Shown here piece after piece: positions 1-64,000 of a stretch of DNA of 64,000 nucleotides. Every line of letters starts with the position of its first letter. Position 1 is the first letter of the stretch. The stretch lies in sequence record PP885688.1; one strand, written 5' to 3'. The notes under the pieces are model-generated. The model did not search any database. It had not been told where the DNA came from and saw only the letters and a list, made by a program, of their open reading frames with translations. The position numbers and the translations under genes were made by a program.

Positions 1-42
1 AACGGGGCGTGCGTGATCTTCGAAACGACGTAGACTCCCTGC

Positions 43-696
43 TTACCTGCCACTTGGAACCTCCAGAAACTTGATGATTGGTGCGTTGTTGATCACGTAC
101 GCCTCGTTCATCGCGGCGCAGTTTACGAACTCTGTGTTGGGGAAGATGGTGGTGCGCTGCTCGCCATAACTTCCGTGGATATGGCCGAAGATGTGGAGCC
201 GAGGCTTGACGCGGTTGATCGCAAGCAGCAGCTCATCGCATCCCAGGTGCTCTCCACCGGGCCGTAGCTGGTCACGGAGGCCGAGAGCAGGCCCATGGGT
301 GATCAGCACGTCGGTGTCGTTGGGAATGCGGTCCCAGAAGCGGCGGATAGGTAGACCACGCGGCACGTTGAAGGCCCAGTTCATGAACTCGGGCTGTTGG
401 GGGGAACCGTAGAACTTGATGCCCTCGATCTCGACGCCGGAGTTCTCCAGATAGATCGCACTGGTGAGGAAGCTGCGGGCGTACGAGTTCTGTCTCTCAA
501 AGAGAATGTCGTGGTTGCCCGCGATGACGATCTTGTGGCGGTGGGGCTGACTGGCAAGCCACTGGTTGAAGTCCCAGATCTCGTCCGCCACTCGACCGGA
601 GAGCATGAAGTCTCCGGCGTGAATGAGAACGTCGCCTTCCGGGATTTGAGTCAGGCGGTGAGACCCGTGTGTGTCGCTGATGCAAACGATGCGCAT
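43..696 (-). CDS. Metallophosphoesterase (calcineurin-like, MPPED/239FB type)
   Basis: Motifs SDTHG, HAGDF, GNHD, LITHGP, FGHIH. Start moved to MRIVCISD at 696, which has a GAGGT RBS. Confidence 0.9.
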   Translation of the reverse strand: MRIVCISDTHGSHRLTQIPEGDVLIHAGDFMLSGRVADEIWDFNQWLASQPHRHKIVIAGNHDILFERQNSYARSFLTSAIYLENSGVEIEGIKFYGSPQQPEFMNWAFNVPRGLPIRRFWDRIPNDTDVLITHGPALGLRDQLRPGGEHLGCDELLLAINRVKPRLHIFGHIHGSYGEQRTTIFPNTEFVNCAAMNEAYVINNAPIIKFLEVPSGR

Positions 697-752
697 GGTG
701 AGACCTCGTGCTGGAGGTCGGCTGCACCAAAACGCATCGGCCTCTCCATGGC

Positions 753-788
753 TAATACCCACGCGAGAGGCCGATCCTGGATTATCGA
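753..788 (-). promoter_or_regulatory. Class I bipartite promoter motif
   Basis: TCGATAATCCAG-N16-GGGTATTA upstream of the phosphoesterase. Confidence 0.75.
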
Positions 789-801
789 AATGCTTTAATT
801 T

Positions 802-1416
802 TTACGAGAGGAAGTTGTCCATCTGTTGTGTAGCGATTCCGGTCAGTTTGACACTCGCCTTCTTGACCGAGGCGACCTGACGCTGGCCTTCGAGGGTGAC
901 TGGCTCCTTCGCTACAGGCTGCGTCGCCGGGACGGGATCGCGCGGGACGATCACATCGGCATCGACTGCGCCGCCACGGAAGCCGTGCTGCTTGAGGAAC
1001 TCATCCAGCCAGCTGTCGCTATCGGACAGAGCCAGGGTATCGAAGTCGTTGATCGTGACGCTGACGCCACCGTTACGCGCGTAGAGCCACTTGGTGCGAG
1101 TGTCATCGTTGCCAGCGCGGTAGGCGAACTCCTCGTTCTTGAGGACGACGCCGGAGCCGGTCAACAGGTCGATGGTCTCTCCACGGAAAGGGATGGCAAG
1201 AGCCACCTCGGTAGCCTTGGGGACAGTCTTGCCATCGGTCTCTTCCTCGTAGTCGCGCTCCAGTTCATCATTCGCCGCAGCGAGAACCGAATCCTTGATC
1301 GTGATGCCATACAGGAAGAAGCTTTCGTTGCTGCTATCTTCGGTCAGACGTTCGACAAGGGCCAGCCCAGGACGGGCAGACTGCAGTTCTTCTTCGGTAA
1401 CGGTAAAGTAGCGCAT
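802..1416 (-). CDS. Hypothetical protein (204 aa)
   Basis: Start MRYFTV at 1416 with GGAGAGG RBS; phage-like codon usage. Confidence 0.7.
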   Translation of the reverse strand: MRYFTVTEEELQSARPGLALVERLTEDSSNESFFLYGITIKDSVLAAANDELERDYEEETDGKTVPKATEVALAIPFRGETIDLLTGSGVVLKNEEFAYRAGNDDTRTKWLYARNGGVSVTINDFDTLALSDSDSWLDEFLKQHGFRGGAVDADVIVPRDPVPATQPVAKEPVTLEGQRQVASVKKASVKLTGIATQQMDNFLS

Positions 1417-1432
1417 GGGTTGAGAACCTCTC

Positions 1433-2077
1433 CTATAAGGAAAGGGATAGTTGTTTGGCATCCCAGAGGTGTTGGAACACCCGGATGGACTGCTGCTTGA
1501 GGAGGTCCAGGTCGCCGTCGGGGATCTGGAGATGAACCTCGAACGGGGCACCATCCAGCTCGGTCTCGGACACGTGGGCCGGTACGCCGGACTCGAAGTT
1601 CAGGCGTTCCACCTTGATCCGTGTGCCCATCAGCTCGCCAATGAGGTGGAACTCGTTCCAGAAGCGCATGTCCCGGAAGAACAGGACATCAGCTCCATCG
1701 CGACGGGCCTCCTCGACCAGAGCCCGGCCCTTGGAGGTCCAGTACTGCGGATCCTGGGCGCGGCGGTACTCGGTACCCCACCACTGGAGCAGGACGCGCT
1801 GCTTGCCCCATGGGTAGGTCTCATCTTCCGGGGCGTTGGGATCGTAGGGCTGGTTGTAGAAGTCGCAGACCAGCTCCAGAGCCCGGTGCCCGTTGAAGAG
1901 TCGATGTGGGTAAGTACGTTCCCAGATTTTGAAGGCCTCATCGGTCACCTCCGCACGAAGCGGATCAGCGAACGAGTGTAGCCGGATGTCTAAAGTTTCA
2001 CCGAAGTGTTCCTTCACTGTGGCCGCGAAGGTGTCCTTCCCGTGTCGTGCTTTGTGACCCAAGCCGATCAAGAGCAT
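1433..2077 (-). CDS. Deoxynucleoside monophosphate kinase (phage dNMP kinase family)
   Basis: IGLGHKARHGKDT P-loop, LLQWWGTEYRR and DMRFWNE motifs; TGATG coupling to the upstream ORF. Confidence 0.85.
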   Translation of the reverse strand: MLLIGLGHKARHGKDTFAATVKEHFGETLDIRLHSFADPLRAEVTDEAFKIWERTYPHRLFNGHRALELVCDFYNQPYDPNAPEDETYPWGKQRVLLQWWGTEYRRAQDPQYWTSKGRALVEEARRDGADVLFFRDMRFWNEFHLIGELMGTRIKVERLNFESGVPAHVSETELDGAPFEVHLQIPDGDLDLLKQQSIRVFQHLWDAKQLSLSL

Positions 2078-2397
2078 CAGAGATTCCTCGGTTCGTAGTA
2101 GGCGATGGTGAGTGTGTCTTCCTCGCGCAACTCGAAGTCTTTGAGCTTGTCGGCCAACGCGAGAACCCCACACTCCTTGAGCGTGTTGAAGGCATCGTCG
2201 TAGGCCGACAGGCGGTTGTAGGCTTCCTCGACCGGCACCAGCACCGAGATCCGCTCGATGTAGGGAGGCTCGAGATTGTGTTCGGTCTTGAGCGCGTGGG
2301 AGTGGATATGTTGGGGATCCCACGTGTTGTAGACCAAGCGAACCTTGACGTAACCCGGGAGTGTCCGGGCCACGTCAAGGGCGATGGGTGTGCTCAT
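2077..2397 (-). CDS. Hypothetical protein (106 aa)
   Basis: ORF coupled to neighbours on both sides. Confidence 0.7.
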   Translation of the reverse strand: MSTPIALDVARTLPGYVKVRLVYNTWDPQHIHSHALKTEHNLEPPYIERISVLVPVEEAYNRLSAYDDAFNTLKECGVLALADKLKDFELREEDTLTIAYYEPRNL

Positions 2398-3917
2398 TTC
2401 TTGTTTTCGAAGGACCAGTTGAGGAACGTGATCAGTCCGCCGAATGAGGCGAGGCCGAGCGTTCGCTGCAGGCTGGAGAACGAGTGCTCGTTGATCAGCA
2501 ACGAAGCGATGTAGAGGATCGCGACGAAGACTGCAACAGCGAGGACCGCGTTGAACACGCTGAAGAACGAGCTGTTGTTCTCGGCAGCGATGATCTCGCT
2601 GGCCGTAACCTCAGCCTGAGTCTTCTCGATCTCAGCCGCTTCCTCTTCGATCTCCGCGCCGGTCAGGTCAAAGCGCAGACCAAGCAGGGCCTCGATCTCA
2701 CTCTTGAGCGCTTCCTGCTCTTCGAGGAGATAGTCGAGCCGCTTGTCCTGAGCCTTCTGGCGTTCGCCGAGGCCGATGATGTGATCGTGCAGCTGGGAAG
2801 CTTCGAGCTCGTGTGCCGGATCCTTCTCAGGAACATCGGACACCGATCCCAGGCCGAACTCCAGCTTGAGGATGTTGAGCGCCAGGGGACGCTGCGTGAT
2901 GCGCTCGGCCAGATCTTCGATCGCATCTTCTGCGTCGTCGATCGCGTTTTCGTTGGCGTCGATGTTGGTGTAGGTACGCTTCTCCAGGTAGGAGAGGTAC
3001 TCCAGACGGGCGGCGCGGGACTTGATGCAGCGGTCGATCATGTAGACCTTGAGCTCAAGCGCACGCTTCTCCGCTTCGGCGTTCGCAGCTTCCTCTTCAG
3101 GAGTGAACGAACGAACGGCGACGGACTCTTCGGCGACCTCAGCAACCGGAGCAACCTCAGGAGCAGGGGCCTGCTCATTGCCAGAGGTCTGCTCGACCGC
3201 TTCGGCTACAGGTGCCTGGGTGAAGTAGGAAGCGATGGTCTCGTCTTCAGAGACCGAGGCAGGACTGATCTCGATGTCTGCCTCAGCGACGGCGACAGCT
3301 TCAACCTCAACCGCAGGCAGAGCCTCGGCGGCTTCGGTGACGACGTCGGTTGTCTCGTCGAGGACGATCGGACCACCGGAAACCTCGGCATCGGGATCTG
3401 GCATGAGCTCATCGACGATGGTCTTGACGTCTTCTTGGCTGGTCAGATCGACCGTGTTGATGTTGAAGGCTTCGCTGATGTCGAGGGAGTCTGCAAGCGC
3501 CTGCTGCGACGCGCGGACGAGCACTGCTGCAAGCTTCGGAGCAGGCCGGTGGGCGCGAACTGGGATGGGTGCGTGCTCGACCGCCGCTTCAGCCGGGTTG
3601 GGGCCGTTGTAAAGCGATGCGTAGGCTTCGTCGCTCGTCTGCTTGTCAGCATCAACCGGCTCTTCCGCCTCAACGTCGCGGATCACTGTCAGGCTGAGGA
3701 AAGAGATCGTCTCTTGCTTCGGTTTCTGACGACCGCGACCACGGGCCGCCACGTCAAGGATTACGCGGCCAGACTTCTTCGCAAGAGCCGAAGCATCTTC
3801 CGGGGTAAGAGCTGCTACGGTGAGGTTGAAAAGTGGAACATCTTTGCCGGACTTCTCGGACTTCTTGTAGTCCGACTCCCGGTAGTAGGTAACTTCGTAG
3901 TTCTTAGTCTTCGGCAT
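2394..3917 (-). CDS. Acidic coiled-coil protein with two C-terminal TM helices (507 aa)
   Basis: Glu/Ala-rich middle, heptad-like region, hydrophobic C-terminus; GGAGG RBS and a class I motif upstream. Confidence 0.75.
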   Translation of the reverse strand: MPKTKNYEVTYYRESDYKKSEKSGKDVPLFNLTVAALTPEDASALAKKSGRVILDVAARGRGRQKPKQETISFLSLTVIRDVEAEEPVDADKQTSDEAYASLYNGPNPAEAAVEHAPIPVRAHRPAPKLAAVLVRASQQALADSLDISEAFNINTVDLTSQEDVKTIVDELMPDPDAEVSGGPIVLDETTDVVTEAAEALPAVEVEAVAVAEADIEISPASVSEDETIASYFTQAPVAEAVEQTSGNEQAPAPEVAPVAEVAEESVAVRSFTPEEEAANAEAEKRALELKVYMIDRCIKSRAARLEYLSYLEKRTYTNIDANENAIDDAEDAIEDLAERITQRPLALNILKLEFGLGSVSDVPEKDPAHELEASQLHDHIIGLGERQKAQDKRLDYLLEEQEALKSEIEALLGLRFDLTGAEIEEEAAEIEKTQAEVTASEIIAAENNSSFFSVFNAVLAVAVFVAILYIASLLINEHSFSSLQRTLGLASFGGLITFLNWSFENKK

Positions 3918-3937
3918 CTGCGAAAACCTCCACAGGT

Positions 3938-3973
3938 CAATACCCTCTGGAGGGGCCGAAACTGAATTATCAA
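3938..3973 (-). promoter_or_regulatory. Class I bipartite promoter motif
   Basis: TTGATAATTCAG-N16-GGGTATTG, back to back with a class II motif. Confidence 0.7.
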
Positions 3974-3996
3974 AATGAAAAAACTTTTCTTATTAC

Positions 3997-4031
3997 AAAT
4001 TCATCTTTGGCTTTTCTTGGTCCGTAGGTTG
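3997..4031 (+). promoter_or_regulatory. Class II bipartite promoter motif
   Basis: AAATTCATCTTTG-N13-CGTAGGTTG, followed by an RBS and the ATG at 4051. Confidence 0.75.
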
Positions 4032-4050
4032 TAATTGAGGGACATTCAAC

Positions 4051-4404
4051 ATGAACGTGATCGAAACTATCCGCACCGCCACCGAGATTGCCCAGAACCT
4101 TATCAACACCTCCACCAGCCGCCAGTCGCCCAAAGACATCCTCGAAGACAACCGCGACTACTTCGAAAATCGCTTCGGTCAGCCCACGACCGACGTCGTA
4201 TTTCGCAAAGTAGCGACTCCCCTGACCCAGGTAACCTTCCTCGACGGCTCCGGCAAAGCCTACGAAACCGACATAGATACGCTTGCCCTGATGCAGCAGC
4301 TGCGTGCCGAAAATAACCTCTCAGGCGTCGAGATGATTCTCGATCTGGGTCTTGCGTTCGGTCGTATCAAAGCAGTAGTCTCTTCAACCAGCCTGTCTAA
4401 CTAA
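4051..4404 (+). CDS. Hypothetical protein (117 aa)
   Basis: GAGG RBS and class II motif upstream. Confidence 0.7.
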   Translation: MNVIETIRTATEIAQNLINTSTSRQSPKDILEDNRDYFENRFGQPTTDVVFRKVATPLTQVTFLDGSGKAYETDIDTLALMQQLRAENNLSGVEMILDLGLAFGRIKAVVSSTSLSN

Positions 4405-4460
4405 CTCTCCCCCATCACGAGCGGCCCGGCGCTATATCCGGCAAAGGAACGGGTGCACGC

Positions 4461-4694
4461 GTGAGAGCACGAGACCTCATAGGACGCAAGATCGTCGCCG
4501 TGGACTTCAGAGTCTTTCAGACCGGCATCGGACAGGGGAAAGCGGTAAACCCCATCCTCACACTCGACAATGGCCGCAAACTTTCCTTCGGTTGCTCGGA
4601 GGCGGTCCACACCCACGGCATCAACATGCAGCTCAGTGAGAAACCGAAGAAGGACAATGACGTTGGCTGCGCAATCGTCAAGAAAACCAAGTAG
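4461..4694 (+). CDS. Hypothetical protein (77 aa)
   Basis: ORF in the plus-strand island, GTG start. Confidence 0.55.
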   Translation: MRARDLIGRKIVAVDFRVFQTGIGQGKAVNPILTLDNGRKLSFGCSEAVHTHGINMQLSEKPKKDNDVGCAIVKKTK

Positions 4695-4695
4695 C

Positions 4696-4730
4696 AAAGT
4701 CATCTTTGGTCGGGTTCGGTCTGTAGGTTG
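4696..4730 (+). promoter_or_regulatory. Class II bipartite promoter motif
   Basis: AAAGTCATCTTTG-N13-TGTAGGTTG. Confidence 0.8.
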
Positions 4731-4747
4731 AGTAAGAGGACACAGCC

Positions 4748-5182
4748 ATGGGCACACGCTGCAAAGCAGAGATCGAGTTCAAACAGAAATACCCCTTCGC
4801 CCACACACGTGGTACTGGGCGCTACATCGCGGGCTACGAGATCGTCCAGGTCTTCTGCGGCGATTACCTTTGCTCCGAGGGCCTCACCGCCGCCCGTGCT
4901 TACAAGGTCGCGCTGGAACTGGAGAGTGAAGGTCTCATCAGCCCTGACCCCGATGAGCAGCGGATTGTTGATGAGTGCCCGGCAGTGTCTACGCCGGTTG
5001 AGGGCCTCTGCTGGAAGGTGAGGACGGTCTTCGATCGCGGCCCCCAGTCTCACTACCGCTATAGCGTGACCGGCGACATCCTCGACACCGACCGCACCCC
5101 TCGGCCCTTCAGCTGGGCCGTCCCCGACATCAGCAACCCGACGTATGATCTGTCGGAGGCACGTTATCTCAACGAAATCTAA
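4748..5182 (+). CDS. Hypothetical protein (144 aa)
   Basis: AGAGGA RBS and class II motif upstream. Confidence 0.7.
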   Translation: MGTRCKAEIEFKQKYPFAHTRGTGRYIAGYEIVQVFCGDYLCSEGLTAARAYKVALELESEGLISPDPDEQRIVDECPAVSTPVEGLCWKVRTVFDRGPQSHYRYSVTGDILDTDRTPRPFSWAVPDISNPTYDLSEARYLNEI

Positions 5183-5193
5183 ACATTCCAAAA

Positions 5194-5871
5194 GTGAAAG
5201 AGAGTCAACACTTGAAGATTGCACTATTTCTCTGCCTTGCCATACCCTGCGCCGCCCAAACAGCGGGCAAGACCGCAACCAAGCCAGCACCTAAAGCAGC
5301 GCCAGGGGGGCCAACCCTGAAATCGCTCACAGGGGTCACGCTGTATGGGTGCCTCTACTACCCGGGGTCGGACAATCCGAGGGCCTCATTCAACCCGCAG
5401 TACTTCAACGCGACAGACGCCGACGATAAGCCAATAAACAATGATCTCGCCACCTATCAGTTCGAGACCGGTGACCAGATCCTGATCCGGGGAGCGCACA
5501 CCGATATGGCAATAGTGCCGGACCGACCTAAGAACCGCCCCACTGTGATGGTCACTCTGGACATCGAGAACAAGACCAACGCCGTGTGGGCCAGCGTCAA
5601 CGTCGAGGTGCCCAGGTCGCAGTTGACCTCAGCTGGAGTCCTGAAGGCCATTGACGACCAAGCGACCTGGTACAGCCGGACGCCGGTCAAAGATCACACG
5701 TGGCCGAGGATCGGGATGACTGAAAGCGATGTCCACTGCCGAATCGGCTATCCGCAGCACACCAACTCGGACGACCTGAGTGGCGACCAACTCGTCTACT
5801 ACGACGGTAGACTGTATGTGTACATCAGCAACCGCACTGGCCGAGTTACAAACGTCCAGAGCTCTGATTAG
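5194..5871 (+). CDS. Exported protein with C-terminal SmpA/BamE-like motif
   Basis: Signal peptide IALFLCLAIPCAAQ; IGMTESDVHCRIGYP...VYY...GRVTNVQS pattern. Confidence 0.6.
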   Translation: MKESQHLKIALFLCLAIPCAAQTAGKTATKPAPKAAPGGPTLKSLTGVTLYGCLYYPGSDNPRASFNPQYFNATDADDKPINNDLATYQFETGDQILIRGAHTDMAIVPDRPKNRPTVMVTLDIENKTNAVWASVNVEVPRSQLTSAGVLKAIDDQATWYSRTPVKDHTWPRIGMTESDVHCRIGYPQHTNSDDLSGDQLVYYDGRLYVYISNRTGRVTNVQSSD

Positions 5872-5882
5872 TAAGAGGACGT

Positions 5883-6179
5883 ATGGCAGAGAACAACGGA
5901 GACCACCACCCGAAGTTTCAGCTTGGTGGAATGACAATCACCCCAGACGCTACTGAGGCGCTGCAGAAGTCGGGGGACAACGTAGCTCTCCTGATTCGCA
6001 GACACATGTCAGGGGACTGGGGAGATCTGGACGACTACGACAAGAGCCAGAATGACGAAGGCGTCGTGCATGGTCTAAGAATCCTGTCGGCTTACACCTT
6101 ATCGTCGGGTGAAAAGCTCTGGGTGATCACCGAAGGCGACCGGTCCTTCACTACGGTGCTGACGCCTGACGAGTACTGA
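5883..6179 (+). CDS. Conserved plasmid/phage small protein (GDWG / WVITE..RS.TTVL.P.EY family)
   Basis: RHMSGDWGDL and KLWVITEGDRSFTTVLTPDEY signature of a widespread mobile-element family of unknown function. Confidence 0.75.
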   Translation: MAENNGDHHPKFQLGGMTITPDATEALQKSGDNVALLIRRHMSGDWGDLDDYDKSQNDEGVVHGLRILSAYTLSSGEKLWVITEGDRSFTTVLTPDEY

Positions 6180-6289
6180 CGAACCGTCTGCAGCTCAGCC
6201 ACATGTTCATCGCCATAGAGAGAAGTCTGCCGGGCATCAAAGCGTGCCTGGTCGAGTAGCTCTTCGGGAGATAACTTGCGCCGTGCCAT
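6092..6289 (-). CDS. Possible small hypothetical protein (65 aa)
   Basis: TAATG coupling to the upstream ORF, but it overlaps the convergent plus-strand gene by 88 nt. Confidence 0.35.
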   Translation of the reverse strand: MARRKLSPEELLDQARFDARQTSLYGDEHVAELQTVRQYSSGVSTVVKDRSPSVITQSFSPDDKV

Positions 6290-6762
6290 TAGATACGTGC
6301 TCCTCGCACCCTGAGGGCCAGCATGACGTCCGCGTCCATCGGAGGATGGTTTCCCAGCACACAATCCACAAGCAGCTTGCGCAGCGGCTTAGGATCGTTC
6401 CCTTCGCGAATAGCATCGGCCACCACGCGCACGGCGATACCACGGGAGACCGTTGGGCCCATCGTCTTCACGAACGCGCCCCACACCCCTCCTATGTCGT
6501 TGTTGATGGCATTCACGCAGTCGTTGATGACTGGCGTCTCCAGCTTGTAAGAGAGACCCAGCGTCGTCGCAGTCCGCTCCATGGAGGAGAGATCCGGAAT
6601 GACCAGGGTGAACTCACGATTCGGATACCGGCGGAGGACGAGACGCTCGACCTTAGTGTTCGTCCAGGAGACGGTGACGGCTTCATTGCTGAGAGGCAGC
6701 AGAGGTTCCATCTCGATGATGCCGGGACCGCCGTAGTTCTTCTGGACCTTGAGAGTGATCAT
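6289..6762 (-). CDS. Hypothetical protein (157 aa)
   Basis: ATGA overlap with the BCS1-like gene. Confidence 0.7.
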   Translation of the reverse strand: MITLKVQKNYGGPGIIEMEPLLPLSNEAVTVSWTNTKVERLVLRRYPNREFTLVIPDLSSMERTATTLGLSYKLETPVINDCVNAINNDIGGVWGAFVKTMGPTVSRGIAVRVVADAIREGNDPKPLRKLLVDCVLGNHPPMDADVMLALRVRGARI

Positions 6763-7988
6763 GCCTTACCCCTGGAAGCCATAGCCTGCGCGTCGGCAAT
6801 CGTTGTCTGCTCGGGCAGGGAAGCGCGGAACTCCTCCCATGACTTCTGCGGGAAGTACTCGGAGACCTTGTCGTAGAACCGGCGGAGCTCTTCTTCGCGG
6901 GCGAAGTCGACCACGAACTTGCGATCGATCCGGCCTGAGCGAACCAGTGCGGCGTCGATCTTCTCGGGCTCGTTCGCCGTCATGAAGATGATCCGGTCCT
7001 CACTGGCACCGAGACCGTCGATCGCATTCAGCAGATCAGACATGGTGATGCGTGCGTCCGATTCGCTCTCACGCGTCTGGGCGGCGGCGATACAGTCGAT
7101 ATCCTCGAAGACGACGATGGATGGCTTGGAGCACTGGTTGAGCAACTGGGACAGGCGCTCTCCATCCATACCCGTCGCCTGTAATGCCACAACGTAGACC
7201 GGCAGTTTCAGATGGGACGCGAGAGCGAGGATCATCGTAGACTTGCCGGTGCCCGGAGGTCCGGAGAGCTGGTAGCCCTTGCGGTACGGGAAGCCAAGCG
7301 CAGCGTACGCGTCCTTGCTCGCGAGGAACTTTTTGATATCGGCAACGATCTCGTCAATCAGCTCCGGCGGATAGAACGTGGTGTCGAGCTTTCGCGGCGA
7401 TATGGGCGAAGGCTCCCAGTTGCCATAGAGGTATCTGTAGAGGTCGACGTGCGGCGGCATGTTGGCGAGATAGTCGGCCTGGGCCTCGGCGAGGATGTCC
7501 ATGATGATCTCCCGGCGACGCGTGAACCATACCTGGATCCGCAGCCAGTGCATCTTCTTCGTCGTACCGGCAGCAGCTCCGGCAGGTGTAGCTTCATCCG
7601 GCCAGTGGTCGATGATCATCGGCAGCTTGTGCTTCCAGCGCATGTAATAGGTGCCATACGCGGGGATCAGACTGTAGCCGGGGCTGGATCCTTTGTGCTT
7701 GCGCTGAGAGGGTGAGTCGTCGTTCCGTTCCTTATTGCGGCGGAGCAGAAGAGCGCTGATACCCCGCGTCTTGAGGTGCTTCTCGACCCAGTGGCTCACC
7801 CATGCGTAAGCCTCGGGGTCGTCGTTGTCTTCCACGGTGATCGTCAGGCTGACTTTGTTGATGGCCCAGCCGATGGTGTGCTTGTAGATGAAGTCCCAGG
7901 CAGATTTGAGGCCGCCCGTCACCACCCCGACGCCAAGAATGGCCCAGGGTGGCACGGACTTCAGGAAGGCGGGTGATGTCAGAGGCAT
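6759..7988 (-). CDS. BCS1-like AAA+ ATPase (N-terminal TM, BCS1_N-like domain, AAA)
   Basis: N-terminal hydrophobic segment; TITVEDNDDPEAYAWV; Y.ALGFPYRKGYQLSGPPGTGKS; VVFEDID; LLNAIDG; FMTAN; DAALVRSGRID. Confidence 0.85.
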   Translation of the reverse strand: MPLTSPAFLKSVPPWAILGVGVVTGGLKSAWDFIYKHTIGWAINKVSLTITVEDNDDPEAYAWVSHWVEKHLKTRGISALLLRRNKERNDDSPSQRKHKGSSPGYSLIPAYGTYYMRWKHKLPMIIDHWPDEATPAGAAAGTTKKMHWLRIQVWFTRRREIIMDILAEAQADYLANMPPHVDLYRYLYGNWEPSPISPRKLDTTFYPPELIDEIVADIKKFLASKDAYAALGFPYRKGYQLSGPPGTGKSTMILALASHLKLPVYVVALQATGMDGERLSQLLNQCSKPSIVVFEDIDCIAAAQTRESESDARITMSDLLNAIDGLGASEDRIIFMTANEPEKIDAALVRSGRIDRKFVVDFAREEELRRFYDKVSEYFPQKSWEEFRASLPEQTTIADAQAMASRGKA

Positions 7989-8004
7989 GGCTCAGCCTTT
8001 CTGG

Positions 8005-9540
8005 TTACAGTTCGTCGTCGTCGAAGTCGAAGTTCAGAGGCTTGCGTGTGGAGACAGGTGCTGCGGCGGCCTTGACCGGCTCAGGCTTCGGAGCCTCAAC
8101 CACCTTGGCGACCTCGACCACAGGAGCGGGGACGATGACCTCTTCCTTGACCGGGGACGCAATGTCTTCCAGCTCATCGTCGAAGTCCACCACCTTGCGC
8201 GTCGGAATGGGCTGCTTGATCGGCTCGGCGGCAAACCCGACTGTGGGATCAACGACCTTCTTCTCCTCGATGATGCTTACCTCGGTGGGCTCGAAGAGAC
8301 GCTCAAGGTTTGCAGCCTCAGCCTGGGCGAGCATCTCGTCTTCCAGATGCTCCAACTCACTGTCGGAGACATCGGTCAGATCCGGTGCGCTGGCCTCGGG
8401 GTCGAGCTCGATGTGGTAGCCAGCGTCGCCCTCTTCGACGACCGACTCTGCTTCCTCGCTCTCGTCTTCGGACTCCTCATCGTCGTAGTCTTCGTTCTCC
8501 TCTTCAGGATCGTGAACTACGGTGACGGGCTGAGGTGTGCCAGTCTTGACGAAGGTGCCCTTGATCTCCGGCGTCTCGGCCACATCTTCTGCAGCTCTCT
8601 CGGCCAGCTCCAGCTCAATCTCCGCCGTGGCGACGGCTTCGGTCCAGTCTTCAGCTTCGACGGCGGGAGCAGCTTCCACAGCAGCCGCCGCGTCCGCGCG
8701 ATCTGCGGCCTGTTCCGCCGCGATCTCAGCATTCGCAATGGCGCGATCTTCGTCCGTCCAGTCATCGAAGTTGGCCTGCTTGATGGTGTCTTCCACGACG
8801 GCTGTGGCGATAGGCTCCACCACACCCTTCACTTCACCAGTCTTGGAGACGTAGGGAACGCTCTCTTCCTCACCCTCATCGTCGTAGCCATTGGAGAGGA
8901 CGCCGAGCTCGGGGCCGGTGCCGCTGATTCCCAGAGCGTTCGGCAGAAGGTTTGCCCAGGACGAGTTCGCTTGTTCGCGACCCAGATCGAAGGTGGTCTT
9001 CGCCATCGTCCGCTTGCTGTCGAGGCGCTTCACTTCGATCTTGAGAGCTTCGACCAGTGCTTCAATCGAAACGTCGGTCCGGTTCATCAGGCGTGAGTAC
9101 TCGCTGGTGGCGAGGTTCTTGATGTTGGTCGCGGGCAGCTTGATCTCTGCGTCCTGTAGGACCGAGAGCGCCGCCAGGTAGTACCACGACTCGAACGCGG
9201 CCCGGAGCTCATCGGAGTCCGACTTGGCTCGCATGAGATCGCCCTGGAAACGAATGACTTTGATCTTCCACTTCTCGATCTGGTCCTGGATGTCGCCGAG
9301 CGCGTTGAGCAGCTCCTGTTCGTATTTGACGGCGATGCCTTTGTTGACTGAGTCGAGCAGCTTGATGCGCTGGATCCCGTCGATGTTGTTCTGCAGGTAG
9401 CTGAAATGGTCCTCGAACGACACGTGCTTGTCGTCGGTCTTATAGTTCAGCGAGGCCTTCAGGTTCTCTACCTGGGTGAGGACGAAGGAGTCGGCGAGCA
9501 GGCTCTCAGCCTTCAGCAGGTTCATGATGTTGTTGCTCAT
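8005..9540 (-). CDS. Helical protein with long acidic low-complexity C-terminus (N-half possibly UvsY-like recombination mediator)
   Basis: N-terminal coiled coils, E/D/A-rich tail. The UvsY resemblance is by eye only. Confidence 0.6.
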   Translation of the reverse strand: MSNNIMNLLKAESLLADSFVLTQVENLKASLNYKTDDKHVSFEDHFSYLQNNIDGIQRIKLLDSVNKGIAVKYEQELLNALGDIQDQIEKWKIKVIRFQGDLMRAKSDSDELRAAFESWYYLAALSVLQDAEIKLPATNIKNLATSEYSRLMNRTDVSIEALVEALKIEVKRLDSKRTMAKTTFDLGREQANSSWANLLPNALGISGTGPELGVLSNGYDDEGEEESVPYVSKTGEVKGVVEPIATAVVEDTIKQANFDDWTDEDRAIANAEIAAEQAADRADAAAAVEAAPAVEAEDWTEAVATAEIELELAERAAEDVAETPEIKGTFVKTGTPQPVTVVHDPEEENEDYDDEESEDESEEAESVVEEGDAGYHIELDPEASAPDLTDVSDSELEHLEDEMLAQAEAANLERLFEPTEVSIIEEKKVVDPTVGFAAEPIKQPIPTRKVVDFDDELEDIASPVKEEVIVPAPVVEVAKVVEAPKPEPVKAAAAPVSTRKPLNFDFDDDEL

Positions 9541-9899
9541 TTTGTTTCGCTTTCCGCCTTCGCAAGGAAGGCTTCCAATTCTTCGGTGGTCTTGCCCTTG
9601 ATCTTTTGGTAGAGCGACTGGATCTTCGCCAAGCGAACGAAGTAGCCAGCGGTCTGCTTCTTGAACTGTTCGGCGTCTATCTCGCCGGTGGCGTATCGGG
9701 TTTGCTGCAGGGTCATCAGAGCGGTGGAGTAGAGATCCAGGCCGTCCTTCATGACGTCATCGGAGTCTTCGAGCGGAATCCCGGCGGACGTCTCGGGGAC
9801 CTTGGACGAGACGGAGAGGAATCTCCCCGTCCCGTTCCCATAGCTCTTGTCGCCAAACTCAAAGCTGACGGTTAGGCCGGTGATGCGTAGCTCGCTCAC
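9537..9899 (-). CDS. Hypothetical protein (120 aa)
   Basis: Coupled on both sides. Confidence 0.7.
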   Translation of the reverse strand: MSELRITGLTVSFEFGDKSYGNGTGRFLSVSSKVPETSAGIPLEDSDDVMKDGLDLYSTALMTLQQTRYATGEIDAEQFKKQTAGYFVRLAKIQSLYQKIKGKTTEELEAFLAKAESETK

Positions 9900-10198
9900 G
9901 AGATTACGTAGATCCCGTCTTCGGTCTCGTCGTCGCGGTCGTCCTGGAACTCGTCGTCGAACTCATCGTCGTCCTCGAAGTCCTCATCGTCCTCGTCGAA
10001 ATCGTCCTCATCTTCGTCGTCATCGTCGAAAATGGGGTCGGTGCCGTCGAAATCGCTATGTTCTTCGTCGTCTTCGTCGAAAAACTCATCGCCGTCCTCA
10101 TCGAGGCAGCTCAACGGGGCGAACGGGTGAAGTGGCGACATTGCCAGTAGGTGGAACGGTAAGTAAGGTGCTATTCCTGCGACGATCACTTCGGTCAC
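9896..10198 (-). CDS. Highly acidic (Asp/Glu-rich) small protein
   Basis: GTG at 10198 with GGAGG RBS; run of D/E/F residues. Confidence 0.6.
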   Translation of the reverse strand: MTEVIVAGIAPYLPFHLLAMSPLHPFAPLSCLDEDGDEFFDEDDEEHSDFDGTDPIFDDDDEDEDDFDEDDEDFEDDDEFDDEFQDDRDDETEDGIYVIS

Positions 10199-10214
10199 GA
10201 GAACCTCCACTCGC

Positions 10215-10250
10215 TAATACTCAAAATGGGGGCGCTTACCCAATTACTGG
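10215..10250 (-). promoter_or_regulatory. Class I bipartite promoter motif (variant)
   Basis: CCAGTAATTGGG-N16-GAGTATTA. Confidence 0.6.
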
Positions 10251-10252
10251 GC

Positions 10253-12256
10253 TCACATTCCCCAACGATTTTGTTGCTCCTCGAAATCCGCATGCAGAGA
10301 CGGCTTGACCTTCTTCGGTTTGGCACCCTCTTCGAAGACCATCTTGCGTTCGTCGTCGGCCTGGGCCTCGGCCAGCTGCGACCCACCGATGAAGGAGTTG
10401 AGGCTGACTGACTTGGTGTGGGCCTTCATCAGGGACAGGAACTCGGAGTCCTTCGCTGACTGCTCCATACCGGAGGCCATGTCGAAGATCTCGCGGTCGT
10501 CGAGCAGACCGGCGGAGTGACTCTCGCCGAGGATCTTCTCGAACAGCCCCTTTTTGCCCTTCAGCGTCTCGATCGCGTACTCATCGACCGTCCCGCGTCC
10601 GACCAGGCAGTGCAACGTGCAGGCGGAGTGCGGGCTGGCCATACGGACCATGCGGCCCACCAGCTGCAGCAGATCGCCCCAGCTCCAGCACATGTCCAGC
10701 TTGATCAGGTGGGCCGCCTGCTGAAGGTTCACGCCCTCGGTGGCCGCCGCGTTGATGAAGATGAGATCGTGGTCGCCATCGGGATCCTGGAAGAGGCGCT
10801 TGGCCTGGCTGCGCTGATCCTCGTTCTCCGCGCCGGTGATGCGCAGGAACTTCCGGTCCGTGAAGTGTCCCTCTTTGGTGAGCCACTCCAGCCGGTCGAT
10901 CCACGACTTCGACTTGGTGTAGACGATGACCTTCTCACCACGGAAGTCGCCGTCGAGCATGTCGAGCAGGGCCTCCTCTTTCGGTGAGAGGGTGCGGGTG
11001 AGGAACTTCTTCTTGTCGTTCACATCCAACAGCGCCGGGTGGTTGGCGACCAGCTGGTAGACCGAGAGCATCGTCATCTCGTTCTCTGGATCACGGTCGC
11101 GCGTGATGATCTCGCCATGCAACTTGATCACCGAAGGCGGCAGTTGGTACTTGCCGGACGGAATGTCCTCAAGCAGTAGTCGAGCCTGCTCCGGGTCGAG
11201 GTCGATCGGATGGATGATGGTGGTGAGGCGGGGTAGCTTCTCTTTGACCTGGCGCTGGGACCTGCCTAGAAAGAAGGGACGCATACCGGCCTTGAAGGTG
11301 GCGACGTTGCGATAGCCCTCAAGGACCTTCTTATGCTTGCCCTTGCCGATGAAGACGTTGCGGAAGATACAGAACCGCTCTTCAAACTCTGCCGGGACAC
11401 CGAACGGCTTGATCCCGATGGCCGAGGCGATCGAATACATCTCGTCGAGGCCGTTCTTGATGATCGTGGCCGTCAGAGCGTGGACGCGGGCGCAGGGCCT
11501 GGCGAGGATCTGTACCATGTTGCGGGTTGCGCCGCCGAGCGTCTTGAACTTCTGGCACTCATCGAGCACCATCAGTACGTCCTGGCCGTAGGGCTTCAGG
11601 ATCTTGATGAACTCCTTCACCTCGGAGGCAACGCGCTCACGCCCGTTGACCGTGGGATTACCATCAGCGTCGAACTTGCCCTCGACCTTCTTGCGTGTCC
11701 CCACCATCGAGGAGTACTTGCAAATCAGAACGTCGTGGTCATCCTTGGCGAGGAAGTCGGAGAGCTGGGCGAAGCGAGCTTCATACGACTTCAGCTTGTT
11801 GTACTTGTCTTTCATCACCGTGGTGCGCAGCGTAGAGAAGCGCTGATATTCGTCAGCCCACTGGCCGGTCGTCGACTTCGTCGTGAAGACGATGATCTTG
11901 AGGCGGGGCAGGCGATCTGTGAGCCAGCAGTGACTGATGATGGACTCGAGAGTCTTGCCTAGGCCTACTGAGTCCCCGTTGATGAAGCGGGGCATGCGGG
12001 ACATCGTCTGCGCCATCTGCAACTGGTACTGCTTGGGCTCCAGGACGACGCCGGTGTCGCGCTCACGGATGATGTCCCAGAGCGTGGTGCGAAGGCGTGT
12101 AGGCCACTTGAATGGGACTGGTCCATCGTCTGGGATCTTCCAGTTGCGAAGCTTGAACAGCTTCACCATGAGATCGTCCGGCAGACCTAGCTCCCGGGTG
12201 AAGGGAGTTATCAGCGGACACAGCTCTTCAACGTCGTCGTAAGTAGAAAGGGTCAC
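10253..12256 (-). CDS. SNF2-family (SF2) helicase/ATPase
   Basis: GDSVGLGKT, LDECQKFK, LTAT, EKVIVYT, TEGVNLQQA, QLVGRMVR. Confidence 0.9.
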   Translation of the reverse strand: MTLSTYDDVEELCPLITPFTRELGLPDDLMVKLFKLRNWKIPDDGPVPFKWPTRLRTTLWDIIRERDTGVVLEPKQYQLQMAQTMSRMPRFINGDSVGLGKTLESIISHCWLTDRLPRLKIIVFTTKSTTGQWADEYQRFSTLRTTVMKDKYNKLKSYEARFAQLSDFLAKDDHDVLICKYSSMVGTRKKVEGKFDADGNPTVNGRERVASEVKEFIKILKPYGQDVLMVLDECQKFKTLGGATRNMVQILARPCARVHALTATIIKNGLDEMYSIASAIGIKPFGVPAEFEERFCIFRNVFIGKGKHKKVLEGYRNVATFKAGMRPFFLGRSQRQVKEKLPRLTTIIHPIDLDPEQARLLLEDIPSGKYQLPPSVIKLHGEIITRDRDPENEMTMLSVYQLVANHPALLDVNDKKKFLTRTLSPKEEALLDMLDGDFRGEKVIVYTKSKSWIDRLEWLTKEGHFTDRKFLRITGAENEDQRSQAKRLFQDPDGDHDLIFINAAATEGVNLQQAAHLIKLDMCWSWGDLLQLVGRMVRMASPHSACTLHCLVGRGTVDEYAIETLKGKKGLFEKILGESHSAGLLDDREIFDMASGMEQSAKDSEFLSLMKAHTKSVSLNSFIGGSQLAEAQADDERKMVFEEGAKPKKVKPSLHADFEEQQNRWGM

Positions 12257-12262
12257 TTGGGC

Positions 12263-12298
12263 TAATACCCAAGCGACCCTCGTTTACCTGATTATTGA
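12263..12298 (-). promoter_or_regulatory. Class I promoter motif, leaderless geometry
   Basis: TCAATAATCAGG-N16-GGGTATTA, 6 nt before the GTG. Confidence 0.8.
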
Positions 12299-12302
12299 AG
12301 CT

Positions 12303-12584
12303 TTAGGAGCGACGAAATACAAAAGCTATCTCTTCGTTGGTCTGCTTGACCTGCCTAAGCTCCGAAGTGGTTGTGGATGCCGGATACGATACTCCTACGT
12401 GTGCGCAGGGATAGCTTGTAACAAGAACCCAGCCCTCCCGGGAAAGGGAATCGAACACAGAAGGAAGATGACCGTCACCGCCGTTGTTCTGAAGCTCGTC
12501 GGGGTATTCGTCGATGCCGTCACCGATCAGACGGAACGAGCCGTCCCTACGTGAGTAAAATCCTATTGCATGCTTTGCAGCCAT
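12303..12584 (-). CDS. Hypothetical protein (93 aa)
   Basis: Start MAAKHA at 12584. Confidence 0.6.
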   Translation of the reverse strand: MAAKHAIGFYSRRDGSFRLIGDGIDEYPDELQNNGGDGHLPSVFDSLSREGWVLVTSYPCAHVGVSYPASTTTSELRQVKQTNEEIAFVFRRS

Positions 12585-12618
12585 GTGTTGCCTTTCGTTG
12601 GTTGTACTTGTTGTGGGG

Positions 12619-13110
12619 TTACCGCTCGTAGCCGCCGTACCCCTCATCGAGGTGCACGATCTTGCTGTCCGAGTCGATGCCGTCGTCGAGGAACTTCGCC
12701 ACCATCCCGACAAAGCTGTCCTCTGTCACCTGTCCGAAGAACAAGGTAAGGATTGTTGTCCGCCTGGAGCGAGGATCGTTGTCCTTTGTGTGGCACAGGC
12801 GAAGCTGGTCGTTCTCATTTGCATGGGGCGACAGGAAGAAGTACTTATCCCCGACGGTGAACTGTGCCTCGAAGCGTCCGTCGAAGTTGAGCTCTCCGGG
12901 GAAAGACGGCATTTCCTTGATCTGGTCGAACTTGATGAAGTAGAACCGGTCTTCGAGGATGTTGCAGAAGCGGTTAAAGGCCCGCTTGCGATCCTCTTTC
13001 CTACGCAGCTCTACCCGCTCTACGATCCGGATGCGCTCGTCCTTGATGGCCTCAACACGCCTGGTGACAAGAGTATCGAAGCTAGTTGTGGGGCGATCTG
13101 AGACGATCAT
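12619..13110 (-). CDS. Hypothetical protein (163 aa)
   Basis: ATGA coupling to the PEP-CTERM gene. Confidence 0.65.
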   Translation of the reverse strand: MIVSDRPTTSFDTLVTRRVEAIKDERIRIVERVELRRKEDRKRAFNRFCNILEDRFYFIKFDQIKEMPSFPGELNFDGRFEAQFTVGDKYFFLSPHANENDQLRLCHTKDNDPRSRRTTILTLFFGQVTEDSFVGMVAKFLDDGIDSDSKIVHLDEGYGGYER

Positions 13111-13703
13111 GCGCGTATCTTTCTCACTGCAAGCTTGATGGTGCCGATCAGGCCAGTGCCGAGAAGCATCCAGGTGGACGGCTCGGGCGTAGGAGCGATC
13201 GGCGTTGTCGGAGGGCGGCTGGGAGTACTTGCGCCACCAATAGCTGTGGCGAAGTTGCTGAAGCCGGTAGAGACGGCCTGTCCACTGGTACTATCCGAGA
13301 CGCCGTACTCAGCTATGTCGGCCACATCAGGGATCCCGTCCGCACTGGTATCTGCAGCAAAGGGGAGGTCCGGGAGCTCAACATCCTCTGACGCGATCAT
13401 GACGTCCGTGTCCGCATCGATGGTGGCGAGCGGAGCGCAGGCCTTGTTGAAGTGGATGAGCGTCTGTTTCCGCGACATCTTTGGTCCCTTGGGAAGCGGC
13501 TTACCTTCGGCGAGCAGCTTCTTGTTGTAAACCGCCCAGGCGAGCAGGGTCGCAGCAGAGTGTTTGACCTTCTGGCTGACAACGGTGTAGCCGACGTGGC
13601 AGGCCTCTTCGGCTTGGCCTTTGAGTGGGTCCATGCTGAGGGCGATGAGGAACATGGAGAGGACGATGAACGGAGCCCGTAACTTGCGCAGGAAGGAAAC
13701 CAT
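13107..13703 (-). CDS. PEP-CTERM sorting-domain exported protein
   Basis: N-terminal signal peptide; C-terminus PTPEPSTWMLLGTGLIGTIKLAVRKIRA (PEP, TM helix, basic tail). Confidence 0.9.
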   Translation of the reverse strand: MVSFLRKLRAPFIVLSMFLIALSMDPLKGQAEEACHVGYTVVSQKVKHSAATLLAWAVYNKKLLAEGKPLPKGPKMSRKQTLIHFNKACAPLATIDADTDVMIASEDVELPDLPFAADTSADGIPDVADIAEYGVSDSTSGQAVSTGFSNFATAIGGASTPSRPPTTPIAPTPEPSTWMLLGTGLIGTIKLAVRKIRA

Positions 13704-13709
13704 GTTTGG

Positions 13710-13745
13710 TAATACCCAAACGGAGGCCGCTTCCTGGATTATTAT
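13710..13745 (-). promoter_or_regulatory. Class I promoter motif, leaderless geometry
   Basis: ATAATAATCCAG-N16-GGGTATTA, 6 nt before the ATG. Confidence 0.8.
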
Positions 13746-14518
13746 TTTTCCTTTTTTGCGATAAGTGTTTCGGACACTCCCGACGGCAACCCGTGTGCAT
13801 TCTCCAGTGCCCTACGCTGCAGGGCTGTCCCACCCCTGAAACCTCTAAGGTGAGGTCCCGATCTAACTTCCATTGGAATGTGAGAGAACAGGTGAGGGTG
13901 CGAATTCAGGGCTTGTCCTAACCCCACTGCATCATTTTTGATGAACCAGCCAATGGTCTTGAGAGAACCACCGTTTGAGTCGGCGATACTTTCTGCGATG
14001 GGTACCCAGTCTGCAGGGCGCTTATATCCTTGCCTCGGAAGATGTTTGAATGCATCTGGGTTTTTGGCAACTATGTGTATCAGCCCGGGGTAACCATTCT
14101 GGGCCAGCCAAGTTGTACTTGGCATGAACCCGGAGTTTTCTGTGGCGAGTTTTTCAGCCTCCACCACCCAGTCAGACACTGATCTGAATCGGCGATCTTG
14201 CACCAAGTGATTGAATAGCTCGGGGCAATTCCTGACAACCACAGCAAGGCCACTGTAACCATTCTGCTTCAGCCATTTTTGATTATGAAGAACGCCGTTG
14301 TTGTCTGCGGCCAAACCGTTGGCAACAGAGACCCATTCTTTAGGGGTGCGTTTCACCCGTCCCCTAGTACGAAGTTTGTGAGGCTCCCAATCGAAGTTCG
14401 GATACCTACCTTCAACCACCGCGATCTGCTCTTTAGTCAGAAGCCCTTCCCGTTTTTGGTACCGCAAACGTGAGAAGTATCCGTTTATCTCTAGCCGTGT
14501 CTTCCGGTCTGTGCTCAC
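13742..14518 (-). CDS. Repeat protein: helicase-associated-like N-motif plus 3 x ~55-aa repeats
   Basis: EGLLTKEQIAVVEGRYPNFDW, then three W..AE.LA..N.G.L...WL..NGY.GL.....P..F.HL units; paralog of the next gene. Confidence 0.75.
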   Translation of the reverse strand: MSTDRKTRLEINGYFSRLRYQKREGLLTKEQIAVVEGRYPNFDWEPHKLRTRGRVKRTPKEWVSVANGLAADNNGVLHNQKWLKQNGYSGLAVVVRNCPELFNHLVQDRRFRSVSDWVVEAEKLATENSGFMPSTTWLAQNGYPGLIHIVAKNPDAFKHLPRQGYKRPADWVPIAESIADSNGGSLKTIGWFIKNDAVGLGQALNSHPHLFSHIPMEVRSGPHLRGFRGGTALQRRALENAHGLPSGVSETLIAKKEK

Positions 14519-15597
14519 GCAGCCTCCGACGCGCCGATTGTCACGCCAAACTTGATCTCCAGAGCACGACGCTGCTCCGGCGTACCGTCACGGAACTTCT
14601 TGATGCCACCGCCGCCCTTATGAGCCACGATCTTGGGGATATGCGCAAAGGTCGCGGGGTCCGTGCTGAGGCGAGACGACAACGCCGCATGTGTTTTCTG
14701 GAGGGTACTGATCATAGGCAACGCTCCACCGTTCGCCTCTGCTAGCTGCTCAGCCATATGGGCGGCCTCTTGCTTGGACATCAACAAAGTCTCACGGTTG
14801 ATGTGTGCGAAGGCCTCGGGGTGTTTGTTGATCTTGGTCGCAAGTGTTCTGTGCCCTAGCGTGGCCAGCTTTGAGAAGGGGGGCAGCTTCCCGTGTTCCT
14901 TGGCCAAGTCCTCAGCCATCTTGACATACTCGGGGAGTGACTTCTGAGCCGACTCCACTCGTTGTAGATGAGCGAAGAGATCTGGATAGGTGTTCATGCA
15001 GGCGATGAGCCCCGCCAGGCCTTTCGCCATGAGTGCTGAGTGGGCTGGGACGACACCGTTGTTCTCCCGTGCCAGCTCCTCGGCGACGGGGACCCACTCG
15101 GCCCGCTTCTTGAAGTGGCCTTGTGGCTTATCCTGCGGGATATGTTTGAAGGCGTCGGGGTGCTTCCGCATCATAGCGGACAGGCCGATGTAGTTGTTGG
15201 TCAGGAGCCACCGGTCAGAGGGTAGGTTGCCACCTTTCTCAGCCGCCAACTTCTCAGCTGAGAGAACGTGATCTTGATAGTTCAGGACCCGGACCCGATC
15301 CTGTTTAATGTGCGCGAACTCTTCTGGAAATTTACACATCCTCGACACCAGTGATGCATAGCCGTTCTTCTGGAGCCAACCGGAACCCTGGAGCAGGCCG
15401 CCGTTCTCTGCTGCCAACTGTTCGGCAACCTTGACCCACTTTTCCGTGGTCCGATTATTAGCCCGTGGAGCCCAGTCCCAATCGGGGTACCTGGTCTCTA
15501 CGACGGCGATCTGCTGCTTCGTGAGGTGGCCCGAATGGTAACGCACACGTAGGTGAGCGAAGTAGCTATGGAGTTGTTCTTTGGTAAGGGTTTCCAT
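14515..15597 (-). CDS. Repeat protein: helicase-associated-like N-motif plus 5 x ~55-aa repeats
   Basis: SGHLTKQQIAVVETRYPDWDW, five repeats, and a C-terminal FRDGTPEQRRALE motif shared with the paralog. Confidence 0.75.
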   Translation of the reverse strand: METLTKEQLHSYFAHLRVRYHSGHLTKQQIAVVETRYPDWDWAPRANNRTTEKWVKVAEQLAAENGGLLQGSGWLQKNGYASLVSRMCKFPEEFAHIKQDRVRVLNYQDHVLSAEKLAAEKGGNLPSDRWLLTNNYIGLSAMMRKHPDAFKHIPQDKPQGHFKKRAEWVPVAEELARENNGVVPAHSALMAKGLAGLIACMNTYPDLFAHLQRVESAQKSLPEYVKMAEDLAKEHGKLPPFSKLATLGHRTLATKINKHPEAFAHINRETLLMSKQEAAHMAEQLAEANGGALPMISTLQKTHAALSSRLSTDPATFAHIPKIVAHKGGGGIKKFRDGTPEQRRALEIKFGVTIGASEAA

Positions 15598-15599
15598 GA

Positions 15600-17525
15600 C
15601 TACGCCTGCACCCGGCTCTTCGCCTTACCCTTGTTGGCCATCTGGTCGCGGAGGTCCGCCTTGGCGAGGAAATCCGCCTGCCATGCCTCGAAGCCCGCGT
15701 CGAATACTTCACGCAGCTTGCGGAGGTCGCGCTCAGCATACTCACCAACGAAGGCGACCGAGCGGTCCGACTCGCTGACAACTTCCATCAGTTTGTCGAA
15801 GGATGCGGAGACGAAAGATACGTCGATACCCTTCATGCGCAGGGTGTCGGCCTGATTGCGGTGACCAGCCAGCCAGCAGCGTCCCAGGAACGTGTTCGCA
15901 GCTATTGCGATCTCACGCTTGAAGTCGCCGACCTCGTGCTCGTCGAGGACACTGGCGATCGCTGCATGGATCAAGTTCGAATCCGTGCGCTTCTCGACCG
16001 GGATGCTCTCGACTTCGGTGATGAGGTCGCGCTTGAAGGCGAGGTACGAGATCCCCTGCTCTTCGAGAGTCGTCTGGAGGGTGCGGGTGGCGGATCCCGA
16101 TGAGCGGGGAGCGCCGGGGAGGGAAGGGAGCAACACAGGGTGGAAGCCCTCGTCGAACTGCATGCACACCAGCAGTGCATTGGTGCGGTTGGCGAGGATG
16201 TCCTTGATGCTGTCATCCTTCGAGGGCTCAGCGAACTCAGGGATGTAGTTGAAGACGCGGACGACTTCCTTGTGAGGAGCGAAGCGGCGGAATGGGCGGC
16301 CCATGGTCTGGACGGCGAGGGTGATGCTGCCCTCGATCGCGAGGTTATGAAGGCGGGAGCAGGGGCACCAGTCCGTACCTTCACGGCCCAGCATGCAGGT
16401 AACGACGACGCGATACGTCGGCTGACCATCGGCAGGCTTCTTCGGCTCCGCCAGCAGCTTAGCCTTGTTCGTATCCTGCGTCGACTTAGTCACCAGATCA
16501 AGGACCTGGGGCTCACCGTTGACCGGCGGGAACATCTTGTTGAGACGGCGGAGCAGCTCCTCGTGCTCGGTGCCGCCGGTACGCCACTTGCGAGTCGTCG
16601 CGGGGATGATTACCATGTGGCGCTCGTTGGGTTCGGACATGATCCGGTTGAAGCAGCTCATGATCGGATTGCCGTCGTACTGGACATACTCCAGGGCGAA
16701 CTCACGGATGCCGAGAGTGACCCAGTGATCGAAGAAGGGGAGATAGTAGACCGTGAACAGCTTTCCGATCTTGCCGGAGAGCATATCCGCCTGGTCGCCA
16801 CGGAAGGGAGTCGCCGTCGTGAGCACCAGCTTGGTGGTCTTCGAGCGGTGAGCGACGATGAAGGCGCAGATACGACCGAGGTTGTTAGCCTCCTCGCGGT
16901 CGTCACGCTCTTCCTGCGAGGTGAGCAGCTCATCCTTCAGGTGGAAGACGTTGCTGATGTGGTGGGCCTCGTCAACGCGCAGAGTGAGGTTCTTGATGGC
17001 AAGCATCCGCTCGTCTTCGGTCATCCGGCTCCATGCAATCGAGAGTGCGGTGTGAGAGGTGACGGCGATCATGCCGGTGATGGTCTTCGTGCCGCTGATG
17101 CCGGGGGCGAGGATGTTGGCCGGGGTGAGCATCCAGTAGATGAGGCGGGCGATGACGTCATTGTCGAAGACGCTGAGGAAGCGCTGGTTGGGGTGTACAT
17201 ACCACTTGTAGGCGCTGCCATCGAGGAACACGGTCTCGTCTACGAAACCGGCGTGAATGTGCGCCTGGGGGACGATCACCAGCTGCTTCTGCTTGAACTT
17301 GCTCTGGACGATGTCATAGGTGCCGAGGGTCAGCTGCAGATACGACTTGCCGCTGCCGCAGAAGGCGACCACGAGAGAGAGCAGCGCGTCCTTGACCTGG
17401 CTGAACGCGTCGGTCTGCCATGCACGCATTCCCCGTTCGATCGCATCGGGGGCCTGCCAGTTAGAGTTGTGACCGTTGACAGAGAAGTTTGAAGTGTTCG
17501 AAATATTCAGGGTAGTGCCAGACAT
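15600..17525 (-). CDS. Superfamily 2 (DExH-box) helicase-like ATPase, ResIII-like
   Basis: AFCGSGKS (I), VDEAHH (II), TATPFRGD (III), MLGREGTDW (V), QTMGRPFR (VI). Confidence 0.85.
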   Translation of the reverse strand: MSGTTLNISNTSNFSVNGHNSNWQAPDAIERGMRAWQTDAFSQVKDALLSLVVAFCGSGKSYLQLTLGTYDIVQSKFKQKQLVIVPQAHIHAGFVDETVFLDGSAYKWYVHPNQRFLSVFDNDVIARLIYWMLTPANILAPGISGTKTITGMIAVTSHTALSIAWSRMTEDERMLAIKNLTLRVDEAHHISNVFHLKDELLTSQEERDDREEANNLGRICAFIVAHRSKTTKLVLTTATPFRGDQADMLSGKIGKLFTVYYLPFFDHWVTLGIREFALEYVQYDGNPIMSCFNRIMSEPNERHMVIIPATTRKWRTGGTEHEELLRRLNKMFPPVNGEPQVLDLVTKSTQDTNKAKLLAEPKKPADGQPTYRVVVTCMLGREGTDWCPCSRLHNLAIEGSITLAVQTMGRPFRRFAPHKEVVRVFNYIPEFAEPSKDDSIKDILANRTNALLVCMQFDEGFHPVLLPSLPGAPRSSGSATRTLQTTLEEQGISYLAFKRDLITEVESIPVEKRTDSNLIHAAIASVLDEHEVGDFKREIAIAANTFLGRCWLAGHRNQADTLRMKGIDVSFVSASFDKLMEVVSESDRSVAFVGEYAERDLRKLREVFDAGFEAWQADFLAKADLRDQMANKGKAKSRVQA

Positions 17526-17574
17526 TTTTTCTTATCCTCGTAAAAGTGCCACTCTTGTGGCGACTGATACTGGT

Positions 17575-17610
17575 TGATACCCAAAAAAGCTTTCCGACCC
17601 TGAATATCAA
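17575..17610 (-). promoter_or_regulatory. Class I promoter motif
   Basis: TTGATATTCAGG-N16-GGGTATCA upstream of the helicase operon. Confidence 0.75.
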
Positions 17611-17656
17611 AATGAAGATATCTGTGGAAAACTTTGTTTCTTGGCTGCTGGATGAG

Positions 17657-17684
17657 AAAGGCCCGCCGAAATACAGGCGGGCTT
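17657..17684 (-). terminator. Intrinsic terminator
   Basis: GCCCGCC/GGCGGGC stem followed by TTTC on the minus strand. Confidence 0.6.
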
Positions 17685-17706
17685 GGGGATGTCGCGGGTA
17701 GGAGTC

Positions 17707-17949
17707 CTAATCCCGATAGGTCTCAAGCATCCCGATGAGGTAGGCGAGGGTGATCGGCTTATAGGACTCGCCGTTCTCCATCAGCTCGATCTTGAACTCG
17801 TCGGTGAGGACCATCGGGCCAAGGAAGTCATCGGGGATCACCACCTCCAGCGGTCCACCAGGGTAGCCGTCTTCGAACTTCATCCGAAGAGTGATGTTTT
17901 CGTATTCTTGACCGTTGACTTTCAGGCTTAGCTTCTCTGCAGTTGGCAT
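17707..17949 (-). CDS. Hypothetical protein (80 aa)
   Basis: Two nt from the upstream stop, followed by a terminator. Confidence 0.65.
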   Translation of the reverse strand: MPTAEKLSLKVNGQEYENITLRMKFEDGYPGGPLEVVIPDDFLGPMVLTDEFKIELMENGESYKPITLAYLIGMLETYRD

Positions 17950-17951
17950 AT

Positions 17952-18575
17952 CTAGAACTCAATCTCCGGGATATCGGTGGTGGCGGAGACTGGCTCCGGG
18001 GAGGGTTTCGTCGCTACCGGCTGAATCTCTTCGTCCGGCGAGTTGAGGAGGATGGCTTCGAGCTTAGTGCAGCGTTGCTCGAACCAGAGGGCACGGGATT
18101 CATCACCCTGGAAGTAGGGAGAGGGGCTCTGGAGTAGGTCCTTCATTGTCTGGAGATACCCGGGCAGAGCCCCTTTCTTGATCGTCTGCTTGTACCGGTC
18201 GATGCGGCCCCGGGCAGATCTCTTGACGGCGTTGTACTTCTTCTCAGCGGCGCGGAGGCGGCTGATCTCGGCCTGCTCGGCAAAGGATGCGGCTACAGCC
18301 TTACTGTGGATCGTGAGGAACTGGAGCCCGGTGCTCAGCTTGATGTAGAGATCCGGATTCCAGCGCTCAAAGTGTGGCAGTGCAGCATCGGAGATGGTCA
18401 TACGGCCCTTGCCCGACTTAGGCTTGATGGTGAAGCAGATCCGGGTCGGCTGCTGAGTAACTACGCAGACTCTTTTGTTCTCTTCACCGGCGTCGTACAC
18501 CTGACCCATGAAGTCCCAGTTCTGAGGATCCTGACCTAGTCGGTTCGTGATTTCCGTACGTGAAAGAACTTCCAT
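17952..18575 (-). CDS. Hypothetical protein (207 aa), probably leaderless
   Basis: ATG 5 nt after a class II motif. Confidence 0.75.
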   Translation of the reverse strand: MEVLSRTEITNRLGQDPQNWDFMGQVYDAGEENKRVCVVTQQPTRICFTIKPKSGKGRMTISDAALPHFERWNPDLYIKLSTGLQFLTIHSKAVAASFAEQAEISRLRAAEKKYNAVKRSARGRIDRYKQTIKKGALPGYLQTMKDLLQSPSPYFQGDESRALWFEQRCTKLEAILLNSPDEEIQPVATKPSPEPVSATTDIPEIEF

Positions 18576-18580
18576 AACTA

Positions 18581-18615
18581 CAACCTACGGAGTGAAACAG
18601 CCCAAAGATGACTTT
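18581..18615 (-). promoter_or_regulatory. Class II promoter motif
   Basis: AAAGTCATCTTTG-N13-CGTAGGTTG. Confidence 0.8.
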
Positions 18616-18626
18616 GGGTGGAAAAT

Positions 18627-18932
18627 TTATGCGGCCTGCGCGGGCGTCCACCGCTCCATGAATCCGGCCAGTACAGAGGCCAGCGGCGTGTAGTCGGTCT
18701 CACGGAGCGAGTGGGCGATCCGCTCAAGCTGTGGCCGAGTGAAGCCCTGCAGTGCAGTCATGACCCGAGTAAACTCGATGATCGTGCCGTAGGACTCGAA
18801 CATGCAGGTACGCCCGCAGATCATCGACACAAAGCACTGTTCAGAGCTTAGGTAGTCGATGGAGTAGTCGTAGACAGCCCTTACGGAAGATTCGGAGTTG
18901 TCTAGTACGTCGCGCAGTTCTGGCGTCATCAT
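18627..18932 (-). CDS. Hypothetical protein (101 aa)
   Basis: GAGGG RBS and its own class II motif. Confidence 0.7.
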   Translation of the reverse strand: MMTPELRDVLDNSESSVRAVYDYSIDYLSSEQCFVSMICGRTCMFESYGTIIEFTRVMTALQGFTRPQLERIAHSLRETDYTPLASVLAGFMERWTPAQAA

Positions 18933-18951
18933 GTCTTTTATCCCTCGACCT

Positions 18952-18986
18952 CAACCTACAGAGTGAAACAACCCAAAGATGACTTT
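18952..18986 (-). promoter_or_regulatory. Class II promoter motif
   Basis: AAAGTCATCTTTG-N13-TGTAGGTTG; the spacer is nearly identical to the 18581 copy. Confidence 0.8.
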
Positions 18987-19013
18987 GGTACAAGGCTATT
19001 TAGCGTCCGAGGG

Positions 19014-19598
19014 TCACTTGACGGCGCAGAGTTGTGCTTCAACTGCCGGGGCTAGCTTGCCAGTACCACACAGGGCATTGCCCACCTTTTCGGTGTTGCT
19101 TCCATCACCCACCGGGTAAGGTGTAAAGTCCCCCAACGTCTCATACTCGTGGTCCTTGCTATCCGGATCCGGGAACCAGAAGGTGCAGCGCACCGTTTCG
19201 TTCGGGTGCTTTTTACCGGGCGCAACACAAGAGGAAGCGAATAGAACTTTTGTGCCCGGCTGCACGTTGTCCAGAAACCATTTGTTGTGGACAACAGGAG
19301 AGGTTCGGGCACTTGGCGGAGTCAGCAGTGCGAGGGCAATCGTATGACCCTTGTTGATAGGGGCCTCGACGCGGAAGTTACCGGCATCAGTGTAGAGCAG
19401 GTGAACTCCCTGTCCACCTTGATCCAACTTGGCACCCGTGGTGGTTTTATCAAGGGTCACGTCGCCGCCGGTGTAGACGCGTACGTTTTGATCGAGTGTC
19501 GCCAGTTGATACTGGCTAACATGCTTATAGGTCTTGTCTTTCTGGGCGAAGACAGACCCAGACAGAAGCAACAGTACAGCGGTCATTCTTAGTTTCAT
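19014..19598 (-). CDS. Exported hypothetical protein
   Basis: Signal peptide MKLRMTAVLLLLSGSVFAQ; four Cys. Confidence 0.75.
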   Translation of the reverse strand: MKLRMTAVLLLLSGSVFAQKDKTYKHVSQYQLATLDQNVRVYTGGDVTLDKTTTGAKLDQGGQGVHLLYTDAGNFRVEAPINKGHTIALALLTPPSARTSPVVHNKWFLDNVQPGTKVLFASSCVAPGKKHPNETVRCTFWFPDPDSKDHEYETLGDFTPYPVGDGSNTEKVGNALCGTGKLAPAVEAQLCAVK

Positions 19599-19695
19599 CA
19601 GACTCTCTTTTCTTGGTACACCACACAATCGCCGCTTGTTTCAAGCCGAGGAGATCACTCCGCAACTTATCGGCTGTTGTGTGTGCCCATAAACT

Positions 19696-19730
19696 CAACC
19701 TACAAACCAAAAACCTCCAAAGATGACTTT
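19696..19730 (-). promoter_or_regulatory. Class II promoter motif
   Basis: AAAGTCATCTTTG-N13-TGTAGGTTG. Confidence 0.8.
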
Positions 19731-20320
19731 CAGGCGACGTTCGACGCCAAATATTCTGCCTGTCCGTCCAGCCACTTCAGCAACTGCTCCGCCCCGGGCT
19801 TCCGGACGTTCAGCTGCTTTCCGGTGAGTGCGTAGAGACCCTCCTCCAGCTCCCAGAAGTAGGGAAGCGGCAGCGTCTTGAGGATCTTCTTCTGGACCAG
19901 CACCAGCGCCCAGAGATAGGCGTAGAATCCATGCGCTGGCTTCGAGTTGATCAACCGGCGGCCTTCCCCGAAGCATGTCGTGTGCTCGAAGACGGCTTCG
20001 TTGGCGACAGCGTCCTGCAGCTCGTGCGCCATGTTGCCGACCGGCGCAGTACCGGCGTCACGGGATGCCATGCTGTGGAGCGTCAGTGACCCGTGGAGCG
20101 ACACTTCGACCTTGCCGATGTCATCACCCTTACCGGCCTGGATCATCTCCTCTGTGGTGCAGGGATTGCCTTCCCGGAATCGTTTGCGGACGAAGAGCTG
20201 CTCCCGCTGTACATGTCCCGGCAGCATCGCGAAGAGCTCCGCGTCGAGGACGGGATCGACAAAGCGTCCGGCCCACGGCAGGTAGTCGAAGGCGCTCTTT
20301 TTTGCTTTGACCTTATCCAT
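19730..20320 (-). CDS. Hypothetical protein (196 aa)
   Basis: Start MDKVKA overlapping the upstream stop. Confidence 0.65.
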   Translation of the reverse strand: MDKVKAKKSAFDYLPWAGRFVDPVLDAELFAMLPGHVQREQLFVRKRFREGNPCTTEEMIQAGKGDDIGKVEVSLHGSLTLHSMASRDAGTAPVGNMAHELQDAVANEAVFEHTTCFGEGRRLINSKPAHGFYAYLWALVLVQKKILKTLPLPYFWELEEGLYALTGKQLNVRKPGAEQLLKWLDGQAEYLASNVA

Positions 20321-20888
20321 CGACTTCAGTGCCCTCGGCCTCGCAGCCTGGCTTGTGGGAACGCATGTAGACAAAGGGTGCGCCGGTGCAGGTGTCGAAC
20401 CGCTCAGCACAACTGAGAGCGCCCTTGATGCGTTCAAGGATCGGCTGATCCGGCGTAGCGAACAGGTAGCCTAGTGCGAAGTCTGCACCAGAACCCGATG
20501 CATAGTAGTCGTCCTTGGCCTCGTAGAGCAGGCCCATGCTATTCCCGCGAAAGATGCGACCCTTGTACGCGACTACTAGACCCAACGCTTCATCTCCGTC
20601 GTTGACAGCCCTCTCAAGGCTCTTCGAGCGGAGACAACGACGGATGGCGACTGGCAGGTGAGAAGAGACGAACTCATCGTCGGGCATGCCCTCAGGGTGC
20701 TCGATGTCGCCGAGGCCGTAGGTGAGGGCATTCATATAGATCATCATGCCGCTCATCCCAATGAGCAGGTCGCCACTCCGCAGGATCTTCGGCTTCTCCA
20801 CGACGGAGGGCCTGGTGCCGGTGGTGAAGCGGCTGTCGGCACCGATCACGACTCCCCATTTGTCTTTGATAGCGGCGATGGTGGTCAC
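20313..20888 (-). CDS. Ntn-hydrolase, HslV/proteasome-beta-like peptidase
   Basis: N-terminal MTTIAA..GVVIGADSR.T, KI, GMSG, ASGSG..FALG. Confidence 0.8.
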   Translation of the reverse strand: MTTIAAIKDKWGVVIGADSRFTTGTRPSVVEKPKILRSGDLLIGMSGMMIYMNALTYGLGDIEHPEGMPDDEFVSSHLPVAIRRCLRSKSLERAVNDGDEALGLVVAYKGRIFRGNSMGLLYEAKDDYYASGSGADFALGYLFATPDQPILERIKGALSCAERFDTCTGAPFVYMRSHKPGCEAEGTEVDG

Positions 20889-21460
20889 GAGGTGGCCTCG
20901 GTGGTGCAGCAGGGTTCGTGCAGCATGTTGCTCTTCATCCCGCAGGCCTTATGCTCACCGTATTCCGGTGTGTGACAGAGGCACGTGCAGGTGGGTGCGG
21001 TCTTCGGGATAAGAGCGAGGATCTCATTACCGCGAACCTCGTAGAGGTGGGCTACGTCGTAGCAGTTGGTCTCGATGACGGTGCGAGCGAGGCGTGCGGC
21101 GCTGAAGCATACCTCGGCGGCGTCCTTGACTCCGGCGTTGTAGTTCGCGACGCGGCGCTCTGCTTCTACCTGGTTCGTCTTGGCACGATGGGCTGCGATC
21201 TCACTCAGAGCTGCACGGATTGCGATGACGTCGAACTGGCTCAGGATGTGTTCGTGGACCCCGGCTGCCATACGTGCGAGCCGTTGGATCTGATCGGCGG
21301 ACGTCGTAGCCCGCATCTTCTCCTCGTACTCTTCTCGCCGCTTCTTCGTTTCCTCTTCGTAGCCAGGTGTGGGAGCGCCGCTCAGAAAGCGGGCTAACCC
21401 TTCGGGCGTCGGGTCTCCCGCGACGTTGATCTCGTGACGTGCGTACTTTGGAATGCGCAT
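20885..21460 (-). CDS. Hypothetical protein (191 aa)
   Basis: TGATG coupling to the ligase C-half. Confidence 0.65.
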   Translation of the reverse strand: MRIPKYARHEINVAGDPTPEGLARFLSGAPTPGYEEETKKRREEYEEKMRATTSADQIQRLARMAAGVHEHILSQFDVIAIRAALSEIAAHRAKTNQVEAERRVANYNAGVKDAAEVCFSAARLARTVIETNCYDVAHLYEVRGNEILALIPKTAPTCTCLCHTPEYGEHKACGMKSNMLHEPCCTTEATS

Positions 21461-22413
21461 CAGTCCGCCCACTCCACATCAAGGCCACCACCGGCGGCCT
21501 TGAGTCCGTACTTCACAAATTGCTCATTGATCCAGTCAGTGTCGAAGTTGGGGATGTTGAGTTCCTTCGCCTTCTTCAACTTCGTCGCGCCGGGCTCGGT
21601 GCCGACGAGGAGGTGTGTTACCTTCTTCGTCACGCCACTCTTCGAGACCGCGCCCAACTTCACGAGCTGGTTGGTGATGTACTCACGGCTGCCGATCTCG
21701 TAGAACTCACCGGTGATGCAGAAGGCAACGCCCGCCAGAGGGGAACCCTCGACGACCGTGGGCTGCTCAATCGGAGTCGGGCGTACGCCTGCAGAGTAGA
21801 GACGCTGACAGATCAGCGAACCCTCGGCGTCGAGCGCGAACTTGTTCAGTTCTGCCCGCTTGTGGAAGCCGATTCCCTCGATCTCCTTGATCTCCTGCAC
21901 CAGTCCAGGCAGATACAGCTTTGCCGGAAGTGTGAGCATGCCCTCAGAGGTGAGCTTGTGTTCCTTGGCGATCACCTTACCGAGAGTGATGCCGATCATC
22001 GGAATACCAAGGGCACCGATCCAGCGATCCCACCCGGCAGTCTTTGCACGCTCAGCGGTCTCGATCATGTTGAGGATCGCGGCGGCGGCGAGACCACGCT
22101 TACGCATGACAGCAGAGAACTTCTCCTCACCGTGTTTCTCCAGGGCAGCCGCGCATTCGTTGAGGAACTCAAAGAGGTCCGCGATGTTGGTGATGTAGCC
22201 AGCCTTCGCGAGCGTCGCAGCCATCTCAGGCCCAAGACCTTCGATCTCCAGCAGCTTGCGGTCGGCGATGTAGGTGAGCATGTCGGCAACGCGGCCAGCA
22301 CAGAGAGTGTTCTCGCACCAGTGAGTGATGATCTGAGACTTGGGCTCGGTGTATTCGACGATGACGGAGCCGCAGTCCGGGCAGAGTGTGGGGGCGTTGA
22401 TAGGGGTTGTCAT
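21460..22413 (-). CDS. ligA: NAD-dependent DNA ligase, C-terminal half (Zn finger, HhH, BRCT)
   Basis: CPDCGS...WCENTLC zinc finger; IEGLGPE, ALGIPMIG and IEGIG HhH motifs; FCITG...SGVTKKVTHLLVG.EPGATKLKKAKELNI BRCT. Confidence 0.9.
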   Translation of the reverse strand: MTTPINAPTLCPDCGSVIVEYTEPKSQIITHWCENTLCAGRVADMLTYIADRKLLEIEGLGPEMAATLAKAGYITNIADLFEFLNECAAALEKHGEEKFSAVMRKRGLAAAAILNMIETAERAKTAGWDRWIGALGIPMIGITLGKVIAKEHKLTSEGMLTLPAKLYLPGLVQEIKEIEGIGFHKRAELNKFALDAEGSLICQRLYSAGVRPTPIEQPTVVEGSPLAGVAFCITGEFYEIGSREYITNQLVKLGAVSKSGVTKKVTHLLVGTEPGATKLKKAKELNIPNFDTDWINEQFVKYGLKAAGGGLDVEWAD

Positions 22414-22415
22414 GG

Positions 22416-22679
22416 TTAGGATATTTCCGTGAAGGAGGGTCCACCCGCGTAGAAGGAGGTGATCTTGACGATGGAGTGCGAAGATAGGGCGACCATGCTG
22501 AAAATCTGATCCGGAGTCTCTTTGACGGTGTGGCGTTCCCCATTTTTCTGCGCCAGGTACGTACCCTTCTCGAATTGCTGAACGGTTGAAATATCGTCAG
22601 CAACAACGTAGACAGGGCTAATCTTGCCGGGTGGGACTATTGCGCTACCTGTGGGTGTCAACTTCAGGATGTTCATCAA
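22416..22679 (-). CDS. FlbD/SwrD-like small protein
   Basis: ILKLT...VYVVADDISTVQQ..T.L..KNGERHTVKETPDQI pattern. Confidence 0.55.
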   Translation of the reverse strand: MMNILKLTPTGSAIVPPGKISPVYVVADDISTVQQFEKGTYLAQKNGERHTVKETPDQIFSMVALSSHSIVKITSFYAGGPSFTEIS

Positions 22680-22710
22680 ATCTCCTCGTCGGGCAAAGCC
22701 AGACTTTCGC

Positions 22711-22746
22711 TAATACCCTCGGAGGAGGTCGTTCCCTGAATATCGA
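22711..22746 (-). promoter_or_regulatory. Class I promoter motif
   Basis: TCGATATTCAGG-N16-GGGTATTA; would drive the FlbD-like gene and the ligase C-half. Confidence 0.8.
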
Positions 22747-22758
22747 GGCAAGTTTTTT

Positions 22759-23370
22759 CTAGTAGTAGTTCTTCTGCCGCAGCTCGGATAGAGCGTTCAG
22801 GTCGAACCGCTGCGCCGGGCTCCCCAGGTTGACCGGCAGCTGGAGATAGTCGACGATCTGGCGGATGTAGTCGAACCCGAGCGTCAGCTCCACAGTCTGC
22901 CCACGTAGATTGCCCTGGATGATTCCGTCCATGACGCTGGCGGCCTCATGGCTGTCTTGGACGCGGCCCTGCTGATGGTAGGCGAAGCTTTTGTCACGCG
23001 GGTGGTAGAAGGTGAGGTTGTTGTAACTATCCCAGTACTCATGAACCGTGTTGCGAAATGCCTGGGTGCCACCCTGCTTCGAGTACACGATACCAAGCAG
23101 CAGCGGGCTGTCCGTGATGACGTAATCAGTAGCGTGACGCAGACGATGCAACCGTCTGTTTTGCTTGGCGAGGATATAGAGCTGATCGGCCAGGATGTTG
23201 GAGCGATCCTCGTAGACCATGTCTTCCGCGTATTCCTGCACGTATTTGACGCGGAGGCCTGCACGCTTCATGAAGTAGCTGAGGCCGAGGGCTGTGCACG
23301 TCTTCCCGGTGTTCGGCCCGCCGATCAGATTGATGATCGTCGCGCCCTTCTGCTGGTCTTGCTGGCTCAC
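22759..23370 (-). CDS. NadR/AAA_28-type P-loop nucleotide kinase
   Basis: INLIGGPNTGKT, VQEYA, VITDSPLL, YHQQGR; GTG start with GGAG RBS. Confidence 0.8.
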   Translation of the reverse strand: MSQQDQQKGATIINLIGGPNTGKTCTALGLSYFMKRAGLRVKYVQEYAEDMVYEDRSNILADQLYILAKQNRRLHRLRHATDYVITDSPLLLGIVYSKQGGTQAFRNTVHEYWDSYNNLTFYHPRDKSFAYHQQGRVQDSHEAASVMDGIIQGNLRGQTVELTLGFDYIRQIVDYLQLPVNLGSPAQRFDLNALSELRQKNYY

Positions 23371-23860
23371 GGGTGTCTCCTGTGGGTTCGTTGGTTTTGA
23401 AGTAGGCCACGATGGCGTGGACAATGGGGAGGGTTAGGCCGACGCTGAACTCGGTCTTGAAGAGGTGGTCCATCAGGTGCGCCATGTCCGAGTCGTCGTC
23501 AAGGATGGCGAAGCTGGTCACGTCTGGGTGCATGTCGATCCAGTCTTGGATTTCAACCCCACGCGGGACACCAAAGGTGGTCGCGCCGGTACGATCGACG
23601 AGCCGGTTACGGTCGATGCCGTTCTCTTCGAGCAGGTCAGCGCACTCCGGGACCGTGAGGCCTGTGCGCCAGCAGCTGCTCAGCACGATCAGGAGGTCAG
23701 GGATCGTTTCGAGGAGGACGCGAAGATTGTTGGTTGCGATCGGGCACCAGGTGCGCCAGCCCTTGTCTGATTCCGCATCGTCCTTATGCAGCCAGCGATG
23801 GTAGCGTGCTGACTGCTCGGTCATCATGACGCCGTCGATGTCGAGGAAGAGGATCTTCAC
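23126..23860 (-). CDS. HAD phosphatase, Swiss-Army-Knife RNA-repair-like type
   Basis: KILFLDIDGV, IVLSSCWR, RGVEIQDWI, FAILDDDSDM, GLT. The frame runs about 245 nt into the kinase gene. Confidence 0.85.
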   Translation of the reverse strand: MKILFLDIDGVMMTEQSARYHRWLHKDDAESDKGWRTWCPIATNNLRVLLETIPDLLIVLSSCWRTGLTVPECADLLEENGIDRNRLVDRTGATTFGVPRGVEIQDWIDMHPDVTSFAILDDDSDMAHLMDHLFKTEFSVGLTLPIVHAIVAYFKTNEPTGDTREPARPAEGRDDHQSDRRAEHREDVHSPRPQLLHEACRPPRQIRAGIRGRHGLRGSLQHPGRSALYPRQAKQTVASSASRY

Positions 23861-24258
23861 GGGACATCCTTCTGTGCATCGACCAGAGCACGGTGGGAGG
23901 CGATGAGGAATCCAACTGGGTCAACACCAGCTCCGATCTGTCCGTTGGTCTTCTCGGTCAGGTACGCGGCGACGCGAGCCTCATCTCCCTCGTAGGTGAA
24001 GTCGGGGGACTTCTCGCGGATAGCGCTGCGGGTCTTGACCCACTCCTCGTTGAGGAAGGTCTCCTCAGTGGGGGACGCCACGTTGACCACTGTCCGGGCA
24101 AGCCGGATGACCGGTGCCCACTCTGGGTGGAGAACGCCCTGGATGGTATGGCGACGTCCGTTGATGTGGCGCTCGTCGATGTCGAGAGAGAAGAGAGGCA
24201 ATCCCTTCTCCTTCGCGGTAGCCTTATCGTCCTTGTCGTAACGGGGCTGGGAGATCAT
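23857..24258 (-). CDS. Hypothetical protein (133 aa)
   Basis: Coupled on both sides. Confidence 0.65.
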   Translation of the reverse strand: MISQPRYDKDDKATAKEKGLPLFSLDIDERHINGRRHTIQGVLHPEWAPVIRLARTVVNVASPTEETFLNEEWVKTRSAIREKSPDFTYEGDEARVAAYLTEKTNGQIGAGVDPVGFLIASHRALVDAQKDVP

Positions 24259-24845
24259 GCCTGGCCCGCCGCTTCCGCCGCAGCGGCCTCTGCCGACTCC
24301 GCAGCCTTCTTCACCGCACGTGCAGCCTTCTCGGCGTCAATGATTGCGTAGTACTCGGAGATCCGCAGCTCGGTGCAGCCAGTGGGGACGTCGGTGCCGC
24401 CGGGGGTGCAGAGAATGGTCTTGTCCCCGTAAACGCCGAAGGTTGCCCAGTACATGCTGTTGCCTTCCCACTTGGTGAAGGTCTGGCCGAGAGCCCGTTC
24501 GAGCATGCCGGTGAAGCCTAAGCTGTCAGGAGCCGAAGGGATCTCGTCGATCATCTTCGCGATGGCCTTACCCGCCTTCGTACGCTTGGCGGGAACGTAG
24601 TAGTCGCCGTCGAAGCGCCAGCCCTCAGGGACCTTACCTTCGGGGAAGCCGCAACCGACAAAGTAGGCGCTACCGTCGCCGCGAATCAGGAGGCGATCTG
24701 CACCTTGCTCTTTTTCAAAGGCTTCTAAGATTCCGACTCGGATTTCGGTCTTGGCGGTGGCCTCGTTGATGACGGCAAGTGCCGGTGCATCGGGTCCAAC
24801 CAGATAGTAGATGTGATCGCTCATTCGGTATTGCTCCTCGGCCAC
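24255..24845 (-). CDS. Hypothetical protein (~190 aa; start may be 24824)
   Basis: Class I motif upstream. Confidence 0.7.
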   Translation of the reverse strand: MAEEQYRMSDHIYYLVGPDAPALAVINEATAKTEIRVGILEAFEKEQGADRLLIRGDGSAYFVGCGFPEGKVPEGWRFDGDYYVPAKRTKAGKAIAKMIDEIPSAPDSLGFTGMLERALGQTFTKWEGNSMYWATFGVYGDKTILCTPGGTDVPTGCTELRISEYYAIIDAEKAARAVKKAAESAEAAAAEAAGQA

Positions 24846-24862
24846 ATAAGCGGCTCAAGGGG

Positions 24863-24898
24863 TAATACCGTTCGGGGTGGCCTGACCCTGATTATTGG
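24863..24898 (-). promoter_or_regulatory. Class I promoter motif
   Basis: CCAATAATCAGG-N16-CGGTATTA. Confidence 0.75.
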
Positions 24899-24914
24899 GT
24901 CAGCTTTTTATTGC

Positions 24915-25145
24915 TCACCCGGCCACGTCGACCAGGTTCAGCGAGGGCGAAGGACCGATCCCCTTCGCCTGGCGGGTCGCCTCATCATTCTGCCAATAGA
25001 AGTAATGGTGACTGATCTCCAGCACCTCTGTGAAGACGGTTGCCTTCTCGGTCTGGAACGCGATCTTCTCCCCGACGCGTGGCAGGACCTCGACCACGAT
25101 CGTGGCTAGTATGTCGTCCGCTTTATTAGCTATTGTCAGGAGCAT
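24915..25145 (-). CDS. Hypothetical protein (76 aa)
   Basis: GAGGAGG RBS before MLLTIAN. Confidence 0.6.
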   Translation of the reverse strand: MLLTIANKADDILATIVVEVLPRVGEKIAFQTEKATVFTEVLEISHHYFYWQNDEATRQAKGIGPSPSLNLVDVAG

Positions 25146-25374
25146 CGGAATCCTCCTCATCGTCGACATGCGGACACTCGTCCACGTTGAATGTCTTCGT
25201 GCAGGTCGTGCAGTGACCGGCGATGTCACAGTTGCGGTACGGCGTGATCAGCTCGGTGCGGCATATAGGACAGAGGAACCCTTTGTCTCTTCCGTCTACG
25301 TCAGCAGTCTTGCCGGTGCAGTCACCGCAGTGGAAGGGCTCTGGGAGAGGGTTGGGCGTGATGATTTCGTGCAT
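25126..25374 (-). CDS. Cys-rich putative zinc-binding protein
   Basis: CGDC, CPIC, C..GHC..C motifs; TAATG coupling. Confidence 0.65.
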   Translation of the reverse strand: MHEIITPNPLPEPFHCGDCTGKTADVDGRDKGFLCPICRTELITPYRNCDIAGHCTTCTKTFNVDECPHVDDEEDSDAPDNS

Positions 25375-25631
25375 TAGCGACCCCACAATTCGCGGTTCTT
25401 ACCGTACAACCGCTTGTAATAGCGCCGACGCGCGTAGGCCTGGCGCAGGGCGGACTCAACAGCATTCCGCCGAGGATCCTCCGCCTTCAGAGATCCGAGC
25501 GCCGTCCGAAATTGTGTCACCCGATAGTTCAGTTGATGGCGAAGTGACAGGCCGATTGAATAGGCATAGGTGTTGGGCCAGGGTATGTGCGTGATGATCC
25601 ACGTGGGTAGGTACTCCAGACTATTCTCCAT
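25374..25631 (-). CDS. Hypothetical basic protein (85 aa)
   Basis: Overlaps the stop of the ligase N-half. Confidence 0.6.
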   Translation of the reverse strand: MENSLEYLPTWIITHIPWPNTYAYSIGLSLRHQLNYRVTQFRTALGSLKAEDPRRNAVESALRQAYARRRYYKRLYGKNRELWGR

Positions 25632-26763
25632 CGAGCACCGCTGTGATCTGCGGGATCACATCCCCGCTGCGCACGACCTCGACACGGCTTCCGATCTCGA
25701 GTTTCATTGCACGGATCCACGAGAGGTTGTTCAGCGTCACACGCTCGATGCTGGCACCGGCGAGAATCACCGGCTCGATCACACCGACCGGCGTCAGCTT
25801 GCCCTGGCGGCCTACCTGCCAGATGACGTCGAGCAGGACACTCTCGCTCTTCGCGTTCTGTGTCTTGAACGCGACCTGGAAGTTGGCGAACTTCGAACCT
25901 AGGCCTAGCTCGCGACGGCGGGCACAGCTGTCGATCTTGATGACGATACCGTCGCGACCGATCTCCTCATCCTTGTTGTCGAGCAGCTTGACGAACTTAG
26001 CCAGCTGAGCCAGCAGCTCCGTCGCATTGGCGACTGCGACATCGTCCGGTGCGTCGAAGCCAAACAGAATCAAGTCACTAAGGCGAGTGGAGGCGGAGTC
26101 ACCTGATTCGATGGATGAGTCGAGTAGGGGAGCGATGACCTCCCACGGCTTGAACTGAATGTCGCGCTTCTTGACCTCTTGGAGATCCTTCAGCTTCATG
26201 GTTCCGGCGACAAGGTTGCGCGTCGACATGTACGGCTTGCCTCCTGCCGCCACGATCTCCGCGTTCAGCTTGGCAAGGGTTGACTGCTTCATCACCAGCT
26301 CGCCACGGATCTCGAGGTCGATGCCGTAGCCGATTTCGTTGGGGATGGCGAAGATCACCTGGACTTGGGGGAGAATCGACTCACCGGCGTCGCCGTCACC
26401 GCGTGTGACTGCCTTGACCAGTTTGCCCTTCTCATAAGTGAGTGAGCAGCTGACGCCGTCATACTTCGAGCTGAGAGTCACAGTCTGACCTACGTGCCTC
26501 TTGTACCAGGTAAGGAGGTCGTCCACGCTGTAGACGTTCTCGATCGAGCGCATCGGATGAGCGTGGGGGATACGGCCACCGGCGTCGGTGCCTACGGTCG
26601 TGAGTACGGTGGCTCCGGAGGCTTGGGATGGGTTCAGCTTGACCAGTGTCGCGAGTTCAATCTCAGCCGCGTCATACTCGGCGTCGGACATGATGGGTTG
26701 ACCGGCGTAATAACTTTCTCTTGCAGCTGTCAGCTTTTGATTCAGACTTTCCACTGTTTGCAT
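25621..26763 (-). CDS. ligA: NAD-dependent DNA ligase, N-terminal half (Ia, adenylation, OB)
   Basis: YYAGQPIMSDAEYD, SSKYDG (active-site Lys), TRGDG, EIRGE, TRNLVAG, DGIVIK, WQVGRQGKLTPV, VRSGDVIP, then a stop. Confidence 0.92.
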   Translation of the reverse strand: MQTVESLNQKLTAARESYYAGQPIMSDAEYDAAEIELATLVKLNPSQASGATVLTTVGTDAGGRIPHAHPMRSIENVYSVDDLLTWYKRHVGQTVTLSSKYDGVSCSLTYEKGKLVKAVTRGDGDAGESILPQVQVIFAIPNEIGYGIDLEIRGELVMKQSTLAKLNAEIVAAGGKPYMSTRNLVAGTMKLKDLQEVKKRDIQFKPWEVIAPLLDSSIESGDSASTRLSDLILFGFDAPDDVAVANATELLAQLAKFVKLLDNKDEEIGRDGIVIKIDSCARRRELGLGSKFANFQVAFKTQNAKSESVLLDVIWQVGRQGKLTPVGVIEPVILAGASIERVTLNNLSWIRAMKLEIGSRVEVVRSGDVIPQITAVLDGE

Positions 26764-27139
26764 GGGACTCCTCGGTTGCGTTGCCATTGATGTGATTCCA
26801 GATCGCTGCTATCTGGGGCGTGAGGCGGACCCTCTTAGCATCCTGATGCGACTGCCACGCGGCGTTGAAGAGGTTGTGTTCGACGTGCATGATGGCAGCT
26901 ACGCTCAGCCCACCGATTTCAGCTTGTCGTGATGTGCCGCCACGGAAGTGGCTAGTAGACACAAGCACGTTGCCCACAGTGCACTCGTATCGCATCACAT
27001 GGAGACCTATTTGCCTGGGCTGCCATACGAGCTCGCCCGCCCGGGTCTTGTTGGTTAGTGCAATTAGGATCTGTTCCTCTGGCGTGTACGGGTTTTCTTT
27101 AGCTGAGGCGGCGTCCTTATTACGTCTCCAAAATGGCAT
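26672..27139 (-). CDS. Hypothetical protein (155 aa)
   Basis: Class I motif upstream; the tail overlaps the ligase start. Confidence 0.55.
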   Translation of the reverse strand: MPFWRRNKDAASAKENPYTPEEQILIALTNKTRAGELVWQPRQIGLHVMRYECTVGNVLVSTSHFRGGTSRQAEIGGLSVAAIMHVEHNLFNAAWQSHQDAKRVRLTPQIAAIWNHINGNATEESHANSGKSESKADSCKRKLLRRSTHHVRRRV

Positions 27140-27182
27140 GTCTGGGTCCCTTTCACGGCGAAAAAAGCCCGCCGTCTTTGAC

Positions 27183-27218
27183 TAATACCCATTCGCGGGG
27201 CCGGAAAGGGATTATCGC
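27183..27218 (-). promoter_or_regulatory. Class I promoter motif
   Basis: GCGATAATCCCT-N16-GGGTATTA. Confidence 0.7.
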
Positions 27219-27219
27219 G

Positions 27220-27609
27220 TCAGCTTATTTTCTGACTCTCGTGAGCGGGATCCTCAGCAGCTCTGCCCGTGCCCTGGCATGCAGCGCAACCCATAAACTG
27301 CTTGTAGATGCCCATGAAGTTCTTCTCGCCCATCGGGATCTCTCCCTTACCCTCACACAGGGTGCAGATGAGCAGCAGGCGGCGTAGTTTCCGGTCGTAG
27401 ATCCCACGCGATGTAGCGTGGCCGACCACCAGCATCGCTTCGTTGTACTGCTGCAGCTTCAGAATGAGCTGAGACCACTTCATGCTGGTCCAAGCGTGAT
27501 GCTCCGGTGGGAAGCATTCCTTCGCCAGCAGCCAGTACGCTTTGTGGATGACGTCCTGATCGTCGCCAGGGCGGACGCCAAGTGTGTCATAGTGCGTGTG
27601 CGTGCTCAC
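27220..27609 (-). CDS. DnaJ-like protein (J-domain lacking HPD, plus DnaJ-type CxxCxGxG repeats)
   Basis: THYDTLGV...IHKAYWLLAKECFPP; YNEA..V.G....RGIYD; CTLCEGKG and CAACQGTG. Confidence 0.7.
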   Translation of the reverse strand: MSTHTHYDTLGVRPGDDQDVIHKAYWLLAKECFPPEHHAWTSMKWSQLILKLQQYNEAMLVVGHATSRGIYDRKLRRLLLICTLCEGKGEIPMGEKNFMGIYKQFMGCAACQGTGRAAEDPAHESQKIS

Positions 27610-28031
27610 AGCCTCAGGCCTCCCTCGGCTTCAATAATGGCGGCGATCTCTGTGTTGGTGGGAAGGTGCCGCGCGTCGGAGTCGAACACGTAGCCCTGGA
27701 GGGAGAGCTCGTTACCGAGCGTGGTCCCGTCTTCGCGGACCGAGATAGCTTTGGCGGACCAGCGGGAGAACTTCGGACCGTCGATCTTGACGTCAACGTT
27801 GATCGACCCCAGGATGCGGAACTGTAGGCCGTAGCCGCGACCGCGCATCACCATGGCGCGATGCGCCGGACCGGGCTTCGCCGTGTCGACGATGGTCCCG
27901 ACGGGTAGCTGGGCTTCGAGCGATGCCTTGAAGCGGGCTGCCAGCTCATTCTTGAGCTCACGGGCGGCGCTGTAGTGGATGTGCAGACTGTTCATTAGCT
28001 GCAGGACAGTTGACTCTGTGGCTAGGCTCAT
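27606..28031 (-). CDS. Hypothetical protein (141 aa)
   Basis: Coupled ORF. Confidence 0.65.
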   Translation of the reverse strand: MSLATESTVLQLMNSLHIHYSAARELKNELAARFKASLEAQLPVGTIVDTAKPGPAHRAMVMRGRGYGLQFRILGSINVDVKIDGPKFSRWSAKAISVREDGTTLGNELSLQGYVFDSDARHLPTNTEIAAIIEAEGGLRL

Positions 28032-28648
28032 ATGATGCTCTCGATTCCGTTGTCCACGATGCGTGAGAGGGTTTCCGTGTCGAGCTTGCCGCGCTTGTCG
28101 AGCAGGCCGACGCGACGCAGTTCGAGGCGTGCGTTGAGGTAGATCTGGATCTCTTCGGCCAGGGCGATCTTCTCTTCGATCGTGATATTCGCGGCCCCGT
28201 TGACTTGGAGGTAGATGCGGTTCTCCTGAAGCGACTCACCCTTGCGGTAGCGACCCGTGTCCTGCAGGGAGTAGACGAGCGGTCCTTCTGTCTTGTAGTC
28301 ATGCTCCGGCTCAGGGTTGGTGGGTCTCGGCCATGGCCAGATACCGTCGACTAACGCGTAGCCCTTTTCTGGTGCTGCCTTTGCGATGGCGCGTTTGAAG
28401 ATGTCGAGCGCCTCTGGGCCATCACCATTCATCGGCCAGTGGTGGCCGGGACCGAGAATCTCGTCGACGATGAACTGGATCAAGAGCTCGCGGTCCGCTG
28501 TATCCATCCGGCCATCAAAGGCGACGTTCCGACCGTCCGAATAGTAGGCAAGTTCCTTATCCGACTTGGCGGCTTTCGTTGCCTGCGCCTCGGTCAGGTC
28601 GATACCGAAGCAGTCGTGCGCGACAATTCGTAGTGTGGTGTATGGCAT
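28028..28648 (-). CDS. Hypothetical protein (206 aa)
   Basis: Start MPYTTL with TAATG coupling. Confidence 0.65.
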   Translation of the reverse strand: MPYTTLRIVAHDCFGIDLTEAQATKAAKSDKELAYYSDGRNVAFDGRMDTADRELLIQFIVDEILGPGHHWPMNGDGPEALDIFKRAIAKAAPEKGYALVDGIWPWPRPTNPEPEHDYKTEGPLVYSLQDTGRYRKGESLQENRIYLQVNGAANITIEEKIALAEEIQIYLNARLELRRVGLLDKRGKLDTETLSRIVDNGIESII

Positions 28649-28815
28649 TACTTTTCCTTGCTCCTCAGCTGCTGCTCTACTTGGGCTTTCATCTTGTCCT
28701 GGATCATCTTCAGTCTCGCCCGGGACGCTCGCATCGCACACTTCCTTAGATAGGTCGCGTGACCATCGATCTCACCACCGCGCATCACCACGCCGTACAG
28801 GATCGTCCTCTTCAT
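28648..28815 (-). CDS. Small basic hypothetical protein (55 aa, MKRTILYGVV...)
   Basis: Not in the ORF track; fills the gap with TAATG coupling at both ends. Confidence 0.65.
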   Translation of the reverse strand: MKRTILYGVVMRGGEIDGHATYLRKCAMRASRARLKMIQDKMKAQVEQQLRSKEK

Positions 28816-29279
28816 TACTCGTCGATCTCCTCTGGAAGGTGGTCACCGAAGATGCCCTCGGCGGTGTAGGGGACATGGACTGCGTCACCCTGCTCATTCT
28901 CGGTGTAGTAGCCGCGAGCATTGGTGATTCTGCAGTAAGGGCTCATCAGCTCTTTGCGCCGGGGCTGTGGATCGCCGAACTCAACCTCGACCCAGTCGAG
29001 ATAGGCGGTGAACTCGTGAAGGATCCCATCGATCTGTTTGCGTAGGTCGTCGCCGAGGTCCGATTGCGGCCAGCCTTCCTTGGACCCGTCTGGGGCGATC
29101 ATGAAGCTGACCTGGCGAACGCCGACCTGTTGCTGATTAGTGAGGGGTGTGATCGCAAAGACTGGGCCCAGGTGGTCGGGATTAGCCTCGACCAGTTCAC
29201 AGCACCGTTTGTGTGCCTCTGCGATCACCGCCGCGTGGCGCGATGTAACAACTATTGCGTGGTGCAGATACGTACTCAT
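28815..29279 (-). CDS. Hypothetical protein (154 aa)
   Basis: GAGGAG RBS, class II motif; FMIAPDGSKEGW motif. Confidence 0.7.
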   Translation of the reverse strand: MSTYLHHAIVVTSRHAAVIAEAHKRCCELVEANPDHLGPVFAITPLTNQQQVGVRQVSFMIAPDGSKEGWPQSDLGDDLRKQIDGILHEFTAYLDWVEVEFGDPQPRRKELMSPYCRITNARGYYTENEQGDAVHVPYTAEGIFGDHLPEEIDE

Positions 29280-29294
29280 CGTTCTCCTCTTCCT

Positions 29295-29329
29295 CAACCT
29301 ACAAAGCCGCTCGGTTCAAAGCTGACTTT
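29295..29329 (-). promoter_or_regulatory. Class II promoter motif
   Basis: AAAGTCAGCTTTG-N13-TGTAGGTTG. Confidence 0.75.
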
Positions 29330-29337
29330 TCGCGAAA

Positions 29338-29988
29338 TTACTTGGGACCTTCCCACTGGGTGCAGGCATGCTCCTGGAGCCGTCCGCCGGTGAACGAGCG
29401 CTGCTTGCGTGTACCGAAACACTTGGGGCAGTTGCTGTGGTCTGGGCGTGGCGGCTGGCCGTCTGAGGTGAGCTCGTGACGACGGTTCTGGATCGCACCG
29501 AAGACGTTCTGCCCGTGAGAGGAGAGCTCTTTCGGCTTCTCCGGGACCGGTAGCGCGAAGCGTTGCTTGATCTGCTCCTCCGTCAGCCGGACGCAGATCA
29601 TGCAGTGACCGTCGCCGTCGGTGTCGATACCAACTGGGCATCGTGGGCAGCCACGCGGGACGGGGGTCACCGGCGCGGCGATGAAGTGGATCAGCTGCTC
29701 GATCGTCATGGTGTCGACCTTGGCCTTGGCGAGTTGAGCCGTGTGATAAAGCTTCTTCGCGGCATCGGAGACCTGGATACCATCCTCGCGTCTGCCGGTT
29801 CCTCTGGGTTTGTCTTCCACGATATGTTTCCTCAAGTCAATTGGTGCTTGGAAGCGGCCACCGACTCGACCGCAACCTTCGCATGGTTTGCTGATATGGC
29901 TGAGACAGCCGGGGTGTTGACCGCACGCAACGCCGTCACGCAGGCGTGGTCGGGCAGGGTGCTCGGAAAGGCTATCGAACCGGCTCAT
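29338..29988 (-). CDS. Cys/His-rich hypothetical protein (216 aa)
   Basis: CGQHPGC..H...CEGC, CPRC...C..C and CPKC clusters. Confidence 0.6.
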   Translation of the reverse strand: MSRFDSLSEHPARPRLRDGVACGQHPGCLSHISKPCEGCGRVGGRFQAPIDLRKHIVEDKPRGTGRREDGIQVSDAAKKLYHTAQLAKAKVDTMTIEQLIHFIAAPVTPVPRGCPRCPVGIDTDGDGHCMICVRLTEEQIKQRFALPVPEKPKELSSHGQNVFGAIQNRRHELTSDGQPPRPDHSNCPKCFGTRKQRSFTGGRLQEHACTQWEGPK

Positions 29989-30182
29989 CGAGATACCGAA
30001 TCCAGCATGCCTGCGAGGAAAGCGAGGGCGAGTCCGAGGAACATGTACACCTCGTAGCCGTTGGGAAGCTTGGTAGCTGCTGGAATGGTGGAGGCCAAAA
30101 GGCAGCTGATCGCAATGTAGTAGATGGCGAAGATCAGTCCCCGGATAACCGGATCTGGAGTCTTGTGTGCAGAGTTAGGCAT
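29985..30182 (-). CDS. Small two-TM membrane protein
   Basis: Two hydrophobic helices. Confidence 0.6.
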   Translation of the reverse strand: MPNSAHKTPDPVIRGLIFAIYYIAISCLLASTIPAATKLPNGYEVYMFLGLALAFLAGMLDSVSR

Positions 30183-30191
30183 GGGATCTCT

Positions 30192-31121
30192 CTAAACGAC
30201 ATTTTCGTGACGCAGGTGAGCGAAGCTGAGGACCGCGAGGACCACACTCCAGATTGTGATTCTTCCGAACACCAGCACCGTCTCCCGGTCAGAGTGGGCG
30301 AGGTCACTTATCCCGGTGAAGAGGATGACCAGCCAGAAGATTGCCCACAAGAGGAAGAGGTAGCTTAGGGCGTCAACGACGAACCAGAGGAACCCGCGCC
30401 TTTCCTTAACCGGCGCAACCTCATGCTTGGCCTTGCGATCGAGCGGGTTCGCCCAGTCGGCGAGGCTGAGGATTCCGATGTCGCCGGGCAGGCCCCAGGT
30501 GCCGGGCTGCGTGATGTAGGTGATGAGCTTCGGGATGGCGTTGCCTGTGTACTCGCTGGTAGCCGGGTCCCACTCGTGGAGGTAAAGGATGTCGCCGATG
30601 CGGTAGTCACGGTCGAACTTGCGGACTTCGTGACGCTTGATGCCATTAGCCACGGCGGCGTAGGGCTCCGGGTGAGTCTTGAGATTGTGATACATCGCGT
30701 CGCGCAGAAGAGACGGTTTCCTGCTCTGCTCGATGGTGATCGTGACGAAGCCAGGCTTCTGCTGGTCACGCAGCAGCTCGATGACCCGCACCCGCAGCTG
30801 TCTCCCTACGACGGGATGCCGCTCCTGGAGGTAAATCTCGTCACCTGCCTCAACCCCTTCCAGGTAGACGTAGAGCTGGGCACGAGATCCGTTGAAGATC
30901 TTGTCGCCTTTGGCCTCGAACCAGTCGGTGGTGAGCTGCAGGGTGTGCTTCGGTAGGAGCGGTGCCCGTTGCGCCTGTTCCCGGCGGGCCTTGTCGGCTG
31001 CCACGTTCACTCGCAGGTTCTCCTGCATCTCTGCAGCGAACAATGCCGCTAATTCATCGGCTGTTTTCTCGTGGATCTGTTCTTGGGGGATGCTGCCTAC
31101 ACTGCCATCGTGGATCTTCAT
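30192..31121 (-). CDS. ASCH/DUF3850 (PUA-like) domain protein with C-terminal TM helices
   Basis: HNLKTHPEPY.AV..GIKRHEVRKFDRDYRIGDILYLHEWD...YTG; a degenerate copy precedes it; two TM helices. Confidence 0.75.
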   Translation of the reverse strand: MKIHDGSVGSIPQEQIHEKTADELAALFAAEMQENLRVNVAADKARREQAQRAPLLPKHTLQLTTDWFEAKGDKIFNGSRAQLYVYLEGVEAGDEIYLQERHPVVGRQLRVRVIELLRDQQKPGFVTITIEQSRKPSLLRDAMYHNLKTHPEPYAAVANGIKRHEVRKFDRDYRIGDILYLHEWDPATSEYTGNAIPKLITYITQPGTWGLPGDIGILSLADWANPLDRKAKHEVAPVKERRGFLWFVVDALSYLFLLWAIFWLVILFTGISDLAHSDRETVLVFGRITIWSVVLAVLSFAHLRHENVV

Positions 31122-31138
31122 ATCGCCCTCTCACTTGC

Positions 31139-31174
31139 TAATACCCAAGAGGAGGGTCGGTCCCTAAATATCAA
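31139..31174 (-). promoter_or_regulatory. Class I promoter motif
   Basis: TTGATATTTAGG-N16-GGGTATTA. Confidence 0.8.
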
Positions 31175-31207
31175 AAATAAATATTTTCGGGACCGAATAA
31201 GCCTTTG

Positions 31208-31648
31208 TTAGGCGACCTTGGCGACGGGTGTGGCGTGGCTGAGCAGGTGCTCCCGAATTGCGATCATCTCGGGCATACGCCACATGCTCTCGACGTAGAC
31301 GTGGAGCCGGTCGTAGTCGTAGTGCTTCCGCTTGATGAAGTCGTTGGCCGCGTCCAGGGTGAAGGCGCAGGTTACGAACTCGTCCCGCTTGATGTAGTAG
31401 CGCTTGGCCCACCCCTCGGGTTCGCTGCCGAAGTAGTTCTCGTAGCGTTCAAGAGCCTTGACCTTGCGGGCGTCGGCTTTGATGTAGTCGCCGCTGGTCT
31501 GATCGATCCAATCGAAGTCCTCGCTGAACTCCTCGTCCATGCCGTAGAGCTTCTTCTCGTTGTAGACGACGAACAGTGGCTGGTTGGTGCACGCGTTGTC
31601 CTGGGTGCGCATCTTGTCGGCTAAAGCTGTCAGTGCTTCAGGGGTCAT
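31208..31648 (-). CDS. Conserved phage hypothetical protein (146 aa)
   Basis: RTQDNACT..PLF.V, FVTCAFT...A..FI, YVES.WR.PEM..IRE pattern; GGAGG RBS. Confidence 0.7.
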   Translation of the reverse strand: MTPEALTALADKMRTQDNACTNQPLFVVYNEKKLYGMDEEFSEDFDWIDQTSGDYIKADARKVKALERYENYFGSEPEGWAKRYYIKRDEFVTCAFTLDAANDFIKRKHYDYDRLHVYVESMWRMPEMIAIREHLLSHATPVAKVA

Positions 31649-31664
31649 TACTACCTCCACTCTC

Positions 31665-31700
31665 TAATACCCAGTGGAGGACCCCGACCCTGATTACTAA
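31665..31700 (-). promoter_or_regulatory. Class I promoter motif
   Basis: TTAGTAATCAGG-N16-GGGTATTA. Confidence 0.75.
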
Positions 31701-31966
31701 AACGCTTCTTCGTTCTCGTAGATCAATTCGTAGATCCGATAGCGCTGTTCGGGGGATTTGTCCTTGGAGTCAGCCAGGTATTTCAGGTAGCGTTCAAAGC
31801 GCTCCAGCTCGACGCGGTCGCCTACCGAGATCTCTTTACCCGGTGCAGGCCGCATGTGCATTCCTGGGAAGGCGGTGAGCAGTACGCCGCAACCGGGGCA
31901 GTCCCCGTTGGGCTTGACGTACTGCATCAGCGTGCAGCGTTCGCAAAAGACGGGATTACTTGCCAT
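31697..31966 (-). CDS. Small zinc-ribbon hypothetical protein
   Basis: CERC...CPGC. Confidence 0.6.
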   Translation of the reverse strand: MASNPVFCERCTLMQYVKPNGDCPGCGVLLTAFPGMHMRPAPGKEISVGDRVELERFERYLKYLADSKDKSPEQRYRIYELIYENEEAF

Positions 31967-34900
31967 CGATCTCCTCCGGTACCTTGATCCAGTAACGCTC
32001 GATGTCGGGAGACAACGGCGGGAAGGAGCCCTCTTCCGTGCTCTGCTCTACCTCGTAGCCCTCCTGGATGTACTCGCGAGCGTCCTCGATCGTGTAGAAC
32101 TTACCCTTGCTGTGCGACGAGATACCCTTTTTGATGTTCGAGTCCCTCAGTAGCTCCCAGTCAGAATCGCTGCCGATCTTCTGCCCCTCGCTGTCGAGCG
32201 GGAAGATGGTGAGGCACTGCTCGAAGCGCTTCTTTGGTGCGAAGCTGTCACCCATACTGGCCCACTCGACCGCGAACTTCCGGTCCCGCCGGTCGACTCC
32301 GAGGAAGAGGTCGAAGTTGATCGACATCTCCGGCGTGGTGCGACCCAGCACGTGATAGGTCGACGGGTCATCTGATTTTTCCTTGGCCCATTCACCAATG
32401 CATCGATCCAGATACGTCTCCAGCGAGTTGTTGAAGTCCTGCATGGAGACCGGCAGCCATCCTTGGCGATGCAGATGGTTGAGCAGGTAGCCCTTCTTGA
32501 AGGCATCAGCCTTCGCGGTCGAGAGATACCAGCCGTTGTTGGTCTTGACGAGGGCCTTGTTGAACTCACTCAGTGCGTGACCCTTGTTCGCGTAGCGTCC
32601 CACAACTGTGTCGCGGATGGTCTTGCGTAAGGTCTCATCCTCCGTCACGTTGTGCAGCAGAGCGTGGGAGTAGTCATGGCAGATGGTGATGAAGTGGTAC
32701 TCGCCGCCACGCTTGCTGCGCAACACGCCGATAGGGAAGACTAGCGAGGGCTGACGCACATACCCGCCGGTCGAGAGCTCGCGGGTCCGAGCCGCCCACT
32801 TAGCGAGCGAGAGACTCGGATTGTCGAGGAAGGTCCGGTAGCTCTCCTCGAACCCAGCGACGGTGTCGAACATCTTCTGCTTCTCGTAGAACGTGATCTT
32901 GCTGCCGAGTCCAGCCCACTCTTTGGCGATCTCCCACTCATGCAGGGTCGTCTCAGAAGCTGATAGCTCGGGGAGAAGAGTCCACCGGCGAGTCGTCTCT
33001 TTGAGGCCGGTCTTGGTCCGCATGAGGCCGATGGCGTTGACCCAGACATGTGCGGCCAGACGATCGTCGCGCTCCTCAGCGGTTGGGGCCACGTAAAGGA
33101 TCATCGACGACTTACCGGTGACCACGAGACGGAGCGGCGTGCGCTCGATCGACTTCGCGTACTGTTCAGCCGCAGCCTTATGCGATCCGGCGTTGAGTTG
33201 AACGTGCATCTGGTTGAGCAAGGTAGTGAACTTTGCCTGATCAAGCTCTCCGAGGATGTTGCGGAAAGGTAGGTGATCTCCGCGATTAGCGGCCCGCCAC
33301 GCGATCACTGTCTGCTGGATGACGTCCTCAGCCTGCTGACCCGTAGCGAGCCCGCCTTCGGCCAATGCCTGACGAAGCATCGCGCGTGGCTCCTTCTCGT
33401 AGACCTCTTCCTCGCGAAGGTGCTTCACGGCCAGCTTGAAGAACTTCATGTAGGAGAGGTGATTGAGGCGAACCTCGCGGCTGTGGATGTAGAACTCCAT
33501 CTGCTCGGCAGTGACGGCATCGAGCACGAGGAACGAAAGGCGATCCTTGGCGAGGGACAGGTTGACGCGGGCCTCGAACTTTTTGTCTTTGGCTCCGTAG
33601 GACCGGCGGGTAACCGGGCAGGAGACGATGATGTCTTTCCCTTCGCGGCGGGCGATGGCGACCGAGATCTTCTCATCCGGATCCGCGACACGGTAGGAAT
33701 CGCGGCGGGAGCTGTAGCTGTCGTTCTTGATGACGCCCGGTGCGGTTGCCAGAGTCATGACATCGTTCCAGTCGCAGAGCACACGGGCACCGGAGCGCAG
33801 GTACGAGTTCTTCTCGTCGATCCACGCATGGAGCGGCTGCTTGTCCGGCAGCGGCAGCATGAACTCACCATCATCATCATGAACGAAGCGGAAGTACTTC
33901 TCCTGAAACTCGGGGCTGATGAAATCCATCGTCTTCTCTTCGTTGTAGAAGGTGCCGAAGAGGTTCAGGCGGTGATCGAGGCCTGCGAGGAGGATGAGGA
34001 AGCGCTTGTAGTGGAGTGAGAAGGCCTCGTGAGCCTCCAGGCGATCCGTGTACTCCACGTCCATGAAGTTGATGTTGTGGTCGTCCAGCTTGAACGAAGA
34101 GTACGCTCCACGGTACTTCAGGAAGATGTTGTCGAGTTCGACCTTGCCCGGGAACAGATTGTGAGCCTTGATGTGGCTGTCGATCGGGGAGTTGACCTGC
34201 CACAGATTCTCACCATCACGGACGAGGAAGCCAACCCGGCGATTCTCGCGGTTACGGTGCATGTTCGTCCACACGTCTCCGTAGTTTTTCTCACGGCGAA
34301 GTGCGGCGAAGGCTACGATACAACGGGGCGAGGCGAAGAGCTGGTCAACAAGCTTCGGATGATCGGCCAAGGCCTTGAGGAAGCGGGGCACACCGAGGTG
34401 GTCGAAGTCTTCATCAACGTCGAGGAACACTGAGAGCTCTTCGTCGGCGAACAGCTTGCCCTGCATGATGGTCAGCGGCACATCGGCAGGGGCGGACGCG
34501 CCCTTCTTCAGCTGGATGACGTCAACGTTGGTGCCGACGTATAAATCGAGGGACTGAATGCTCTTCTGCAGCTTGTCGACAAACCGGAAGACGTCCTCAG
34601 TGCGCGACAGAGCGGCGGCGGCCTTCTCCTGGAAGAAAGGAACCATCGAGTTGACGGTTTCACTAATCTTCTCGACCTTTTGCTTGATCCAGTTGGCCTT
34701 TAGCGTAGCGATCTCGTGCTTGTATTCGGCGGACAACTTCATGTCGTCGATGTCTTTGGGTGTGATGGCGGGGGTGAGCGCCACCATCTGGGTGGATGCG
34801 ATCGTTGCGGAGGATCCGGCCTCCAGCTTGCGCTTCTCCTCCCACTTACGAGTGCCGTCGGCGAGGTGCAGCTTCATGTCGAGCGAACCGGCATCACCTG

Positions 34901-35258
34901 CGGCGACCTCAGCCTGCAGATCCCCTATGCGCTTCTGGATCTTCTCGACTTCGAGGCGGCGAACCTCCTCGTGATTGGGCTCCTCTGTGAACAGCCTGAG
35001 GAAGTCCTGAACGAGGAAGCGATGTTCCTTGTAGCGGGCCGTCGTTCGGCCACCATTTTCCATTGGCACCCAGATGGACCTGTCGTAAATCGCAGGGTGT
35101 GCGCGGAGCACGATCGTGTGGGCCTGCTTGTCGACGTCACGGATCGACTCCAGCAACAGGACGTCACCTTTGATGATCGGGGTCTGAGGAATCGTCTCAA
35201 GAGCACGCCAGTACTCGCCCTGCTTCAGCTCTACGAAATCGTCTTTCTCTGTGCGCAC
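31956..35258 (-). CDS. Large uncharacterised protein (1100 aa)
   Basis: Long ORF with strong codon bias, N-terminal coiled coil, and its own class II motif; no catalytic motif recognised. Confidence 0.85.
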   Translation of the reverse strand: MRTEKDDFVELKQGEYWRALETIPQTPIIKGDVLLLESIRDVDKQAHTIVLRAHPAIYDRSIWVPMENGGRTTARYKEHRFLVQDFLRLFTEEPNHEEVRRLEVEKIQKRIGDLQAEVAAGDAGSLDMKLHLADGTRKWEEKRKLEAGSSATIASTQMVALTPAITPKDIDDMKLSAEYKHEIATLKANWIKQKVEKISETVNSMVPFFQEKAAAALSRTEDVFRFVDKLQKSIQSLDLYVGTNVDVIQLKKGASAPADVPLTIMQGKLFADEELSVFLDVDEDFDHLGVPRFLKALADHPKLVDQLFASPRCIVAFAALRREKNYGDVWTNMHRNRENRRVGFLVRDGENLWQVNSPIDSHIKAHNLFPGKVELDNIFLKYRGAYSSFKLDDHNINFMDVEYTDRLEAHEAFSLHYKRFLILLAGLDHRLNLFGTFYNEEKTMDFISPEFQEKYFRFVHDDDGEFMLPLPDKQPLHAWIDEKNSYLRSGARVLCDWNDVMTLATAPGVIKNDSYSSRRDSYRVADPDEKISVAIARREGKDIIVSCPVTRRSYGAKDKKFEARVNLSLAKDRLSFLVLDAVTAEQMEFYIHSREVRLNHLSYMKFFKLAVKHLREEEVYEKEPRAMLRQALAEGGLATGQQAEDVIQQTVIAWRAANRGDHLPFRNILGELDQAKFTTLLNQMHVQLNAGSHKAAAEQYAKSIERTPLRLVVTGKSSMILYVAPTAEERDDRLAAHVWVNAIGLMRTKTGLKETTRRWTLLPELSASETTLHEWEIAKEWAGLGSKITFYEKQKMFDTVAGFEESYRTFLDNPSLSLAKWAARTRELSTGGYVRQPSLVFPIGVLRSKRGGEYHFITICHDYSHALLHNVTEDETLRKTIRDTVVGRYANKGHALSEFNKALVKTNNGWYLSTAKADAFKKGYLLNHLHRQGWLPVSMQDFNNSLETYLDRCIGEWAKEKSDDPSTYHVLGRTTPEMSINFDLFLGVDRRDRKFAVEWASMGDSFAPKKRFEQCLTIFPLDSEGQKIGSDSDWELLRDSNIKKGISSHSKGKFYTIEDAREYIQEGYEVEQSTEEGSFPPLSPDIERYWIKVPEEIDGK

Positions 35259-35338
35259 TCGTGATTCCTTTTCCGGTTCGATGATATGGGATCAGTGCCC
35301 CGGACTGCCGTGTTGGCCAGTCCGAGACCCTACTAACT

Positions 35339-35373
35339 CAACCTACAGACCAGAAGGGCCTAGGGATGAATTT
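35339..35373 (-). promoter_or_regulatory. Class II promoter motif (variant)
   Basis: AAATTCATCCCTA-N13-TGTAGGTTG. Confidence 0.65.
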
Positions 35374-36091
35374 GGATCCAAGTTTCTTGACCTTCGTCGT
35401 CAACCGGGGCCGTATTCTTGCAGGTGATGGTCACCGAGCGTGTTGGGCCGTTCTCACCCTCTGCGCCAAGCTTGGTGATCTGCGTCGCGTCGCACTCCCA
35501 TCCGGGCTGGTGTGTGATCAGCAGGTAGACCTCCTCGACCTTGTTCTGGTCGGTGAAGCCCTGAACCTCCACGGTACCCTGCGAGGACTTGAGGAAGGTG
35601 ACGTCGGGCTGCGTGATGTCCGCAGTGGGCCCGCCAAACCGGTCGAGAACAGCGTAGTGACTTGGGTTCGGGACTACCTCGCCAATGAGAGACATCTTCG
35701 GCCACGACATCTCGGACGATGGTGACTCGGTGATGTTGGCGGCACCGAACAGGTCGAAATTGAACTCCGTCTCATCGCACTCGTCATATTCCCGGGGGCA
35801 ATTGTGAACAGAGAAGTCAGGGTCCTTCTTCTTGAGGCCGGGCAGCTTCTTGGTGAGCGAAGCAGTCTCGAAGGTAAGCGAGTTGCTGAAGGGACCTGTG
35901 TATTCGAGGGCTTGGGGTGAAGGTGCTGTCGGTGGCGGAAGTACGAACTTCGTGGCGGAGTCTGCACTGATATGGACTTCGTTGCGGTGGTGAGGATGGG
36001 TGTTGCTGTAGGCCAGCCCAGCGGTCAACACGAAAGCGATCGCGCAGACAGAGAGCAGCCGGAAGTCGAGCTTGCCGGACGTAAATGACAT
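35360..36091 (-). CDS. Exported hypothetical protein
   Basis: Signal peptide LLSVCAIAFVLTAGLAYS followed by HPHHR and a Pro-rich linker. Confidence 0.7.
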   Translation of the reverse strand: MSFTSGKLDFRLLSVCAIAFVLTAGLAYSNTHPHHRNEVHISADSATKFVLPPPTAPSPQALEYTGPFSNSLTFETASLTKKLPGLKKKDPDFSVHNCPREYDECDETEFNFDLFGAANITESPSSEMSWPKMSLIGEVVPNPSHYAVLDRFGGPTADITQPDVTFLKSSQGTVEVQGFTDQNKVEEVYLLITHQPGWECDATQITKLGAEGENGPTRSVTITCKNTAPVDDEGQETWIQIHP

Positions 36092-36126
36092 CGTAAATCT
36101 CCTGTAGAGCAATCAGGTGGTTGTCC

Positions 36127-36330
36127 TTATATCTCCTCCTCGTGAATGCTCTCGTAGATGTTGCGGCCCTCGATAATGTCGATCGTCATCTTGAGCGCGG
36201 CGTCCAGGTACCACTTGGCTGGGAAGCGCCAGCCGGTGAGCGCCTGGGAGGCGATCGCTGTGACCAGCGCCGCGAGCAGGGCGATCGGGTACATGATGGG
36301 GAAGAGGATCCACTGCAGTTTGCGCATCAC
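36127..36330 (-). CDS. Small membrane protein (67 aa)
   Basis: Hydrophobic N-terminal helix. Confidence 0.6.
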   Translation of the reverse strand: MMRKLQWILFPIMYPIALLAALVTAIASQALTGWRFPAKWYLDAALKMTIDIIEGRNIYESIHEEEI

Positions 36331-37025
36331 TCACCATCCTTCGGGTTGCCCGCAGGCAGCAGGGCAATGTTGCTCAGGTTCGTCAGAGTCTGCAGGATGG
36401 TCTCAGGGCGAAGCAGGTCGGAAAGCTTCTCCCGGAGAGTGTCGATGCGGTCACCGAACTCCTTGAGAGCTGCCCGATTCGTGTCAGTGGCTGGAATGCA
36501 TGCAATGACGCGACCGTCCTTACTCTTGAACTCACCGGGCCACGGCTCGATCTTCCATCCGCGACCATAGCGAGGAAGACTGCGCATGAGCAAGGTTCCG
36601 TCCCACGCGACGCCACGCTCGACGCGACTGTGACCGAAGGCAAGGCCTGTACCCACACCTTCCCACGGGGCGCGATGCTCGATCTCGACGAGGAAGTAAT
36701 CTTCCCACTTTACTTCGTACTTCTTATCGAGGAGTCCCCATAGGTCCAGCCGAAGGGCCTCTATGTCATTGCCATGGATCTCCAGGTTGGCCTCTGCGCA
36801 GACGAGACGGAAGTGAACTCCCTTGGTGGCGAGCGGCGGTTTGTCGGAGTCATCGAACTTCTTGATGAGGCGCAGCTCGACCGCAACCTTGGTGCCCTCC
36901 ACCGTCTGAGTGGGTGGGTGATCAAGATCAGGATCGCCATGCTCGACGATGCCCTCGTACTCGTAGTACCAGGTGTCGAGGAGCTTGCCGCCGGAGCCGC
37001 TATTGTCTGACTTATTCTTCGCCAT
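36327..37025 (-). CDS. Hypothetical protein (232 aa)
   Basis: Coupled ORF with RBS. Confidence 0.7.
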   Translation of the reverse strand: MAKNKSDNSGSGGKLLDTWYYEYEGIVEHGDPDLDHPPTQTVEGTKVAVELRLIKKFDDSDKPPLATKGVHFRLVCAEANLEIHGNDIEALRLDLWGLLDKKYEVKWEDYFLVEIEHRAPWEGVGTGLAFGHSRVERGVAWDGTLLMRSLPRYGRGWKIEPWPGEFKSKDGRVIACIPATDTNRAALKEFGDRIDTLREKLSDLLRPETILQTLTNLSNIALLPAGNPKDGE

Positions 37026-37028
37026 CTC

Positions 37029-37436
37029 TTACCTTTTCCGTGGGGCTAGGGCGCTCAATATAGCGCGGTTGATCCGCTTGGACTGGGCCTCGCTGTTTGG
37101 GGTGCGTATGAACGAATGGATCGATCCATCTTCCTCCACCACCATGCCAACGTGTCCATTACCATCCTCGTCGACCCCTAGAATGCCGTTGACGATACCT
37201 AAGACACCGACAGTACTCTCTAGTTCACCTGGCTCGTTCTCCGGAGTCCTTACCTGGACGGTAGGATGGTCGGTGAGGGCCTCGTTGCAGCGAACGCGAT
37301 GAGCGAATAGCTTCTTCATCGCTTCTGGGTCTGCAGCGAGTGCTGAGTTCAAGACCTCGACGGCCTTGATGACTGACCCATTGAGGACAGCTTGGGTACC
37401 GATGGCTCCCATCGTGTCTGTGACGGATGTTTCCAT
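37029..37436 (-). CDS. Conserved phage hypothetical protein (135 aa)
   Basis: LNSALAADPEAM..L...RV.CN..L.DHPTVQV...VGVLGIVNGILG pattern. Confidence 0.7.
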   Translation of the reverse strand: METSVTDTMGAIGTQAVLNGSVIKAVEVLNSALAADPEAMKKLFAHRVRCNEALTDHPTVQVRTPENEPGELESTVGVLGIVNGILGVDEDGNGHVGMVVEEDGSIHSFIRTPNSEAQSKRINRAILSALAPRKR

Positions 37437-37438
37437 AA

Positions 37439-37747
37439 TTACTCCTCCTCCGTAAACTTCACGGTCCTGCTTCCCGGTTTAGCGGTAGGATCATGCCTTA
37501 CGTCCAGCCAGAAAATAGTTACCCGGCCATCCCACTTCTCCCAGCGATACTTCCTGCCTTCGAGGTCCTTCAGATGAATCTCTTTGAACTTGCCGTAGCG
37601 CGTGCGGCCATCGACTCCGAGCATGGACTGCCCAATGAAGGCGCTACCCTTCTGGTGCCAGTACCTGCCGCACAGCCGAGTGAACTCCTGTGCCAGCAGG
37701 TCCTGCTGTTCAGCGAAGGCCTTTGCGATCGCTACTTCATCGTTCAC
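37439..37747 (-). CDS. Hypothetical protein (102 aa)
   Basis: GTGA overlap with the RNA ligase. Confidence 0.65.
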   Translation of the reverse strand: MNDEVAIAKAFAEQQDLLAQEFTRLCGRYWHQKGSAFIGQSMLGVDGRTRYGKFKEIHLKDLEGRKYRWEKWDGRVTIFWLDVRHDPTAKPGSRTVKFTEEE

Positions 37748-38844
37748 GAGAAGTCCTCGTCGCTACCCTTGAACTTCGAGTTGATGACCTTCGTGTACAG
37801 AGGGAAGCCTTCGCTCGCACGACGTGGTGTCACCGGGGAAAGTACGCCGCCTTCGCTTACATGCAGGCTCTTGCCGGAGACGCGTTCCTTGCCCTTCACC
37901 TTCTCGAAGAGCTCTTCCGCGTTCTCAGGGTAGGCACCGGACCAGATCAGCGGCACCCAGTTGTCGCGGAACCAGCCGAACCCGCGAATGTGCGCGATTG
38001 TGTCGTAGGGTGTCTCTACGCCATCGATCAGCAGGCGGAAGACACGCAGCGTTGGCTCAGTCGCGCCATAGGTGAAGCCACCCTTCTGGCACGGGAAGAC
38101 CTCAGCGAATACCTGGACCTCAGCGCCTTTGAAAGGTTCGAGCGCCTTCAGCAGTCCGACGTTGAATACGGCCTTCCAGTAGAGAACCGACTCGCTCGGG
38201 TTGTTACCGTTCGCGACGTAGCAGTGGCCATCCTCGGTCGAAGACTTCGAGCTGACAACCGCTTCACCCTCGGAGGTGGCGTAGATCGAAACCTGGCTGC
38301 CGTGAACCTTCTCGAACAGGTTGACCTGCTCGCCAACGACAAACTCGCGTTGGTAGATGCGGAACTGCTCGACATCATGCTTCTTGGCGAAGCGCATGAA
38401 AGGGGCCTCGGTCAGTGTGCCGAGCAAACACTCCGGGATCGGTGCCTTGTACTTGGTGATGCCGAGGTGCTTCGACATGTCCCAGTTGTAGGGGAGATCG
38501 TCGGGATCGAGGAGCACGCCGCTATCTACCAGCTTCGCAAGAGCCCAGCTCAAGGGGATCGTCACACCTTCTGACAGCTCGCCACGCAGGCGCACGGACT
38601 TGACGCGATCGTGATTCTCACCGGCGAGGTAGCTGACGCCGGTCATGCTGTTCACGTAGTGAGGGCGGAGATCTTCGGGGAGAACAGAGCGCTCCGGCGC
38701 GAAGACGACGACGTCACCGTTCTTGTATCCGTTTTCCTTGGAGACGACGACCTGGAATGGGCCTACCTTACCGACTTCAAGCTTGTCGGTGGTTGGGTGA
38801 GGGAAGAGCTCGATCGGTGCTGCGACTACCTGCCACTGTGCCAT
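37744..38844 (-). CDS. RNA ligase, DRB0094/Rnl5 family (N-terminal OB domain plus nucleotidyltransferase)
   Basis: HPTTDKLEVG.V....VVV, V...RLRGELSEG, GITKY..PIP, FEKVHGS (motif I), FAEVF, FRL, SEGGV, KVIN. Confidence 0.85.
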   Translation of the reverse strand: MAQWQVVAAPIELFPHPTTDKLEVGKVGPFQVVVSKENGYKNGDVVVFAPERSVLPEDLRPHYVNSMTGVSYLAGENHDRVKSVRLRGELSEGVTIPLSWALAKLVDSGVLLDPDDLPYNWDMSKHLGITKYKAPIPECLLGTLTEAPFMRFAKKHDVEQFRIYQREFVVGEQVNLFEKVHGSQVSIYATSEGEAVVSSKSSTEDGHCYVANGNNPSESVLYWKAVFNVGLLKALEPFKGAEVQVFAEVFPCQKGGFTYGATEPTLRVFRLLIDGVETPYDTIAHIRGFGWFRDNWVPLIWSGAYPENAEELFEKVKGKERVSGKSLHVSEGGVLSPVTPRRASEGFPLYTKVINSKFKGSDEDFS

Positions 38845-38900
38845 GACTATCTCTCTTTGAAGTGGTTACAAAATGTAACGGGTTGAAATTTTATGTTGAG

Positions 38901-39155
38901 CTACCGGCCCGGCGAGCCAGCTATGTAGAAGCCTTCCTCTACGTTCTCTGCGTGGAACTCCTGCTCATCCACGCCGATGTGAATGGGCCGAAGTTCTCCG
39001 TGCTCAAGCCAGTACTTGATGAACTGGCTCATCGGTTTTTCTGCGTGATGGTCAAAGGACATCCGGGAAACGAGCAGTCCTTTGGAGTTGAGGAGGGACA
39101 GCTCGAAACGTTCCCTGACGTAGGCGACGGTGCAGGTGCCGGGGGTCCTTACCAT
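38901..39155 (-). CDS. Hypothetical protein (84 aa)
   Basis: Overlaps the upstream stop, GGGAGG RBS. Confidence 0.55.
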   Translation of the reverse strand: MVRTPGTCTVAYVRERFELSLLNSKGLLVSRMSFDHHAEKPMSQFIKYWLEHGELRPIHIGVDEQEFHAENVEEGFYIAGSPGR

Positions 39156-39925
39156 TTGCCCCTCCCGCGTTTCGTGACCCAGCTCGGTGGCTGGTAGCCT
39201 TTCGGCTTCGTTGGTTCAGTCCTGCGGCGTGGTTCGACGTAGGGAATGCTGTCGACCACCAGGTGCTCAGCGAGAGCGGCCTCGGCCTGGGCCTTCGTGA
39301 AAGCCTCTGCGATCTGCGCGTGCAGGTCCTTCTTACCGCCATTTAGGGCGAGCAGCTTCTCGCAGAGCGGCGAGGTGCAGCCGACTCTTACTTCGTGGGT
39401 CTCGGTATCCAGGCCTTCGCGCTTTGAGCCCTCGACGTAGTGCATGAACTGGCCGTAGTGAAAGTCAGGAGTGCCGATGACGAGGACCTTGATGTTGCCG
39501 CCTTTGCCGGTGAGCGGAGTAGCAACTACCTTCGTCTTCTCCTCAACCTGATCGACCTCGAAGATGTCTGGCAGAGGCTTGGCAAACGTGACGCCCATCG
39601 CCTCCGCTTTTGCCTTCGTGATATCCGGCGTGTTCTCGAAGTCGAAGTAGACGATCGGCGGCTGGTGCTCGCGGTTCAAGCGGCTCAGCGCCTGAAGGTG
39701 GATCATCGGTGTCCAGCGGTGAGTTCCGTACACTTCGTAGGTGTCTCCGACTTCGAATCCACCATGCGGTGGCAGATCGCTGATGCTGTCTGCTCCCGTC
39801 TTCAGAAAGTCCTTGCCGACCAAGCGAGGTGCCGCGTCGCGCATCATGTCCCACAGCGAGCGCATCGGCTTCTCTTCCTCTAGGATCTCGTGCTCGTTTG
39901 CAGAAATTTGGTTCAGTTCAGACAC
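39149..39925 (-). CDS. Hypothetical protein (258 aa)
   Basis: Codon-biased ORF in an operon. Confidence 0.65.
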   Translation of the reverse strand: MSELNQISANEHEILEEEKPMRSLWDMMRDAAPRLVGKDFLKTGADSISDLPPHGGFEVGDTYEVYGTHRWTPMIHLQALSRLNREHQPPIVYFDFENTPDITKAKAEAMGVTFAKPLPDIFEVDQVEEKTKVVATPLTGKGGNIKVLVIGTPDFHYGQFMHYVEGSKREGLDTETHEVRVGCTSPLCEKLLALNGGKKDLHAQIAEAFTKAQAEAALAEHLVVDSIPYVEPRRRTEPTKPKGYQPPSWVTKRGRGKW

Positions 39926-40205
39926 TTGCGTTCTCCGTGGTGGGTTGTGCAGCGTGGGTGTATGGGCTCCAGCCGAGGGGCATGGGAGCGTGAGTCAGTC
40001 CCTTGTCCTTGCGGGCCTCGAAGAACTTGGTGAGGCAGGGCATGCAGGTGCAGTAAGGGAAGCGGATGCCCTTGTAGCGCTTGAAAGATCCGCAGGGTTT
40101 CTCGTTGCGGAAGTCAGTGCGTATGAGGTACGCGGCCACCTTCTTGCTCTTACCCTTGGGCTCAGCGACGACGACATACTGCGGTTGATCAGGCATGCGC
40201 GACAC
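39918..40205 (-). CDS. Hypothetical basic Cys-containing protein
   Basis: CTCMPC motif; overlaps neighbours. Confidence 0.55.
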   Translation of the reverse strand: MSRMPDQPQYVVVAEPKGKSKKVAAYLIRTDFRNEKPCGSFKRYKGIRFPYCTCMPCLTKFFEARKDKGLTHAPMPLGWSPYTHAAQPTTENASV

Positions 40206-40488
40206 CTCGCTGTAGCGTTATGGTGGACTTGAGGATGTGGCCGAGGCGTGACATCTCGCCGCCGCGTCCGCCGATGAAGAGCTCCCCTTCGCCAAGGTGG
40301 AGTGTTGAGGGAGCGTGGCTCGGGTAGTTCTCCAGCAGACGCTGCTCAGCCTCCGAGTAGTCCTGGCTGATGATGTTCAGCTTGGCCTTGATGTTGTAGG
40401 GACCATTTGATAAGAACGTCTGGAGAGCGTGTGCCTGCCGTCTCCGTCTGTAGCTTCGTTGTGTCCGTACCTTGAATTGGTGCGACAT
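40189..40488 (-). CDS. Hypothetical basic protein (99 aa)
   Basis: GAGAGG RBS after a class II-like motif. Confidence 0.6.
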   Translation of the reverse strand: MSHQFKVRTQRSYRRRRQAHALQTFLSNGPYNIKAKLNIISQDYSEAEQRLLENYPSHAPSTLHLGEGELFIGGRGGEMSRLGHILKSTITLQRGVAHA

Positions 40489-40508
40489 GCGAATTGCGTC
40501 CTCTCTTG

Positions 40509-40543
40509 CAACCTACAAACCTGATCGGGCCTGAGATCTCTCC
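40509..40543 (-). promoter_or_regulatory. Class II promoter motif (degenerate upstream box)
   Basis: GGAGAGATCTCAG-N13-TGTAGGTTG. Confidence 0.45.
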
Positions 40544-40556
40544 CAGGCCCCTGGGG

Positions 40557-41123
40557 TTATTTCGCGGGTGGTGTGGTTGGTGCTGGTGTCGCCGCAGCTG
40601 GTGTGGCTGCAGGAGTCGCCGCCGGTGTCGCAGCGGGAGCTGTGACCGCAGCTGCTGTCGGCGCTACACCGCCAGCGGGAACCGGCGTGGGTGTGGCTGC
40701 AGGAGTCGCAGGCTTCAACGCGCTTGCAGGGATCCTGACGAACCCAAGTGAGTCGTTGTCGAAGATCACATCCGGTCCCCACTTGTGGGCAAGCTTGACG
40801 AGATCAACCTTGTGCATGAAGGCCGCACGCCACTCGGCGCGTTCCTTTTCAAGACCGTCGATCTGACCCTGTAGAGGATCGATCTTGCCTTGAATGACCT
40901 GCTCCTGAAGCAGGATGATGTGGCCGTCCTTGTAGAACGAGCTCAGGTCTTTGATCTCATCGTCAGACATGGGGATCGGTGTGGAGCCCGGAGGAATCAC
41001 CTGCTGCTGTGGCTGCTGCTGACGCTGCGGCTGACGGGCGCGGGGGTTTTGTGGGGCTTGGGCGAACGTCGACGCGGTCGCGAAGACGATGAGGAGGGCG
41101 AGGAAGGTCGTGAATCTCTTCAA
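40557..41123 (-). CDS. Exported protein with Gln-rich linker and Pro/Ala/Thr-rich tail
   Basis: TTG start with AAGGAG RBS; signal peptide FTTFLALLIVFATASTFAQ; (PAAT)n tail. Confidence 0.75.
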   Translation of the reverse strand: MKRFTTFLALLIVFATASTFAQAPQNPRARQPQRQQQPQQQVIPPGSTPIPMSDDEIKDLSSFYKDGHIILLQEQVIQGKIDPLQGQIDGLEKERAEWRAAFMHKVDLVKLAHKWGPDVIFDNDSLGFVRIPASALKPATPAATPTPVPAGGVAPTAAAVTAPAATPAATPAATPAAATPAPTTPPAK

Positions 41124-41209
41124 GTGATGCTCCTTTGAACGGTTCCTGGTTGAGGGCATCCGGTTGGCTCGGCCAAGCAGGTCCCAACGCAATAGCGCGT
41201 ACAAAGGGG

Positions 41210-41245
41210 TAATACCCACCCACCGGGCGGCAGGGGGATTATTGA
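41210..41245 (-). promoter_or_regulatory. Class I promoter motif
   Basis: TCAATAATCCCC-N16-GGGTATTA. Confidence 0.7.
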
Positions 41246-41269
41246 AGAGAGAATATTTTTGTGGAAATC

Positions 41270-41611
41270 CTAGAAGCTGGGGATCTTGAAGAAGCTGGTG
41301 GCCGCCGAGACCTGAAGGATGTCGGTTAGTGCCGTCTTTACGCAGTCCTCACTCGACAGGATCGCGGCGACCCGGCGCTGCAGATGCTTGATGCCGGGGA
41401 TCACGTCCTGAGACAAAGTGCGGGCGGCGGCGGCGAACTCCTCGGTGCGGGTCTCCAGCTCATCCTGATTCATCTGGGTCGCCAGGTCATCGAGGTTCTC
41501 GGCCAGCGCGATCAGCTCGTCCTTGAGGGCATCGTTGGTGGTGTCGTAGTAGGCGGTCGATACGCTCTGGGCTGCTCTCTCGATAACTTCGCGTGCGTCT
41601 AACTGGGTCAT
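41270..41611 (-). CDS. Small helical hypothetical protein (113 aa)
   Basis: ATGA coupling to the lipoprotein gene. Confidence 0.7.
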   Translation of the reverse strand: MTQLDAREVIERAAQSVSTAYYDTTNDALKDELIALAENLDDLATQMNQDELETRTEEFAAAARTLSQDVIPGIKHLQRRVAAILSSEDCVKTALTDILQVSAATSFFKIPSF

Positions 41612-42402
41612 TTCTTATCTCCTGTTGCGAGCCGGTGGTGGGTCTCGGCTAGTTGCTGGATCGCTTCCTGTGCGGCGGCGAGATCGCTGTCGGCCTTCTT
41701 CGCGTCGACCTCGATCTGGGTGAGCTTCAAGATCTCGTTGCGCTTCTCGACCGGGCCGAACTTGTCGTGGTTCACCTTGATGAACTGGCTTTGCTCGATC
41801 AGCAGCACGCGGTAGTCGCCGGTGGTCTGTTGGCGCAGCGTGTGGAAGTCTGCAGAGAGCAGGGAACAGATGGTCTGCACCGAAGGATCGGCGGCCTTGA
41901 GCATCGGGGTCAGATCGCGGCGGACCTTGTGATTGATGTAGGGCTTGACGGCGGCATCGAGCGCGGTGAACGCCAGATTGAGCTGCTGCGTCGTGAGGGT
42001 GTGCGCGGTAGTCTTGGCCGCAGTCTTTGCCTGAGCAGTGACCGCAGGCGTCGTCATGGTGGATTTGGCGGGGGAAGGCTTGCCGGTGGCGAGCTCGTTG
42101 ACCAGGCTCGAATACTCGCGCAGGGAACTGATCGCGGCGTCGCGCGTCTTCAGTTCTTCAGGCGACATGAAGGGGACGATGTAGCCGGGCTTGTATCCCT
42201 TCGTCTCGTAGTTGGTGACCAGCTGGGCCTGCTCTTCGAGAGTGTGGACGTCATTGGTGGTCGTATAGGCCGAAGAGATTCTGTCGAGAGAGGGGGCGGC
42301 ACCGGCGGAGAACGCGGTGACACTCTTCACCCACGGGCCGGTCGAACATCCGGCGATGGGGTATAGGCATAGCAGAAGGAAGTAGCGCAGCAGACGACGC
42401 AT
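41608..42402 (-). CDS. Putative helical lipoprotein
   Basis: MRRLLRYFLLLCLYPIAG-C lipobox; GAGG RBS. Confidence 0.75.
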   Translation of the reverse strand: MRRLLRYFLLLCLYPIAGCSTGPWVKSVTAFSAGAAPSLDRISSAYTTTNDVHTLEEQAQLVTNYETKGYKPGYIVPFMSPEELKTRDAAISSLREYSSLVNELATGKPSPAKSTMTTPAVTAQAKTAAKTTAHTLTTQQLNLAFTALDAAVKPYINHKVRRDLTPMLKAADPSVQTICSLLSADFHTLRQQTTGDYRVLLIEQSQFIKVNHDKFGPVEKRNEILKLTQIEVDAKKADSDLAAAQEAIQQLAETHHRLATGDKK

Positions 42403-42455
42403 GAGGACCTCTCACCAAGGGTGAGAAAGTCAGCTGACGGATCTACACTGGTGCC

Positions 42456-42647
42456 ATGGCACAAGACAAGTGGACTCCCGAAGCCGTCTCTCGCATACTC
42501 ATCAATCCGCACTACGTCCTCACCACTCCGCCGGTGGTGACCGAGGAGCGGTGGATCGAAGCCAACGTGAAACTGTTGCGTGACATGGGGGCAGAGACCT
42601 ACCTGGCGACGCTGCTGTCGGTACTGAGAGCCGACTTGGGTAACTAG
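42456..42647 (+). CDS. Hypothetical protein (63 aa), probably leaderless
   Basis: TACACT 6 nt before the ATG. Confidence 0.6.
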   Translation: MAQDKWTPEAVSRILINPHYVLTTPPVVTEERWIEANVKLLRDMGAETYLATLLSVLRADLGN

Positions 42648-42685
42648 TGAGTCAATAAACCCAGTAACTCTCTCCCAGAGCAACC

Positions 42686-42716
42686 AAAAAGGCCTCCTTG
42701 ACGGGAGGCCTTCTCG
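42686..42716. terminator. Stem-loop terminator
   Basis: AAAAAGGCCTCC-TTGACG-GGAGGCCTTCTC. Confidence 0.6.
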
Positions 42717-42762
42717 CTATACACTCATTGGACTCAAGTCTTTAGCGAATTAGGAGAACGGA

Positions 42763-43257
42763 ATGAACACTGTGTTGAAACTTGCTCCCTGCCTTGTTTT
42801 CTGGTGTACCTTGGCGCTCGGCCAAACTGTATCTACGAACCCCAGCATAGTGTCGACCACGACGATCGAACTGTTCCAGAAATACGTGCAGTCTTTGGGT
42901 TTCGAGTGTCAGCGTGCCAAGGACGAAAAGGGGAAGGACGACACCTTCTTCACGTTCCGCGCCGAGGGCTACAAAATAGCTGCATTTGTGCCAGCACCAA
43001 CTCGAATCGAGCTTGATGTGGTCTTTACTGACATTCATCTCAGTCTGGCTGATCTGAATGAGTGGAACAAAGCCAACAGCCTCTCACGTGCCTATATGGA
43101 CAGCGCGGGAGAGCCCATCTTACAAAACGAGATTGACCTCACGGGGGGCGTGACACAGGAGAACCTCACCTGGTTCATTCGAAACTTCCGAGAGTCAGCT
43201 GTTAAATGGGCCCGCTTTGGTTTAGACAAAGACAGCAGCACCGCTGGAAAGAAGTAA
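42763..43257 (+). CDS. Exported YbjN-like (T3SS-chaperone fold) protein
   Basis: Signal peptide; LNEWNKANSLSRAYMD..G.PILQNEIDL.GGVT.ENL..FI..F pattern. Confidence 0.7.
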   Translation: MNTVLKLAPCLVFWCTLALGQTVSTNPSIVSTTTIELFQKYVQSLGFECQRAKDEKGKDDTFFTFRAEGYKIAAFVPAPTRIELDVVFTDIHLSLADLNEWNKANSLSRAYMDSAGEPILQNEIDLTGGVTQENLTWFIRNFRESAVKWARFGLDKDSSTAGKK

Positions 43258-43262
43258 GCCCA

Positions 43263-43379
43263 ATGCTAGTCTTCACCATCTTCACCTTGGCCGGGATCGG
43301 ACTGTTCATCACTAAACATAAGGGATGGGGAAGCCTGTGCTTCCTGATCGCTCTCGTCGCGATCATCATGATGCTCTAG
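43263..43379 (+). CDS. 38-aa two-helix membrane peptide
   Basis: MLVFTIFTLAGIGLFITKHKGWGSLCFLIALVAIIMML; not in the ORF track. Confidence 0.5.
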   Translation: MLVFTIFTLAGIGLFITKHKGWGSLCFLIALVAIIMML

Positions 43380-43416
43380 ATCCTTCGTGCATCACACCTA
43401 GCACCAAGGAGTACTT

Positions 43417-43447
43417 GGCCAGGGGAGTTGATCCCCTGGCCGTTTTT
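43417..43447 (+). terminator. Intrinsic terminator
   Basis: GGCCAGGGGA-GTTGA-TCCCCTGGCC followed by GTTTTT. Confidence 0.7.
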
Positions 43448-43520
43448 ACGCTCCACTATACGTAATCACCGTTATCAGACGTTCTATCAATAACTTACAG
43501 GAAATACTTAAAGTAGCATA

Positions 43521-43718
43521 TCACGTATCCTTGTCCTGTAGGTGCTCATCTTGGTTCAGTCGGTCCAGTACCTTCCTACGAAGCCGTCGCAGGGTTCGAT
43601 AGCTGCTTGCAGTCCATTCTTGATAGTCTCCTTCGCCTTGCTCACCAGCTCCAGCGATCGCGGCCATGTCGGCGATCAGGTTCAGCTCGTTCTTCGTGAA
43701 GCGCACTCTCTTCATCAC
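43521..43718 (-). CDS. Hypothetical protein (65 aa)
   Basis: GAGGTG RBS. Confidence 0.6.
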   Translation of the reverse strand: MMKRVRFTKNELNLIADMAAIAGAGEQGEGDYQEWTASSYRTLRRLRRKVLDRLNQDEHLQDKDT

Positions 43719-43789
43719 TCACCTCTACTAGTGAATGTCCACGAAACGGTGAAATGTGCGGTTGGCTCAGGATTTATTTTCGGGCCGGT

Positions 43790-44254
43790 TCAGATCTGCG
43801 TCTTGCAGTCGTAGCACTCGGTGTATGGCATGCCGATCGTCGTACGCTCGACCTTGATCGGATGCTTACACTCACGCAGCTCGTAGCCGGTTCCGTCACA
43901 CTTCGGACAATCCTTCGCGGACTCGCCGGGCGTTCCATCCAGCTTCCCGGGCGTTCCCGGGATCAACCCGGCGGAGCAGCCATGCACACATGGCCGCGAG
44001 TAGTCACGCTGAGATTCGTTACGGAGAACACCAAAGGCCTCAACGCCCGGCTGGATCGTTAGATTCTTGGCAACCTCACGGCCTTGTTCCTCGGTAAGTA
44101 CGCCATACACCATGGATCCCCCAAACTCATTGGTGAGGGTGATCGTGATCTTTGGACCCACCACATCCGAGAGGGCCTGGACGGCGGTCAATAGGGCGGT
44201 GTGGTACGCGGCGTCATAGTTCGTCGAGGTAGGGTTCCAGGTATCAAGTGGCAT
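43790..44254 (-). CDS. Hypothetical protein with C-terminal Cys clusters, leaderless
   Basis: CVHGC, CPKCDGTG, C.H and C..C motifs; ATG 6 nt after a class I motif. Confidence 0.7.
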   Translation of the reverse strand: MPLDTWNPTSTNYDAAYHTALLTAVQALSDVVGPKITITLTNEFGGSMVYGVLTEEQGREVAKNLTIQPGVEAFGVLRNESQRDYSRPCVHGCSAGLIPGTPGKLDGTPGESAKDCPKCDGTGYELRECKHPIKVERTTIGMPYTECYDCKTQI

Positions 44255-44260
44255 GGTGGC

Positions 44261-44296
44261 TAATACCGCCGTACAGTTCGGTTCAGCGGTTATCGA
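44261..44296 (-). promoter_or_regulatory. Class I promoter motif, leaderless geometry
   Basis: TCGATAACCGCT-N16-CGGTATTA. Confidence 0.7.
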
Positions 44297-44493
44297 TTGG
44301 AATTATTTTCGACGCGCTCCAGCTTCGCGATCGGATACTTGAACCACTCCAGGTTGGTGTCTTTCAGATTGATGCTGGCTGTACCGGCCTCGTGGTCGAT
44401 CGCCGTGATGATGCAGATCGCGCGAGTATCTGAGTCGGTGCGGTAGACCTTCTCTCCTACCTTGAGTGGCGGCGGTGTCTTCTTCGTGGCCAT
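44290..44493 (-). CDS. Small SH3/KOW-like hypothetical protein
   Basis: LKVGEKVY......ITAID....ASI pattern. Confidence 0.55.
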   Translation of the reverse strand: MATKKTPPPLKVGEKVYRTDSDTRAICIITAIDHEAGTASINLKDTNLEWFKYPIAKLERVENNSNR

Positions 44494-44494
44494 G

Positions 44495-44767
44495 TTAGTG
44501 CTCGATCTCTTTGATCTGAGCCTCAATGATATCGAGCTGCAGAAACGTTCTCGTTTGAGAGCAGATGGCATGCATGATGACGCGGAGGCTGTGAGCGGTG
44601 CGGCCCTGCTTCCCTACTACCTTCCCCACATCGGACGGATGGACTTCCAGCAGGAGGACGTCGCCGCGTGCTGTCCCTACGATCGAGACCGCAACACAGT
44701 CAGGTCGGTCTACGAGCAAACGTACGATAGCCGCGAAGCTATCCACTATCTGTTGTTCTCGCTCCAT
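44495..44767 (-). CDS. khpA: KhpA (UPF0109) KH-domain RNA-binding protein
   Basis: IVRLLVDRPDCV, LEVHPSDVGKVVGKQGRTAHSLR, LDI. Confidence 0.85.
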   Translation of the reverse strand: MEREQQIVDSFAAIVRLLVDRPDCVAVSIVGTARGDVLLLEVHPSDVGKVVGKQGRTAHSLRVIMHAICSQTRTFLQLDIIEAQIKEIEH

Positions 44768-44815
44768 TGGAGCTTAAACATTATCAGAAGTCACTTTGCG
44801 GCCTGTTTGGTGTGG

Positions 44816-45115
44816 CTACAACCTTGAAGCAATAATCTTTCCGATTAGCCCACATACGGTCGTGCCAAAGACGAGCGCGGCTGCCTTGTCGTGGCCGTTC
44901 ATCACCAGATAGGCGAAGATTCCCAGCGAGGTCATGAGAGCCGCCGTCCCGGCTACAAGCGCCCGCGTCGCATATCGGTTGGCCCGCATCCCCTCGTTGT
45001 CTATGAGCTGGAAGAGGGCCTTCACCTTCTCATCCGACAGGGCCGCGAGGTCCTTCGCTGTGTATGGTAGAAGTGGCTTTTTGGGTTTGGCCTTCGCCAG
45101 CGTAACGTCAGGCAT
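44816..45115 (-). CDS. Small two-TM membrane protein
   Basis: Two C-terminal hydrophobic helices. Confidence 0.6.
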   Translation of the reverse strand: MPDVTLAKAKPKKPLLPYTAKDLAALSDEKVKALFQLIDNEGMRANRYATRALVAGTAALMTSLGIFAYLVMNGHDKAAALVFGTTVCGLIGKIIASRL

Positions 45116-45623
45116 GGGAGTCTTGCGACAGCCTCGCTTTGAGCTGTTTTACTAAATACTCGGCCTGCGCCGTTGTGCGTTCAGACGCGGTAGCGGACAG
45201 TTTGCCGTTGATGATCAGAAGCTCGCCCGCTAGCTTATCGAGCATCACAGTTGTGGGCTCCTTAGGCGCGGAGCGTCTCCCGATCACTGCTGCAAGGTCG
45301 ACCGTTCGGTCATCGTCGACATCTTCAGCGTCGTCCTCGGTGTAGCCCTCGATGTGTGGTGTGCGTTGGCCACCAACTCGGAAAAAACCCTTCGGTGGCA
45401 TCATGGCTTCCGACGGTTCCTGGCGAGACAATACCACGGCTCCCTCTGTAGTCATGGCAGCCTCAGTCTGGACACGTTCACGCTGAACGACGAGGGCCTC
45501 TACTTCGACCTCTTCCGGGTCGTCTGCAAATACTTGGGTAGCGGCTCCTGGTTGGCGGGCTTCGTAAAACAACGCCCCTCCACTGAATCCATCCAGGAAC
45601 GCTTCAAAGGTCGGATTTAGCAT
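45108..45623 (-). CDS. Hypothetical protein (171 aa)
   Basis: TATACT box and GGGAG RBS upstream. Confidence 0.55.
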   Translation of the reverse strand: MLNPTFEAFLDGFSGGALFYEARQPGAATQVFADDPEEVEVEALVVQRERVQTEAAMTTEGAVVLSRQEPSEAMMPPKGFFRVGGQRTPHIEGYTEDDAEDVDDDRTVDLAAVIGRRSAPKEPTTVMLDKLAGELLIINGKLSATASERTTAQAEYLVKQLKARLSQDSHA

Positions 45624-45731
45624 CGCGTAACTCCCTTCCCTTAGTCTAAGTATAGACGCTCAGGCCTGGTCTCGGGATTCATCCGAGTGGGGGCCAGTGT
45701 ACCACTAAGTGATTAGCTGGTAAGGCATTTC

Positions 45732-46145
45732 TTACTCTTGCGCATCGGCCCAGCCACGCTGCCAAGCCTTGCTCTTGTTGGGGTTGTTCTCCCCACCGGC
45801 GAGCCCGACCTCGAAACCGATGTCGTGGTCGGCCAGTTCTTCTTCGGTACGCTCGCGAGCGTCGAAGGGTTCGATGTCGATGTCCTCAGGGAGATCATGT
45901 CCGAGCTTGATATGCTCCAGGCCTCCCTGCCCCTCCATCTCCATGGTCCAACCATGGATCCATGCGGCGTGGGCGTCTTTGAGCTGCTTCTCGCCACGCA
46001 CTGCAGCTTCGTGGCCGAGGCGCTCGTAGTACTCGTGGATCTGGCCATCGGTCATCCCCTCAAGCTCCGGCGGACACCACTTGCTCTTGACCGTCCTGCC
46101 GACAGACGTCACTTCTGAATCGCTGACCTTCACTACCTTTGTCAT
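45732..46145 (-). CDS. Protein with two ribosome-modulation-factor-like motifs
   Basis: GHEAAVRGE...AWIHGW and GFEVGLAGGE...AWQRGW. Confidence 0.55.
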   Translation of the reverse strand: MTKVVKVSDSEVTSVGRTVKSKWCPPELEGMTDGQIHEYYERLGHEAAVRGEKQLKDAHAAWIHGWTMEMEGQGGLEHIKLGHDLPEDIDIEPFDARERTEEELADHDIGFEVGLAGGENNPNKSKAWQRGWADAQE

Positions 46146-46146
46146 C

Positions 46147-46362
46147 TCACACCTCGTTGCAGTTTTCGCACTCGATCCCGTGATTGATCAGAGCATCGTA
46201 GGTAGCCTGGAGTTGTGTCATGCGATCGGCAGGCTCTTCGGTACCGAGTTTATCGACGGCCTCACCGGCGCATACTAGAAAAGCTTGCGCGTATTTCATC
46301 CCCAGGTCGCACGCGGGGATCTCGTCCAGCTTCCAGAGTGCGAGCAGTGCTTTATGGTCCAT
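46147..46362 (-). CDS. Small putative Zn-binding protein, paralog 1
   Basis: EIPACDLG...FLVC...AVDKL...YDALINHGIECENC. Confidence 0.7.
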   Translation of the reverse strand: MDHKALLALWKLDEIPACDLGMKYAQAFLVCAGEAVDKLGTEEPADRMTQLQATYDALINHGIECENCNEV

Positions 46363-46368
46363 GGAGCC

Positions 46369-46638
46369 TCACTTTACCATCGGAGGGCGATTGAGCCGCG
46401 CCTTGAGCGCCTTGTACTGATGGTCATTCAGCCGCAACTCCACCGATCCAGGTCTGCGCTGTTGGATGGCATACTCCACGATCTGGTGGTCCTCGACGGA
46501 GTTGTGGGCCCTACGCAACATCTCGAAGATCGGCTCCTCGGAGTTGAACCTCATGTGACCCAGACCGCGATTGCCCTCCATGAAAGTCACATGGTAGGTA
46601 CACATCATCTCCGAGTAAAACATCCGGATGATCGGCAT
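46369..46638 (-). CDS. Hypothetical protein (89 aa), probably leaderless
   Basis: TAACAT 6 nt before the ATG. Confidence 0.65.
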   Translation of the reverse strand: MPIIRMFYSEMMCTYHVTFMEGNRGLGHMRFNSEEPIFEMLRRAHNSVEDHQIVEYAIQQRRPGSVELRLNDHQYKALKARLNRPPMVK

Positions 46639-46948
46639 GCGCCAATGTTAGCTCAAAAGCGTAAGAAAGGCGAAAATCTGAGGACCTAGTCCGACACTCT
46701 CGCCGGAACTTCTTGACCAATTCCGCCGGTGGGCAGGCGTAACAGATCTGCCGGTGCCGGACGAGCTCCTCGTAAGCCAGAATGACTGCACCGGCCAGCG
46801 CGGCAGCATTGGCTGGGCCGTCATGTAGTTTATCTACTGCAGCGTACGAGCATTTCAGAAAGTTTTGGGTAAGGGTGTTTCCCTTCGTACAGACCGGGAT
46901 CTCATCAAAGTTGCTCGGCGGGGCTAAGACTTCTTCAAGTAATTGCAT
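46511..46948 (-). CDS. Small putative Zn-binding protein, paralog 2 (frame extends into the next gene)
   Basis: EIPVCTKG...FLKC...AVDKL...YEELVRHRQICYAC. Confidence 0.6.
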   Translation of the reverse strand: MQLLEEVLAPPSNFDEIPVCTKGNTLTQNFLKCSYAAVDKLHDGPANAAALAGAVILAYEELVRHRQICYACPPAELVKKFRRECRTRSSDFRLSYAFELTLAHADHPDVLLGDDVYLPCDFHGGQSRSGSHEVQLRGADLRDVA

Positions 46949-46951
46949 GGC

Positions 46952-47158
46952 CTATCTGAGCGCCTTACAGTCTTCGCAGAACGCGTGATGTTCGACGAGA
47001 ATAGAGTAGCGCCATGAGAACTCCCGGAGCCGATCGGACGCGTCGGAACCAGCAAGCTCGTTGGCGGCGCGTTCAGTACTGTCGAGAAAGTCTCTGACCA
47101 AGGGCTGACCACTCGCGCAGACCGAAACCGGCGCAAGGGTGGTAAGTAAAGCAGACAT
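46952..47158 (-). CDS. Small putative Zn-binding protein, paralog 3
   Basis: VCASG...FL...YSILVEHHAFCEDC. Confidence 0.6.
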   Translation of the reverse strand: MSALLTTLAPVSVCASGQPLVRDFLDSTERAANELAGSDASDRLREFSWRYSILVEHHAFCEDCKALR

Positions 47159-47926
47159 TACGTGGGCTCCTAGACTGATGCGGCTTCGTCGCCGCTGAAC
47201 AACACGACAAAAAGGCGAACGATCAAAAGCAATCGAATCAAGGAGATCAGGGGGTCGCGTGAACCCGATAGTTGCATGATCGAATCTTGTAAAAAGCGGC
47301 CCCTCACTCGGGAGGGGCCAATCTGCCTTGGATCTCTCCGGTTAGGAGAGGCTTCTGCAGTGTGCGTTCTAAGCCGCTTCACTGCAAACTGATAAGCGCG
47401 AACGCTAATGTGTGAGGTAAAGGAATCTGGCTCGGGAACTGGGACCAGCGAGCGCATGGGACCTGGAGGCGGATCAACCATGTGCTCGAAGGTTATGTCC
47501 CAGCCCTCGGGCGGTCTGCCGGTCCAGCCGGGCACAGCAAAGCTGCGGGGATCGACTGCTTCCCTGCCTGATTGCTTACGGCTTGCCTGGGGAGGACGTA
47601 CGGAAGACACCGAGAATTGCTGGCCCAAATCTTCTTGCATGTGCAACTTTCTAAAGGGACTATCCACCGTGGTTGCTGGGGGACAAGTAAAAAGTTATGC
47701 CAGATTTGTGGGTCGCGTCAAAGTAATATCCGTGACAAATATGTGATATCTCGGCGGAAAACTGCTCATTTGTAAAAGTTTAGTCTTGTGGAAACTTTTT
47801 TGAGAGCTGCCACGGACTCGTCCGCTAATCGTTCATGATCCGAACTAACTTCCAACTAAAGTTGTAGGCAGGTAAATCCGGATTGGCCGATCCCCTGCTC
47901 CGGATCAGTCGATCTCCAGCGGGGGC

Positions 47927-48292
47927 TTACAGTTCCCCGCCCCCGGCGAGGAGTTTGGACATACCTTCCATTAGCTCCGCGAGCTTCTGCCGCTGGGTCG
48001 GATCGGCCAGGACCTTCTCCGCTGGCGACGCACGTTGGGCCAGAATCACCGGCAGAGCCACCTCCAGCAGCCCGTTGACGATGTCGGACATAGCAACGGG
48101 CTTCAGCTTCTTGGCCGCCTCCTGAAGGTCGCTGTGGAGCTGCTTCTCACAGCGGAACGACCAGGCCACGAGAACGGGTCGTCGGGTACGTCGAGAGTTT
48201 GCCGAATCGGTGATCTTGCGTATCAGCTCCTCGCCTTGAACCAGATCAGCGAGTGCTGGGCCGGGTTTCGTGAGTTCGAATGGCTTGTCCAT
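47927..48292 (-). CDS. Ribbon-helix-helix (CopG/ParG-like) regulator
   Basis: VAWSFRCEKQLHSDLQEAA...AMSDIVNGLL; TACACT 6 nt before the ATG. Confidence 0.65.
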   Translation of the reverse strand: MDKPFELTKPGPALADLVQGEELIRKITDSANSRRTRRPVLVAWSFRCEKQLHSDLQEAAKKLKPVAMSDIVNGLLEVALPVILAQRASPAEKVLADPTQRQKLAELMEGMSKLLAGGGEL

Positions 48293-48655
48293 GCGGGCAG
48301 TGTACCACCTAGTGCGATGTATGTCGCGCTGTATAGCGGCAGAGGGTTCCACCACCATCGTACACAAATCGAAACGCTAAACCCCTTTCGGGGAGGAGTG
48401 GGCGGCTTGGCGCTATACATCGCGCTATACGTCTGTATTTCATAGGCCCGACTACGACAGAAGTGGTCTAGTGGTATGGAAGTGGTCTTCGCTTTTTAGA
48501 ATGTATAAAATTTGATGGCATCAAACGGCTTATTTGTGGAAAGCCTGTGGGAGGGATGTGGACGCTGTGAATCGCGCCCAGGTTGCCCTCGGTGCGACCG
48601 ATGGCCACCTCAAGTATGTGGTCCTATTTCATTGATAATAGGTGAGTTCGGAAAC

Positions 48656-48862
48656 GGTGCACTTCTGCGTATGAACGCCTAGGCAGGCAGGAGTTTCCAT
48701 CGATCCGGGCTCAATGGATAGAACACGGTGCACTTCCACGTAGAACGGTGCACTTCTGCGTATGAAGCCAAAAGCGCTTTGGTGCACTTCTGCGTATGGA
48801 TCCGTGCACCTCTGCGTAGGCTATATATAGAAGCAGTATTAACATTAGTTTTTTAAACCACT
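48656..48862. repeat. Iteron-type replication origin: 5 direct repeats GTGCACTTCTGCGTA plus AT-rich tract
   Basis: Copies at 48656, 48727, 48747, 48781 and 48803, then CTATATATAG...TTTTTTAAAC, directly downstream of repA. Confidence 0.85.
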
Positions 48863-48887
48863 ATGTGGAGCAGTAGTGGGTGTCGCT

Positions 48888-49913
48888 TCACTCCACCGAC
48901 GAAGACGGTAGGAATTTTCTTTTTGGATGACCAGCGACAAACTCGGTGCCCACTGGGAACGGAACAATCGTAATTCCCTTCCCTGTAACGGTGACATCCA
49001 GCAGACTGAAGGGATGTGGCATCAGCTTGATGATCCGTACTACTTTACGGAAGTTCGCTACCCAGCGATGCGGGTTTTTGTCCTGATCGTCGAACTGCCG
49101 TTTGATCTGTTCCCAGGTGATGAGGGTGTCCGTCTGACCGACGAAGCTGCGGTAGTAGAGGAACAGGGCATAGTCCAGCAGCTGGGGTTGGTCGGCAAAC
49201 TGATCTATGAGGTCGAACGGCACCGGCACCGATTTCTTTGGAGCCAAAAACTGGGCGAAGAACGTGGTACCCAAGCGAGCCATCTCGGCGATCGCGAACA
49301 TCTTCTTCGGTGTGTCCTTGACGACCCACTTCCCTGTTTTCTCGTCGACCGCACCGTTGATCGCCGCCGCCTCCAACAGAGGAGCTTTGATGGTGTGAGT
49401 CACCTCTCTGTCGCCGTCCTTCTTCACGTAGGTGATCGAGATGTTCATGTACGCTAGCCGGATGAACCGGGCCTGGGCGATCTTGTGATTTTTTCCCGAA
49501 CGTTCCCATTTCCCGAAGAGCGCCAGGTACTCATTGACGTCCTTCCAGTCGAGCAGGGTTGACTGGGCCCGCACCCCTTTGTTCGTGATGAAGTGCGCCA
49601 TGTTCCGGTCCTTCCCATACGGGAGGGGGATGTTCTCATCGGTCACAGAGAAGGTGACGGTGACCTTCTCGTTCTTGCCGGTGCGAGCAGTGCGGGTGAC
49701 CGGCTTGGAATCCTTGCGCGGCTTCAGCGGCAGGCCGCAGAGGATGAGGATCTTCGCGAGGTACAGCGCTTCCCCGCTCAGACCCTTGTTCCAGGTAGCC
49801 ATGAGCGTTTCAACCTTCTTCGCGTTGGCCGCTTCCTGCTCTTTGCGCCAGTCGCGATGGCCCGGAAGGATGGCCTGCACATCCTCCGGACTGATCTTGC
49901 TCAGCTCACCCAT
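48888..49913 (-). CDS. repA: Plasmid replication initiator, RepA_C (IncW-like) family
   Basis: LCGLP, IPLPYG..R, VPVPFD, LDYALFLYYRSF, I.WEQIKRQF; adjacent iterons. Confidence 0.8.
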   Translation of the reverse strand: MGELSKISPEDVQAILPGHRDWRKEQEAANAKKVETLMATWNKGLSGEALYLAKILILCGLPLKPRKDSKPVTRTARTGKNEKVTVTFSVTDENIPLPYGKDRNMAHFITNKGVRAQSTLLDWKDVNEYLALFGKWERSGKNHKIAQARFIRLAYMNISITYVKKDGDREVTHTIKAPLLEAAAINGAVDEKTGKWVVKDTPKKMFAIAEMARLGTTFFAQFLAPKKSVPVPFDLIDQFADQPQLLDYALFLYYRSFVGQTDTLITWEQIKRQFDDQDKNPHRWVANFRKVVRIIKLMPHPFSLLDVTVTGKGITIVPFPVGTEFVAGHPKRKFLPSSSVE

Positions 49914-50122
49914 CGGTCAACTTTACTCCACGCATAGAGGTACCTTGCGGACTTTTCAGTCCGTTGCTGGGTGCCAACTTAGGTACTACCTTTAACGGTT
50001 CCTACTTACCCTTGTGCCTGGTCGACACATGGAACGACATCCAGCGCCAGCGATTCCAGGGTTTGATGTGTGACGGCGGACGGTCCTCACAGTGCGGGCA
50101 GACACAGGGGATGCCCAGGTGA

Positions 50123-50716
50123 TTACCGTATCGACGAGCGGTATATAAGCTCCGCGAGGCGGCGGGCAAATTGCCTTGGAGGTAGATCGTATTCAACCGC
50201 AAAAGCCGTTGAAAACTGCTGGAATCTGCCGACGGCAAGGGCAAGGGTTGTTTCGGGGATACCATCTCCAGGAGATTGGAGTTCGGGTTCTTGCGCTTGG
50301 CGAGGGCGGGAAACGCTGCCGTTACTCTTCGGTTTTTGATGGGTGAGGGCTTTAGACTCCGGAGCGCTGACTGCTGACGTGCCATTGATCTGTTCTCTCT
50401 GTTTCCGATAGGCCACGGACGCGGCGGACGTACCCACCACTCCATGCGCTGTCCTGCGATGAATGCCAAGACCTGTCGGGCGATCGAACGTGCGAGGACA
50501 ATCAGGGCATTTATAGGTTGCGGGTTTCGGCGTTGGTGAAGCGAGTGGTGCAGGGGTTGGAGCAGTGCTGCCAGCGGCCAGTTTCTCCGCCTCTTTATTC
50601 TTCAACGCCACAGCTGTGCTGCCGGTGGCCTTGTGAACTTTCCTACGGTGCTTGCCCAGGAGACCTAAGGACTTGAATCCGCCCTTATCACACTCCGGAC
50701 ATTGGAGAGTATTCAC
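50123..50716 (-). CDS. Protein with two classical C2H2 zinc fingers
   Basis: CPECDKGGFKSLGLLGKHRRKVH and YKCPDCPRTFDRPTGLGIHRRTAH. The GTG start at 50716 is uncertain. Confidence 0.7.
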   Translation of the reverse strand: MNTLQCPECDKGGFKSLGLLGKHRRKVHKATGSTAVALKNKEAEKLAAGSTAPTPAPLASPTPKPATYKCPDCPRTFDRPTGLGIHRRTAHGVVGTSAASVAYRKQREQINGTSAVSAPESKALTHQKPKSNGSVSRPRQAQEPELQSPGDGIPETTLALAVGRFQQFSTAFAVEYDLPPRQFARRLAELIYRSSIR

Positions 50717-50779
50717 TATGTAGATCCAGCTTCGTACTAGAAATTCACTTCCAGTTGGAATATTACAACGCTTCAAGTG

Positions 50780-50788
50780 TTATCCACA
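50780..50788 (+). promoter_or_regulatory. Consensus DnaA box TTATCCACA
   Basis: Exact 9-mer in the divergent intergenic region within the replicon block. Confidence 0.45.
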
Positions 50789-50837
50789 AAGGCACGTGGG
50801 TGACTAGCTCGTCAATATCGAGCCTTACACTGGATCT

Positions 50838-51446
50838 ATGGCACCACCACGCACCTGGCTAAGTCGCGCAGAGGAGATACTTGAGGTCCTTCGAAAGATG
50901 AAGTCCTCACAGATCGACCGGCCCGCTATCGAAGAACTTTTTCAGCTGCAGCGCCGAGCCGCAATCACTCTGATGAAGCAGGTCGGTGCTCTCGCCGGTC
51001 GCGGTGAGGAGTTTCTGGTTGGCCGCCGCGAGTTGATCGCGTGGGTCGAGCACACCTTCAAAGCCGAGTCCGCGATCCTTGAGAGAAAGAAGTCGACCGG
51101 CGAAGAACTCTCTCGCAGTCTTCAAGAGGTGCAAGCGGTTCGAGCTGCGCTTCAGCAACAAGGTCGACCGCCGGTGCACTTCCCTCTCGTCGATGACGTG
51201 CTGCGTGCGACGTTCACTTCCCTTCCCTCTTCAGTTCGCGTTGAGCCAGGTCGGATCACAGTCGACTTCCCTGCCGACGAGCCCGAGGCGGCGCTCCCAC
51301 TTCTCTATGAACTGTCGATGGCGATTGCGAACGACTTCAGTGGGTTGCGCGAAATCTGCAACGTGACTCTCTCCACCGATGAGCTTCTCTCCGACCTTCA
51401 ACACGGCAAAGAGTCTGCTCTGAATTCCCTCTCATCAACTTTCTAG
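50838..51446 (+). CDS. Hypothetical protein (202 aa), possible N-terminal HTH, leaderless
   Basis: TACACT 6 nt before the ATG. Confidence 0.7.
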   Translation: MAPPRTWLSRAEEILEVLRKMKSSQIDRPAIEELFQLQRRAAITLMKQVGALAGRGEEFLVGRRELIAWVEHTFKAESAILERKKSTGEELSRSLQEVQAVRAALQQQGRPPVHFPLVDDVLRATFTSLPSSVRVEPGRITVDFPADEPEAALPLLYELSMAIANDFSGLREICNVTLSTDELLSDLQHGKESALNSLSSTF

Positions 51447-51481
51447 AAAAAAGTCTAGAAATCTAGATTATTTTCTAGAAA
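51441..51481. repeat. Cluster of four TCTAGA palindromes upstream of parA (putative centromere/operator)
   Basis: TCTAGA at 51442, 51454, 51462 and 51474 in an AT-rich tract. Confidence 0.65.
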
Positions 51482-51540
51482 ACAGTGGGTACCTCCTGAG
51501 CCACTTACGGGCGTAAGGCGGATCACCTAGTCTTGCGATC

Positions 51541-52206
51541 ATGGCAACCGTTATATGCGTCGCAACACAGAAGGGTGGCACGGGGAAATCCTCTACGGCC
51601 ATCAATGTAGCGTGCGCTCTGGAAGTCGCTGGATACCGCGTGATTGTTATTGATACGGATCCACAGGCGACCTTCTCGAAGTGGCACAAGAAACGTAAAA
51701 AGATAGGCCTAAACGGGTTCAAAGTTCTTGCGATCCCTAAGGGTCTACTGGATGACGAAATTCAGATCCTCCGGGATGATGAGAAGATCGACATCGTCCT
51801 TGTCGACTGTCCGGGCAACATCGAAGACATCACATCGACTGCCGTGAAGCTCTCCGATGCAGTGTTATCGCCGCTCAGGCCGTCTTCTATGGACATGTCG
51901 CACTCAGCGGACACCGTGCGGTTCATCAAGGAGATGCGCAGCTCCTATCCAGAGCTGCGATTCTTCCTCTTCCTGAACGCATCCATGCCGCGTTGGAACA
52001 TCTCACGCGACATGATTCCTGCAGTGCGTGACATGGTCAAAAACGAGCCTAAAACCGTGGTTTTGGACGCTAAGATCCCCCACGCCGTCGCTGTCGCTGA
52101 GTTCTTCGGCTCAGGTCAGTCGATCTTTGAGTACGCACCGAAGTCGGCTGCAGCATCCGCTTACAAAAAACTTACCAAGGAGATGATTCAATGCCTCCAA
52201 AACTAG
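51541..52206 (+). CDS. parA: ParA partition ATPase (type Ib)
   Basis: VATQKGGTGKSSTAIN, IDTDPQ, LVDCPG, SDAVLSP; no N-terminal HTH. Confidence 0.92.
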   Translation: MATVICVATQKGGTGKSSTAINVACALEVAGYRVIVIDTDPQATFSKWHKKRKKIGLNGFKVLAIPKGLLDDEIQILRDDEKIDIVLVDCPGNIEDITSTAVKLSDAVLSPLRPSSMDMSHSADTVRFIKEMRSSYPELRFFLFLNASMPRWNISRDMIPAVRDMVKNEPKTVVLDAKIPHAVAVAEFFGSGQSIFEYAPKSAAASAYKKLTKEMIQCLQN

Positions 52207-52586
52207 ATATTCGCGAGCAGGGAAGGGAAGAGGCGGAGGAACTGGATATCCCCGTGGTCCGTAACCTCGTCGGTAGCAACCGATCGTCAACACCAGCACC
52301 AGTAACGGCTTCGGCGGCTGCACCCGTAGAGGCATCAGCAGCTGTGGGTCCGCAGGCCGTCACGGAGGCGGTAAGGCCGCGCAACACCAAGAGGCCGGTC
52401 GACAAGCTGGCCAAGTTCGGGGTGGACTTTGAGGAGTACGAGCCGCTCAACGTACGTCTCCATAAGTGGGTCCATCGCGCATTGAACGAACGCATTTTGG
52501 AGATGAAGAAGACCAGAAAGATCAAGAAAGAGGAGATCGTCGAGCAGGCAATCATCCAACTTCTCGATCTGGTACCGCCAGAGTAG
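52191..52586 (+). CDS. ParG-like RHH centromere-binding partner
   Basis: Overlaps the parA stop; disordered N-terminus, then PLNVRLHKWVHRAL...KKEEIVEQAIIQLL. Confidence 0.7.
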   Translation: MPPKLDIREQGREEAEELDIPVVRNLVGSNRSSTPAPVTASAAAPVEASAAVGPQAVTEAVRPRNTKRPVDKLAKFGVDFEEYEPLNVRLHKWVHRALNERILEMKKTRKIKKEEIVEQAIIQLLDLVPPE

Positions 52587-52659
52587 GTGTGCGGTATGTG
52601 TGCGGTATCCCGGCCACGCTAACCAACGACTGGATTAGCCCGAAGTACCTGAGCCACAA

Positions 52660-52700
52660 AGAGAACCGCCCCATGAGAAGTCTCATGAGGCGGTTTCCTA
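52660..52700. terminator. Long hairpin between convergent genes
   Basis: GAACCGCCCCATGAGA-AG-TCTCATGAGGCGGTTTC. Confidence 0.6.
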
Positions 52701-52776
52701 TTGGATGGCCGACGCTGGTAGCTCCCAGCCATTTGACCGCCATTTTTTAGTCAGGGGCGGCACCATCCAAAGCTTG

Positions 52777-54639
52777 TTACTGGACCGTCTCCTCGATCCG
52801 GTTCTCCTCGTCGAGCGTGCCTTCAAACTGCGCCGTCTTCGGCTTCGGAATCGGATCGATCTCCTCCACCTTGGCGAACAGTTCGAGACAGCTTTCTTCG
52901 GTCAGTTCAAATTCGAGCTCAGTGAACGCAGGCGCAAGAATCGCAATCGCCTTGGCCAACGGCTCCATCGCTCTCAGCTGATCGAGCACACTCTCGTGTG
53001 TATCGGGGCCGATGACCAATGAGTCCGCGTCCGTGGGATTGAGCCAGTTCTCGGCCAGATCGAAGTACTCACTGAACTTCGGATTCTCGGCCTTGATCTC
53101 GTCGAGCAGGGAAGTGGGCGATGTCAACAGACGGACCAGCTGTTCCTCTTCGAGCTGACAGTATGGCGTCAGCAGCCGCGCCTTATGCGCGGTGAGGCGC
53201 TCTTCGAGGTTGGCGTAGCGCATGTAGAGGTGAGCGAACAGCGGGTTGCCCAGGATCTTCTCCATGATCTTCTCGCCGACATCGACCGAGGTCTCAGCCT
53301 CACCATCCGTCTCGCGGGTGATCGGGAGAATCTCCCCACTCTTGAGACCGGCGACATACTTCTGTGCCGAGATCGATGCATCCGTCAGCTGCTTGAACCG
53401 GCGCTCTTCGAGGCTGAGGCCTGAGAAGCGGATCTGGTTCATGTAGCCGAGGACCTTCATGATCATGTCGGTCTTCTCGATCGGCCACTGCGAGTTGTAG
53501 ATGATCTTGAGGATCTGATCACGCTCGAAGTCGGTGACGTCGATCGCCTTGTCCGCGATGCCGAGGGACTTGAGAATCTTGACTGCGGTGACGCGGAGCT
53601 CAGCCCGGTAGGTGAGCGCACGTTCCAACAGATCCACTTCCATGGCGACGCGCGGTGCATCTTCGCCGTGCCGGTCAGGGTCGTAGAGGGTGTTGGGATC
53701 GTCGAGCAGGACTGTCTCCTGCACGTTGGCCTCTTCCGCGAAGTCTGCGACGAGACCGAGCAGGCCGCCCTTGAGGATGGCAAAGAGAGTCTTCGCGTCC
53801 TGGTTCGGCACACCCTTGCGGTTGAAGTAGTTCGGGTATTCCAGACGGATCAGACCCCAGATGCGATCCTCCGACCAGTTCTCGACCGCGTGTGGTTTGT
53901 ACTGCGGGTAGGTCGAGATCTTCTCGCGAACCTGGTCCTCTTCGACCGGCGACAAGTATCCGTTCCAGTAAAAGAACTTGGGCTCAACCAGCTCGGCCAC
54001 CGTCCACTGCTGTGTGCAGCTCAGATGGTTTACGAACTCGGCAGCAGTCTCGTCCGGCCCGGCGACAGGGACCGTGGCTGACGTGCCCCATCCCAGTGCT
54101 TCCGTGATGGTGTCGATCGGGAGTTCCTTGACCGCACGTGCGGCAGCCTTTTTCAGACCGTTGTGAACGTCTTCCGGATAGTTTTCGAGGAGCTTCAGTG
54201 CGCCGAGGGAATCCTTGCCGCTGACACGCAGCCTGCGATTCGGGAAGAGCTCGTCGAGAGCTTCGATGATCGCAAACGCGCGAAGGACCTTGATCAGGTA
54301 GCGGCCTTCACCCAACATTTCGGCGTACTGCTGGAGACCTGCGAAGGATCCGGTGAAGGTACCGTCTGCGGTCTGAACCTGAACGCCCTGGCGAGCGTCG
54401 CCGCCGAACATGCTCTTCTTCTGGATGACGAAGAGGTTTTCAATCTTCTCAAAGCGGGGGTCGTGAACGATCTCCCACGTGGGTCCCAGTGTGTCGACTA
54501 GGCCTTTGGGCCCGAACAGGATCTGGTTGAGCACCTGGCAGTACTCGAAGTGGTCGGCATCGACTTCGCCGTCCGCCTGCTGATAGACGCGCTTACCGCC
54601 GTCCAGCAGACCCATAAGACTCTTCATTTTATCTTCCAT
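52777..54639 (-). CDS. Hypothetical protein (620 aa)
   Basis: Codon-biased ORF with GAGGA RBS and a class I motif; no motif recognised. Confidence 0.8.
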   Translation of the reverse strand: MEDKMKSLMGLLDGGKRVYQQADGEVDADHFEYCQVLNQILFGPKGLVDTLGPTWEIVHDPRFEKIENLFVIQKKSMFGGDARQGVQVQTADGTFTGSFAGLQQYAEMLGEGRYLIKVLRAFAIIEALDELFPNRRLRVSGKDSLGALKLLENYPEDVHNGLKKAAARAVKELPIDTITEALGWGTSATVPVAGPDETAAEFVNHLSCTQQWTVAELVEPKFFYWNGYLSPVEEDQVREKISTYPQYKPHAVENWSEDRIWGLIRLEYPNYFNRKGVPNQDAKTLFAILKGGLLGLVADFAEEANVQETVLLDDPNTLYDPDRHGEDAPRVAMEVDLLERALTYRAELRVTAVKILKSLGIADKAIDVTDFERDQILKIIYNSQWPIEKTDMIMKVLGYMNQIRFSGLSLEERRFKQLTDASISAQKYVAGLKSGEILPITRETDGEAETSVDVGEKIMEKILGNPLFAHLYMRYANLEERLTAHKARLLTPYCQLEEEQLVRLLTSPTSLLDEIKAENPKFSEYFDLAENWLNPTDADSLVIGPDTHESVLDQLRAMEPLAKAIAILAPAFTELEFELTEESCLELFAKVEEIDPIPKPKTAQFEGTLDEENRIEETVQ

Positions 54640-54680
54640 GTTTCCTCATCAGGCCTCTAACTAAAACGACCAATGAGGGG

Positions 54681-54716
54681 TAATACCCAAGCGAGGTGCC
54701 CGGCAGTGAATATCTC
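54681..54716 (-). promoter_or_regulatory. Class I promoter motif
   Basis: GAGATATTCACT-N16-GGGTATTA. Confidence 0.75.
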
Positions 54717-54738
54717 CGAAAAATAAGTTCCAGACGCA

Positions 54739-54766
54739 AGAAACCCGACCATCTCAGGTCGGGCGC
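54739..54766 (-). terminator. Intrinsic terminator
   Basis: CCCGACC/GGTCGGG stem followed by TTTCTT on the minus strand. Confidence 0.6.
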
Positions 54767-54949
54767 TTGCAGATTTTGATCACACTCCCTTCTAGCGGTT
54801 TGCAGTCCCTTGGATACACATACCGGCGATCGGATACTCGCGGGTTAGGGTGGGGGCGAGGGTGGACGACTTGGTCATCAGCAACTACCTCCTAGGAGTG
54901 GAACTGGCTCGGGGTGACCGGCCTTACAAAAGGGTGGCGAAGTCGGATC

Positions 54950-55117
54950 TCACTCGGACTTCAATCGCTCCGAGTAGGGGAGGTTCTTGCACCCGCAGGC
55001 GGCGCAGGCACCGAAGCTCGGTTGGTGTGAGCACGTGAGGCAAAAGCAGACCTTCACACCTTCGAAGACTTCTTTGAGCAGCTTGTTGAACGCCTCGCGC
55101 TCTTCCGGGGTCCTCAT
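54950..55117 (-). CDS. Small zinc-ribbon protein (55 aa)
   Basis: CLTC...CAAC; ATGA coupling. Confidence 0.6.
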   Translation of the reverse strand: MRTPEEREAFNKLLKEVFEGVKVCFCLTCSHQPSFGACAACGCKNLPYSERLKSE

Positions 55118-55689
55118 GGAGCGAGCACCACTTCGTGGCTCCACTCCTCCCGTTCGATGTCGGCGCTGTAGCGTGTGGGCTGACCCTCAAAGGTGACGTC
55201 CAGCTGATAGTGGGGGCACACATCAGCCATCGTCTGGCCGGGGTGATCGGTGTACACAGGCACTCCGTTCTGGCCGATATAGTCGTGCGTCGAGCCGAAC
55301 GAGGATACCTCGCATTCAGCGTCCACCATCCACAGATGGACCATGGGCCTCTTGATGCAGGCGCGATTGGGCATTCCGTTGACGCGCATGTGTTCACAGT
55401 CTAGACAGGACTTATGTTCAGCGGTTCCATTGAGGATTAGAAACCCGTTCTCTAGAAGCTCCGACTGCTGTCGCTTCCTGTTCCGGCCCCAAGGTTTCGG
55501 CCAAGTCGCCAGGTCTGCCAGCCAGGCGGCATTCACGCTGGCCTCCACCACTGTTTCCTCCACAAGGGCTGGGGGAGTCAAAGGCACGGGCGTGGCTTCC
55601 GTGCTGACAGCTGCCGCAGTGAGCAGCTTCGGAGAGAGAGCATGTGCTGTGAGCGCTGCGACACCCGCGATGAGCTTCCGACGATTCAT
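55114..55689 (-). CDS. Tat-signal protein with Cys/His cluster
   Basis: MNRRKLIAGVAAL twin-arginine motif; CLDCEH..C and CPHY. Confidence 0.65.
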   Translation of the reverse strand: MNRRKLIAGVAALTAHALSPKLLTAAAVSTEATPVPLTPPALVEETVVEASVNAAWLADLATWPKPWGRNRKRQQSELLENGFLILNGTAEHKSCLDCEHMRVNGMPNRACIKRPMVHLWMVDAECEVSSFGSTHDYIGQNGVPVYTDHPGQTMADVCPHYQLDVTFEGQPTRYSADIEREEWSHEVVLAP

Positions 55690-56111
55690 ACTGTGACTTC
55701 TTTCTGTGGAGCTAATACAGTGACGTCGTGGCGGACCAGCTCCACGTCGCGAATATGTTTCCGGGTGAGGTAGTCGTTGTACATGGTACGGGCGATCTCT
55801 TCGACGAGGAAGGGTTGACTACTGCCTGGCTTGCCTTCCATGAGTCCTTGCGACCAGACCCAGCGGACGATCCAGCGGGTCTTCTCCAGCTTGCCTAGAC
55901 GCGCGTGGCATAGAGCCCAGATACATCCCAGGGCAAACGTCTGCACGTCACTCGACAGAGGGTCAGCAGTGTAGCCTGCGTTGATGTAGATCCCGTCGGG
56001 GAAACCAGGGTCTGCGACGACCGAATACTTGTCACATTCAAAGTACATCGCGAGCGCTTTGTTGGTGGCGGCGATCATCTCCGCGTCCATCCTCACGTCT
56101 TCTACTTTCAT
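55686..56111 (-). CDS. Hypothetical protein (141 aa)
   Basis: ATGA coupling at both ends. Confidence 0.65.
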   Translation of the reverse strand: MKVEDVRMDAEMIAATNKALAMYFECDKYSVVADPGFPDGIYINAGYTADPLSSDVQTFALGCIWALCHARLGKLEKTRWIVRWVWSQGLMEGKPGSSQPFLVEEIARTMYNDYLTRKHIRDVELVRHDVTVLAPQKEVTV

Positions 56112-56416
56112 GTCGTGCTCGCTTTCTTCTGGATCGAAAACTTCAACGTCGTCAGGTCGTAGCCCCGCTTGACCAGCTCCTGTATGAAGCTGTCCTCGTA
56201 CACGCTCCACATGTAACGAGGGGATCCCAGTGGTGCATCGTAGTTCGTCCGGGCACGGGGAGCGGAGAAGGCCCAGTGCATGAGGTGACCGTCCGCGATG
56301 TTGATGCCCTCGCCCCACGCGTAGCAGAGATCTGGATTGTTGTGCTCGTCAGGCTTGGCCCAGGCAGCGCGAAGCTGGCCGGGCTTAGCCCTAAGCCGCC
56401 GGTAACGCTTTGGCAC
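56108..56416 (-). CDS. Conserved phage hypothetical protein (102 aa)
   Basis: SFIQELVKRGYDLTTLKFSI motif. Confidence 0.7.
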   Translation of the reverse strand: MPKRYRRLRAKPGQLRAAWAKPDEHNNPDLCYAWGEGINIADGHLMHWAFSAPRARTNYDAPLGSPRYMWSVYEDSFIQELVKRGYDLTTLKFSIQKKASTT

Positions 56417-57368
56417 TGCGCACCCCCGTGTGGAGTTCGATGTCGGGGTGGAGTAGAGCCCGTAGCTTCTCGAGAGTCTCCTGGATGTGTCCTGGGCTGG
56501 CAGAGGTCAACGCCAGCACCGAGTTCATGCGGGGGACCAATTGTGTCAGCTCTTTCTTGTCGGTCACCAACAAGCTGAAGAGACGCGCGGTCACCTTGCG
56601 AGCGAAGAGAGAGTCGTTGAGGATGCTGCCGCCGGACTTCGACGTGAACACATAAGGGACTGTGTCGACAGCGAACTTGCCGTCACCGTAGCCCTCCTTG
56701 AGGAGCAACGGAGCCGCGTCCCAGGTGAAGTAGTAAGCGGTCCGGAAGAGCGGGAGGTGAAGGAACTTATCTCCGCCGACGCCGAGCATCGACAAGTTGC
56801 CGCTATCGACCAGCGTCGGTGTGGATCCGATTGGGCTGACACGGTAACTCATCGCGGAGAAGGGAGTCGTCTTCGTGATGATGTTGAGCGCCTTCAGCGT
56901 CGAGAGGTCGTGGTTATACTCCTGCTGCTCTACGGTCGCGGCGGTCTTGAACATCTTCGGCTTGGCATCGAACGGGCTCGGCGTCTTACCTTCCCACTTC
57001 GCCTGCAGCTCGTTGGAGACATTGTTCGCAGCGGCGGAGGAGTAGCTGAGGGAGTGTATTGGCTGGACGTTTAGGTAGACCTGGGTGAATAGGTTGAAGT
57101 CGAGCTCGTGATACAGGTGCCCTAGGATCGATAGTATGTCGTGTGGTGTAGCCAGGGCCTTTACTTCGAGGCCATGCTCACGCCAGACGATACGCAGCTC
57201 CTTGCGGAGGATGTGGTGCCAGCGATCGGTGCGGTCGAATTCGATGCCGGGGAAGTAGGTCTCGTGCAGGGCCTTGAGAGTCTCTTCACTCTGAAAGTGC
57301 TTCTGGATGACGGTAGCGAACTGCTTGGCTACGCGGGCGTAGATGAGGTCGACGTCTAGATCTGACAT
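56391..57368 (-). CDS. Hypothetical protein (325 aa)
   Basis: AAGGT RBS, codon bias. Confidence 0.7.
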   Translation of the reverse strand: MSDLDVDLIYARVAKQFATVIQKHFQSEETLKALHETYFPGIEFDRTDRWHHILRKELRIVWREHGLEVKALATPHDILSILGHLYHELDFNLFTQVYLNVQPIHSLSYSSAAANNVSNELQAKWEGKTPSPFDAKPKMFKTAATVEQQEYNHDLSTLKALNIITKTTPFSAMSYRVSPIGSTPTLVDSGNLSMLGVGGDKFLHLPLFRTAYYFTWDAAPLLLKEGYGDGKFAVDTVPYVFTSKSGGSILNDSLFARKVTARLFSLLVTDKKELTQLVPRMNSVLALTSASPGHIQETLEKLRALLHPDIELHTGVRSAKALPAA

Positions 57369-57386
57369 GGTGATACCTTTCGGGCG

Positions 57387-57731
57387 CTAGTAGCCGCGCT
57401 CAGCCTGAACCTTGAGTGGGGGAAGGGACTTGGACTTGATGTCAGCAAGGCGGCCCTTCGCGTAGGCGGTGAACAGTTCAAGATCCTCGATGTGGTGCTT
57501 GAGGGTCTGGAAGGTTGCGGTGTCATAGTCCTGCGGGTTGTCGAGAACGTACTTCATCTCGGAGATCAGCCGGTCGGTCTCGCCGATCAACTTGATCTCG
57601 CATGGCTTCACGACGGGTGGTGCGTCCACGTCTTTGCGCCTGTGGCAATCTCGCCCGAAGTCCTCCCGGCAGTGAGGAAACCGGCATTCGTTTTCGTCGT
57701 AAGGGCACGGGATGTTGGTGAAGCTGCTCAT
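57387..57731 (-). CDS. Hypothetical protein with N-terminal Cys cluster
   Basis: CPY...C..PHC....C. Confidence 0.65.
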   Translation of the reverse strand: MSSFTNIPCPYDENECRFPHCREDFGRDCHRRKDVDAPPVVKPCEIKLIGETDRLISEMKYVLDNPQDYDTATFQTLKHHIEDLELFTAYAKGRLADIKSKSLPPLKVQAERGY

Positions 57732-58090
57732 GCTGTGACTTCTTTCTGTTTGGGTTGCCAGTTCTTGCGGCCTAGCTTTGCTACTGGCTGCTGTTCGCCA
57801 CCGCAGACGATTGCGTCAGCGACTGAGCACCAGTTCGTTGGCCACGGCCTCGCTATGTCGAGGACGGAGATGACGACCCGGGCTCCCGCCTGGATGAGGA
57901 TCATGTTGTAAGGCGCGAGCAGCGGGTTCGCCTGCTCCACGCTGATGGTTGCGCCGCAGTCGTCGTCGATCTCTTTCACGGAGTCATAGACCTGGAAGGG
58001 GACACCATACTTCTCCAGCCAGTGCGGGGACATCTTCTCCCATTTCTTTGCCGCGTTGAACGATCGCTCCGCTGCCTGTTCGTAGCTCAT
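57728..58090 (-). CDS. Hypothetical protein (120 aa)
   Basis: ATGA coupling. Confidence 0.65.
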   Translation of the reverse strand: MSYEQAAERSFNAAKKWEKMSPHWLEKYGVPFQVYDSVKEIDDDCGATISVEQANPLLAPYNMILIQAGARVVISVLDIARPWPTNWCSVADAIVCGGEQQPVAKLGRKNWQPKQKEVTA

Positions 58091-58737
58091 GCTGTGACCT
58101 CGAACGGGATGCGTGGTGTGGTGTAGGCCAGCATCAGCGGGTGGTAGGGCGTGCCGTTCTTGCTCATACCGAGGCAGGAGATCGGTAGCTCGGGACGGAC
58201 GCGACGGATCATGTCGATGACCTGAGCCGGACGTTCCCGAAGGCTCTTATCCTCGACTTTCTTGCGCAGCGTGCTCTCACACCCCCATGCAGCAACCACA
58301 TGAGTCGAGTCCGCGATGACGCCGGTGAGGATGGCGTCATTGTCAGGACCGATCGGATCCCAAGGTTCATCGTTCTCCTCGGTGTCCAGCGACCCGCACT
58401 TCTCGCAAGGCCTGGGCCCTGTGTATTCACCATCCAGCTGCACCCATTCGTGGAGGCAGGTGCCACACATGACGCTGATGAAGTTCTCGAACAAGTCGAG
58501 TGGATCGCGTGAGCGTAGTGCAAAGAGATTGACTACACGGATCCGGCCAAAGCCCCAGGTCTTCGCGAAGCCGACACACTTGCGGATCGTGGCGTCGTCG
58601 ATGGTGGCGTCGGCGGTCGACGGGTTCATCATGATGAAGGTGACGATCGGTAGCAAGTCGTCCCAGTCGCGGCTGAGCCAGTAGCGGTAGTTCCTGCAGG
58701 GTGACAGCAGTGCATTCTTAGCTGTTGAGTTATCCAC
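58087..58737 (-). CDS. DUF1643 family protein with inserted zinc ribbon
   Basis: ALLSPCRNYRYWL.R.W, FIMMNPSTADA..DDATIRKC, VVNLFALRS, VVAAWG, HPL. Confidence 0.85.
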   Translation of the reverse strand: MDNSTAKNALLSPCRNYRYWLSRDWDDLLPIVTFIMMNPSTADATIDDATIRKCVGFAKTWGFGRIRVVNLFALRSRDPLDLFENFISVMCGTCLHEWVQLDGEYTGPRPCEKCGSLDTEENDEPWDPIGPDNDAILTGVIADSTHVVAAWGCESTLRKKVEDKSLRERPAQVIDMIRRVRPELPISCLGMSKNGTPYHPLMLAYTTPRIPFEVTA

Positions 58738-59089
58738 GCTTGCGACCTACCTTCTGCTTGATCCAGTCGAACTTCCGGCGCTTGGTGCGGAGGTTCGAGT
58801 CAGAGCCACAGTGGCGGCAGAGGTTGTGCTTCTTGGCGCAGCTCATGCAGACTGTGTCGGAGTTCGTGTTGTGGTGGACCAGCTCGTCGCCGCAGAGCCC
58901 GCAGGGGCGATAGCAGAACGCGTTGCCTGCGATCGAGCCCCGCAAGAAGTAGAAGCAATGCGGGCAGAGTGCCTGTTGGTCACGCGCCTTACGGTCAACG
59001 TCGCTGGCGATACGCTCGGCAGTCTCGAGATAGTCATCGAGGGCCTTGCGCTTCGCTGCCGTGCGGAACGCGACCGACTCGGCGCTCAT
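58730..59089 (-). CDS. Multi-CxxC zinc-binding phage protein
   Basis: CPHC, CGLC, CMSC and CRHC. Confidence 0.7.
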   Translation of the reverse strand: MSAESVAFRTAAKRKALDDYLETAERIASDVDRKARDQQALCPHCFYFLRGSIAGNAFCYRPCGLCGDELVHHNTNSDTVCMSCAKKHNLCRHCGSDSNLRTKRRKFDWIKQKVGRKRG

Positions 59090-59129
59090 GCTGATGGCGG
59101 ACTGTCTCACAGGACCGCCGCCGGGATGT

Positions 59130-60128
59130 TCACCACTCCGTCCCGCTTGGGGTTTTGAGAGCGATCCCGATGAGACGGTCGGTGCCAGCTTGGTACATCG
59201 GCGTACCCTCAGGAATCTCGCGCGTCTCAGGCTTCTTCGCCGGGATGTAGATGTCCGTTGCGAACATGCCGCAGGCGGAGGCGATGTCAGCGCCGGGGCT
59301 GTCATACCACTCGGTGGGGATGCCCAACTCTTCGAGCATCGAGCGGAAGTACTTCGTCCACTCCTCGTCAGGGGAGAGGTGGGGATCACCAGGGGCTGGG
59401 TTGTACTTGAGGAACTTGACTGGAATCTTCGACTCGACGAGGAGGCTGCGGAGAGTCCATCCATCGCGGACCGTGTCATTGACGCCGTCGATCAATGTGT
59501 AGTGGATCTCTACAGGGTTGCCGGTGAGCCTGCGGTAGTCGCTGAGCATGTAGAGCGCTTGCGCGATCGAGGTCGCTGTGGGCATCCACTCCAGACGCTT
59601 GGCATTGTTTGTATAGTGCAGCGACAGATGTACCTTTACCGGCAGCCGGAGACCGGCGATCGTGTTGATGAAGTTCTGGAAGTCCGCTACGTGCTTGAAA
59701 GGCATCATCGTGGCAAGACCGAAGCGCACGTTGAGGTTGATGAGCGCTCCCCAGCCACGAAGGCGGATCATTGCGTGAATCAGTTCAGCGGTGTTCGCCA
59801 TCGGCTCGCCTACGCCCATGAAGGAGACCAGCAGGTCGCCTTCGGTTTCGGCGAAGCCAGCGTCAACGAAGGCCTCGCGGGCGATACTCTCGATCTCGAA
59901 ACGGGTGAGGTTGGTGACCGCTACCTTACCGGCGAGACCAGTCGTGTGACAGAACTTGCAGGCCTGAGCGCAGTTGGTTTGGGTGGGGAGGCAGAGGATG
60001 ACCTTGCCGTCCTGCTTATCAATGGCACTCACCTCGATGGTGGTGTCACCGCTTGGCCGGGCGAGCGTATAGATCAGCTTTTGCGTCCGGTCCTTCTGAG
60101 AGTGGATCCTGTCCTGCAAGGTAAGCAT
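59130..60128 (-). CDS. RlmN/Cfr-family radical SAM RNA methyltransferase
   Basis: ILCLPTQTNCAQACKFCHT (CxxxCxxC plus the upstream Cys), SFMGVGEP, LSLH, YTLIDGVND, GADIASACG. Confidence 0.88.
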   Translation of the reverse strand: MLTLQDRIHSQKDRTQKLIYTLARPSGDTTIEVSAIDKQDGKVILCLPTQTNCAQACKFCHTTGLAGKVAVTNLTRFEIESIAREAFVDAGFAETEGDLLVSFMGVGEPMANTAELIHAMIRLRGWGALINLNVRFGLATMMPFKHVADFQNFINTIAGLRLPVKVHLSLHYTNNAKRLEWMPTATSIAQALYMLSDYRRLTGNPVEIHYTLIDGVNDTVRDGWTLRSLLVESKIPVKFLKYNPAPGDPHLSPDEEWTKYFRSMLEELGIPTEWYDSPGADIASACGMFATDIYIPAKKPETREIPEGTPMYQAGTDRLIGIALKTPSGTEW

Positions 60129-60134
60129 GAGGGC

Positions 60135-60170
60135 TAATACTCAAAAACTGAGCCTCGCCCTCAATTCGAA
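60135..60170 (-). promoter_or_regulatory. Class I promoter motif, leaderless geometry
   Basis: TTCGAATTGAGG-N16-GAGTATTA, 6 nt before the ATG. Confidence 0.7.
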
Positions 60171-60176
60171 AAGAAT

Positions 60177-60437
60177 TTATTTCTTCGGTCCCTGGATACA
60201 GACTTCGATGTCACCGGCCTTGAAGGTCAGGGCCTTACCCTCACCAAGTTTGGCGAGTGTCTCGCGGTTGAGTCCGACACGAACTTTGCGTACGGGCTGC
60301 TCCTCGGTGTGTTCACCGAAGACCTTTGCGAATAGGCTGTTGGGTCCCTCGAACGTGCGACCGAACAGACTATCGGGTCCGTCGAAAGTCTCCTCAAAGA
60401 TGGAGCGTGGCTTGGGGGTGGGTGCTTTCTTAGACAT
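60177..60437 (-). CDS. Hypothetical protein (86 aa)
   Basis: Coupled ORF. Confidence 0.65.
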   Translation of the reverse strand: MSKKAPTPKPRSIFEETFDGPDSLFGRTFEGPNSLFAKVFGEHTEEQPVRKVRVGLNRETLAKLGEGKALTFKAGDIEVCIQGPKK

Positions 60438-60723
60438 ACTTTCCTTTCACCTCAAACCGGCGACGCTTGATATCCGCGATCGAGATCATGGGCATCGATG
60501 CGATCTCGAAAGTAGGAACAGTGACGCGCCTGGGCACGGGCTGGATTGCTACAGGGTTGAAGACCATGGACGGCATGATCTCTTTCATCGACTCACCGAT
60601 CGCACGAAGATCTGGCTTCGGTGCCGGGGCAGGGAAGAGCTGCATCATCCACTTTGGCGCTAGCGCGAACGCCAGGGCGACAAGGGGAAAGCGGAAGAAC
60701 TGGCGACGTGTCATGGTCTGCAT
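60430..60723 (-). CDS. Small Tat-signal protein
   Basis: MTRRQFFRFPLVALAFALA. Confidence 0.6.
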   Translation of the reverse strand: MQTMTRRQFFRFPLVALAFALAPKWMMQLFPAPAPKPDLRAIGESMKEIMPSMVFNPVAIQPVPRRVTVPTFEIASMPMISIADIKRRRFEVKGKYV

Positions 60724-60725
60724 CG

Positions 60726-60839
60726 TTAGACCTTCGTTCGGATCCGCTTGACGAACGAGCGGAGGTAGGCGAGCAGACGTGCACGCCGGGTTGGCTTCGG
60801 CTTCACGTAGTACATCGGTAGCGGTTTATAGAGGCCCAT
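60726..60839 (-). CDS. 37-aa basic peptide (MGLYKPLPMYY...)
   Basis: GGAG RBS after a class I motif; not in the ORF track. Confidence 0.5.
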   Translation of the reverse strand: MGLYKPLPMYYVKPKPTRRARLLAYLRSFVKRIRTKV

Positions 60840-60869
60840 GAATGATCTCCGTTGGGAGGTACTCTTCTC

Positions 60870-60905
60870 TAATACCCACGCGGAGGGCTCGATCTTGAAT
60901 ATCGA
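60870..60905 (-). promoter_or_regulatory. Class I promoter motif
   Basis: TCGATATTCAAG-N16-GGGTATTA. Confidence 0.8.
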
Positions 60906-60910
60906 GCACG

Positions 60911-60940
60911 AAAAAGAGGACCCCCGGTCGAGGTCCTCTT
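60911..60940 (-). terminator. Intrinsic terminator
   Basis: AAGAGGACC/GGTCCTCTT stem followed by TTT on the minus strand. Confidence 0.7.
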
Positions 60941-60957
60941 ATGTGCCATGAAGCTGG

Positions 60958-61716
60958 TTATACGGTGGCTGGCCGATACTCTACGATCTGCGGAGGGAAC
61001 GTGAAGTCGGATATGACGCCAGAGGTCAGTCCGAACAGCATGTCAACCTGCACATCGCGGATGCGAACCGGGTGAGGGTTTTCGCTACAGCGGTACTTCA
61101 ACAGGATCATGCTAACGATCGTGCTGTGGAACTCGCGAAGGTCGTCCCTGACGCTGAGGCCAATGGTGGTATCGGCGAGCCTGTGTATTTCGCTGTAGGG
61201 CAGGTCGTCAATTTCGAGACCCTCTGGGCGGAGGCGGGAGGCGGCGACACGGATGGTTGCAACGATCGTCACGCCGTACACGACACAGACCTTGCGGAGG
61301 GCCTCCAGCTGCCCTGCTGCTGCCCTGTGATCGCGCGGGAGATACTCCTGTAGATCGTCGATCAAGATGATGTTTGGCCTGGAGGTGACCGGCAGCAGGA
61401 TCAGGTGCACATTGAGGAGAGACGACAGATTCAGCGAGAGGTGCGGATTCTTCACGCTTGAGACTACCGTTTCGAGATCGATCTTTGTGCCGTTTGCCAT
61501 TCTGGGATCCGACGCCATCCGAAAGATGATGGTGGCCTCGGTGTCCGCCAGGGACTCGGTCGTGAAGTGAGTGACCCGAAGCTTCGAGAGGAGGGCCGCT
61601 GCCGTGATGTTCCGCAGCATGGTCGTCTTGTAGTGACCCATGCCACCGGCGATCACAACGAACTGACCATGACGGACCGGGACATCATTGAAGAGTGAGA
61701 GGTGGGACTTGAACAT
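60958..61716 (-). CDS. Divergent DnaB-like RecA-fold ATPase (C-terminal domain only)
   Basis: VIAGGMGHYKTT, VTHFTTE, ILIDDLQ, LRKVC..YGVTIVAT, RP..DDL, ADTTIGL. Confidence 0.65.
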   Translation of the reverse strand: MFKSHLSLFNDVPVRHGQFVVIAGGMGHYKTTMLRNITAAALLSKLRVTHFTTESLADTEATIIFRMASDPRMANGTKIDLETVVSSVKNPHLSLNLSSLLNVHLILLPVTSRPNIILIDDLQEYLPRDHRAAAGQLEALRKVCVVYGVTIVATIRVAASRLRPEGLEIDDLPYSEIHRLADTTIGLSVRDDLREFHSTIVSMILLKYRCSENPHPVRIRDVQVDMLFGLTSGVISDFTFPPQIVEYRPATV

Positions 61717-61729
61717 GTGAGTCTCTTTC

Positions 61730-61969
61730 TTAGGCTGAGAAACGGTCGATGAGGTAGTAGCCCGAGACGCCGGTGAAGAACGCGACTGGGTCACCTGAGT
61801 CGGAGACGTAGGCCTCATGGCGCACGGTCGTGTCGACGGTGTCCCCTGAGTCCTTGCGGAGCTTACCGGCGGTCCCCACGGGGTAGCGGCGGTTGAACTC
61901 CACGACGTCGCTGGCGGCTGCGGCCTTCGTTGCTGCGCGGTCGGATGTTGTGCGTCGTGCCACGGTCAC
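61730..61969 (-). CDS. Hypothetical protein (79 aa)
   Basis: FNRRYPVGT...TVRHEAY pattern, GTGA coupling. Confidence 0.65.
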   Translation of the reverse strand: MTVARRTTSDRAATKAAAASDVVEFNRRYPVGTAGKLRKDSGDTVDTTVRHEAYVSDSGDPVAFFTGVSGYYLIDRFSA

Positions 61970-62397
61970 TCCCCTGGGGCGCGGTAGCGCTCAAGGTGTC
62001 CAATGGCATCCTCGACCCATGACTTATAGACCGGGACCGTGCAGATAGCTGTACGTACCGTGGAGGGAGTTCCATAAAACTTGGGGTTGCTGTCGCAGAA
62101 TACTACGACCTCGTGATCCTCCTCCAACTCGCGCATCACCTTGGTCAGCTCAGCACTGTTCCTCACCGATAGGTTGATGGTGGTGATTGGATCCGTACCG
62201 TACTCGTCGATGTTCTCCATCCGCATCTTGGAGACGACGTGCTCGCCCTGGGCCATGAGACGTCCGGCTTCCATGATGATCGTCGTTGTGCTTTTGGATG
62301 CCCGGCCCATGGTCGGTACCTGCACGCTGAGTGGCAGGATCACGTAGATCCGCTTCTCATCCGGTTTCGTCTTCGCCTTGCTCAACTTCTTTGCCAT
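61966..62397 (-). CDS. Peptidyl-tRNA hydrolase 2 (PTH2)-fold protein
   Basis: IYVIL, GRLMAQGEH, TINLSV.NSAEL, VFCD..P.F, RTAICTVP. Confidence 0.55.
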   Translation of the reverse strand: MAKKLSKAKTKPDEKRIYVILPLSVQVPTMGRASKSTTTIIMEAGRLMAQGEHVVSKMRMENIDEYGTDPITTINLSVRNSAELTKVMRELEEDHEVVVFCDSNPKFYGTPSTVRTAICTVPVYKSWVEDAIGHLERYRAPGE

Positions 62398-62405
62398 CAC
62401 TTCTC

Positions 62406-63410
62406 CTATAGACCGCACAGCTCGGCGGCCAGGTCGTACAGCTTGGGTTCGTTGGCCGGGCACAACTCCCGGAGGACGTCGCGCTCGTCGGTCGACTCGA
62501 TGCCGGTGACAGCCGTGTCCATCTCTTTGAAGAACTGGATGACCTCATCCGACTGCCGGACCCGCTCGACTTCGTTGTTGGCTGCTGTGAAGGCGATCTC
62601 CAACGGTTTGACTGGGACGAGAACTTCCTTGAATCCAATCTTATTAGGCTTGAACGAAATCACCGCTGCAGCCACTGGCCGGTCGACTTCATCCATCGCC
62701 AGGGACGCGCGAGAGAGTGAGCCCAGGCGGACATGGGTGCAGTTGCCGACTGTGACTGTCTCGGTGCGTGAGTGATCGTGGCCCCAGAGCGCCATGTCGT
62801 AGTCGCAGGCGGCCATCGTATCGAAGCCGATGATCGGCGTACCGAACATGGTGGGGTTCGACTCAGGGCTGCCGTACTGGTGCATAAGCACGATGCGGTA
62901 GGTGACTCCCTCTACGCGAGGCGGCGCATTGAGCACGCGATCGAGAGTGACCAAGTCATCGGCGTAGGGGTAGGCGTCGACCTGGACCCGTACGGAGCCG
63001 TCAGCATTCTCGAAGATGATGGACTCGGTGGAGATGTCGGTGTAAGCGCCGGAAGCGATCAGAGCGCCAATAGGCTGGCTCGGGATGCTGTCGGTGCGGT
63101 CCATGTAGATGTCGTGATTCCCGTGTGTCCCGAACTGCGTGCCGAGAGGATTGCGGCGTAGCGCGTATTCGAGAGCGGTGAGCAGAGAGAAGGTGTTGCC
63201 CCTCGCGGATGGGCTCTTCGAATGGAAGACGTCGCCACCGCAGAGGTGTACACCGTTGACCTGATGCGCGAGATCGGCACAGAAGTTGACCTTGGCCATG
63301 ATCTGATCGCGGTAATCACCGGTCCGGCGACCTGGCGGGTTGTCGGTGAGATGCCAATCAGTGGAAAATACAAAATTTACTGACGTGTGATCGAGCCTGA
63401 TGATGCGCAT
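62406..63410 (-). CDS. Mre11/SbcD/gp47-like metallophosphoesterase nuclease
   Basis: TDWH, GGDVFH, HGNHD, LMHQ, WGHDH, GSLSR. Confidence 0.85.
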   Translation of the reverse strand: MRIIRLDHTSVNFVFSTDWHLTDNPPGRRTGDYRDQIMAKVNFCADLAHQVNGVHLCGGDVFHSKSPSARGNTFSLLTALEYALRRNPLGTQFGTHGNHDIYMDRTDSIPSQPIGALIASGAYTDISTESIIFENADGSVRVQVDAYPYADDLVTLDRVLNAPPRVEGVTYRIVLMHQYGSPESNPTMFGTPIIGFDTMAACDYDMALWGHDHSRTETVTVGNCTHVRLGSLSRASLAMDEVDRPVAAAVISFKPNKIGFKEVLVPVKPLEIAFTAANNEVERVRQSDEVIQFFKEMDTAVTGIESTDERDVLRELCPANEPKLYDLAAELCGL

Positions 63411-63414
63411 AGAC

Positions 63415-63816
63415 CTACGCTTTCTCCACGTACACCGCACCGGCAGCCTCTGCGACTAAGATATCGCGCAGTAGGTTATCCCAATGAGGAATCATCTCTT
63501 CATTGCAACCAGCAATGCAGCACGGCCCTCCCTCAGCAACCCACGAGGATCCTTCCACGCGGACTGAGCCCGACTGACCCGCACCGCACCATTGGGGCCG
63601 GGGAACTGCCTCGCGTAATAAGTATGACCAGGCAGCGTCGACAGCCTCGATCGGGCTTGGAGCCAGCGGCCCTAAGAACTTACCTTCCATATCCACGGAC
63701 TGAACAAACCACAAGAGATTTTTGTCCCACATCTTGATCACTGCGTTGCCTATGACCAAATTGATCAGCAAGAATTTGTGGCGATAGTCGCGTACTTTTT
63801 TCACATCGTTATTCAT
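63415..63816 (-). CDS. Hypothetical protein (133 aa)
   Basis: Start MNNDVK at 63816, downstream of a terminator. Confidence 0.5.
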   Translation of the reverse strand: MNNDVKKVRDYRHKFLLINLVIGNAVIKMWDKNLLWFVQSVDMEGKFLGPLAPSPIEAVDAAWSYLLREAVPRPQWCGAGQSGSVRVEGSSWVAEGGPCCIAGCNEEMIPHWDNLLRDILVAEAAGAVYVEKA

Positions 63817-63853
63817 ATTGATGACAAACTCCAGATTTATGTCGTTGCGGATG

Positions 63854-63873
63854 AAGCCCCCTTGCGGGGGCTT
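63854..63873 (-). terminator. Stem-loop after the PEP-CTERM gene
   Basis: AAGCCCCC-TTGC-GGGGGCTT. Confidence 0.6.
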
Positions 63874-63877
63874 GTGG

Positions 63878-64000
63878 TTAGTTGCTGGAGGTGAGGGTCT
63901 TGGCGCGGCGGTACGCCATGCCAGCGGCACCGAAGAGACCGGTTCCGAGCAGGACCAGTGAGCCGGGTTCAGGGGTAGGTGCGACCGGCACGCTCTGGCT
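63878..64000 (-). CDS. PEP-CTERM protein, C-terminal 40 aa (gene continues beyond the window)
   Basis: Reverse complement reads SQSVPVAPTPEPGSLVLLGTGLFGAAGMAYRRAKTLTSSN*; missed by the ORF track. Confidence 0.85.
   Translation of the reverse strand, partial: SQSVPVAPTPEPGSLVLLGTGLFGAAGMAYRRAKTLTSSN

Follow-up and report, generated by a model that had tools for sequence, protein, structure and literature searches.

Class I cassettes of the jumbo phage Tunturi_5 as candidate non-standard promoters with messages that often begin at the start codon

The 64,000-nucleotide window analyzed here comes from Tunturiibacter phage Tunturi_5 (bases 62001-126000), a jumbo phage of 309 kb whose Acidobacteriota host is a soil bacterium. 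The window carries 16 copies of a signal of about 57 bases, here called class I, which is present 66 times in the whole phage genome. Judging from its sequence, the class I cassette is most likely a non-standard promoter whose message often starts exactly at the start codon. The explanation that best accounts for the whole, and that we consider probable, is that the cassette would act as a promoter for the host core RNA polymerase together with a non-housekeeping sigma factor, with a hairpin gating translation. The published description of Tunturi_5 contains neither the word "promoter" nor the word "sigma".

The class I motif and its copies

A preliminary description of this DNA had reported the pattern RATAWTCAGG-N16-GGGTATTA in 16 copies. 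The copies are real, but the literal pattern is matched exactly at only 2 window sites. When up to 3 mismatches were allowed, 12 window sites were found, all on the minus strand, where shuffled sequences lead one to expect 0.02, and GGGTATTA by itself occurs 10 times in the window, again always on the minus strand, against 0.36 expected. The whole phage genome was then scanned with a weight matrix of 59 positions. Every one of the 66 sites scored above 20 bits, none fell between 8 and 20 bits, and the same matrix gave no site above 10 bits in a reversed-sequence control. The window sites recovered by the matrix were exactly the 16 described earlier, including four degenerate ones at 3938, 10215, 44261 and 60135 (34.6-39.3 bits). 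The class I motif is confirmed as real; its statistics, register, conservation and complementarity, given below, were likewise established directly.

The spacer had been called invariant, and the distance between the upstream box and the 8-mer was indeed identical in 13 of 13 window pairs and in 39 of 40 genome pairs. Sites are strictly intergenic and, as had been stated, in sense with the downstream gene, which holds for all sites genome-wide. The restriction to the minus strand is true inside the window, but elsewhere plus-strand sites occur wherever the genes are on the plus strand.

The window cassettes are listed below with their weight-matrix (PWM) scores and, where given, the energy of the spacer/downstream duplex. 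Positions within a cassette are numbered from the predicted +1, which lies 7 nt past the last A of TATTA.

746..801, minus strand, class I cassette: 49.2 bits; TATTA ends at 753, predicted +1 at 746; downstream gp78 (phosphoesterase), annotated start 696; strong hairpin, duplex -32.7 kcal/mol.
3931..3986, minus strand, class I cassette: 34.6 bits; duplex -23.2; GGAGG from the predicted +1 at 3931; gp82 (virion structural protein) ATG at 3917, 14 nt on.
10208..10263, minus strand, class I cassette: 38.7 bits; GGAGG from +1; gp93 GTG at 10198, 10 nt on.
12256..12311, minus strand, class I cassette, leaderless: 36.5 bits; duplex -27.5, an 18-pair hairpin with TATTA in the loop; predicted +1 is the annotated GTG start of gp94 (SNF2 helicase; SNF2 domains found).
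13703..13758, minus strand, class I cassette, leaderless: 51.4 bits; duplex -19.7; predicted +1 is the annotated ATG of gp97.
17568..17623, minus strand, class I cassette with -10 variant GGGTATCA: 38.2 bits; 43-nt leader to the gp100 (helicase) ATG at 17525.
22704..22759, minus strand, class I cassette: 47.3 bits; exact match to the literal pattern; downstream gp109, annotated start 22676.
24856..24911, minus strand, class I cassette with -10 variant CGGTATTA: 42.5 bits; duplex -14.3; downstream gp112, annotated start 24824, with an in-frame GTG at 24845.
27176..27231, minus strand, class I cassette: 39.8 bits; 5' of an unannotated 155-aa ORF (ATG 27139) and then the ligase gene gp116; the leader holds a separate hairpin with a T-run.
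31132..31187, minus strand, class I cassette, top score in the window: 54.8 bits; duplex -16.6; GAGAGGG from +1; gp125 (DUF3850 protein, Pfam) ATG at 31121.
31658..31713, minus strand, class I cassette: 35.1 bits; duplex -24.7, spacer CCTCCAC being complementary to downstream GTGGAGG; GGAGG from +1; gp126 ATG at 31648.
41203..41258, minus strand, class I cassette upstream of gp139: 44.1 bits; TTG 11 nt past +1; the annotated GTG start of gp139 (41219) falls within the cassette, so that gp139 probably starts 3' of +1.
44254..44309, minus strand, class I cassette, leaderless, degenerate -10 GCGGTATTA: 39.3 bits; predicted +1 is the annotated ATG of gp145.
54674..54729, minus strand, class I cassette: 45.2 bits; 35-nt leader to the ATG at 54639 of gp160, a 620-aa protein without assigned function.
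60128..60183, minus strand, class I cassette, leaderless, degenerate -10 TGAGTATTA: 35.4 bits; predicted +1 is the annotated ATG of gp170 (Fe-S / radical-SAM-like).
60863..60918, minus strand, class I cassette: 39.7 bits; immediately 3' of a terminator-like hairpin with a T-run; 24-nt leader to the gp173 ATG at 60839.

Cassette architecture and predicted start site

The 5' end of each cassette is A/T-rich (about -54 to -47). Next come a -35-like box with the sequence TC-RATAWTC (-42 to -34) and a G+C-rich, semi-conserved spacer, which leads to the -10 box, T-GGGTATTA-(G/C)C (-15 to -5). The -1/+1 dinucleotide is a pyrimidine-purine step in 46 of the 66 sites; among the 53 seed sites, a pyrimidine stands 6 nt past TATTA in 41 and a purine at the following position in 47.

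The start codons follow the same register. ATG or GTG lies exactly on the predicted +1 at 20 of 66 sites, namely 16 sites with a start codon at +1 by an ORF rule, 13 of which are GenBank starts, plus four GTGs. A second start-codon peak appears 10-16 nt from +1, at about 21 of the 66 sites, where +1 is the first base of a GGAGG/GAGG-type Shine-Dalgarno sequence. Leaders are longer at the other sites, some of which stand immediately 5' of phage tRNA genes. In the window, four start codons had been placed 6 nt past GGGTATTA without a ribosome-binding site. These positions, 12256 (GTG), 13703, 44254 and 60128, are the GenBank starts of gp94, gp97, gp145 and gp170, and GGAGG is absent from each of the 6-nt intervals. 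The proposal that such cassettes are promoters with +1 at the start codon of a leaderless mRNA is supported by the pyrimidine-purine step, by the 20 in-register start codons and by the related phages.

In these relatives (L360, L361, L364 and L365, whose gp3 or gp211 is 49-66% identical to that of Tunturi_5), the motif stands at orthologous places with both boxes and their spacing kept. The register is kept as well, an ATG at the predicted +1 being the called gene start. Between orthologous sites, identity reached 84% for the -10 box and 76% for the upstream box, compared with 55% for the spacer, 35% for the DNA beyond the upstream box and 59% for the coding sequence that follows.

Absent from the preliminary description were the hairpin, the A/T tract, the sub-class whose Shine-Dalgarno sequence starts at +1, the host-chromosome copy and the likeness to the sigmaB-type GGGTAT.

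Spacer/downstream hairpin and comparison with known phage cassettes

In between a third and half of the cassettes, the spacer's 3' portion together with TGGG can pair with the 10-20 bases that would be transcribed first. The mean duplex energy was -15.1 kcal/mol at real sites vs. -11.9 in chimeras (permutation p <= 5e-5), and a duplex of -16 or lower was found at 24 of 66 real sites vs. 14.5% of chimeras. The strongest duplexes belong to the sub-class with a Shine-Dalgarno sequence at +1. Among 32 strong hairpins the 3' arm spans +1 in 26, and in the strong cases the -10 box is within or adjoins the predicted loop. The hairpin is weak or absent at about half of the class I sites, and at one orthologous site its changes, judged by eye, were not compensatory.

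With one arm in the spacer and the other in the bases transcribed first, only read-through RNA can contain both arms and fold into the hairpin. RNA initiated at the predicted promoter would start past the 5' arm and would carry no hairpin, whereas in RNA reading through from upstream the hairpin would bury the Shine-Dalgarno sequence or the start codon; a few hairpins may also act as a terminator in such RNA. The gene would therefore be translated mainly from its own promoter. We infer promoter activity, start site and gating alike from the sequence features described here.

Both the layout and the proposed gating have counterparts, and class I is a variant among known phage promoter cassettes rather than a new kind of element. 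The T4-type phages RB49, phi1, PST and nt-1 carry PeSL cassettes (promoter-early stem-loops), with about 50 composite intergenic copies per genome conserved over 60-100 bp. In these, an AT-rich tract stands 5' of the -35, a stem-loop may lie between the -35 and -10 or overlap them, and the 3' edge holds both the Shine-Dalgarno sequence and the start codon; the stem is believed to halt or attenuate transcription from upstream (PMC2839356, PMC4122927). Class I of Tunturi_5 has the same layout in 66 copies. However, PeSLs are sigma70-consensus early promoters, whereas class I fails the housekeeping -10 rule, a third of its copies are leaderless, a T-run is absent from most of its stems, and the host phylum is Acidobacteriota. 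In the T4 genes e, soc, 49 and I-TevI, the 5' strand of a hairpin carries a late promoter and the hairpin gates translation: the promoter DNA encodes the 5' strand/loop and, because the 3' strand holds the Shine-Dalgarno sequence/AUG, long upstream transcripts are silent and promoter-initiated ones are translated (PMC3014915). The same geometry is seen in the 26 class I hairpins whose 3' arm spans +1. In T4, though, it concerns a handful of late genes with a TATAAATA promoter read by gp55, whereas in Tunturi_5 it is recurrent, and optional, within a 66-member class, and its effect on translation is predicted from the pairing.

Candidate readers of the motif and alternative explanations

The motif had been said not to fit TTGACA/TATAAT, and this was borne out: position -7 of class I is never T, so that the housekeeping -10 rule is failed. 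No sigma70-consensus promoter was found in the phage genome. As for the earlier suggestion of a phage-encoded reader, two sigma-like proteins were found but no RNA polymerase catalytic motif in the phage genome; because of this combination, an alternative sigma factor is the natural reader. The candidates are gp211, an ECF-type sigma-like protein, gp3, which is sigma-like only weakly, by fold and motif register, and an alternative sigma factor of the host. The upstream box, at -40 to -34, lies further upstream than the usual -35 hexamer, and it has no match to GTTTAA, the sigmaB -35, or to the AAC core of the ECF -35.

We tentatively assign the reading to a phage sigma, gp211 ahead of gp3. The motif lies directly 5' of the gp212-gp211 operon in three phages, Tunturi_5 and two relatives, as one would expect for an ECF sigma under autoregulation, and the rigid spacer is another likeness to autoregulated ECF operons. 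Class I differs from them in that its -10 has no CGT core, that gp211 is the second gene of its operon, and that 66 targets, including tRNA genes, are far above the usual ECF regulon. As gp211 is itself behind its own candidate class I promoter, it would need a separate trigger. Counting against gp3 are homologues in bacterial mobile elements and, in the more distant syntenic phage L372, a gp3 homologue without a class I site within 20 kb. Tunturi_5 has two further promoter classes, one of which, class III, has a -10 of TANNNT type (TAGGTT) and precedes small ORFans; class I mainly serves replication, nucleotide-metabolism and tRNA genes. If a phage sigma reads class I, it would be the middle of a cascade running from class III (early) through class I to late.

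Copies outside the phage bear on this assignment. The chromosome of the phage's own host strain holds one full-length copy (51.7 bits), and Terriglobia-like metagenome contigs hold copies of 40-55 bits in front of HTH and integrase genes, one of them preceding an HTH-integrase gene; no phage is present on these contigs. With no sigma gene in view, these copies speak against a phage sigma. They count in favor of the same promoter and start being read by a host alternative sigma of group 3 (sigmaB/sigmaF-like), a reading that we consider possible but unlikely. Promoters of this group have the form GTTTAA-N14/15-GGGTAT (PMC9847131, PMC8346170), and class I contains the identical -10 hexamer, with the start about 8-10 nt past it. 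Both phage sigma genes stand behind class I sites, and the phage has neither its own polymerase nor sigma70-consensus promoters. If this reading holds, class I would be host-dependent early/early-middle, with both phage sigma genes among its products. Among the phage proteins, none was identified as a group-3 sigma. However, the upstream box does not resemble GTTTAA and stands at a distance about 5 nt greater, conservation of the -10 extends to GGGTATTA(G/C)C, and class III would suit a host-dependent early role better. The host DNA also offers only a single site in 22 kb, and the 6.1-Mb host genome only a single strict match. This host copy has the spacer and A/T tract common to the phage copies, and so resembles a mobile cassette of shared descent more than part of a host regulon.

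It is improbable that the NATAAT box is instead a housekeeping -10 with a start near CAGG, GGGTATTA being the conserved loop of a 5'-UTR hairpin that would hide the ribosome site until an RNA-binding protein or nuclease acts. GATAAT, AATAAT and GATATT do resemble TATAAT, the hairpin puts GGGTATTA in or beside its loop with statistical support, and the phage encodes proteins annotated as RNA-binding. But box positions three and four (T, A) are the most conserved, 11 of 53 sites have a G at the supposed -11, and neither a -35 signal 17 nt upstream nor a pyrimidine-purine step at the implied start is present. About 20 genes would bury an AUG lacking a Shine-Dalgarno sequence in the stem, yet they keep the exact motif register, also in relatives. 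The boxes and their spacing never vary, but the hairpin is missing at about half of the sites; an Rfam search matched no family, which also argues against a 5'-UTR RNA.

Very improbable is a protein-binding or recombination cassette without promoter activity, either an operator or a repeat mediating gene shuffling. The weak inverted similarity between the boxes (TAAT-C vs. TAATAC), the spacer sub-families and the host-chromosome copy would suit such a mobile cassette, but it predicts neither strict co-orientation and intergenic position nor the step at +1 and in-register start codons or Shine-Dalgarno sequences. We give least credence to a DNA-hairpin promoter modelled on the phage N4 early promoters read by the N4 virion polymerase, in which the stem would be extruded in supercoiled DNA with the -10 box single-stranded in the loop: the box is in or beside the predicted loop in strong cases, but no phage polymerase was found in the Tunturi_5 genome, half of the sites have no stem, and N4-type hairpins, with a 5-7 bp stem and a 3-nt loop, differ from those of class I, whose stems have 8-20 pairs and whose loops have 5-11 nt.

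For the leaderless genes of the proposed class I promoters there is a phage precedent. The message of lambda cI from PRM has the A of its start codon as first base and no Shine-Dalgarno sequence, and messages of the class I leaderless genes would likewise start at the start codon without one. In Tunturi_5, by contrast, the predicted leaderlessness is systematic, with at least 9 genes of class III in addition to the 20 of class I.

The class I cassette and its predicted start sites

To our knowledge, nothing has been reported on the transcription signals of viruses of Acidobacteriota, a phylum among the most abundant in soil. Tunturi_5 (PP885688.1), a myovirus of 308,711 bp from Finnish tundra soil, infects Tunturiibacter psychrotolerans X4BP1 of this phylum, and neither 'promoter' nor 'sigma' occurs in the paper describing it (PMC11924767). 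The window matches bases 62001-126000 of this genome exactly. The class I cassette, with its upstream box RATAWTC and its -10 box GGGTATTA, has not been described in this phage or in other phages of Acidobacteriota. Its literal consensus matched two sites in the window, and allowing up to three mismatches raised this to 12, every one of them on the minus strand, where 0.02 were expected; GGGTATTA by itself occurred 10 times in the window against 0.36 expected. A weight matrix was then built from 53 seed sites, iterated and used to scan the whole genome. It returned 66 sites, every one scoring above 20 bits and none at 8-20 bits, and a reversed-sequence control gave nothing above 10 bits. The matrix sites inside the window were exactly the 16 copies of the preliminary description, and the invariant spacer reported there was recovered as an identical box-to-box distance in 39 of 40 pairs across the genome. 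The statement that all copies lie on the minus strand holds for the window and not for the genome, where the strand of the site follows that of the gene: each of the 66 sites points the same way as the gene downstream of it.

Elements of the class I cassette in the sequence logo (index 0 is the first G of GGGTATTA; the predicted +1 is index 14)
Index -40 to -33 (-54 to -47 from +1): A/T tract
Index -28 to -20: TC-RATAWTC, with the upstream box at -40 to -34 from +1
Between the boxes: spacer, semi-conserved and G+C-rich
Index -1 to 9: T-GGGTATTA-(G/C)C, with GGGTATTA at -14 to -7 from +1

Among the 53 seed sites, 41 have a pyrimidine at index 13 and 47 a purine at index 14, and a YR step is present at the predicted +1 in 46 of all 66 sites. 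An ATG (15 sites) or GTG (one site) that opens a long ORF stands exactly at index 14 in 16 sites, and 13 of these 16 ORF starts are the start codons in GenBank. The four genes previously named as leaderless do have their annotated starts there (window 12256, 13703, 44254 and 60128). Four further sites have GTG at index 14, so that 20 sites in all place an ATG or GTG at the predicted +1. Start codons peak a second time 10-16 nt beyond index 14, in sites with GGAGG or GAGG starting at that index. Judged by the sequence, the earlier placing of +1 at the start codon stands, given the register of the start codons and its retention in relatives, and the 20 genes are predicted to yield leaderless messages. 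Such systematic use of predicted leaderless and Shine-Dalgarno-first messages would be uncommon among phages of Gram-negative hosts. The cassette supplies 66 predicted start sites open to test, and it would offer a collection of compact and strong promoter parts for Acidobacteriota, for which we know of no genetic tools.

Several annotated start codons are revised by these predictions. For gp139 the annotated GTG (window 41219) falls inside a class I cassette and precedes the predicted +1, and for gp303 and gp321 other starts are suggested by ATGs at the predicted +1 (record positions 248839 and 261834). Class I was also found upstream of phage tRNA genes, and therefore it is not a translation signal. 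UP elements lie about where the A/T tract sits (-54 to -47). In at least four sites by strict rules, and in a few more by eye, this tract is formed by the T-run of a terminator hairpin lying upstream.

By terminase, no isolated phage comes closer than 28% identity, and relatives were therefore reached through homologues of gp3, a sigma-like protein, and gp211, an ECF-type sigma. Two of them, L360 and L361, are syntenic with Tunturi_5 around terminase-gp2-gp3-primase-polymerase. They carry the class I motif some 200 nt ahead of the gp3 homologue and again directly before the primase homologue, where the ATG at index 14 is the called start. In L364 and L365 class I precedes the gp212-gp211 homologues, again with the index-14 ATG as the called start, and is present at two or three neighbouring orthologous places as well.

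Sequence identity by part of orthologous class I sites
Further upstream: 35%
Upstream box: 76%
Spacer: 55%
-10 box: 84%
Downstream coding sequence: 59%

This identity profile suggests that the boxes, their spacing and the start-codon register are under selection. Scans of IMG/VR with DNA patterns (one with the correct spacing and a stricter one) gave single matches in AT-rich contigs, none at the score of a true site, and a peptide-pattern scan of IMG/VR for gp94 gave no match.

The non-coding region of about 800 nt before gp3 (record 2443-3239) contains several blocks conserved in three phages, its counterparts being L360 5627-6353 and L361 9314-10000. The blocks include the 180-nt leader from the class I site to the gp3 start, and a regulatory RNA or other signals may lie in this gp2-gp3 intergenic region. 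Within the window, Rfam covariance models at gathering thresholds gave no match and no tRNA genes were found. Two large stretches of the window have no annotated genes (47159-47926 and 48293-48887) and lie in a slightly G+C-poorer part; one of them contains an unannotated ORF of 165 aa at 47170-47667. The product of gp90 (window 6759-7988), named 'major head protein', carries BCS1_N and AAA ATPase domains.

Probable promoter type, promoter-like classes and candidate sigma factors

When the start codons set the register, class I has GTATTA at -12 to -7; in the alternative register T never occurs at -7, which is always G or C. Neither the TANNNT -10 nor the TTGACA-like -35 of housekeeping sigma70/sigmaA promoters is present, which agrees with the preliminary description of a motif unlike TTGACA/TATAAT. 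Scans of the genome for sigma70-consensus promoters were not above chance (1 match against 2 in the control). That description had also proposed a sigma factor or an RNA polymerase encoded by the element as the reader, and a search for both recovered gp211 as an ECF-type sigma, whereas an RNA polymerase catalytic motif was absent from every ORF of at least 250 aa in the phage genome; the host core enzyme must therefore be used. Judged from sequence, the reading of class I as a non-sigma70 promoter recognized with an alternative sigma stands, with phage and host sigmas both as candidates.

Among known promoter types, the sigmaB/sigmaF type (group 3) shares its -10 with class I, in which GGGTAT is nearly invariant in the logo. 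The sigmaB-type consensus is GTTTAA-N14/15-GGGTAT (PMC9847131, PMC8346170). Where GTTTAA belongs, however, class I reads TCAGGG, TCACCC or similar, and its conserved box RATAWTC lies about 5 nt further upstream. Promoters of ECF sigmas have a -35 with an AAC core and a -10 with a CGT or GTC core, neither of which is seen in the boxes of the class I logo.

A second promoter-like motif, class III, consists of AAAGTCATCTTTGG, 12 nt and TGTAGGTTGAG, and has 36 sites in the genome against 1 in the control. Its upstream box is palindromic (CCAAAG-TCAT-CTTTGG), its -10, TAGGTT, obeys TANNNT, an A/T tract lies upstream, and the sites are mostly before small ORFans. At least nine annotated ATGs, for example that of gp102 in the window, lie exactly 6 nt after the motif and are predicted to be leaderless. 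Class III is also present in the relatives L363 and L364. In addition, the upstream regions of structural genes were enriched in the words GACTAC and TTTAG/TATAG, and a candidate late motif was drawn up as GACTAC, 3-10 nt, TTTAG or TATAG, then purines. A regular expression for this motif did worse than the control, so that its support is the enrichment of the 5-mers ACTAC, TTAGA, TATAG and TTTAG in 46 upstream regions (p ~1e-5).

Sites and regions of the other promoter-like motifs
Window 4024 and 4723, plus strand: class III sites
Window 18588, 18959, 19703, 29302, 35346 and 40516, minus strand: class III sites
Record 174-212 kb, minus strand, outside the window: candidate late-motif region
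Record 262-303 kb, plus strand, outside the window: candidate late-motif region

The simplest reading of these classes, and a probable one, is a three-step transcription programme. Class III would be early and transcribed through the host primary sigma; class I would be middle and would serve replication, nucleotide metabolism, tRNAs and both sigma genes; and the late class would make the third step.

For class I, gp211 is the first candidate sigma because of this three-class reading and because a class I site lies directly before its operon. The protein matches the NCBIfam sigma70-ECF family with 62.5 bits and has Pfam regions 2 and 4. The site at record 153225 directly precedes gp212-gp211, an arrangement like that of autoregulated ECF operons, with orthologous sites in L364 and L365, and a class III copy lies 1 kb upstream of gp214-gp213-gp212-gp211. 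Counted against gp211 are the host-chromosome copies of class I and its position behind its own candidate promoter.

The other phage candidate, gp3, had no family match. A structure model of a homologue 66% identical to it (pLDDT 74) found nearly all of its best PDB matches among sigma factors, none of them significant; against an ECF sigma profile gp3 reached a probability of 7.6%, with region 2.4-like and 4.2-like motifs lining up. A tie between gp3 and class I by co-occurrence was rejected, since gp3 homologues are found in mobile elements and in a distant phage with no class I nearby: on four contigs carrying them (L369, L370, L371 and L363) the homologue has no class I site within 20 kb. 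On these contigs the homologues belong to bacterial mobile elements and are placed beside Tn7-like tnsA/tniB/tniQ, directly behind a phage-type integrase next to trp genes, or near resolvases. At the gp3 locus of L372, a more distant syntenic phage (9790-9840), the upstream box is kept as TCAGTAATCAC, and 19 nt downstream of it GCGAATGC stands in place of GGGTATTA. It may be that GCGAATGC is a -10 that diverged in step with the sigma reading it.

Class I copies outside the phage

A 34-bit class I pattern gave 72 matches in 185,579 species genomes, which is the chance level. One of the 72 is on the chromosome of the host X4BP1, and it alone reached 51.7 bits on the full matrix, including features outside the search pattern. 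This copy lies between a sugar transporter gene and an HTH-like ORF of 79 aa, beyond which comes hrpB; integrase remnants and tRNA-Phe are close by. It was the sole class I site in the 22 kb of host DNA examined, and no class III site was found in the same 22 kb. The locus recurs in related bacteria (metagenome contigs L342, L348 and L350). Three further high-scoring class I sites came from a metagenome scan.

Class I copies outside Tunturi_5
CP132941.1 near 2,865,700 (L284 1681-1717; L367 around 9614): copy on the host chromosome, 51.7 bits
L328 around 2455-2514 and L331 around 2423-2482: copy on metagenome contigs, 50.1 bits

One of the three further sites, the copy in L328 and L331, is 3 nt before the ATG of a 492-aa protein with HTH and tyrosine-integrase parts, and a divergent GmrSD_N gene adjoins. 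For the copy in L330 and L355, a context at the end of an IS66-type transposase gene was considered and dropped, as it had no Pfam support. The outside copies have the spacer and the A/T tract in common with the phage copies, suggesting that whole cassettes move between elements. They may be taken either to favour a host sigma as the reader of class I or to mark islands that listen to a phage sigma. We consider it improbable that the copies in the host strain and in the Terriglobia-like contigs are phage-sensing switches on chromosomal islands. Satellites do respond to signals of their helper phages, and if the copies had such a role, the islands would bear the middle promoter of the phage itself and the sigma of an infecting Tunturi_5-like phage would switch on island excision or defence genes.

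Pairing between the spacer and the start region

A side-by-side reading of the class I sites revealed a feature absent from the preliminary description: the 3' part of the spacer, often together with TGGG, can pair with the bases that follow TATTA. Thus GGCCTCTC is complementary to GAGAGGCC, for example, and CCTCCAC to GTGGAGG. We compared the sites with chimeras made from the 5' half of one site and the 3' half of another. Folding of index -18 to 33 gave -15.6 kcal/mol for real sites and -12.5 for chimeras (p = 1.4e-5), and the duplex energies were -15.1 and -11.9, respectively (permutation p <= 5e-5); duplexes of -16 or below occurred in 24 of the 66 sites and in 14.5% of chimeras. Pairing was strongest where a Shine-Dalgarno sequence begins at +1 (mean -18.6 kcal/mol). 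A site-specific stem of 8-20 pairs is present in a third to a half of the sites and about half have no convincing stem, and therefore the stem is an optional add-on outside promoter recognition. Of the 32 strong hairpins, 26 have +1 within the 3' arm. RNA started at the promoter would therefore lack the 5' arm, and the stem would form only in read-through RNA (or in DNA).

The role that we propose for the hairpin, by analogy with T4, is gating of translation on read-through transcripts. On longer transcripts of the T4 genes e, soc, 49 and I-TevI, the ribosome site is hidden by a hairpin, and it is the 5' strand of this hairpin that contains the late promoter (PMC3014915). The strong hairpins of class I share this geometry: their 5' strand or loop contains the promoter, and their 3' strand the Shine-Dalgarno sequence or AUG. 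If such gating holds, the read-through silencing of T4 would be used genome-wide in an unrelated giant phage. Class I is also similar to the PeSL cassettes of T4-type phages, which number about 50 per genome and combine an AT tract with a promoter and with a stem-loop that may be placed between the boxes or across them (PMC2839356, PMC4122927). It has 66 copies, an upstream A/T tract and, in part of the sites, a stem overlapping the boxes, but unlike PeSL it is not a strong sigma70-like early promoter. There are also hints of cassette shuffling, namely sub-families of spacers and the homologous copy in the host chromosome. Class I is a variant of known phage promoter cassettes and not a new kind of element.

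Two other roles for the hairpin fare worse. A terminator was rejected, as a T-run follows only about 5 of the 32 strong stems. Promoters of the N4 type are short DNA hairpins with a 3-nt loop, read by the phage virion RNA polymerase, whereas the stems of class I are longer (8-20 pairs), their loops are larger, half of the sites are stemless and no ORF of at least 250 aa has a polymerase motif.

One pair of class I cassettes stands back to back in opposite directions at record 44405 (minus) and 44476 (plus), serving dUTPase (gp47) and gp48. Both genes are predicted to be leaderless, and the two upstream boxes overlap in a palindrome centred on an EcoRI site.

What the first reader, a model, noticed from the sequence alone, without database searches (positions are those of the whole stretch)
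3997..40543. Second, unrelated promoter class AAAGTCATCTTTG-N13-YGTAGGTTG heading single-gene cassettes
Eight copies with a fixed 13-nt spacer: 3997+, 4696+, 18581-, 18952-, 19696-, 29295-, 35339-, and a degenerate one at 40509-. They flip with gene orientation and mostly sit before orphan genes, including the 1100-aa gene. Three occur in tandem over 1.1 kb at 18.6-19.7 kb. This resembles the promoter-plus-gene cassette arrays of phage early or host-takeover regions and implies a two-regulon temporal programme alongside class I. Near-identical copies could also act as recombination points for gene shuffling.
Basis: partly seen in the sequence, partly recalled or inferred. Interest (0 to 1): 0.75.

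Follow-up and report, generated by a model that had tools for sequence, protein, structure and literature searches.

The report
Phage-specific promoter class in Tunturi 5
The repeated 35-base motif is very probably a phage-specific promoter used 36 times in the jumbo acidobacterial phage Tunturi 5; it fires a fixed six bases downstream, often directly onto the start codon, and it does not look like the host's normal promoters, so what reads it is still unknown.

Summary
The window is bases 62,001-126,000 of Tunturiibacter phage Tunturi_5, a 309-kb jumbo phage of an Acidobacteriota host.

- **Observation holds.** Six copies match AAAGTCATCTTTG-N13-YGTAGGTTG with at most one mismatch, against 0 expected. 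Two more (35339-, 40509-) keep mainly the downstream half.
- **Genome-wide.** There are 36 copies, all with identical spacing, all between genes or over the last few codons of the upstream gene, and all pointing at the downstream gene.
- **Architecture.** The conserved block is about 50 bp: an A/T tract at -55..-47, a box AAAKTCATCTTT at -40..-29, TYTG-TAGGTT-GA at -16..-5, and a purine at +1 in 36/36.
- **Start site.** In 12 sites an ATG sits exactly at the predicted +1, and 11 of these are annotated CDS starts (leaderless mRNAs). In 18 others a GAGG-type ribosome-binding site begins at +1 or +2.
- **Not host-type.** Phage Tunturi_3, which infects the same host species, carries about 20-30 canonical TTGACA-N17-TATAGT promoters. 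Tunturi_5 has none above background.
- **Three classes.** Tunturi_5 has class I (TGGGTATTA), this class II, and a late class III (GACTAC-N11-TAGGAG), plus an ECF-type sigma gene (gp211) and an annotated sigma gene (gp3).
"Single-gene cassettes" holds for only 2 of the 8 window sites. The 1100-aa gene is not an orphan.
- **Limits.** No transcript data and no close relatives could be found, so the reading factor and the timing are inferred.

The parts
3982..4037 (+). Class II promoter before gp83 (unit gp83-gp84). The 35-mer is at 3997-4031, the A/T tract at 3982-3990, and the predicted +1 at 4037, where GAGGG begins. The ATG is at 4051.
4681..4736 (+). Class II promoter before gp85 (unit gp85-gp87). 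The 35-mer is at 4696-4730 (0 mismatches) and the predicted +1 at 4736 (GAGGA). The ATG is at 4748.
18575..18630 (-). Class II promoter before gp102 (unit gp102-gp101). The 35-mer is at 18581-18615. The predicted +1 at 18575 is the A of the annotated gp102 ATG, so the mRNA is leaderless.
18946..19001 (-). Class II promoter before gp103 (single-gene unit). The 35-mer is at 18952-18986, the predicted +1 at 18946 (GAGGG), and the ATG at 18932. Its CCAAAGTCATCTTTGG box was also scored as a terminator-like hairpin.
19690..19745 (-). Class II promoter before gp104. The 35-mer is at 19696-19730. The predicted +1 at 19690 is the A of an ATG that opens only a 7-codon ORF. This short ORF copies the 5' end of gp62. 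The annotated gp104 starts at 19586.
29289..29344 (-). Class II promoter before gp122 (unit gp122-gp118). The 35-mer is at 29295-29329 (1 mismatch, AAAGTCAGCTTTG), the predicted +1 at 29289 (GAGGA), and the ATG at 29279.
35333..35388 (-). Degenerate class II copy before the 1100-aa gp128. The -18..-5 block is intact and the upstream box reads AAATTCATCCCTA. The predicted +1 is at 35333, about 75 nt upstream of the annotated GTG at 35258, and the leader contains a hairpin.
40503..40558 (-). Half copy before gp138 (about ten genes follow without another recognised promoter). The block GGTTTGTAGGTTG is intact. The upstream box is replaced by a G+C-rich hairpin (GGGGCCTGGGAGAGATCTCAGGCCC, -22 kcal/mol). 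The predicted +1 is at 40503 (GAGGA) and the ATG at 40488.
17661..17682 (-). Intrinsic-terminator-like hairpin (7 G-C pairs plus a T-rich tail) that closes the gp102-gp101 unit.
15222..15229 (+). GTAGGTTG alone inside the gp99 coding sequence, with no upstream box. A chance occurrence, not part of the class.

Best explanation
These are transcription promoters of one phage-specific class, used 36 times in the Tunturi_5 genome and 8 times in this window.

**How it most likely works**
- The bacterial core RNA polymerase, guided by a sigma-70-family factor, melts the DNA at TAGGTT (-12..-7).
- Transcription starts at the purine six bases after the final G of GTAGGTTG.
- In a third of the sites, that first base is the A of the start codon, giving leaderless mRNAs.
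- In half of the sites, the transcript begins at or next to a GAGG ribosome-binding site, giving leaders of about 9-20 nt.
- The A/T tract at -55..-47 probably acts as an UP element.

**What reads the upstream box**
The invariant box TCATCTTT (-36..-29) sits inside the near-palindrome CCAAAG-TCAT-CTTTGG, where a -35 element should be, but it bears no resemblance to the host's TTGACA. I therefore infer that it is read by a specificity factor supplied by the phage. There are two candidates:
- a phage sigma, either the ECF-type gp211 or the annotated sigma gp3;
- an adaptor that works with host sigma-A bound to TAGGTT, in the manner of T4 MotA/AsiA or lambda cII.

**Timing**
The class drives non-structural genes, mostly of unknown function. 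It is probably the earliest of the three promoter classes.

**Shown versus inferred**
- Shown: the motif, its geometry, its position relative to genes, and the absence of host-type promoters.
- Inferred: the start site, the polymerase, the reading factor and the timing.
For: - **Number and placement.** 36 sites genome-wide with one invariant spacing. All lie between annotated genes or over the last 13-27 nt of the upstream gene, and all are co-oriented with the downstream gene. The block carries about 44 bits of information over -42..-5.
- **Start codon at +1.** ATG sits exactly 5 nt after GTAGGTTG in 12 of 36 sites, with none at 4 or 6 nt (P about 1e-14). Eleven of these are the depositors' own CDS starts: gp11, 41, 46, 61, 62, 102, 188, 202, 226, 266 and 318.
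- **Ribosome-binding site at +1.** Eighteen further sites have a GAGG-type site beginning at +1 or +2, with the ATG 14-21 nt after the motif.
- **Start-site nucleotides.** +1 is A or G in 36/36 and -1 is T or A in 32/36.
- **Host geometry matches.** In phage Tunturi_3 (same host species, no sigma or polymerase annotated), leaderless genes sit 6 nt after the TAnnnT of canonical TTGACA-N17-TATAGT promoters. Predicted leaderless genes preceded by TANNNT make up 9.7-19.4% of genes in three Acidobacteria genomes (PMC3160421).
- **No host-type promoters in Tunturi_5.** Zero exact TTGACA-N16-18-TAnnnT. One PWM hit at 14 bits or more, against 4 in the reversed-sequence control and 29 in Tunturi_3.
- **Phage sigma genes.** gp211 has Sigma70_r2 and r4_2 domains and passes the NCBIfam ECF model. 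It lies downstream of a class II site at record position 154289. gp3 is annotated as a sigma factor.
- **Three classes, sorted by gene type.** Class III precedes virion genes. Class I precedes replication, nucleotide-metabolism and tRNA genes. Class II precedes none of the structural genes.
Against: - There are no transcript data: no sequencing run could be listed, so the start site and the timing are inferred from sequence alone.
- The factor that reads the -35 box is not identified.
- gp3 has no Pfam, PHROG or PDB sequence match, and it could not be sent to the remote tools.
- The box lacks the AAC core typical of ECF -35 elements.
- If class II is the entry class and needs a phage factor, that factor must be delivered with the DNA. 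No virion-borne sigma or adaptor is known here.
- The gp211 operon is preceded by all three classes, so the cascade argument is weak.
- TG lies directly against TAGGTT, one base closer than the host's TGn extended -10 seen in Tunturi_3.
- No related genome carries the motif, so conservation cannot be used as evidence.
Confidence: 0.6

Rival explanations
1. Host sigma-A holoenzyme alone reads these promoters, through TAGGTT, the adjacent TG and the upstream A/T tract. The near-palindromic box CCAAAG-TCAT-CTTTGG, centred at -34.5, is then not a -35 element. It is the operator of a dimeric phage regulator that switches the whole class off or on at a set time. Candidates are the MarR-family gp72, gp235 and gp306.
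For: - TAGGTT fits TAnnnT with the same 6-nt distance to +1 as the host-type promoters of Tunturi_3.
- The box arms are a perfect 6-bp inverted repeat in the consensus, 10 bp centre to centre.
- Regulators of suitable type are annotated in the genome.
- This model solves the entry problem without needing a virion-borne factor.
Against: - The asymmetric centre TCAT and the right arm are nearly invariant, while the left arm is looser: position -37 is G/T 18:18, and C-42 and C-41 occur in only 20 and 24 of 36 sites. That pattern suggests asymmetric reading.
- GG at -10/-9 and G at -13 and -6 are invariant. A housekeeping sigma would not require this, and the host consensus is TATAGT.
- TG is displaced by one base from the host's TGn position.
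Confidence: 0.2
2. The motif is primarily a recombination module, like the promoter-early stem-loop (PeSL) elements of T4-type phages. On this view the repeated promoter-plus-hairpin sequences are there because they mediate gain, loss and shuffling of small accessory genes. This does not exclude promoter function.
For: - The sites cluster next to small genes with no known family.
- Half copies exist at 35339- and 40509-, recalling the degraded '1/2 PeSLs' described in PMC4122927.
- The promoter plus the first 21 nt of gp62 is duplicated upstream of gp104, leaving a 7-codon ORF.
- The box is itself a small stem-loop, scored as terminator-like at 18973-18988.
Against: - Apart from that one pair, the flanks of the 36 sites share no similarity beyond the roughly 55-bp block.
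- Only 7 of 36 sites have a terminator-like hairpin upstream.
- No pair of related genomes exists to show indels bounded by the motif.
- Recombination alone would not lock ATG or the ribosome-binding site to one position, nor keep +1 a purine.
Confidence: 0.12
3. The motif is the promoter of an unrecognised phage-encoded RNA polymerase, virion-borne or early-made, rather than of the host enzyme. This would explain why the genome needs no host-type promoters.
For: - Tunturi_5 has no host-type promoters.
- More than half of its ORFs have no predicted function (PMC11924767).
- Jumbo phages of the phiKZ and AR9 type work this way (PMC5449584, listed).
Against: - No RNA polymerase subunit is annotated among the 350 ORFs, although the annotation used structure-based tools.
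- The motif has the bipartite -35/-10 geometry, the TAnnnT element and the 6-nt start distance of bacterial sigma-dependent promoters.
- The phage carries sigma-factor genes, which make sense only with the host core enzyme.
Confidence: 0.05
4. The motif acts in RNA rather than DNA, as a 5'-UTR translation signal, a processing site or a terminator. For example, AGGU of GTAGGTTG would serve as a Shine-Dalgarno sequence 7 nt before the ATG.
For: - AGGT is complementary to part of the anti-Shine-Dalgarno sequence.
- The box can fold as a 6-bp hairpin followed by T-rich sequence.
Against: - The ATG distance is exactly 5 nt in all 12 cases, with none at 4 or 6, whereas Shine-Dalgarno spacing is tolerant.
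- The other 18 sites carry their own strong GAGG site downstream.
- Conservation extends 50 nt upstream with an UP-like A/T tract.
- No Rfam family matches the window.
- Hairpin energies are mostly weak, about -4 to -10 kcal/mol.
Confidence: 0.03

Closest known systems
T4 early and middle promoters (early: strong sigma-70 promoters with UP-like tracts; middle: MotA box plus sigma-70 -10, 'sigma appropriation')
   Same: - Dozens of near-identical promoters, often in tandem, before small accessory genes.
- A TAnnnT -10 kept while a conserved box occupies the -35 region (as in middle promoters).
- A/T tracts upstream.
- The phage also encodes large ART-domain polyvalent proteins, which recalls T4's packaged ADP-ribosyltransferase Alt (from my own knowledge).
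   Different: - The box sequence differs and is centred near -34.5, not -30.
- No MotA or AsiA homologue is annotated.
- T4 has host-type early promoters that express MotA and AsiA first; Tunturi_5 has no host-type class.
- Many class II sites give leaderless mRNAs.
Promoters read by phage-encoded sigma factors (SPO1 gp28 and gp33/34; phiEco32 gp36 with consensus AATGTA at -11.5, PMC12276001)
   Same: - Host core enzyme redirected to phage-specific consensus sequences.
- Several temporal classes.
- The phage carries a divergent or ECF-like sigma gene (gp211).
   Different: - In those phages the early class is host-type, whereas here none is.
- The sigma-to-class assignment is unknown.
- The -10 here still satisfies the housekeeping TAnnnT rule.
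PeSL / PmSL elements of T4-type phages (PMC2839356, PMC4122927)
   Same: - Conserved promoter copies next to ORFans.
- Degraded half copies.
- One promoter-plus-5'-end duplication.
- A small stem-loop forms part of the element.
   Different: - PeSL promoters are sigma-70-like (TTGACA or TTTACW ... TATAAT).
- The PeSL stem-loop is a separate terminator upstream of the promoter. Here the hairpin is the -35 box itself, and true terminators are rare (7/36).
- Shuffling is untestable because there are no relatives.
Lambda cII-dependent promoters (PRE, PI, PaQ)
   Same: - Weak or absent -35 hexamer.
- A repeat pair about 10 bp apart straddles the -35 position and is bound by a phage activator, while host sigma uses the -10 (from my own knowledge).
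   Different: - cII sites are direct repeats (TTGC-N6-TTGC), whereas this is an inverted repeat with an invariant asymmetric centre.
- No cII-like gene has been identified here.
Leaderless-mRNA promoters of high-G+C bacteria (Actinobacteria, Deinococcus, Acidobacteria; PMC3160421)
   Same: - TAnnnT about 12 nt before the start codon, with +1 being the A of ATG.
- The same geometry appears in Tunturi_3 host-type promoters.
   Different: - Those are ordinary host promoters of low information content.
- Here the whole 50-bp block is nearly invariant and the -35 box is foreign.

Membership tests
Host housekeeping (sigma-A / sigma-70 type) promoter | -10 hexamer TAnnnT about 6-7 nt upstream of the start site | tested here: met
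   TAGGTT in 32 of 36 sites and CAGGTT in 4. ATG sits exactly 6 nt after the hexamer in 12 sites, and +1 is a purine in 36/36. The start site itself is inferred.
Host housekeeping (sigma-A / sigma-70 type) promoter | -35 hexamer resembling TTGACA, 16-18 bp upstream of the -10 | tested here: not met
   That position reads CATCTT or TCATCT. The host consensus, derived from phage Tunturi_3 of the same host species, is gcTTGACA-N17-(TGn)TATAGT. Class II sites score below threshold with that model.
Host housekeeping (sigma-A / sigma-70 type) promoter | Experimentally mapped start site and dependence on sigma-A holoenzyme | not testable with these tools
   No sequencing run was listed for this DNA.
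T4-type middle promoter (sigma appropriation by MotA/AsiA) | Housekeeping-type -10 combined with a conserved activator box replacing the -35 | tested here: inconclusive
   A conserved box exists (AAAKTCATCTTT at -40..-29). Its sequence and centre (-34.5) differ from the MotA box, (a/t)3TGCTTtA centred at -30, which I cite from memory.
T4-type middle promoter (sigma appropriation by MotA/AsiA) | Host-type early promoters that first express the activator and co-activator | tested here: not met
   Tunturi_5 has no TTGACA-type promoters above background.
T4-type middle promoter (sigma appropriation by MotA/AsiA) | MotA- and AsiA-like proteins encoded by the phage | not tested
   None is annotated. 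Proteins outside the window could not be sent to the remote search tools.
ECF-sigma-dependent promoter | An ECF sigma available in the system | tested here: met
   gp211 has Sigma70_r2 and r4_2 domains, hits PHROG 1740, and scores 62.5 bits on NCBIfam TIGR02937 against a cut-off of 42.9.
ECF-sigma-dependent promoter | -35 element with an AAC core and -10 element with a CGT core, separated by a rigid spacer | tested here: inconclusive
   The spacer is rigid. YGTA at -14..-11 resembles CGTA. There is no AAC in the box; GTCATC is only loosely like the GTCACA-type -35 elements I recall from memory.
ECF-sigma-dependent promoter | The sigma's own operon is preceded by its cognate promoter (autoregulation) | tested here: inconclusive
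   A class II site lies at record position 154289, upstream of gp214-gp211. A class III site (153689) and a class I site (153218) also lie in the same operon.
PeSL (promoter-early stem-loop) shuffling cassette | Composite terminator stem-loop plus early promoter | tested here: inconclusive
   Terminator-like hairpins lie upstream of only 7 of 36 sites. The -35 box itself is a 6-bp-arm hairpin.
PeSL (promoter-early stem-loop) shuffling cassette | Gene gain or loss between close relatives bounded by the element | not testable with these tools
   No related genome was found: the DNA pattern scans returned only chance-like single matches with no class II context, and the protein-based searches returned no relative or only distant ones without the motif. 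The source paper calls Tunturi 5 a singleton.
Promoter-gene-terminator 'moron' or single-gene cassette | One gene flanked by its own promoter and terminator | tested here: not met
   The window units hold 2, 3, 1, 1, 2, 5, 2 and about 10 genes. Only one unit ends in a clear terminator, at 17661-17682.
Phage RNA-polymerase promoter (T7-, N4-, phiKZ/AR9-type) | A phage-encoded RNA polymerase and a contiguous consensus at or overlapping the start site (or a hairpin promoter) | tested here: not met
   No polymerase is annotated among the 350 ORFs. The motif is bipartite with sigma-type geometry. Absence of a divergent polymerase is not proven.

The most novel reading that the evidence does not exclude
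Tunturi_5 may bypass normal host promoter recognition entirely. It has no TTGACA-type promoter anywhere in 309 kb, so its first transcription would have to come from class II sites read with the help of a factor that enters with the DNA. That factor could be a packaged sigma or adaptor, or RNA polymerase modified by the ART-domain polyvalent proteins. It would recognise the TCATCTTT box while host sigma-A, or the factor itself, opens TAGGTT. If so, this would be a way for a polymerase-less jumbo phage to start infection that has not yet been described, and the first transcription system described for any Acidobacteriota virus.
Probability: 0.15. Interest if true: 0.8.

Novelty: new member of a known kind. 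Interest (0 to 1): 0.55.

Why it matters
- **A first transcription map for this group.** Tunturi_5 comes from the first set of phages cultured on Acidobacteriota, a dominant but genetically intractable soil phylum. The describing paper says nothing about its transcription.
- **Immediate experiments.** Three sequence-defined promoter classes, precise predicted start sites and many leaderless genes make it clear what to do next and which genes to watch.
- **Practical parts.** It supplies compact promoter parts of about 55 bp that could serve as tools for Acidobacteria.
- **A sharp open question.** The absence of host-type promoters in a phage with no recognisable polymerase leaves open what starts the infection.
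- **Context.** The general phenomenon, phage-specific promoter classes read through phage sigma factors or adaptors, is well known.

Tried and rejected
- **Exact-pattern scans of public collections.**
  - IMG/VR gave 1 hit and JGI metagenomes gave 65 single hits.
  - GTDB genomes gave 1 hit, in a Ferruginibacter MAG.
  - None shows the AAAK prefix, the spacer features or a second copy, so they are chance matches.
- **Relatives by protein.**
  - gp90 matched only distant giant-virus-MAG-type contigs without the motif.
  - gp82 and gp128 found nothing in IMG/VR.
  - The best GenBank phage match to helicase gp94 is 30% identical (LR745208), and that region has no shared motif.
- **gp128 homologue contigs.** Contigs carrying gp128 homologues (L159, L160) have no class II motif.
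- **RNA evidence.** No sequencing run was listed.
- **gp3 (annotated sigma).** No Pfam, PHROG or PDB sequence hit.
- **Class III regex.** A hand-written pattern was no better than the reversed-sequence control (8 versus 12 hits). A Gibbs sampler then recovered the motif; the first sampler run timed out.
- **Greedy ORF map.** It swallowed promoter regions by extending ORFs to the longest start, so gene context was read from the GenBank annotation instead.
- **Alternatives considered and rejected.**
  - A known RNA family: no Rfam hit.
  - tRNA-linked elements: no tRNA in the window.
  - A larger mobile repeat: the flanks are unrelated.
  - Bacteroidota-type -33/-7 promoters: TTTG to TA is 15 nt here, against about 19 (from memory).

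Full report
**Identity of the sequence.** The window is 100% identical to bases 62,001-126,000 of Tunturiibacter phage Tunturi_5 (PP885688.1). This is a 308,711-bp jumbo myovirus isolated on the acidobacterium Tunturiibacter psychrotolerans X4BP1 from Finnish tundra soil. I fetched the whole record with its annotation. The paper that describes the phage does not mention promoters, sigma factors or transcription, and calls Tunturi 5 a singleton in gene-sharing networks (PMC11924767).

**Checking the observation.**
- The 35-mer AAAGTCATCTTTG-N13-YGTAGGTTG occurs six times in the window with at most one mismatch, at the stated coordinates and strands. None is expected by chance.
- The copies at 35339- and 40509- have an exact GTAGGTTG and the conserved bases just upstream of it, but a degenerate upstream box.
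- A ninth GTAGGTTG at 15222+ lies inside a coding sequence, lacks the box, and is a chance hit.
- In the whole genome there are 36 sites: 32 with GTAGGTTG and 4 with GCAGGTTG.
- A scan that allowed the two halves to sit 12-19 nt apart gave 36 hits at the class II spacing, 34 of them real sites, and only weak, chance-like matches at every other spacing.

**Anatomy of the motif.** Numbering assumes TAGGTT occupies -12..-7.

| Position | Feature |
|---|---|
| -55..-47 | A/T-rich tract, AAnAATnTT-like |
| -43..-41 | C-rich |
| -40..-29 | AAAKTCATCTTT; T-36, C-35, A-34, T-33, C-32 and T-31 are present in 34-36 of 36 sites |
| -27 | G |
| -22..-20 | T-rich |
| -18/-17 | G then G/C |
| -16..-13 | T, Y, T, G |
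| -12..-7 | TAGGTT |
| -6, -5 | G, A |
| +1 | purine in 36/36 |

- The information content over -42..-5 is about 44 bits.
- The box is the core of a near-palindrome, CCAAAG-TCAT-CTTTGG. The right arm and the asymmetric centre are far better conserved than the left arm.
- Outside the roughly 55-bp block, the flanks of different sites are unrelated. The block is therefore not part of a larger repeat.

**Relation to genes.**
- By the depositors' annotation, every one of the 36 sites lies between genes or over the last 13-27 nt of the upstream gene, and every one points at the gene immediately downstream.
- In 12 of 36 sites an ATG lies exactly 5 nt after GTAGGTTG, with none at 4 or 6 nt. The chance probability is about 1e-14.
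- Eleven of those ATGs are the annotated start codons of gp11, 41, 46, 61, 62, 102, 188, 202, 226, 266 and 318. With TAGGTT as the -10 hexamer, the A of the ATG is the canonical +1, so these are leaderless mRNAs.
- In 18 other sites a GAGG-type ribosome-binding site begins at +1 or +2 and the ATG follows 14-21 nt after the motif.
- Tolerant Shine-Dalgarno spacing cannot explain this locking of two different translation signals to one position. A fixed transcription start can.

**Host control.**
- Phage Tunturi_3 infects the same host species and has no annotated sigma or polymerase.
- It carries 20-30 textbook promoters, gcTTGACA-N17-(TGn)TATAGT. Several sit 6 nt before an ATG or GTG that opens a long ORF.
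- The host sigma-A therefore recognises the canonical consensus and initiates leaderless mRNAs with the same geometry as class II.
- This agrees with a published prediction that 9.7-19.4% of genes in three Acidobacteria genomes are leaderless behind TANNNT (PMC3160421).
- Tunturi_5 has no exact TTGACA-N16-18-TAnnnT. With a Tunturi_3-trained two-block model it gives one hit at 14 bits or more. Its own reversed sequence gives 4 and Tunturi_3 gives 29; the model was trained on Tunturi_3, so only the Tunturi_5 versus control comparison is independent.
- Class II keeps a housekeeping-type -10 (T-12, A-11, T-7), but at the -35 position it carries a box unrelated to TTGACA.

**Other promoter classes and sigma genes.**

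| Class | Consensus | Copies | Genes it heads |
|---|---|---|---|
| I | GATAATYC, about 18 nt, then TGGGTATTA | 40 exact cores genome-wide, 9 in the window (0.07 expected) | Replication, nucleotide-metabolism, tRNA and a few virion genes, also often leaderless |
| II | This finding | 36 genome-wide, 8 in the window | Non-structural genes, mostly unknown |
| III | GACTAC, about 11 nt, then TAGGAG / TAGGGG / TAGAAG | At least 16 of 31 upstream regions of structural genes | Structural genes (seen by eye, recovered by a Gibbs sampler) |

- gp211 is an ECF-type sigma.
- gp3 is annotated as a sigma but has no sequence-level support, and I could not examine it further.
- No RNA polymerase is annotated.
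- gp3 lies behind a class I site only. The gp211 operon contains one site of each class.
- Class II heads only non-structural genes: small proteins of unknown function, a DNA methyltransferase, a peptide deformylase, a DNA ligase, a PAPS reductase, and RecT next to a GmrSD-like protein.

**Most likely mechanism.**
- *Class II sites are promoters for the bacterial core enzyme, starting at the predicted +1.* I hold this with about 0.9 confidence.
- *The -35 box is read by something other than unmodified host sigma-A region 4.* This follows from the host control, from the invariance of the box, and from the invariance of bases a housekeeping sigma does not demand (G-13, G-10, G-9, G-6).
  - phage sigma gp211;
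  - phage sigma gp3;
  - an adaptor acting with host sigma-A, in the manner of T4 MotA/AsiA or lambda cII.
- *Order of the classes.* A cascade in which class II runs first, then gp211 activates class I, then gp3 activates class III is coherent. In it, class II is the entry class because it alone has a sigma-A-like -10.
- *Weaknesses of the cascade.* It is weakened by the three-class promoter set in the gp211 operon. It also leaves the question of how the box is read at time zero.
- *Main rival (0.2).* Host sigma-A suffices, and the palindromic box is an operator for a phage regulator.
- *Overall.* Confidence in the stated explanation as a whole is 0.6.

- *'Single-gene cassettes' is only partly right.* From annotation and motif positions, the eight window units hold 2 (gp83-84), 3 (gp85-87), 1 (gp104), 1 (gp103), 2 (gp102-101, closed by a terminator-like hairpin at 17661-17682), 5 (gp122-118), 2 (gp128-127) and about 10 genes (gp138-129). 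Terminator-like hairpins precede only 7 of 36 sites.
- *'Orphan' is fair for most.* Nine of ten downstream proteins have no family. gp128 belongs to a large uncharacterised family found in Burkholderia, Ralstonia, Agrobacterium plasmids and many metagenomes.
- *The recombination idea has one concrete trace.* The promoter and the first 21 nt of gp62 (20 of 21 identical) recur upstream of gp104, where they open a 7-codon ORF. The half copies at 35339- and 40509- recall the degraded PeSLs of T4-type phages (PMC4122927). No related genome is available to test shuffling.

**Comparison with known systems, and novelty.**
- The closest analogues are T4 early and middle promoters, promoters of phage-encoded sigma factors (SPO1; phiEco32 gp36, PMC12276001), PeSL elements, and leaderless promoters of high-G+C bacteria.
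- Class II fails the membership test for a host housekeeping promoter because the -35 is not met.
- It fails the T4 middle test because there are no host-type early promoters.
- It fails the single-gene cassette test.
- It is inconclusive for ECF-type and PeSL.
- I file it as a new member of the known kind 'phage-specific promoter class'.
- The less ordinary point is the complete lack of host-type promoters in a phage without a recognisable polymerase.

**What is missing.**
- There are no transcript data: no run was listed.
- There are no relatives carrying the motif.
- gp3 could not be classified.
- The start site, the timing and the factor remain inferences from sequence.

Noticed in passing
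window 753-761, 12263-12271, 13710-13718, 27183-27191, 31139-31147, 31665-31673, 41210-41218, 54681-54689, 60870-60878 (all - strand): Class I promoter cores TGGGTATTA: 9 in the window against 0.07 expected, and 40 in the genome. Each has a GATAATYC box about 18 nt upstream and a C-rich GCCCTCC-like spacer. In a subset, the spacer pairs with the downstream Shine-Dalgarno region or the first codons, with stems of 8 bp or more in 8/40 against 2.4% of random positions. Sometimes a T-run follows, so the -10 sits in the loop of a terminator-like hairpin. Read-through transcripts might have their ribosome-binding site masked, while transcripts started at the promoter would not. Many class I genes are also leaderless.
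   Followed up: partly
window 1430-1461 (- strand), before gp79; elsewhere upstream of structural genes (e.g. record 276395+, 194350-, 298450+): A third, late promoter-like class: GACTAC, about 11 nt, then TAGGAG/TAGGGG/TAGAAG. It was found upstream of at least 16 of 31 virion genes by Gibbs sampling. A simple regex for it was not specific.
   Followed up: partly
whole Tunturi_5 record (L001-L008) versus Tunturi_3 (L076, L077): Tunturi_5 has no canonical TTGACA-N17-TATAAT promoters above background: 1 hit at 14 bits or more, against 4 in the reversed control. Tunturi_3, on the same host species, has 20-30 of them, several driving leaderless genes.
   Followed up: yes
window 31956-35258 (- strand), gp128: The 1100-aa protein has no Pfam or PHROG domain. 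It has more than 370 full-length homologues (36-46% identity) in bacterial chromosomes, plasmids and metagenomes. On one 82-kb phage-like contig (L159) it sits in similar company, with small genes and an NAD-dependent DNA ligase downstream. Its function is unknown.
   Followed up: partly
window 19667-19690 (- strand) and L003 4790-4812: A 7-codon ORF (MGTHNSR*) directly at the predicted +1 of the 19696- promoter. It is a copy of the first codons of gp62 (PAPS reductase), with 20 of 21 nt identical, and is a footprint of a promoter-associated duplication.
   Followed up: yes
L005 8409-12197 (-), L006 20802-25271 (+), L007 6501-10589 (+): Three proteins of 1260-1490 aa annotated 'MutT/NUDIX hydrolase' are polyvalent proteins. 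Each has an ART-PolyVal ADP-ribosyltransferase domain plus GNAT, SprT-like, 2'-5' RNA ligase or deoxyribosyltransferase domains. They are candidates for injected host-modifying proteins.
   Followed up: partly
window 41210-41219 (- strand), start of gp139: The annotated start codon of gp139 overlaps the class I core TGGGTATTA, so the start is probably mis-called and lies further downstream.
   Followed up: no
window about 43380-43790 and 46640-48890; also L002 2442-3240: Unusually long stretches without annotated genes (0.4-0.8 kb) in regions of lower G+C. The few weak host-like promoter matches in the genome fall here, for example TTGACG-N16-TACACT at window 42698+ and TTGACG-N18-TAACTT at 47692-. 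They could hold non-coding RNAs, an origin, or the true entry promoters.
   Followed up: no
L160 677-890: Seven tandem iterons (GCATAAGAACTGAC-like, 22-56 bp apart) on the metagenomic contig that encodes the closest gp128 homologue. This looks like a replication origin and is unrelated to the class II motif.
   Followed up: no
window 6759-7988 (- strand), gp90: gp90 is annotated 'major head protein', but its detectable relatives in IMG/VR are on giant-virus-MAG-type contigs and match only residues about 190-400 at 25-35% identity. The genome has a second 'major head protein' (gp334), so the gp90 annotation may be wrong.
   Followed up: no
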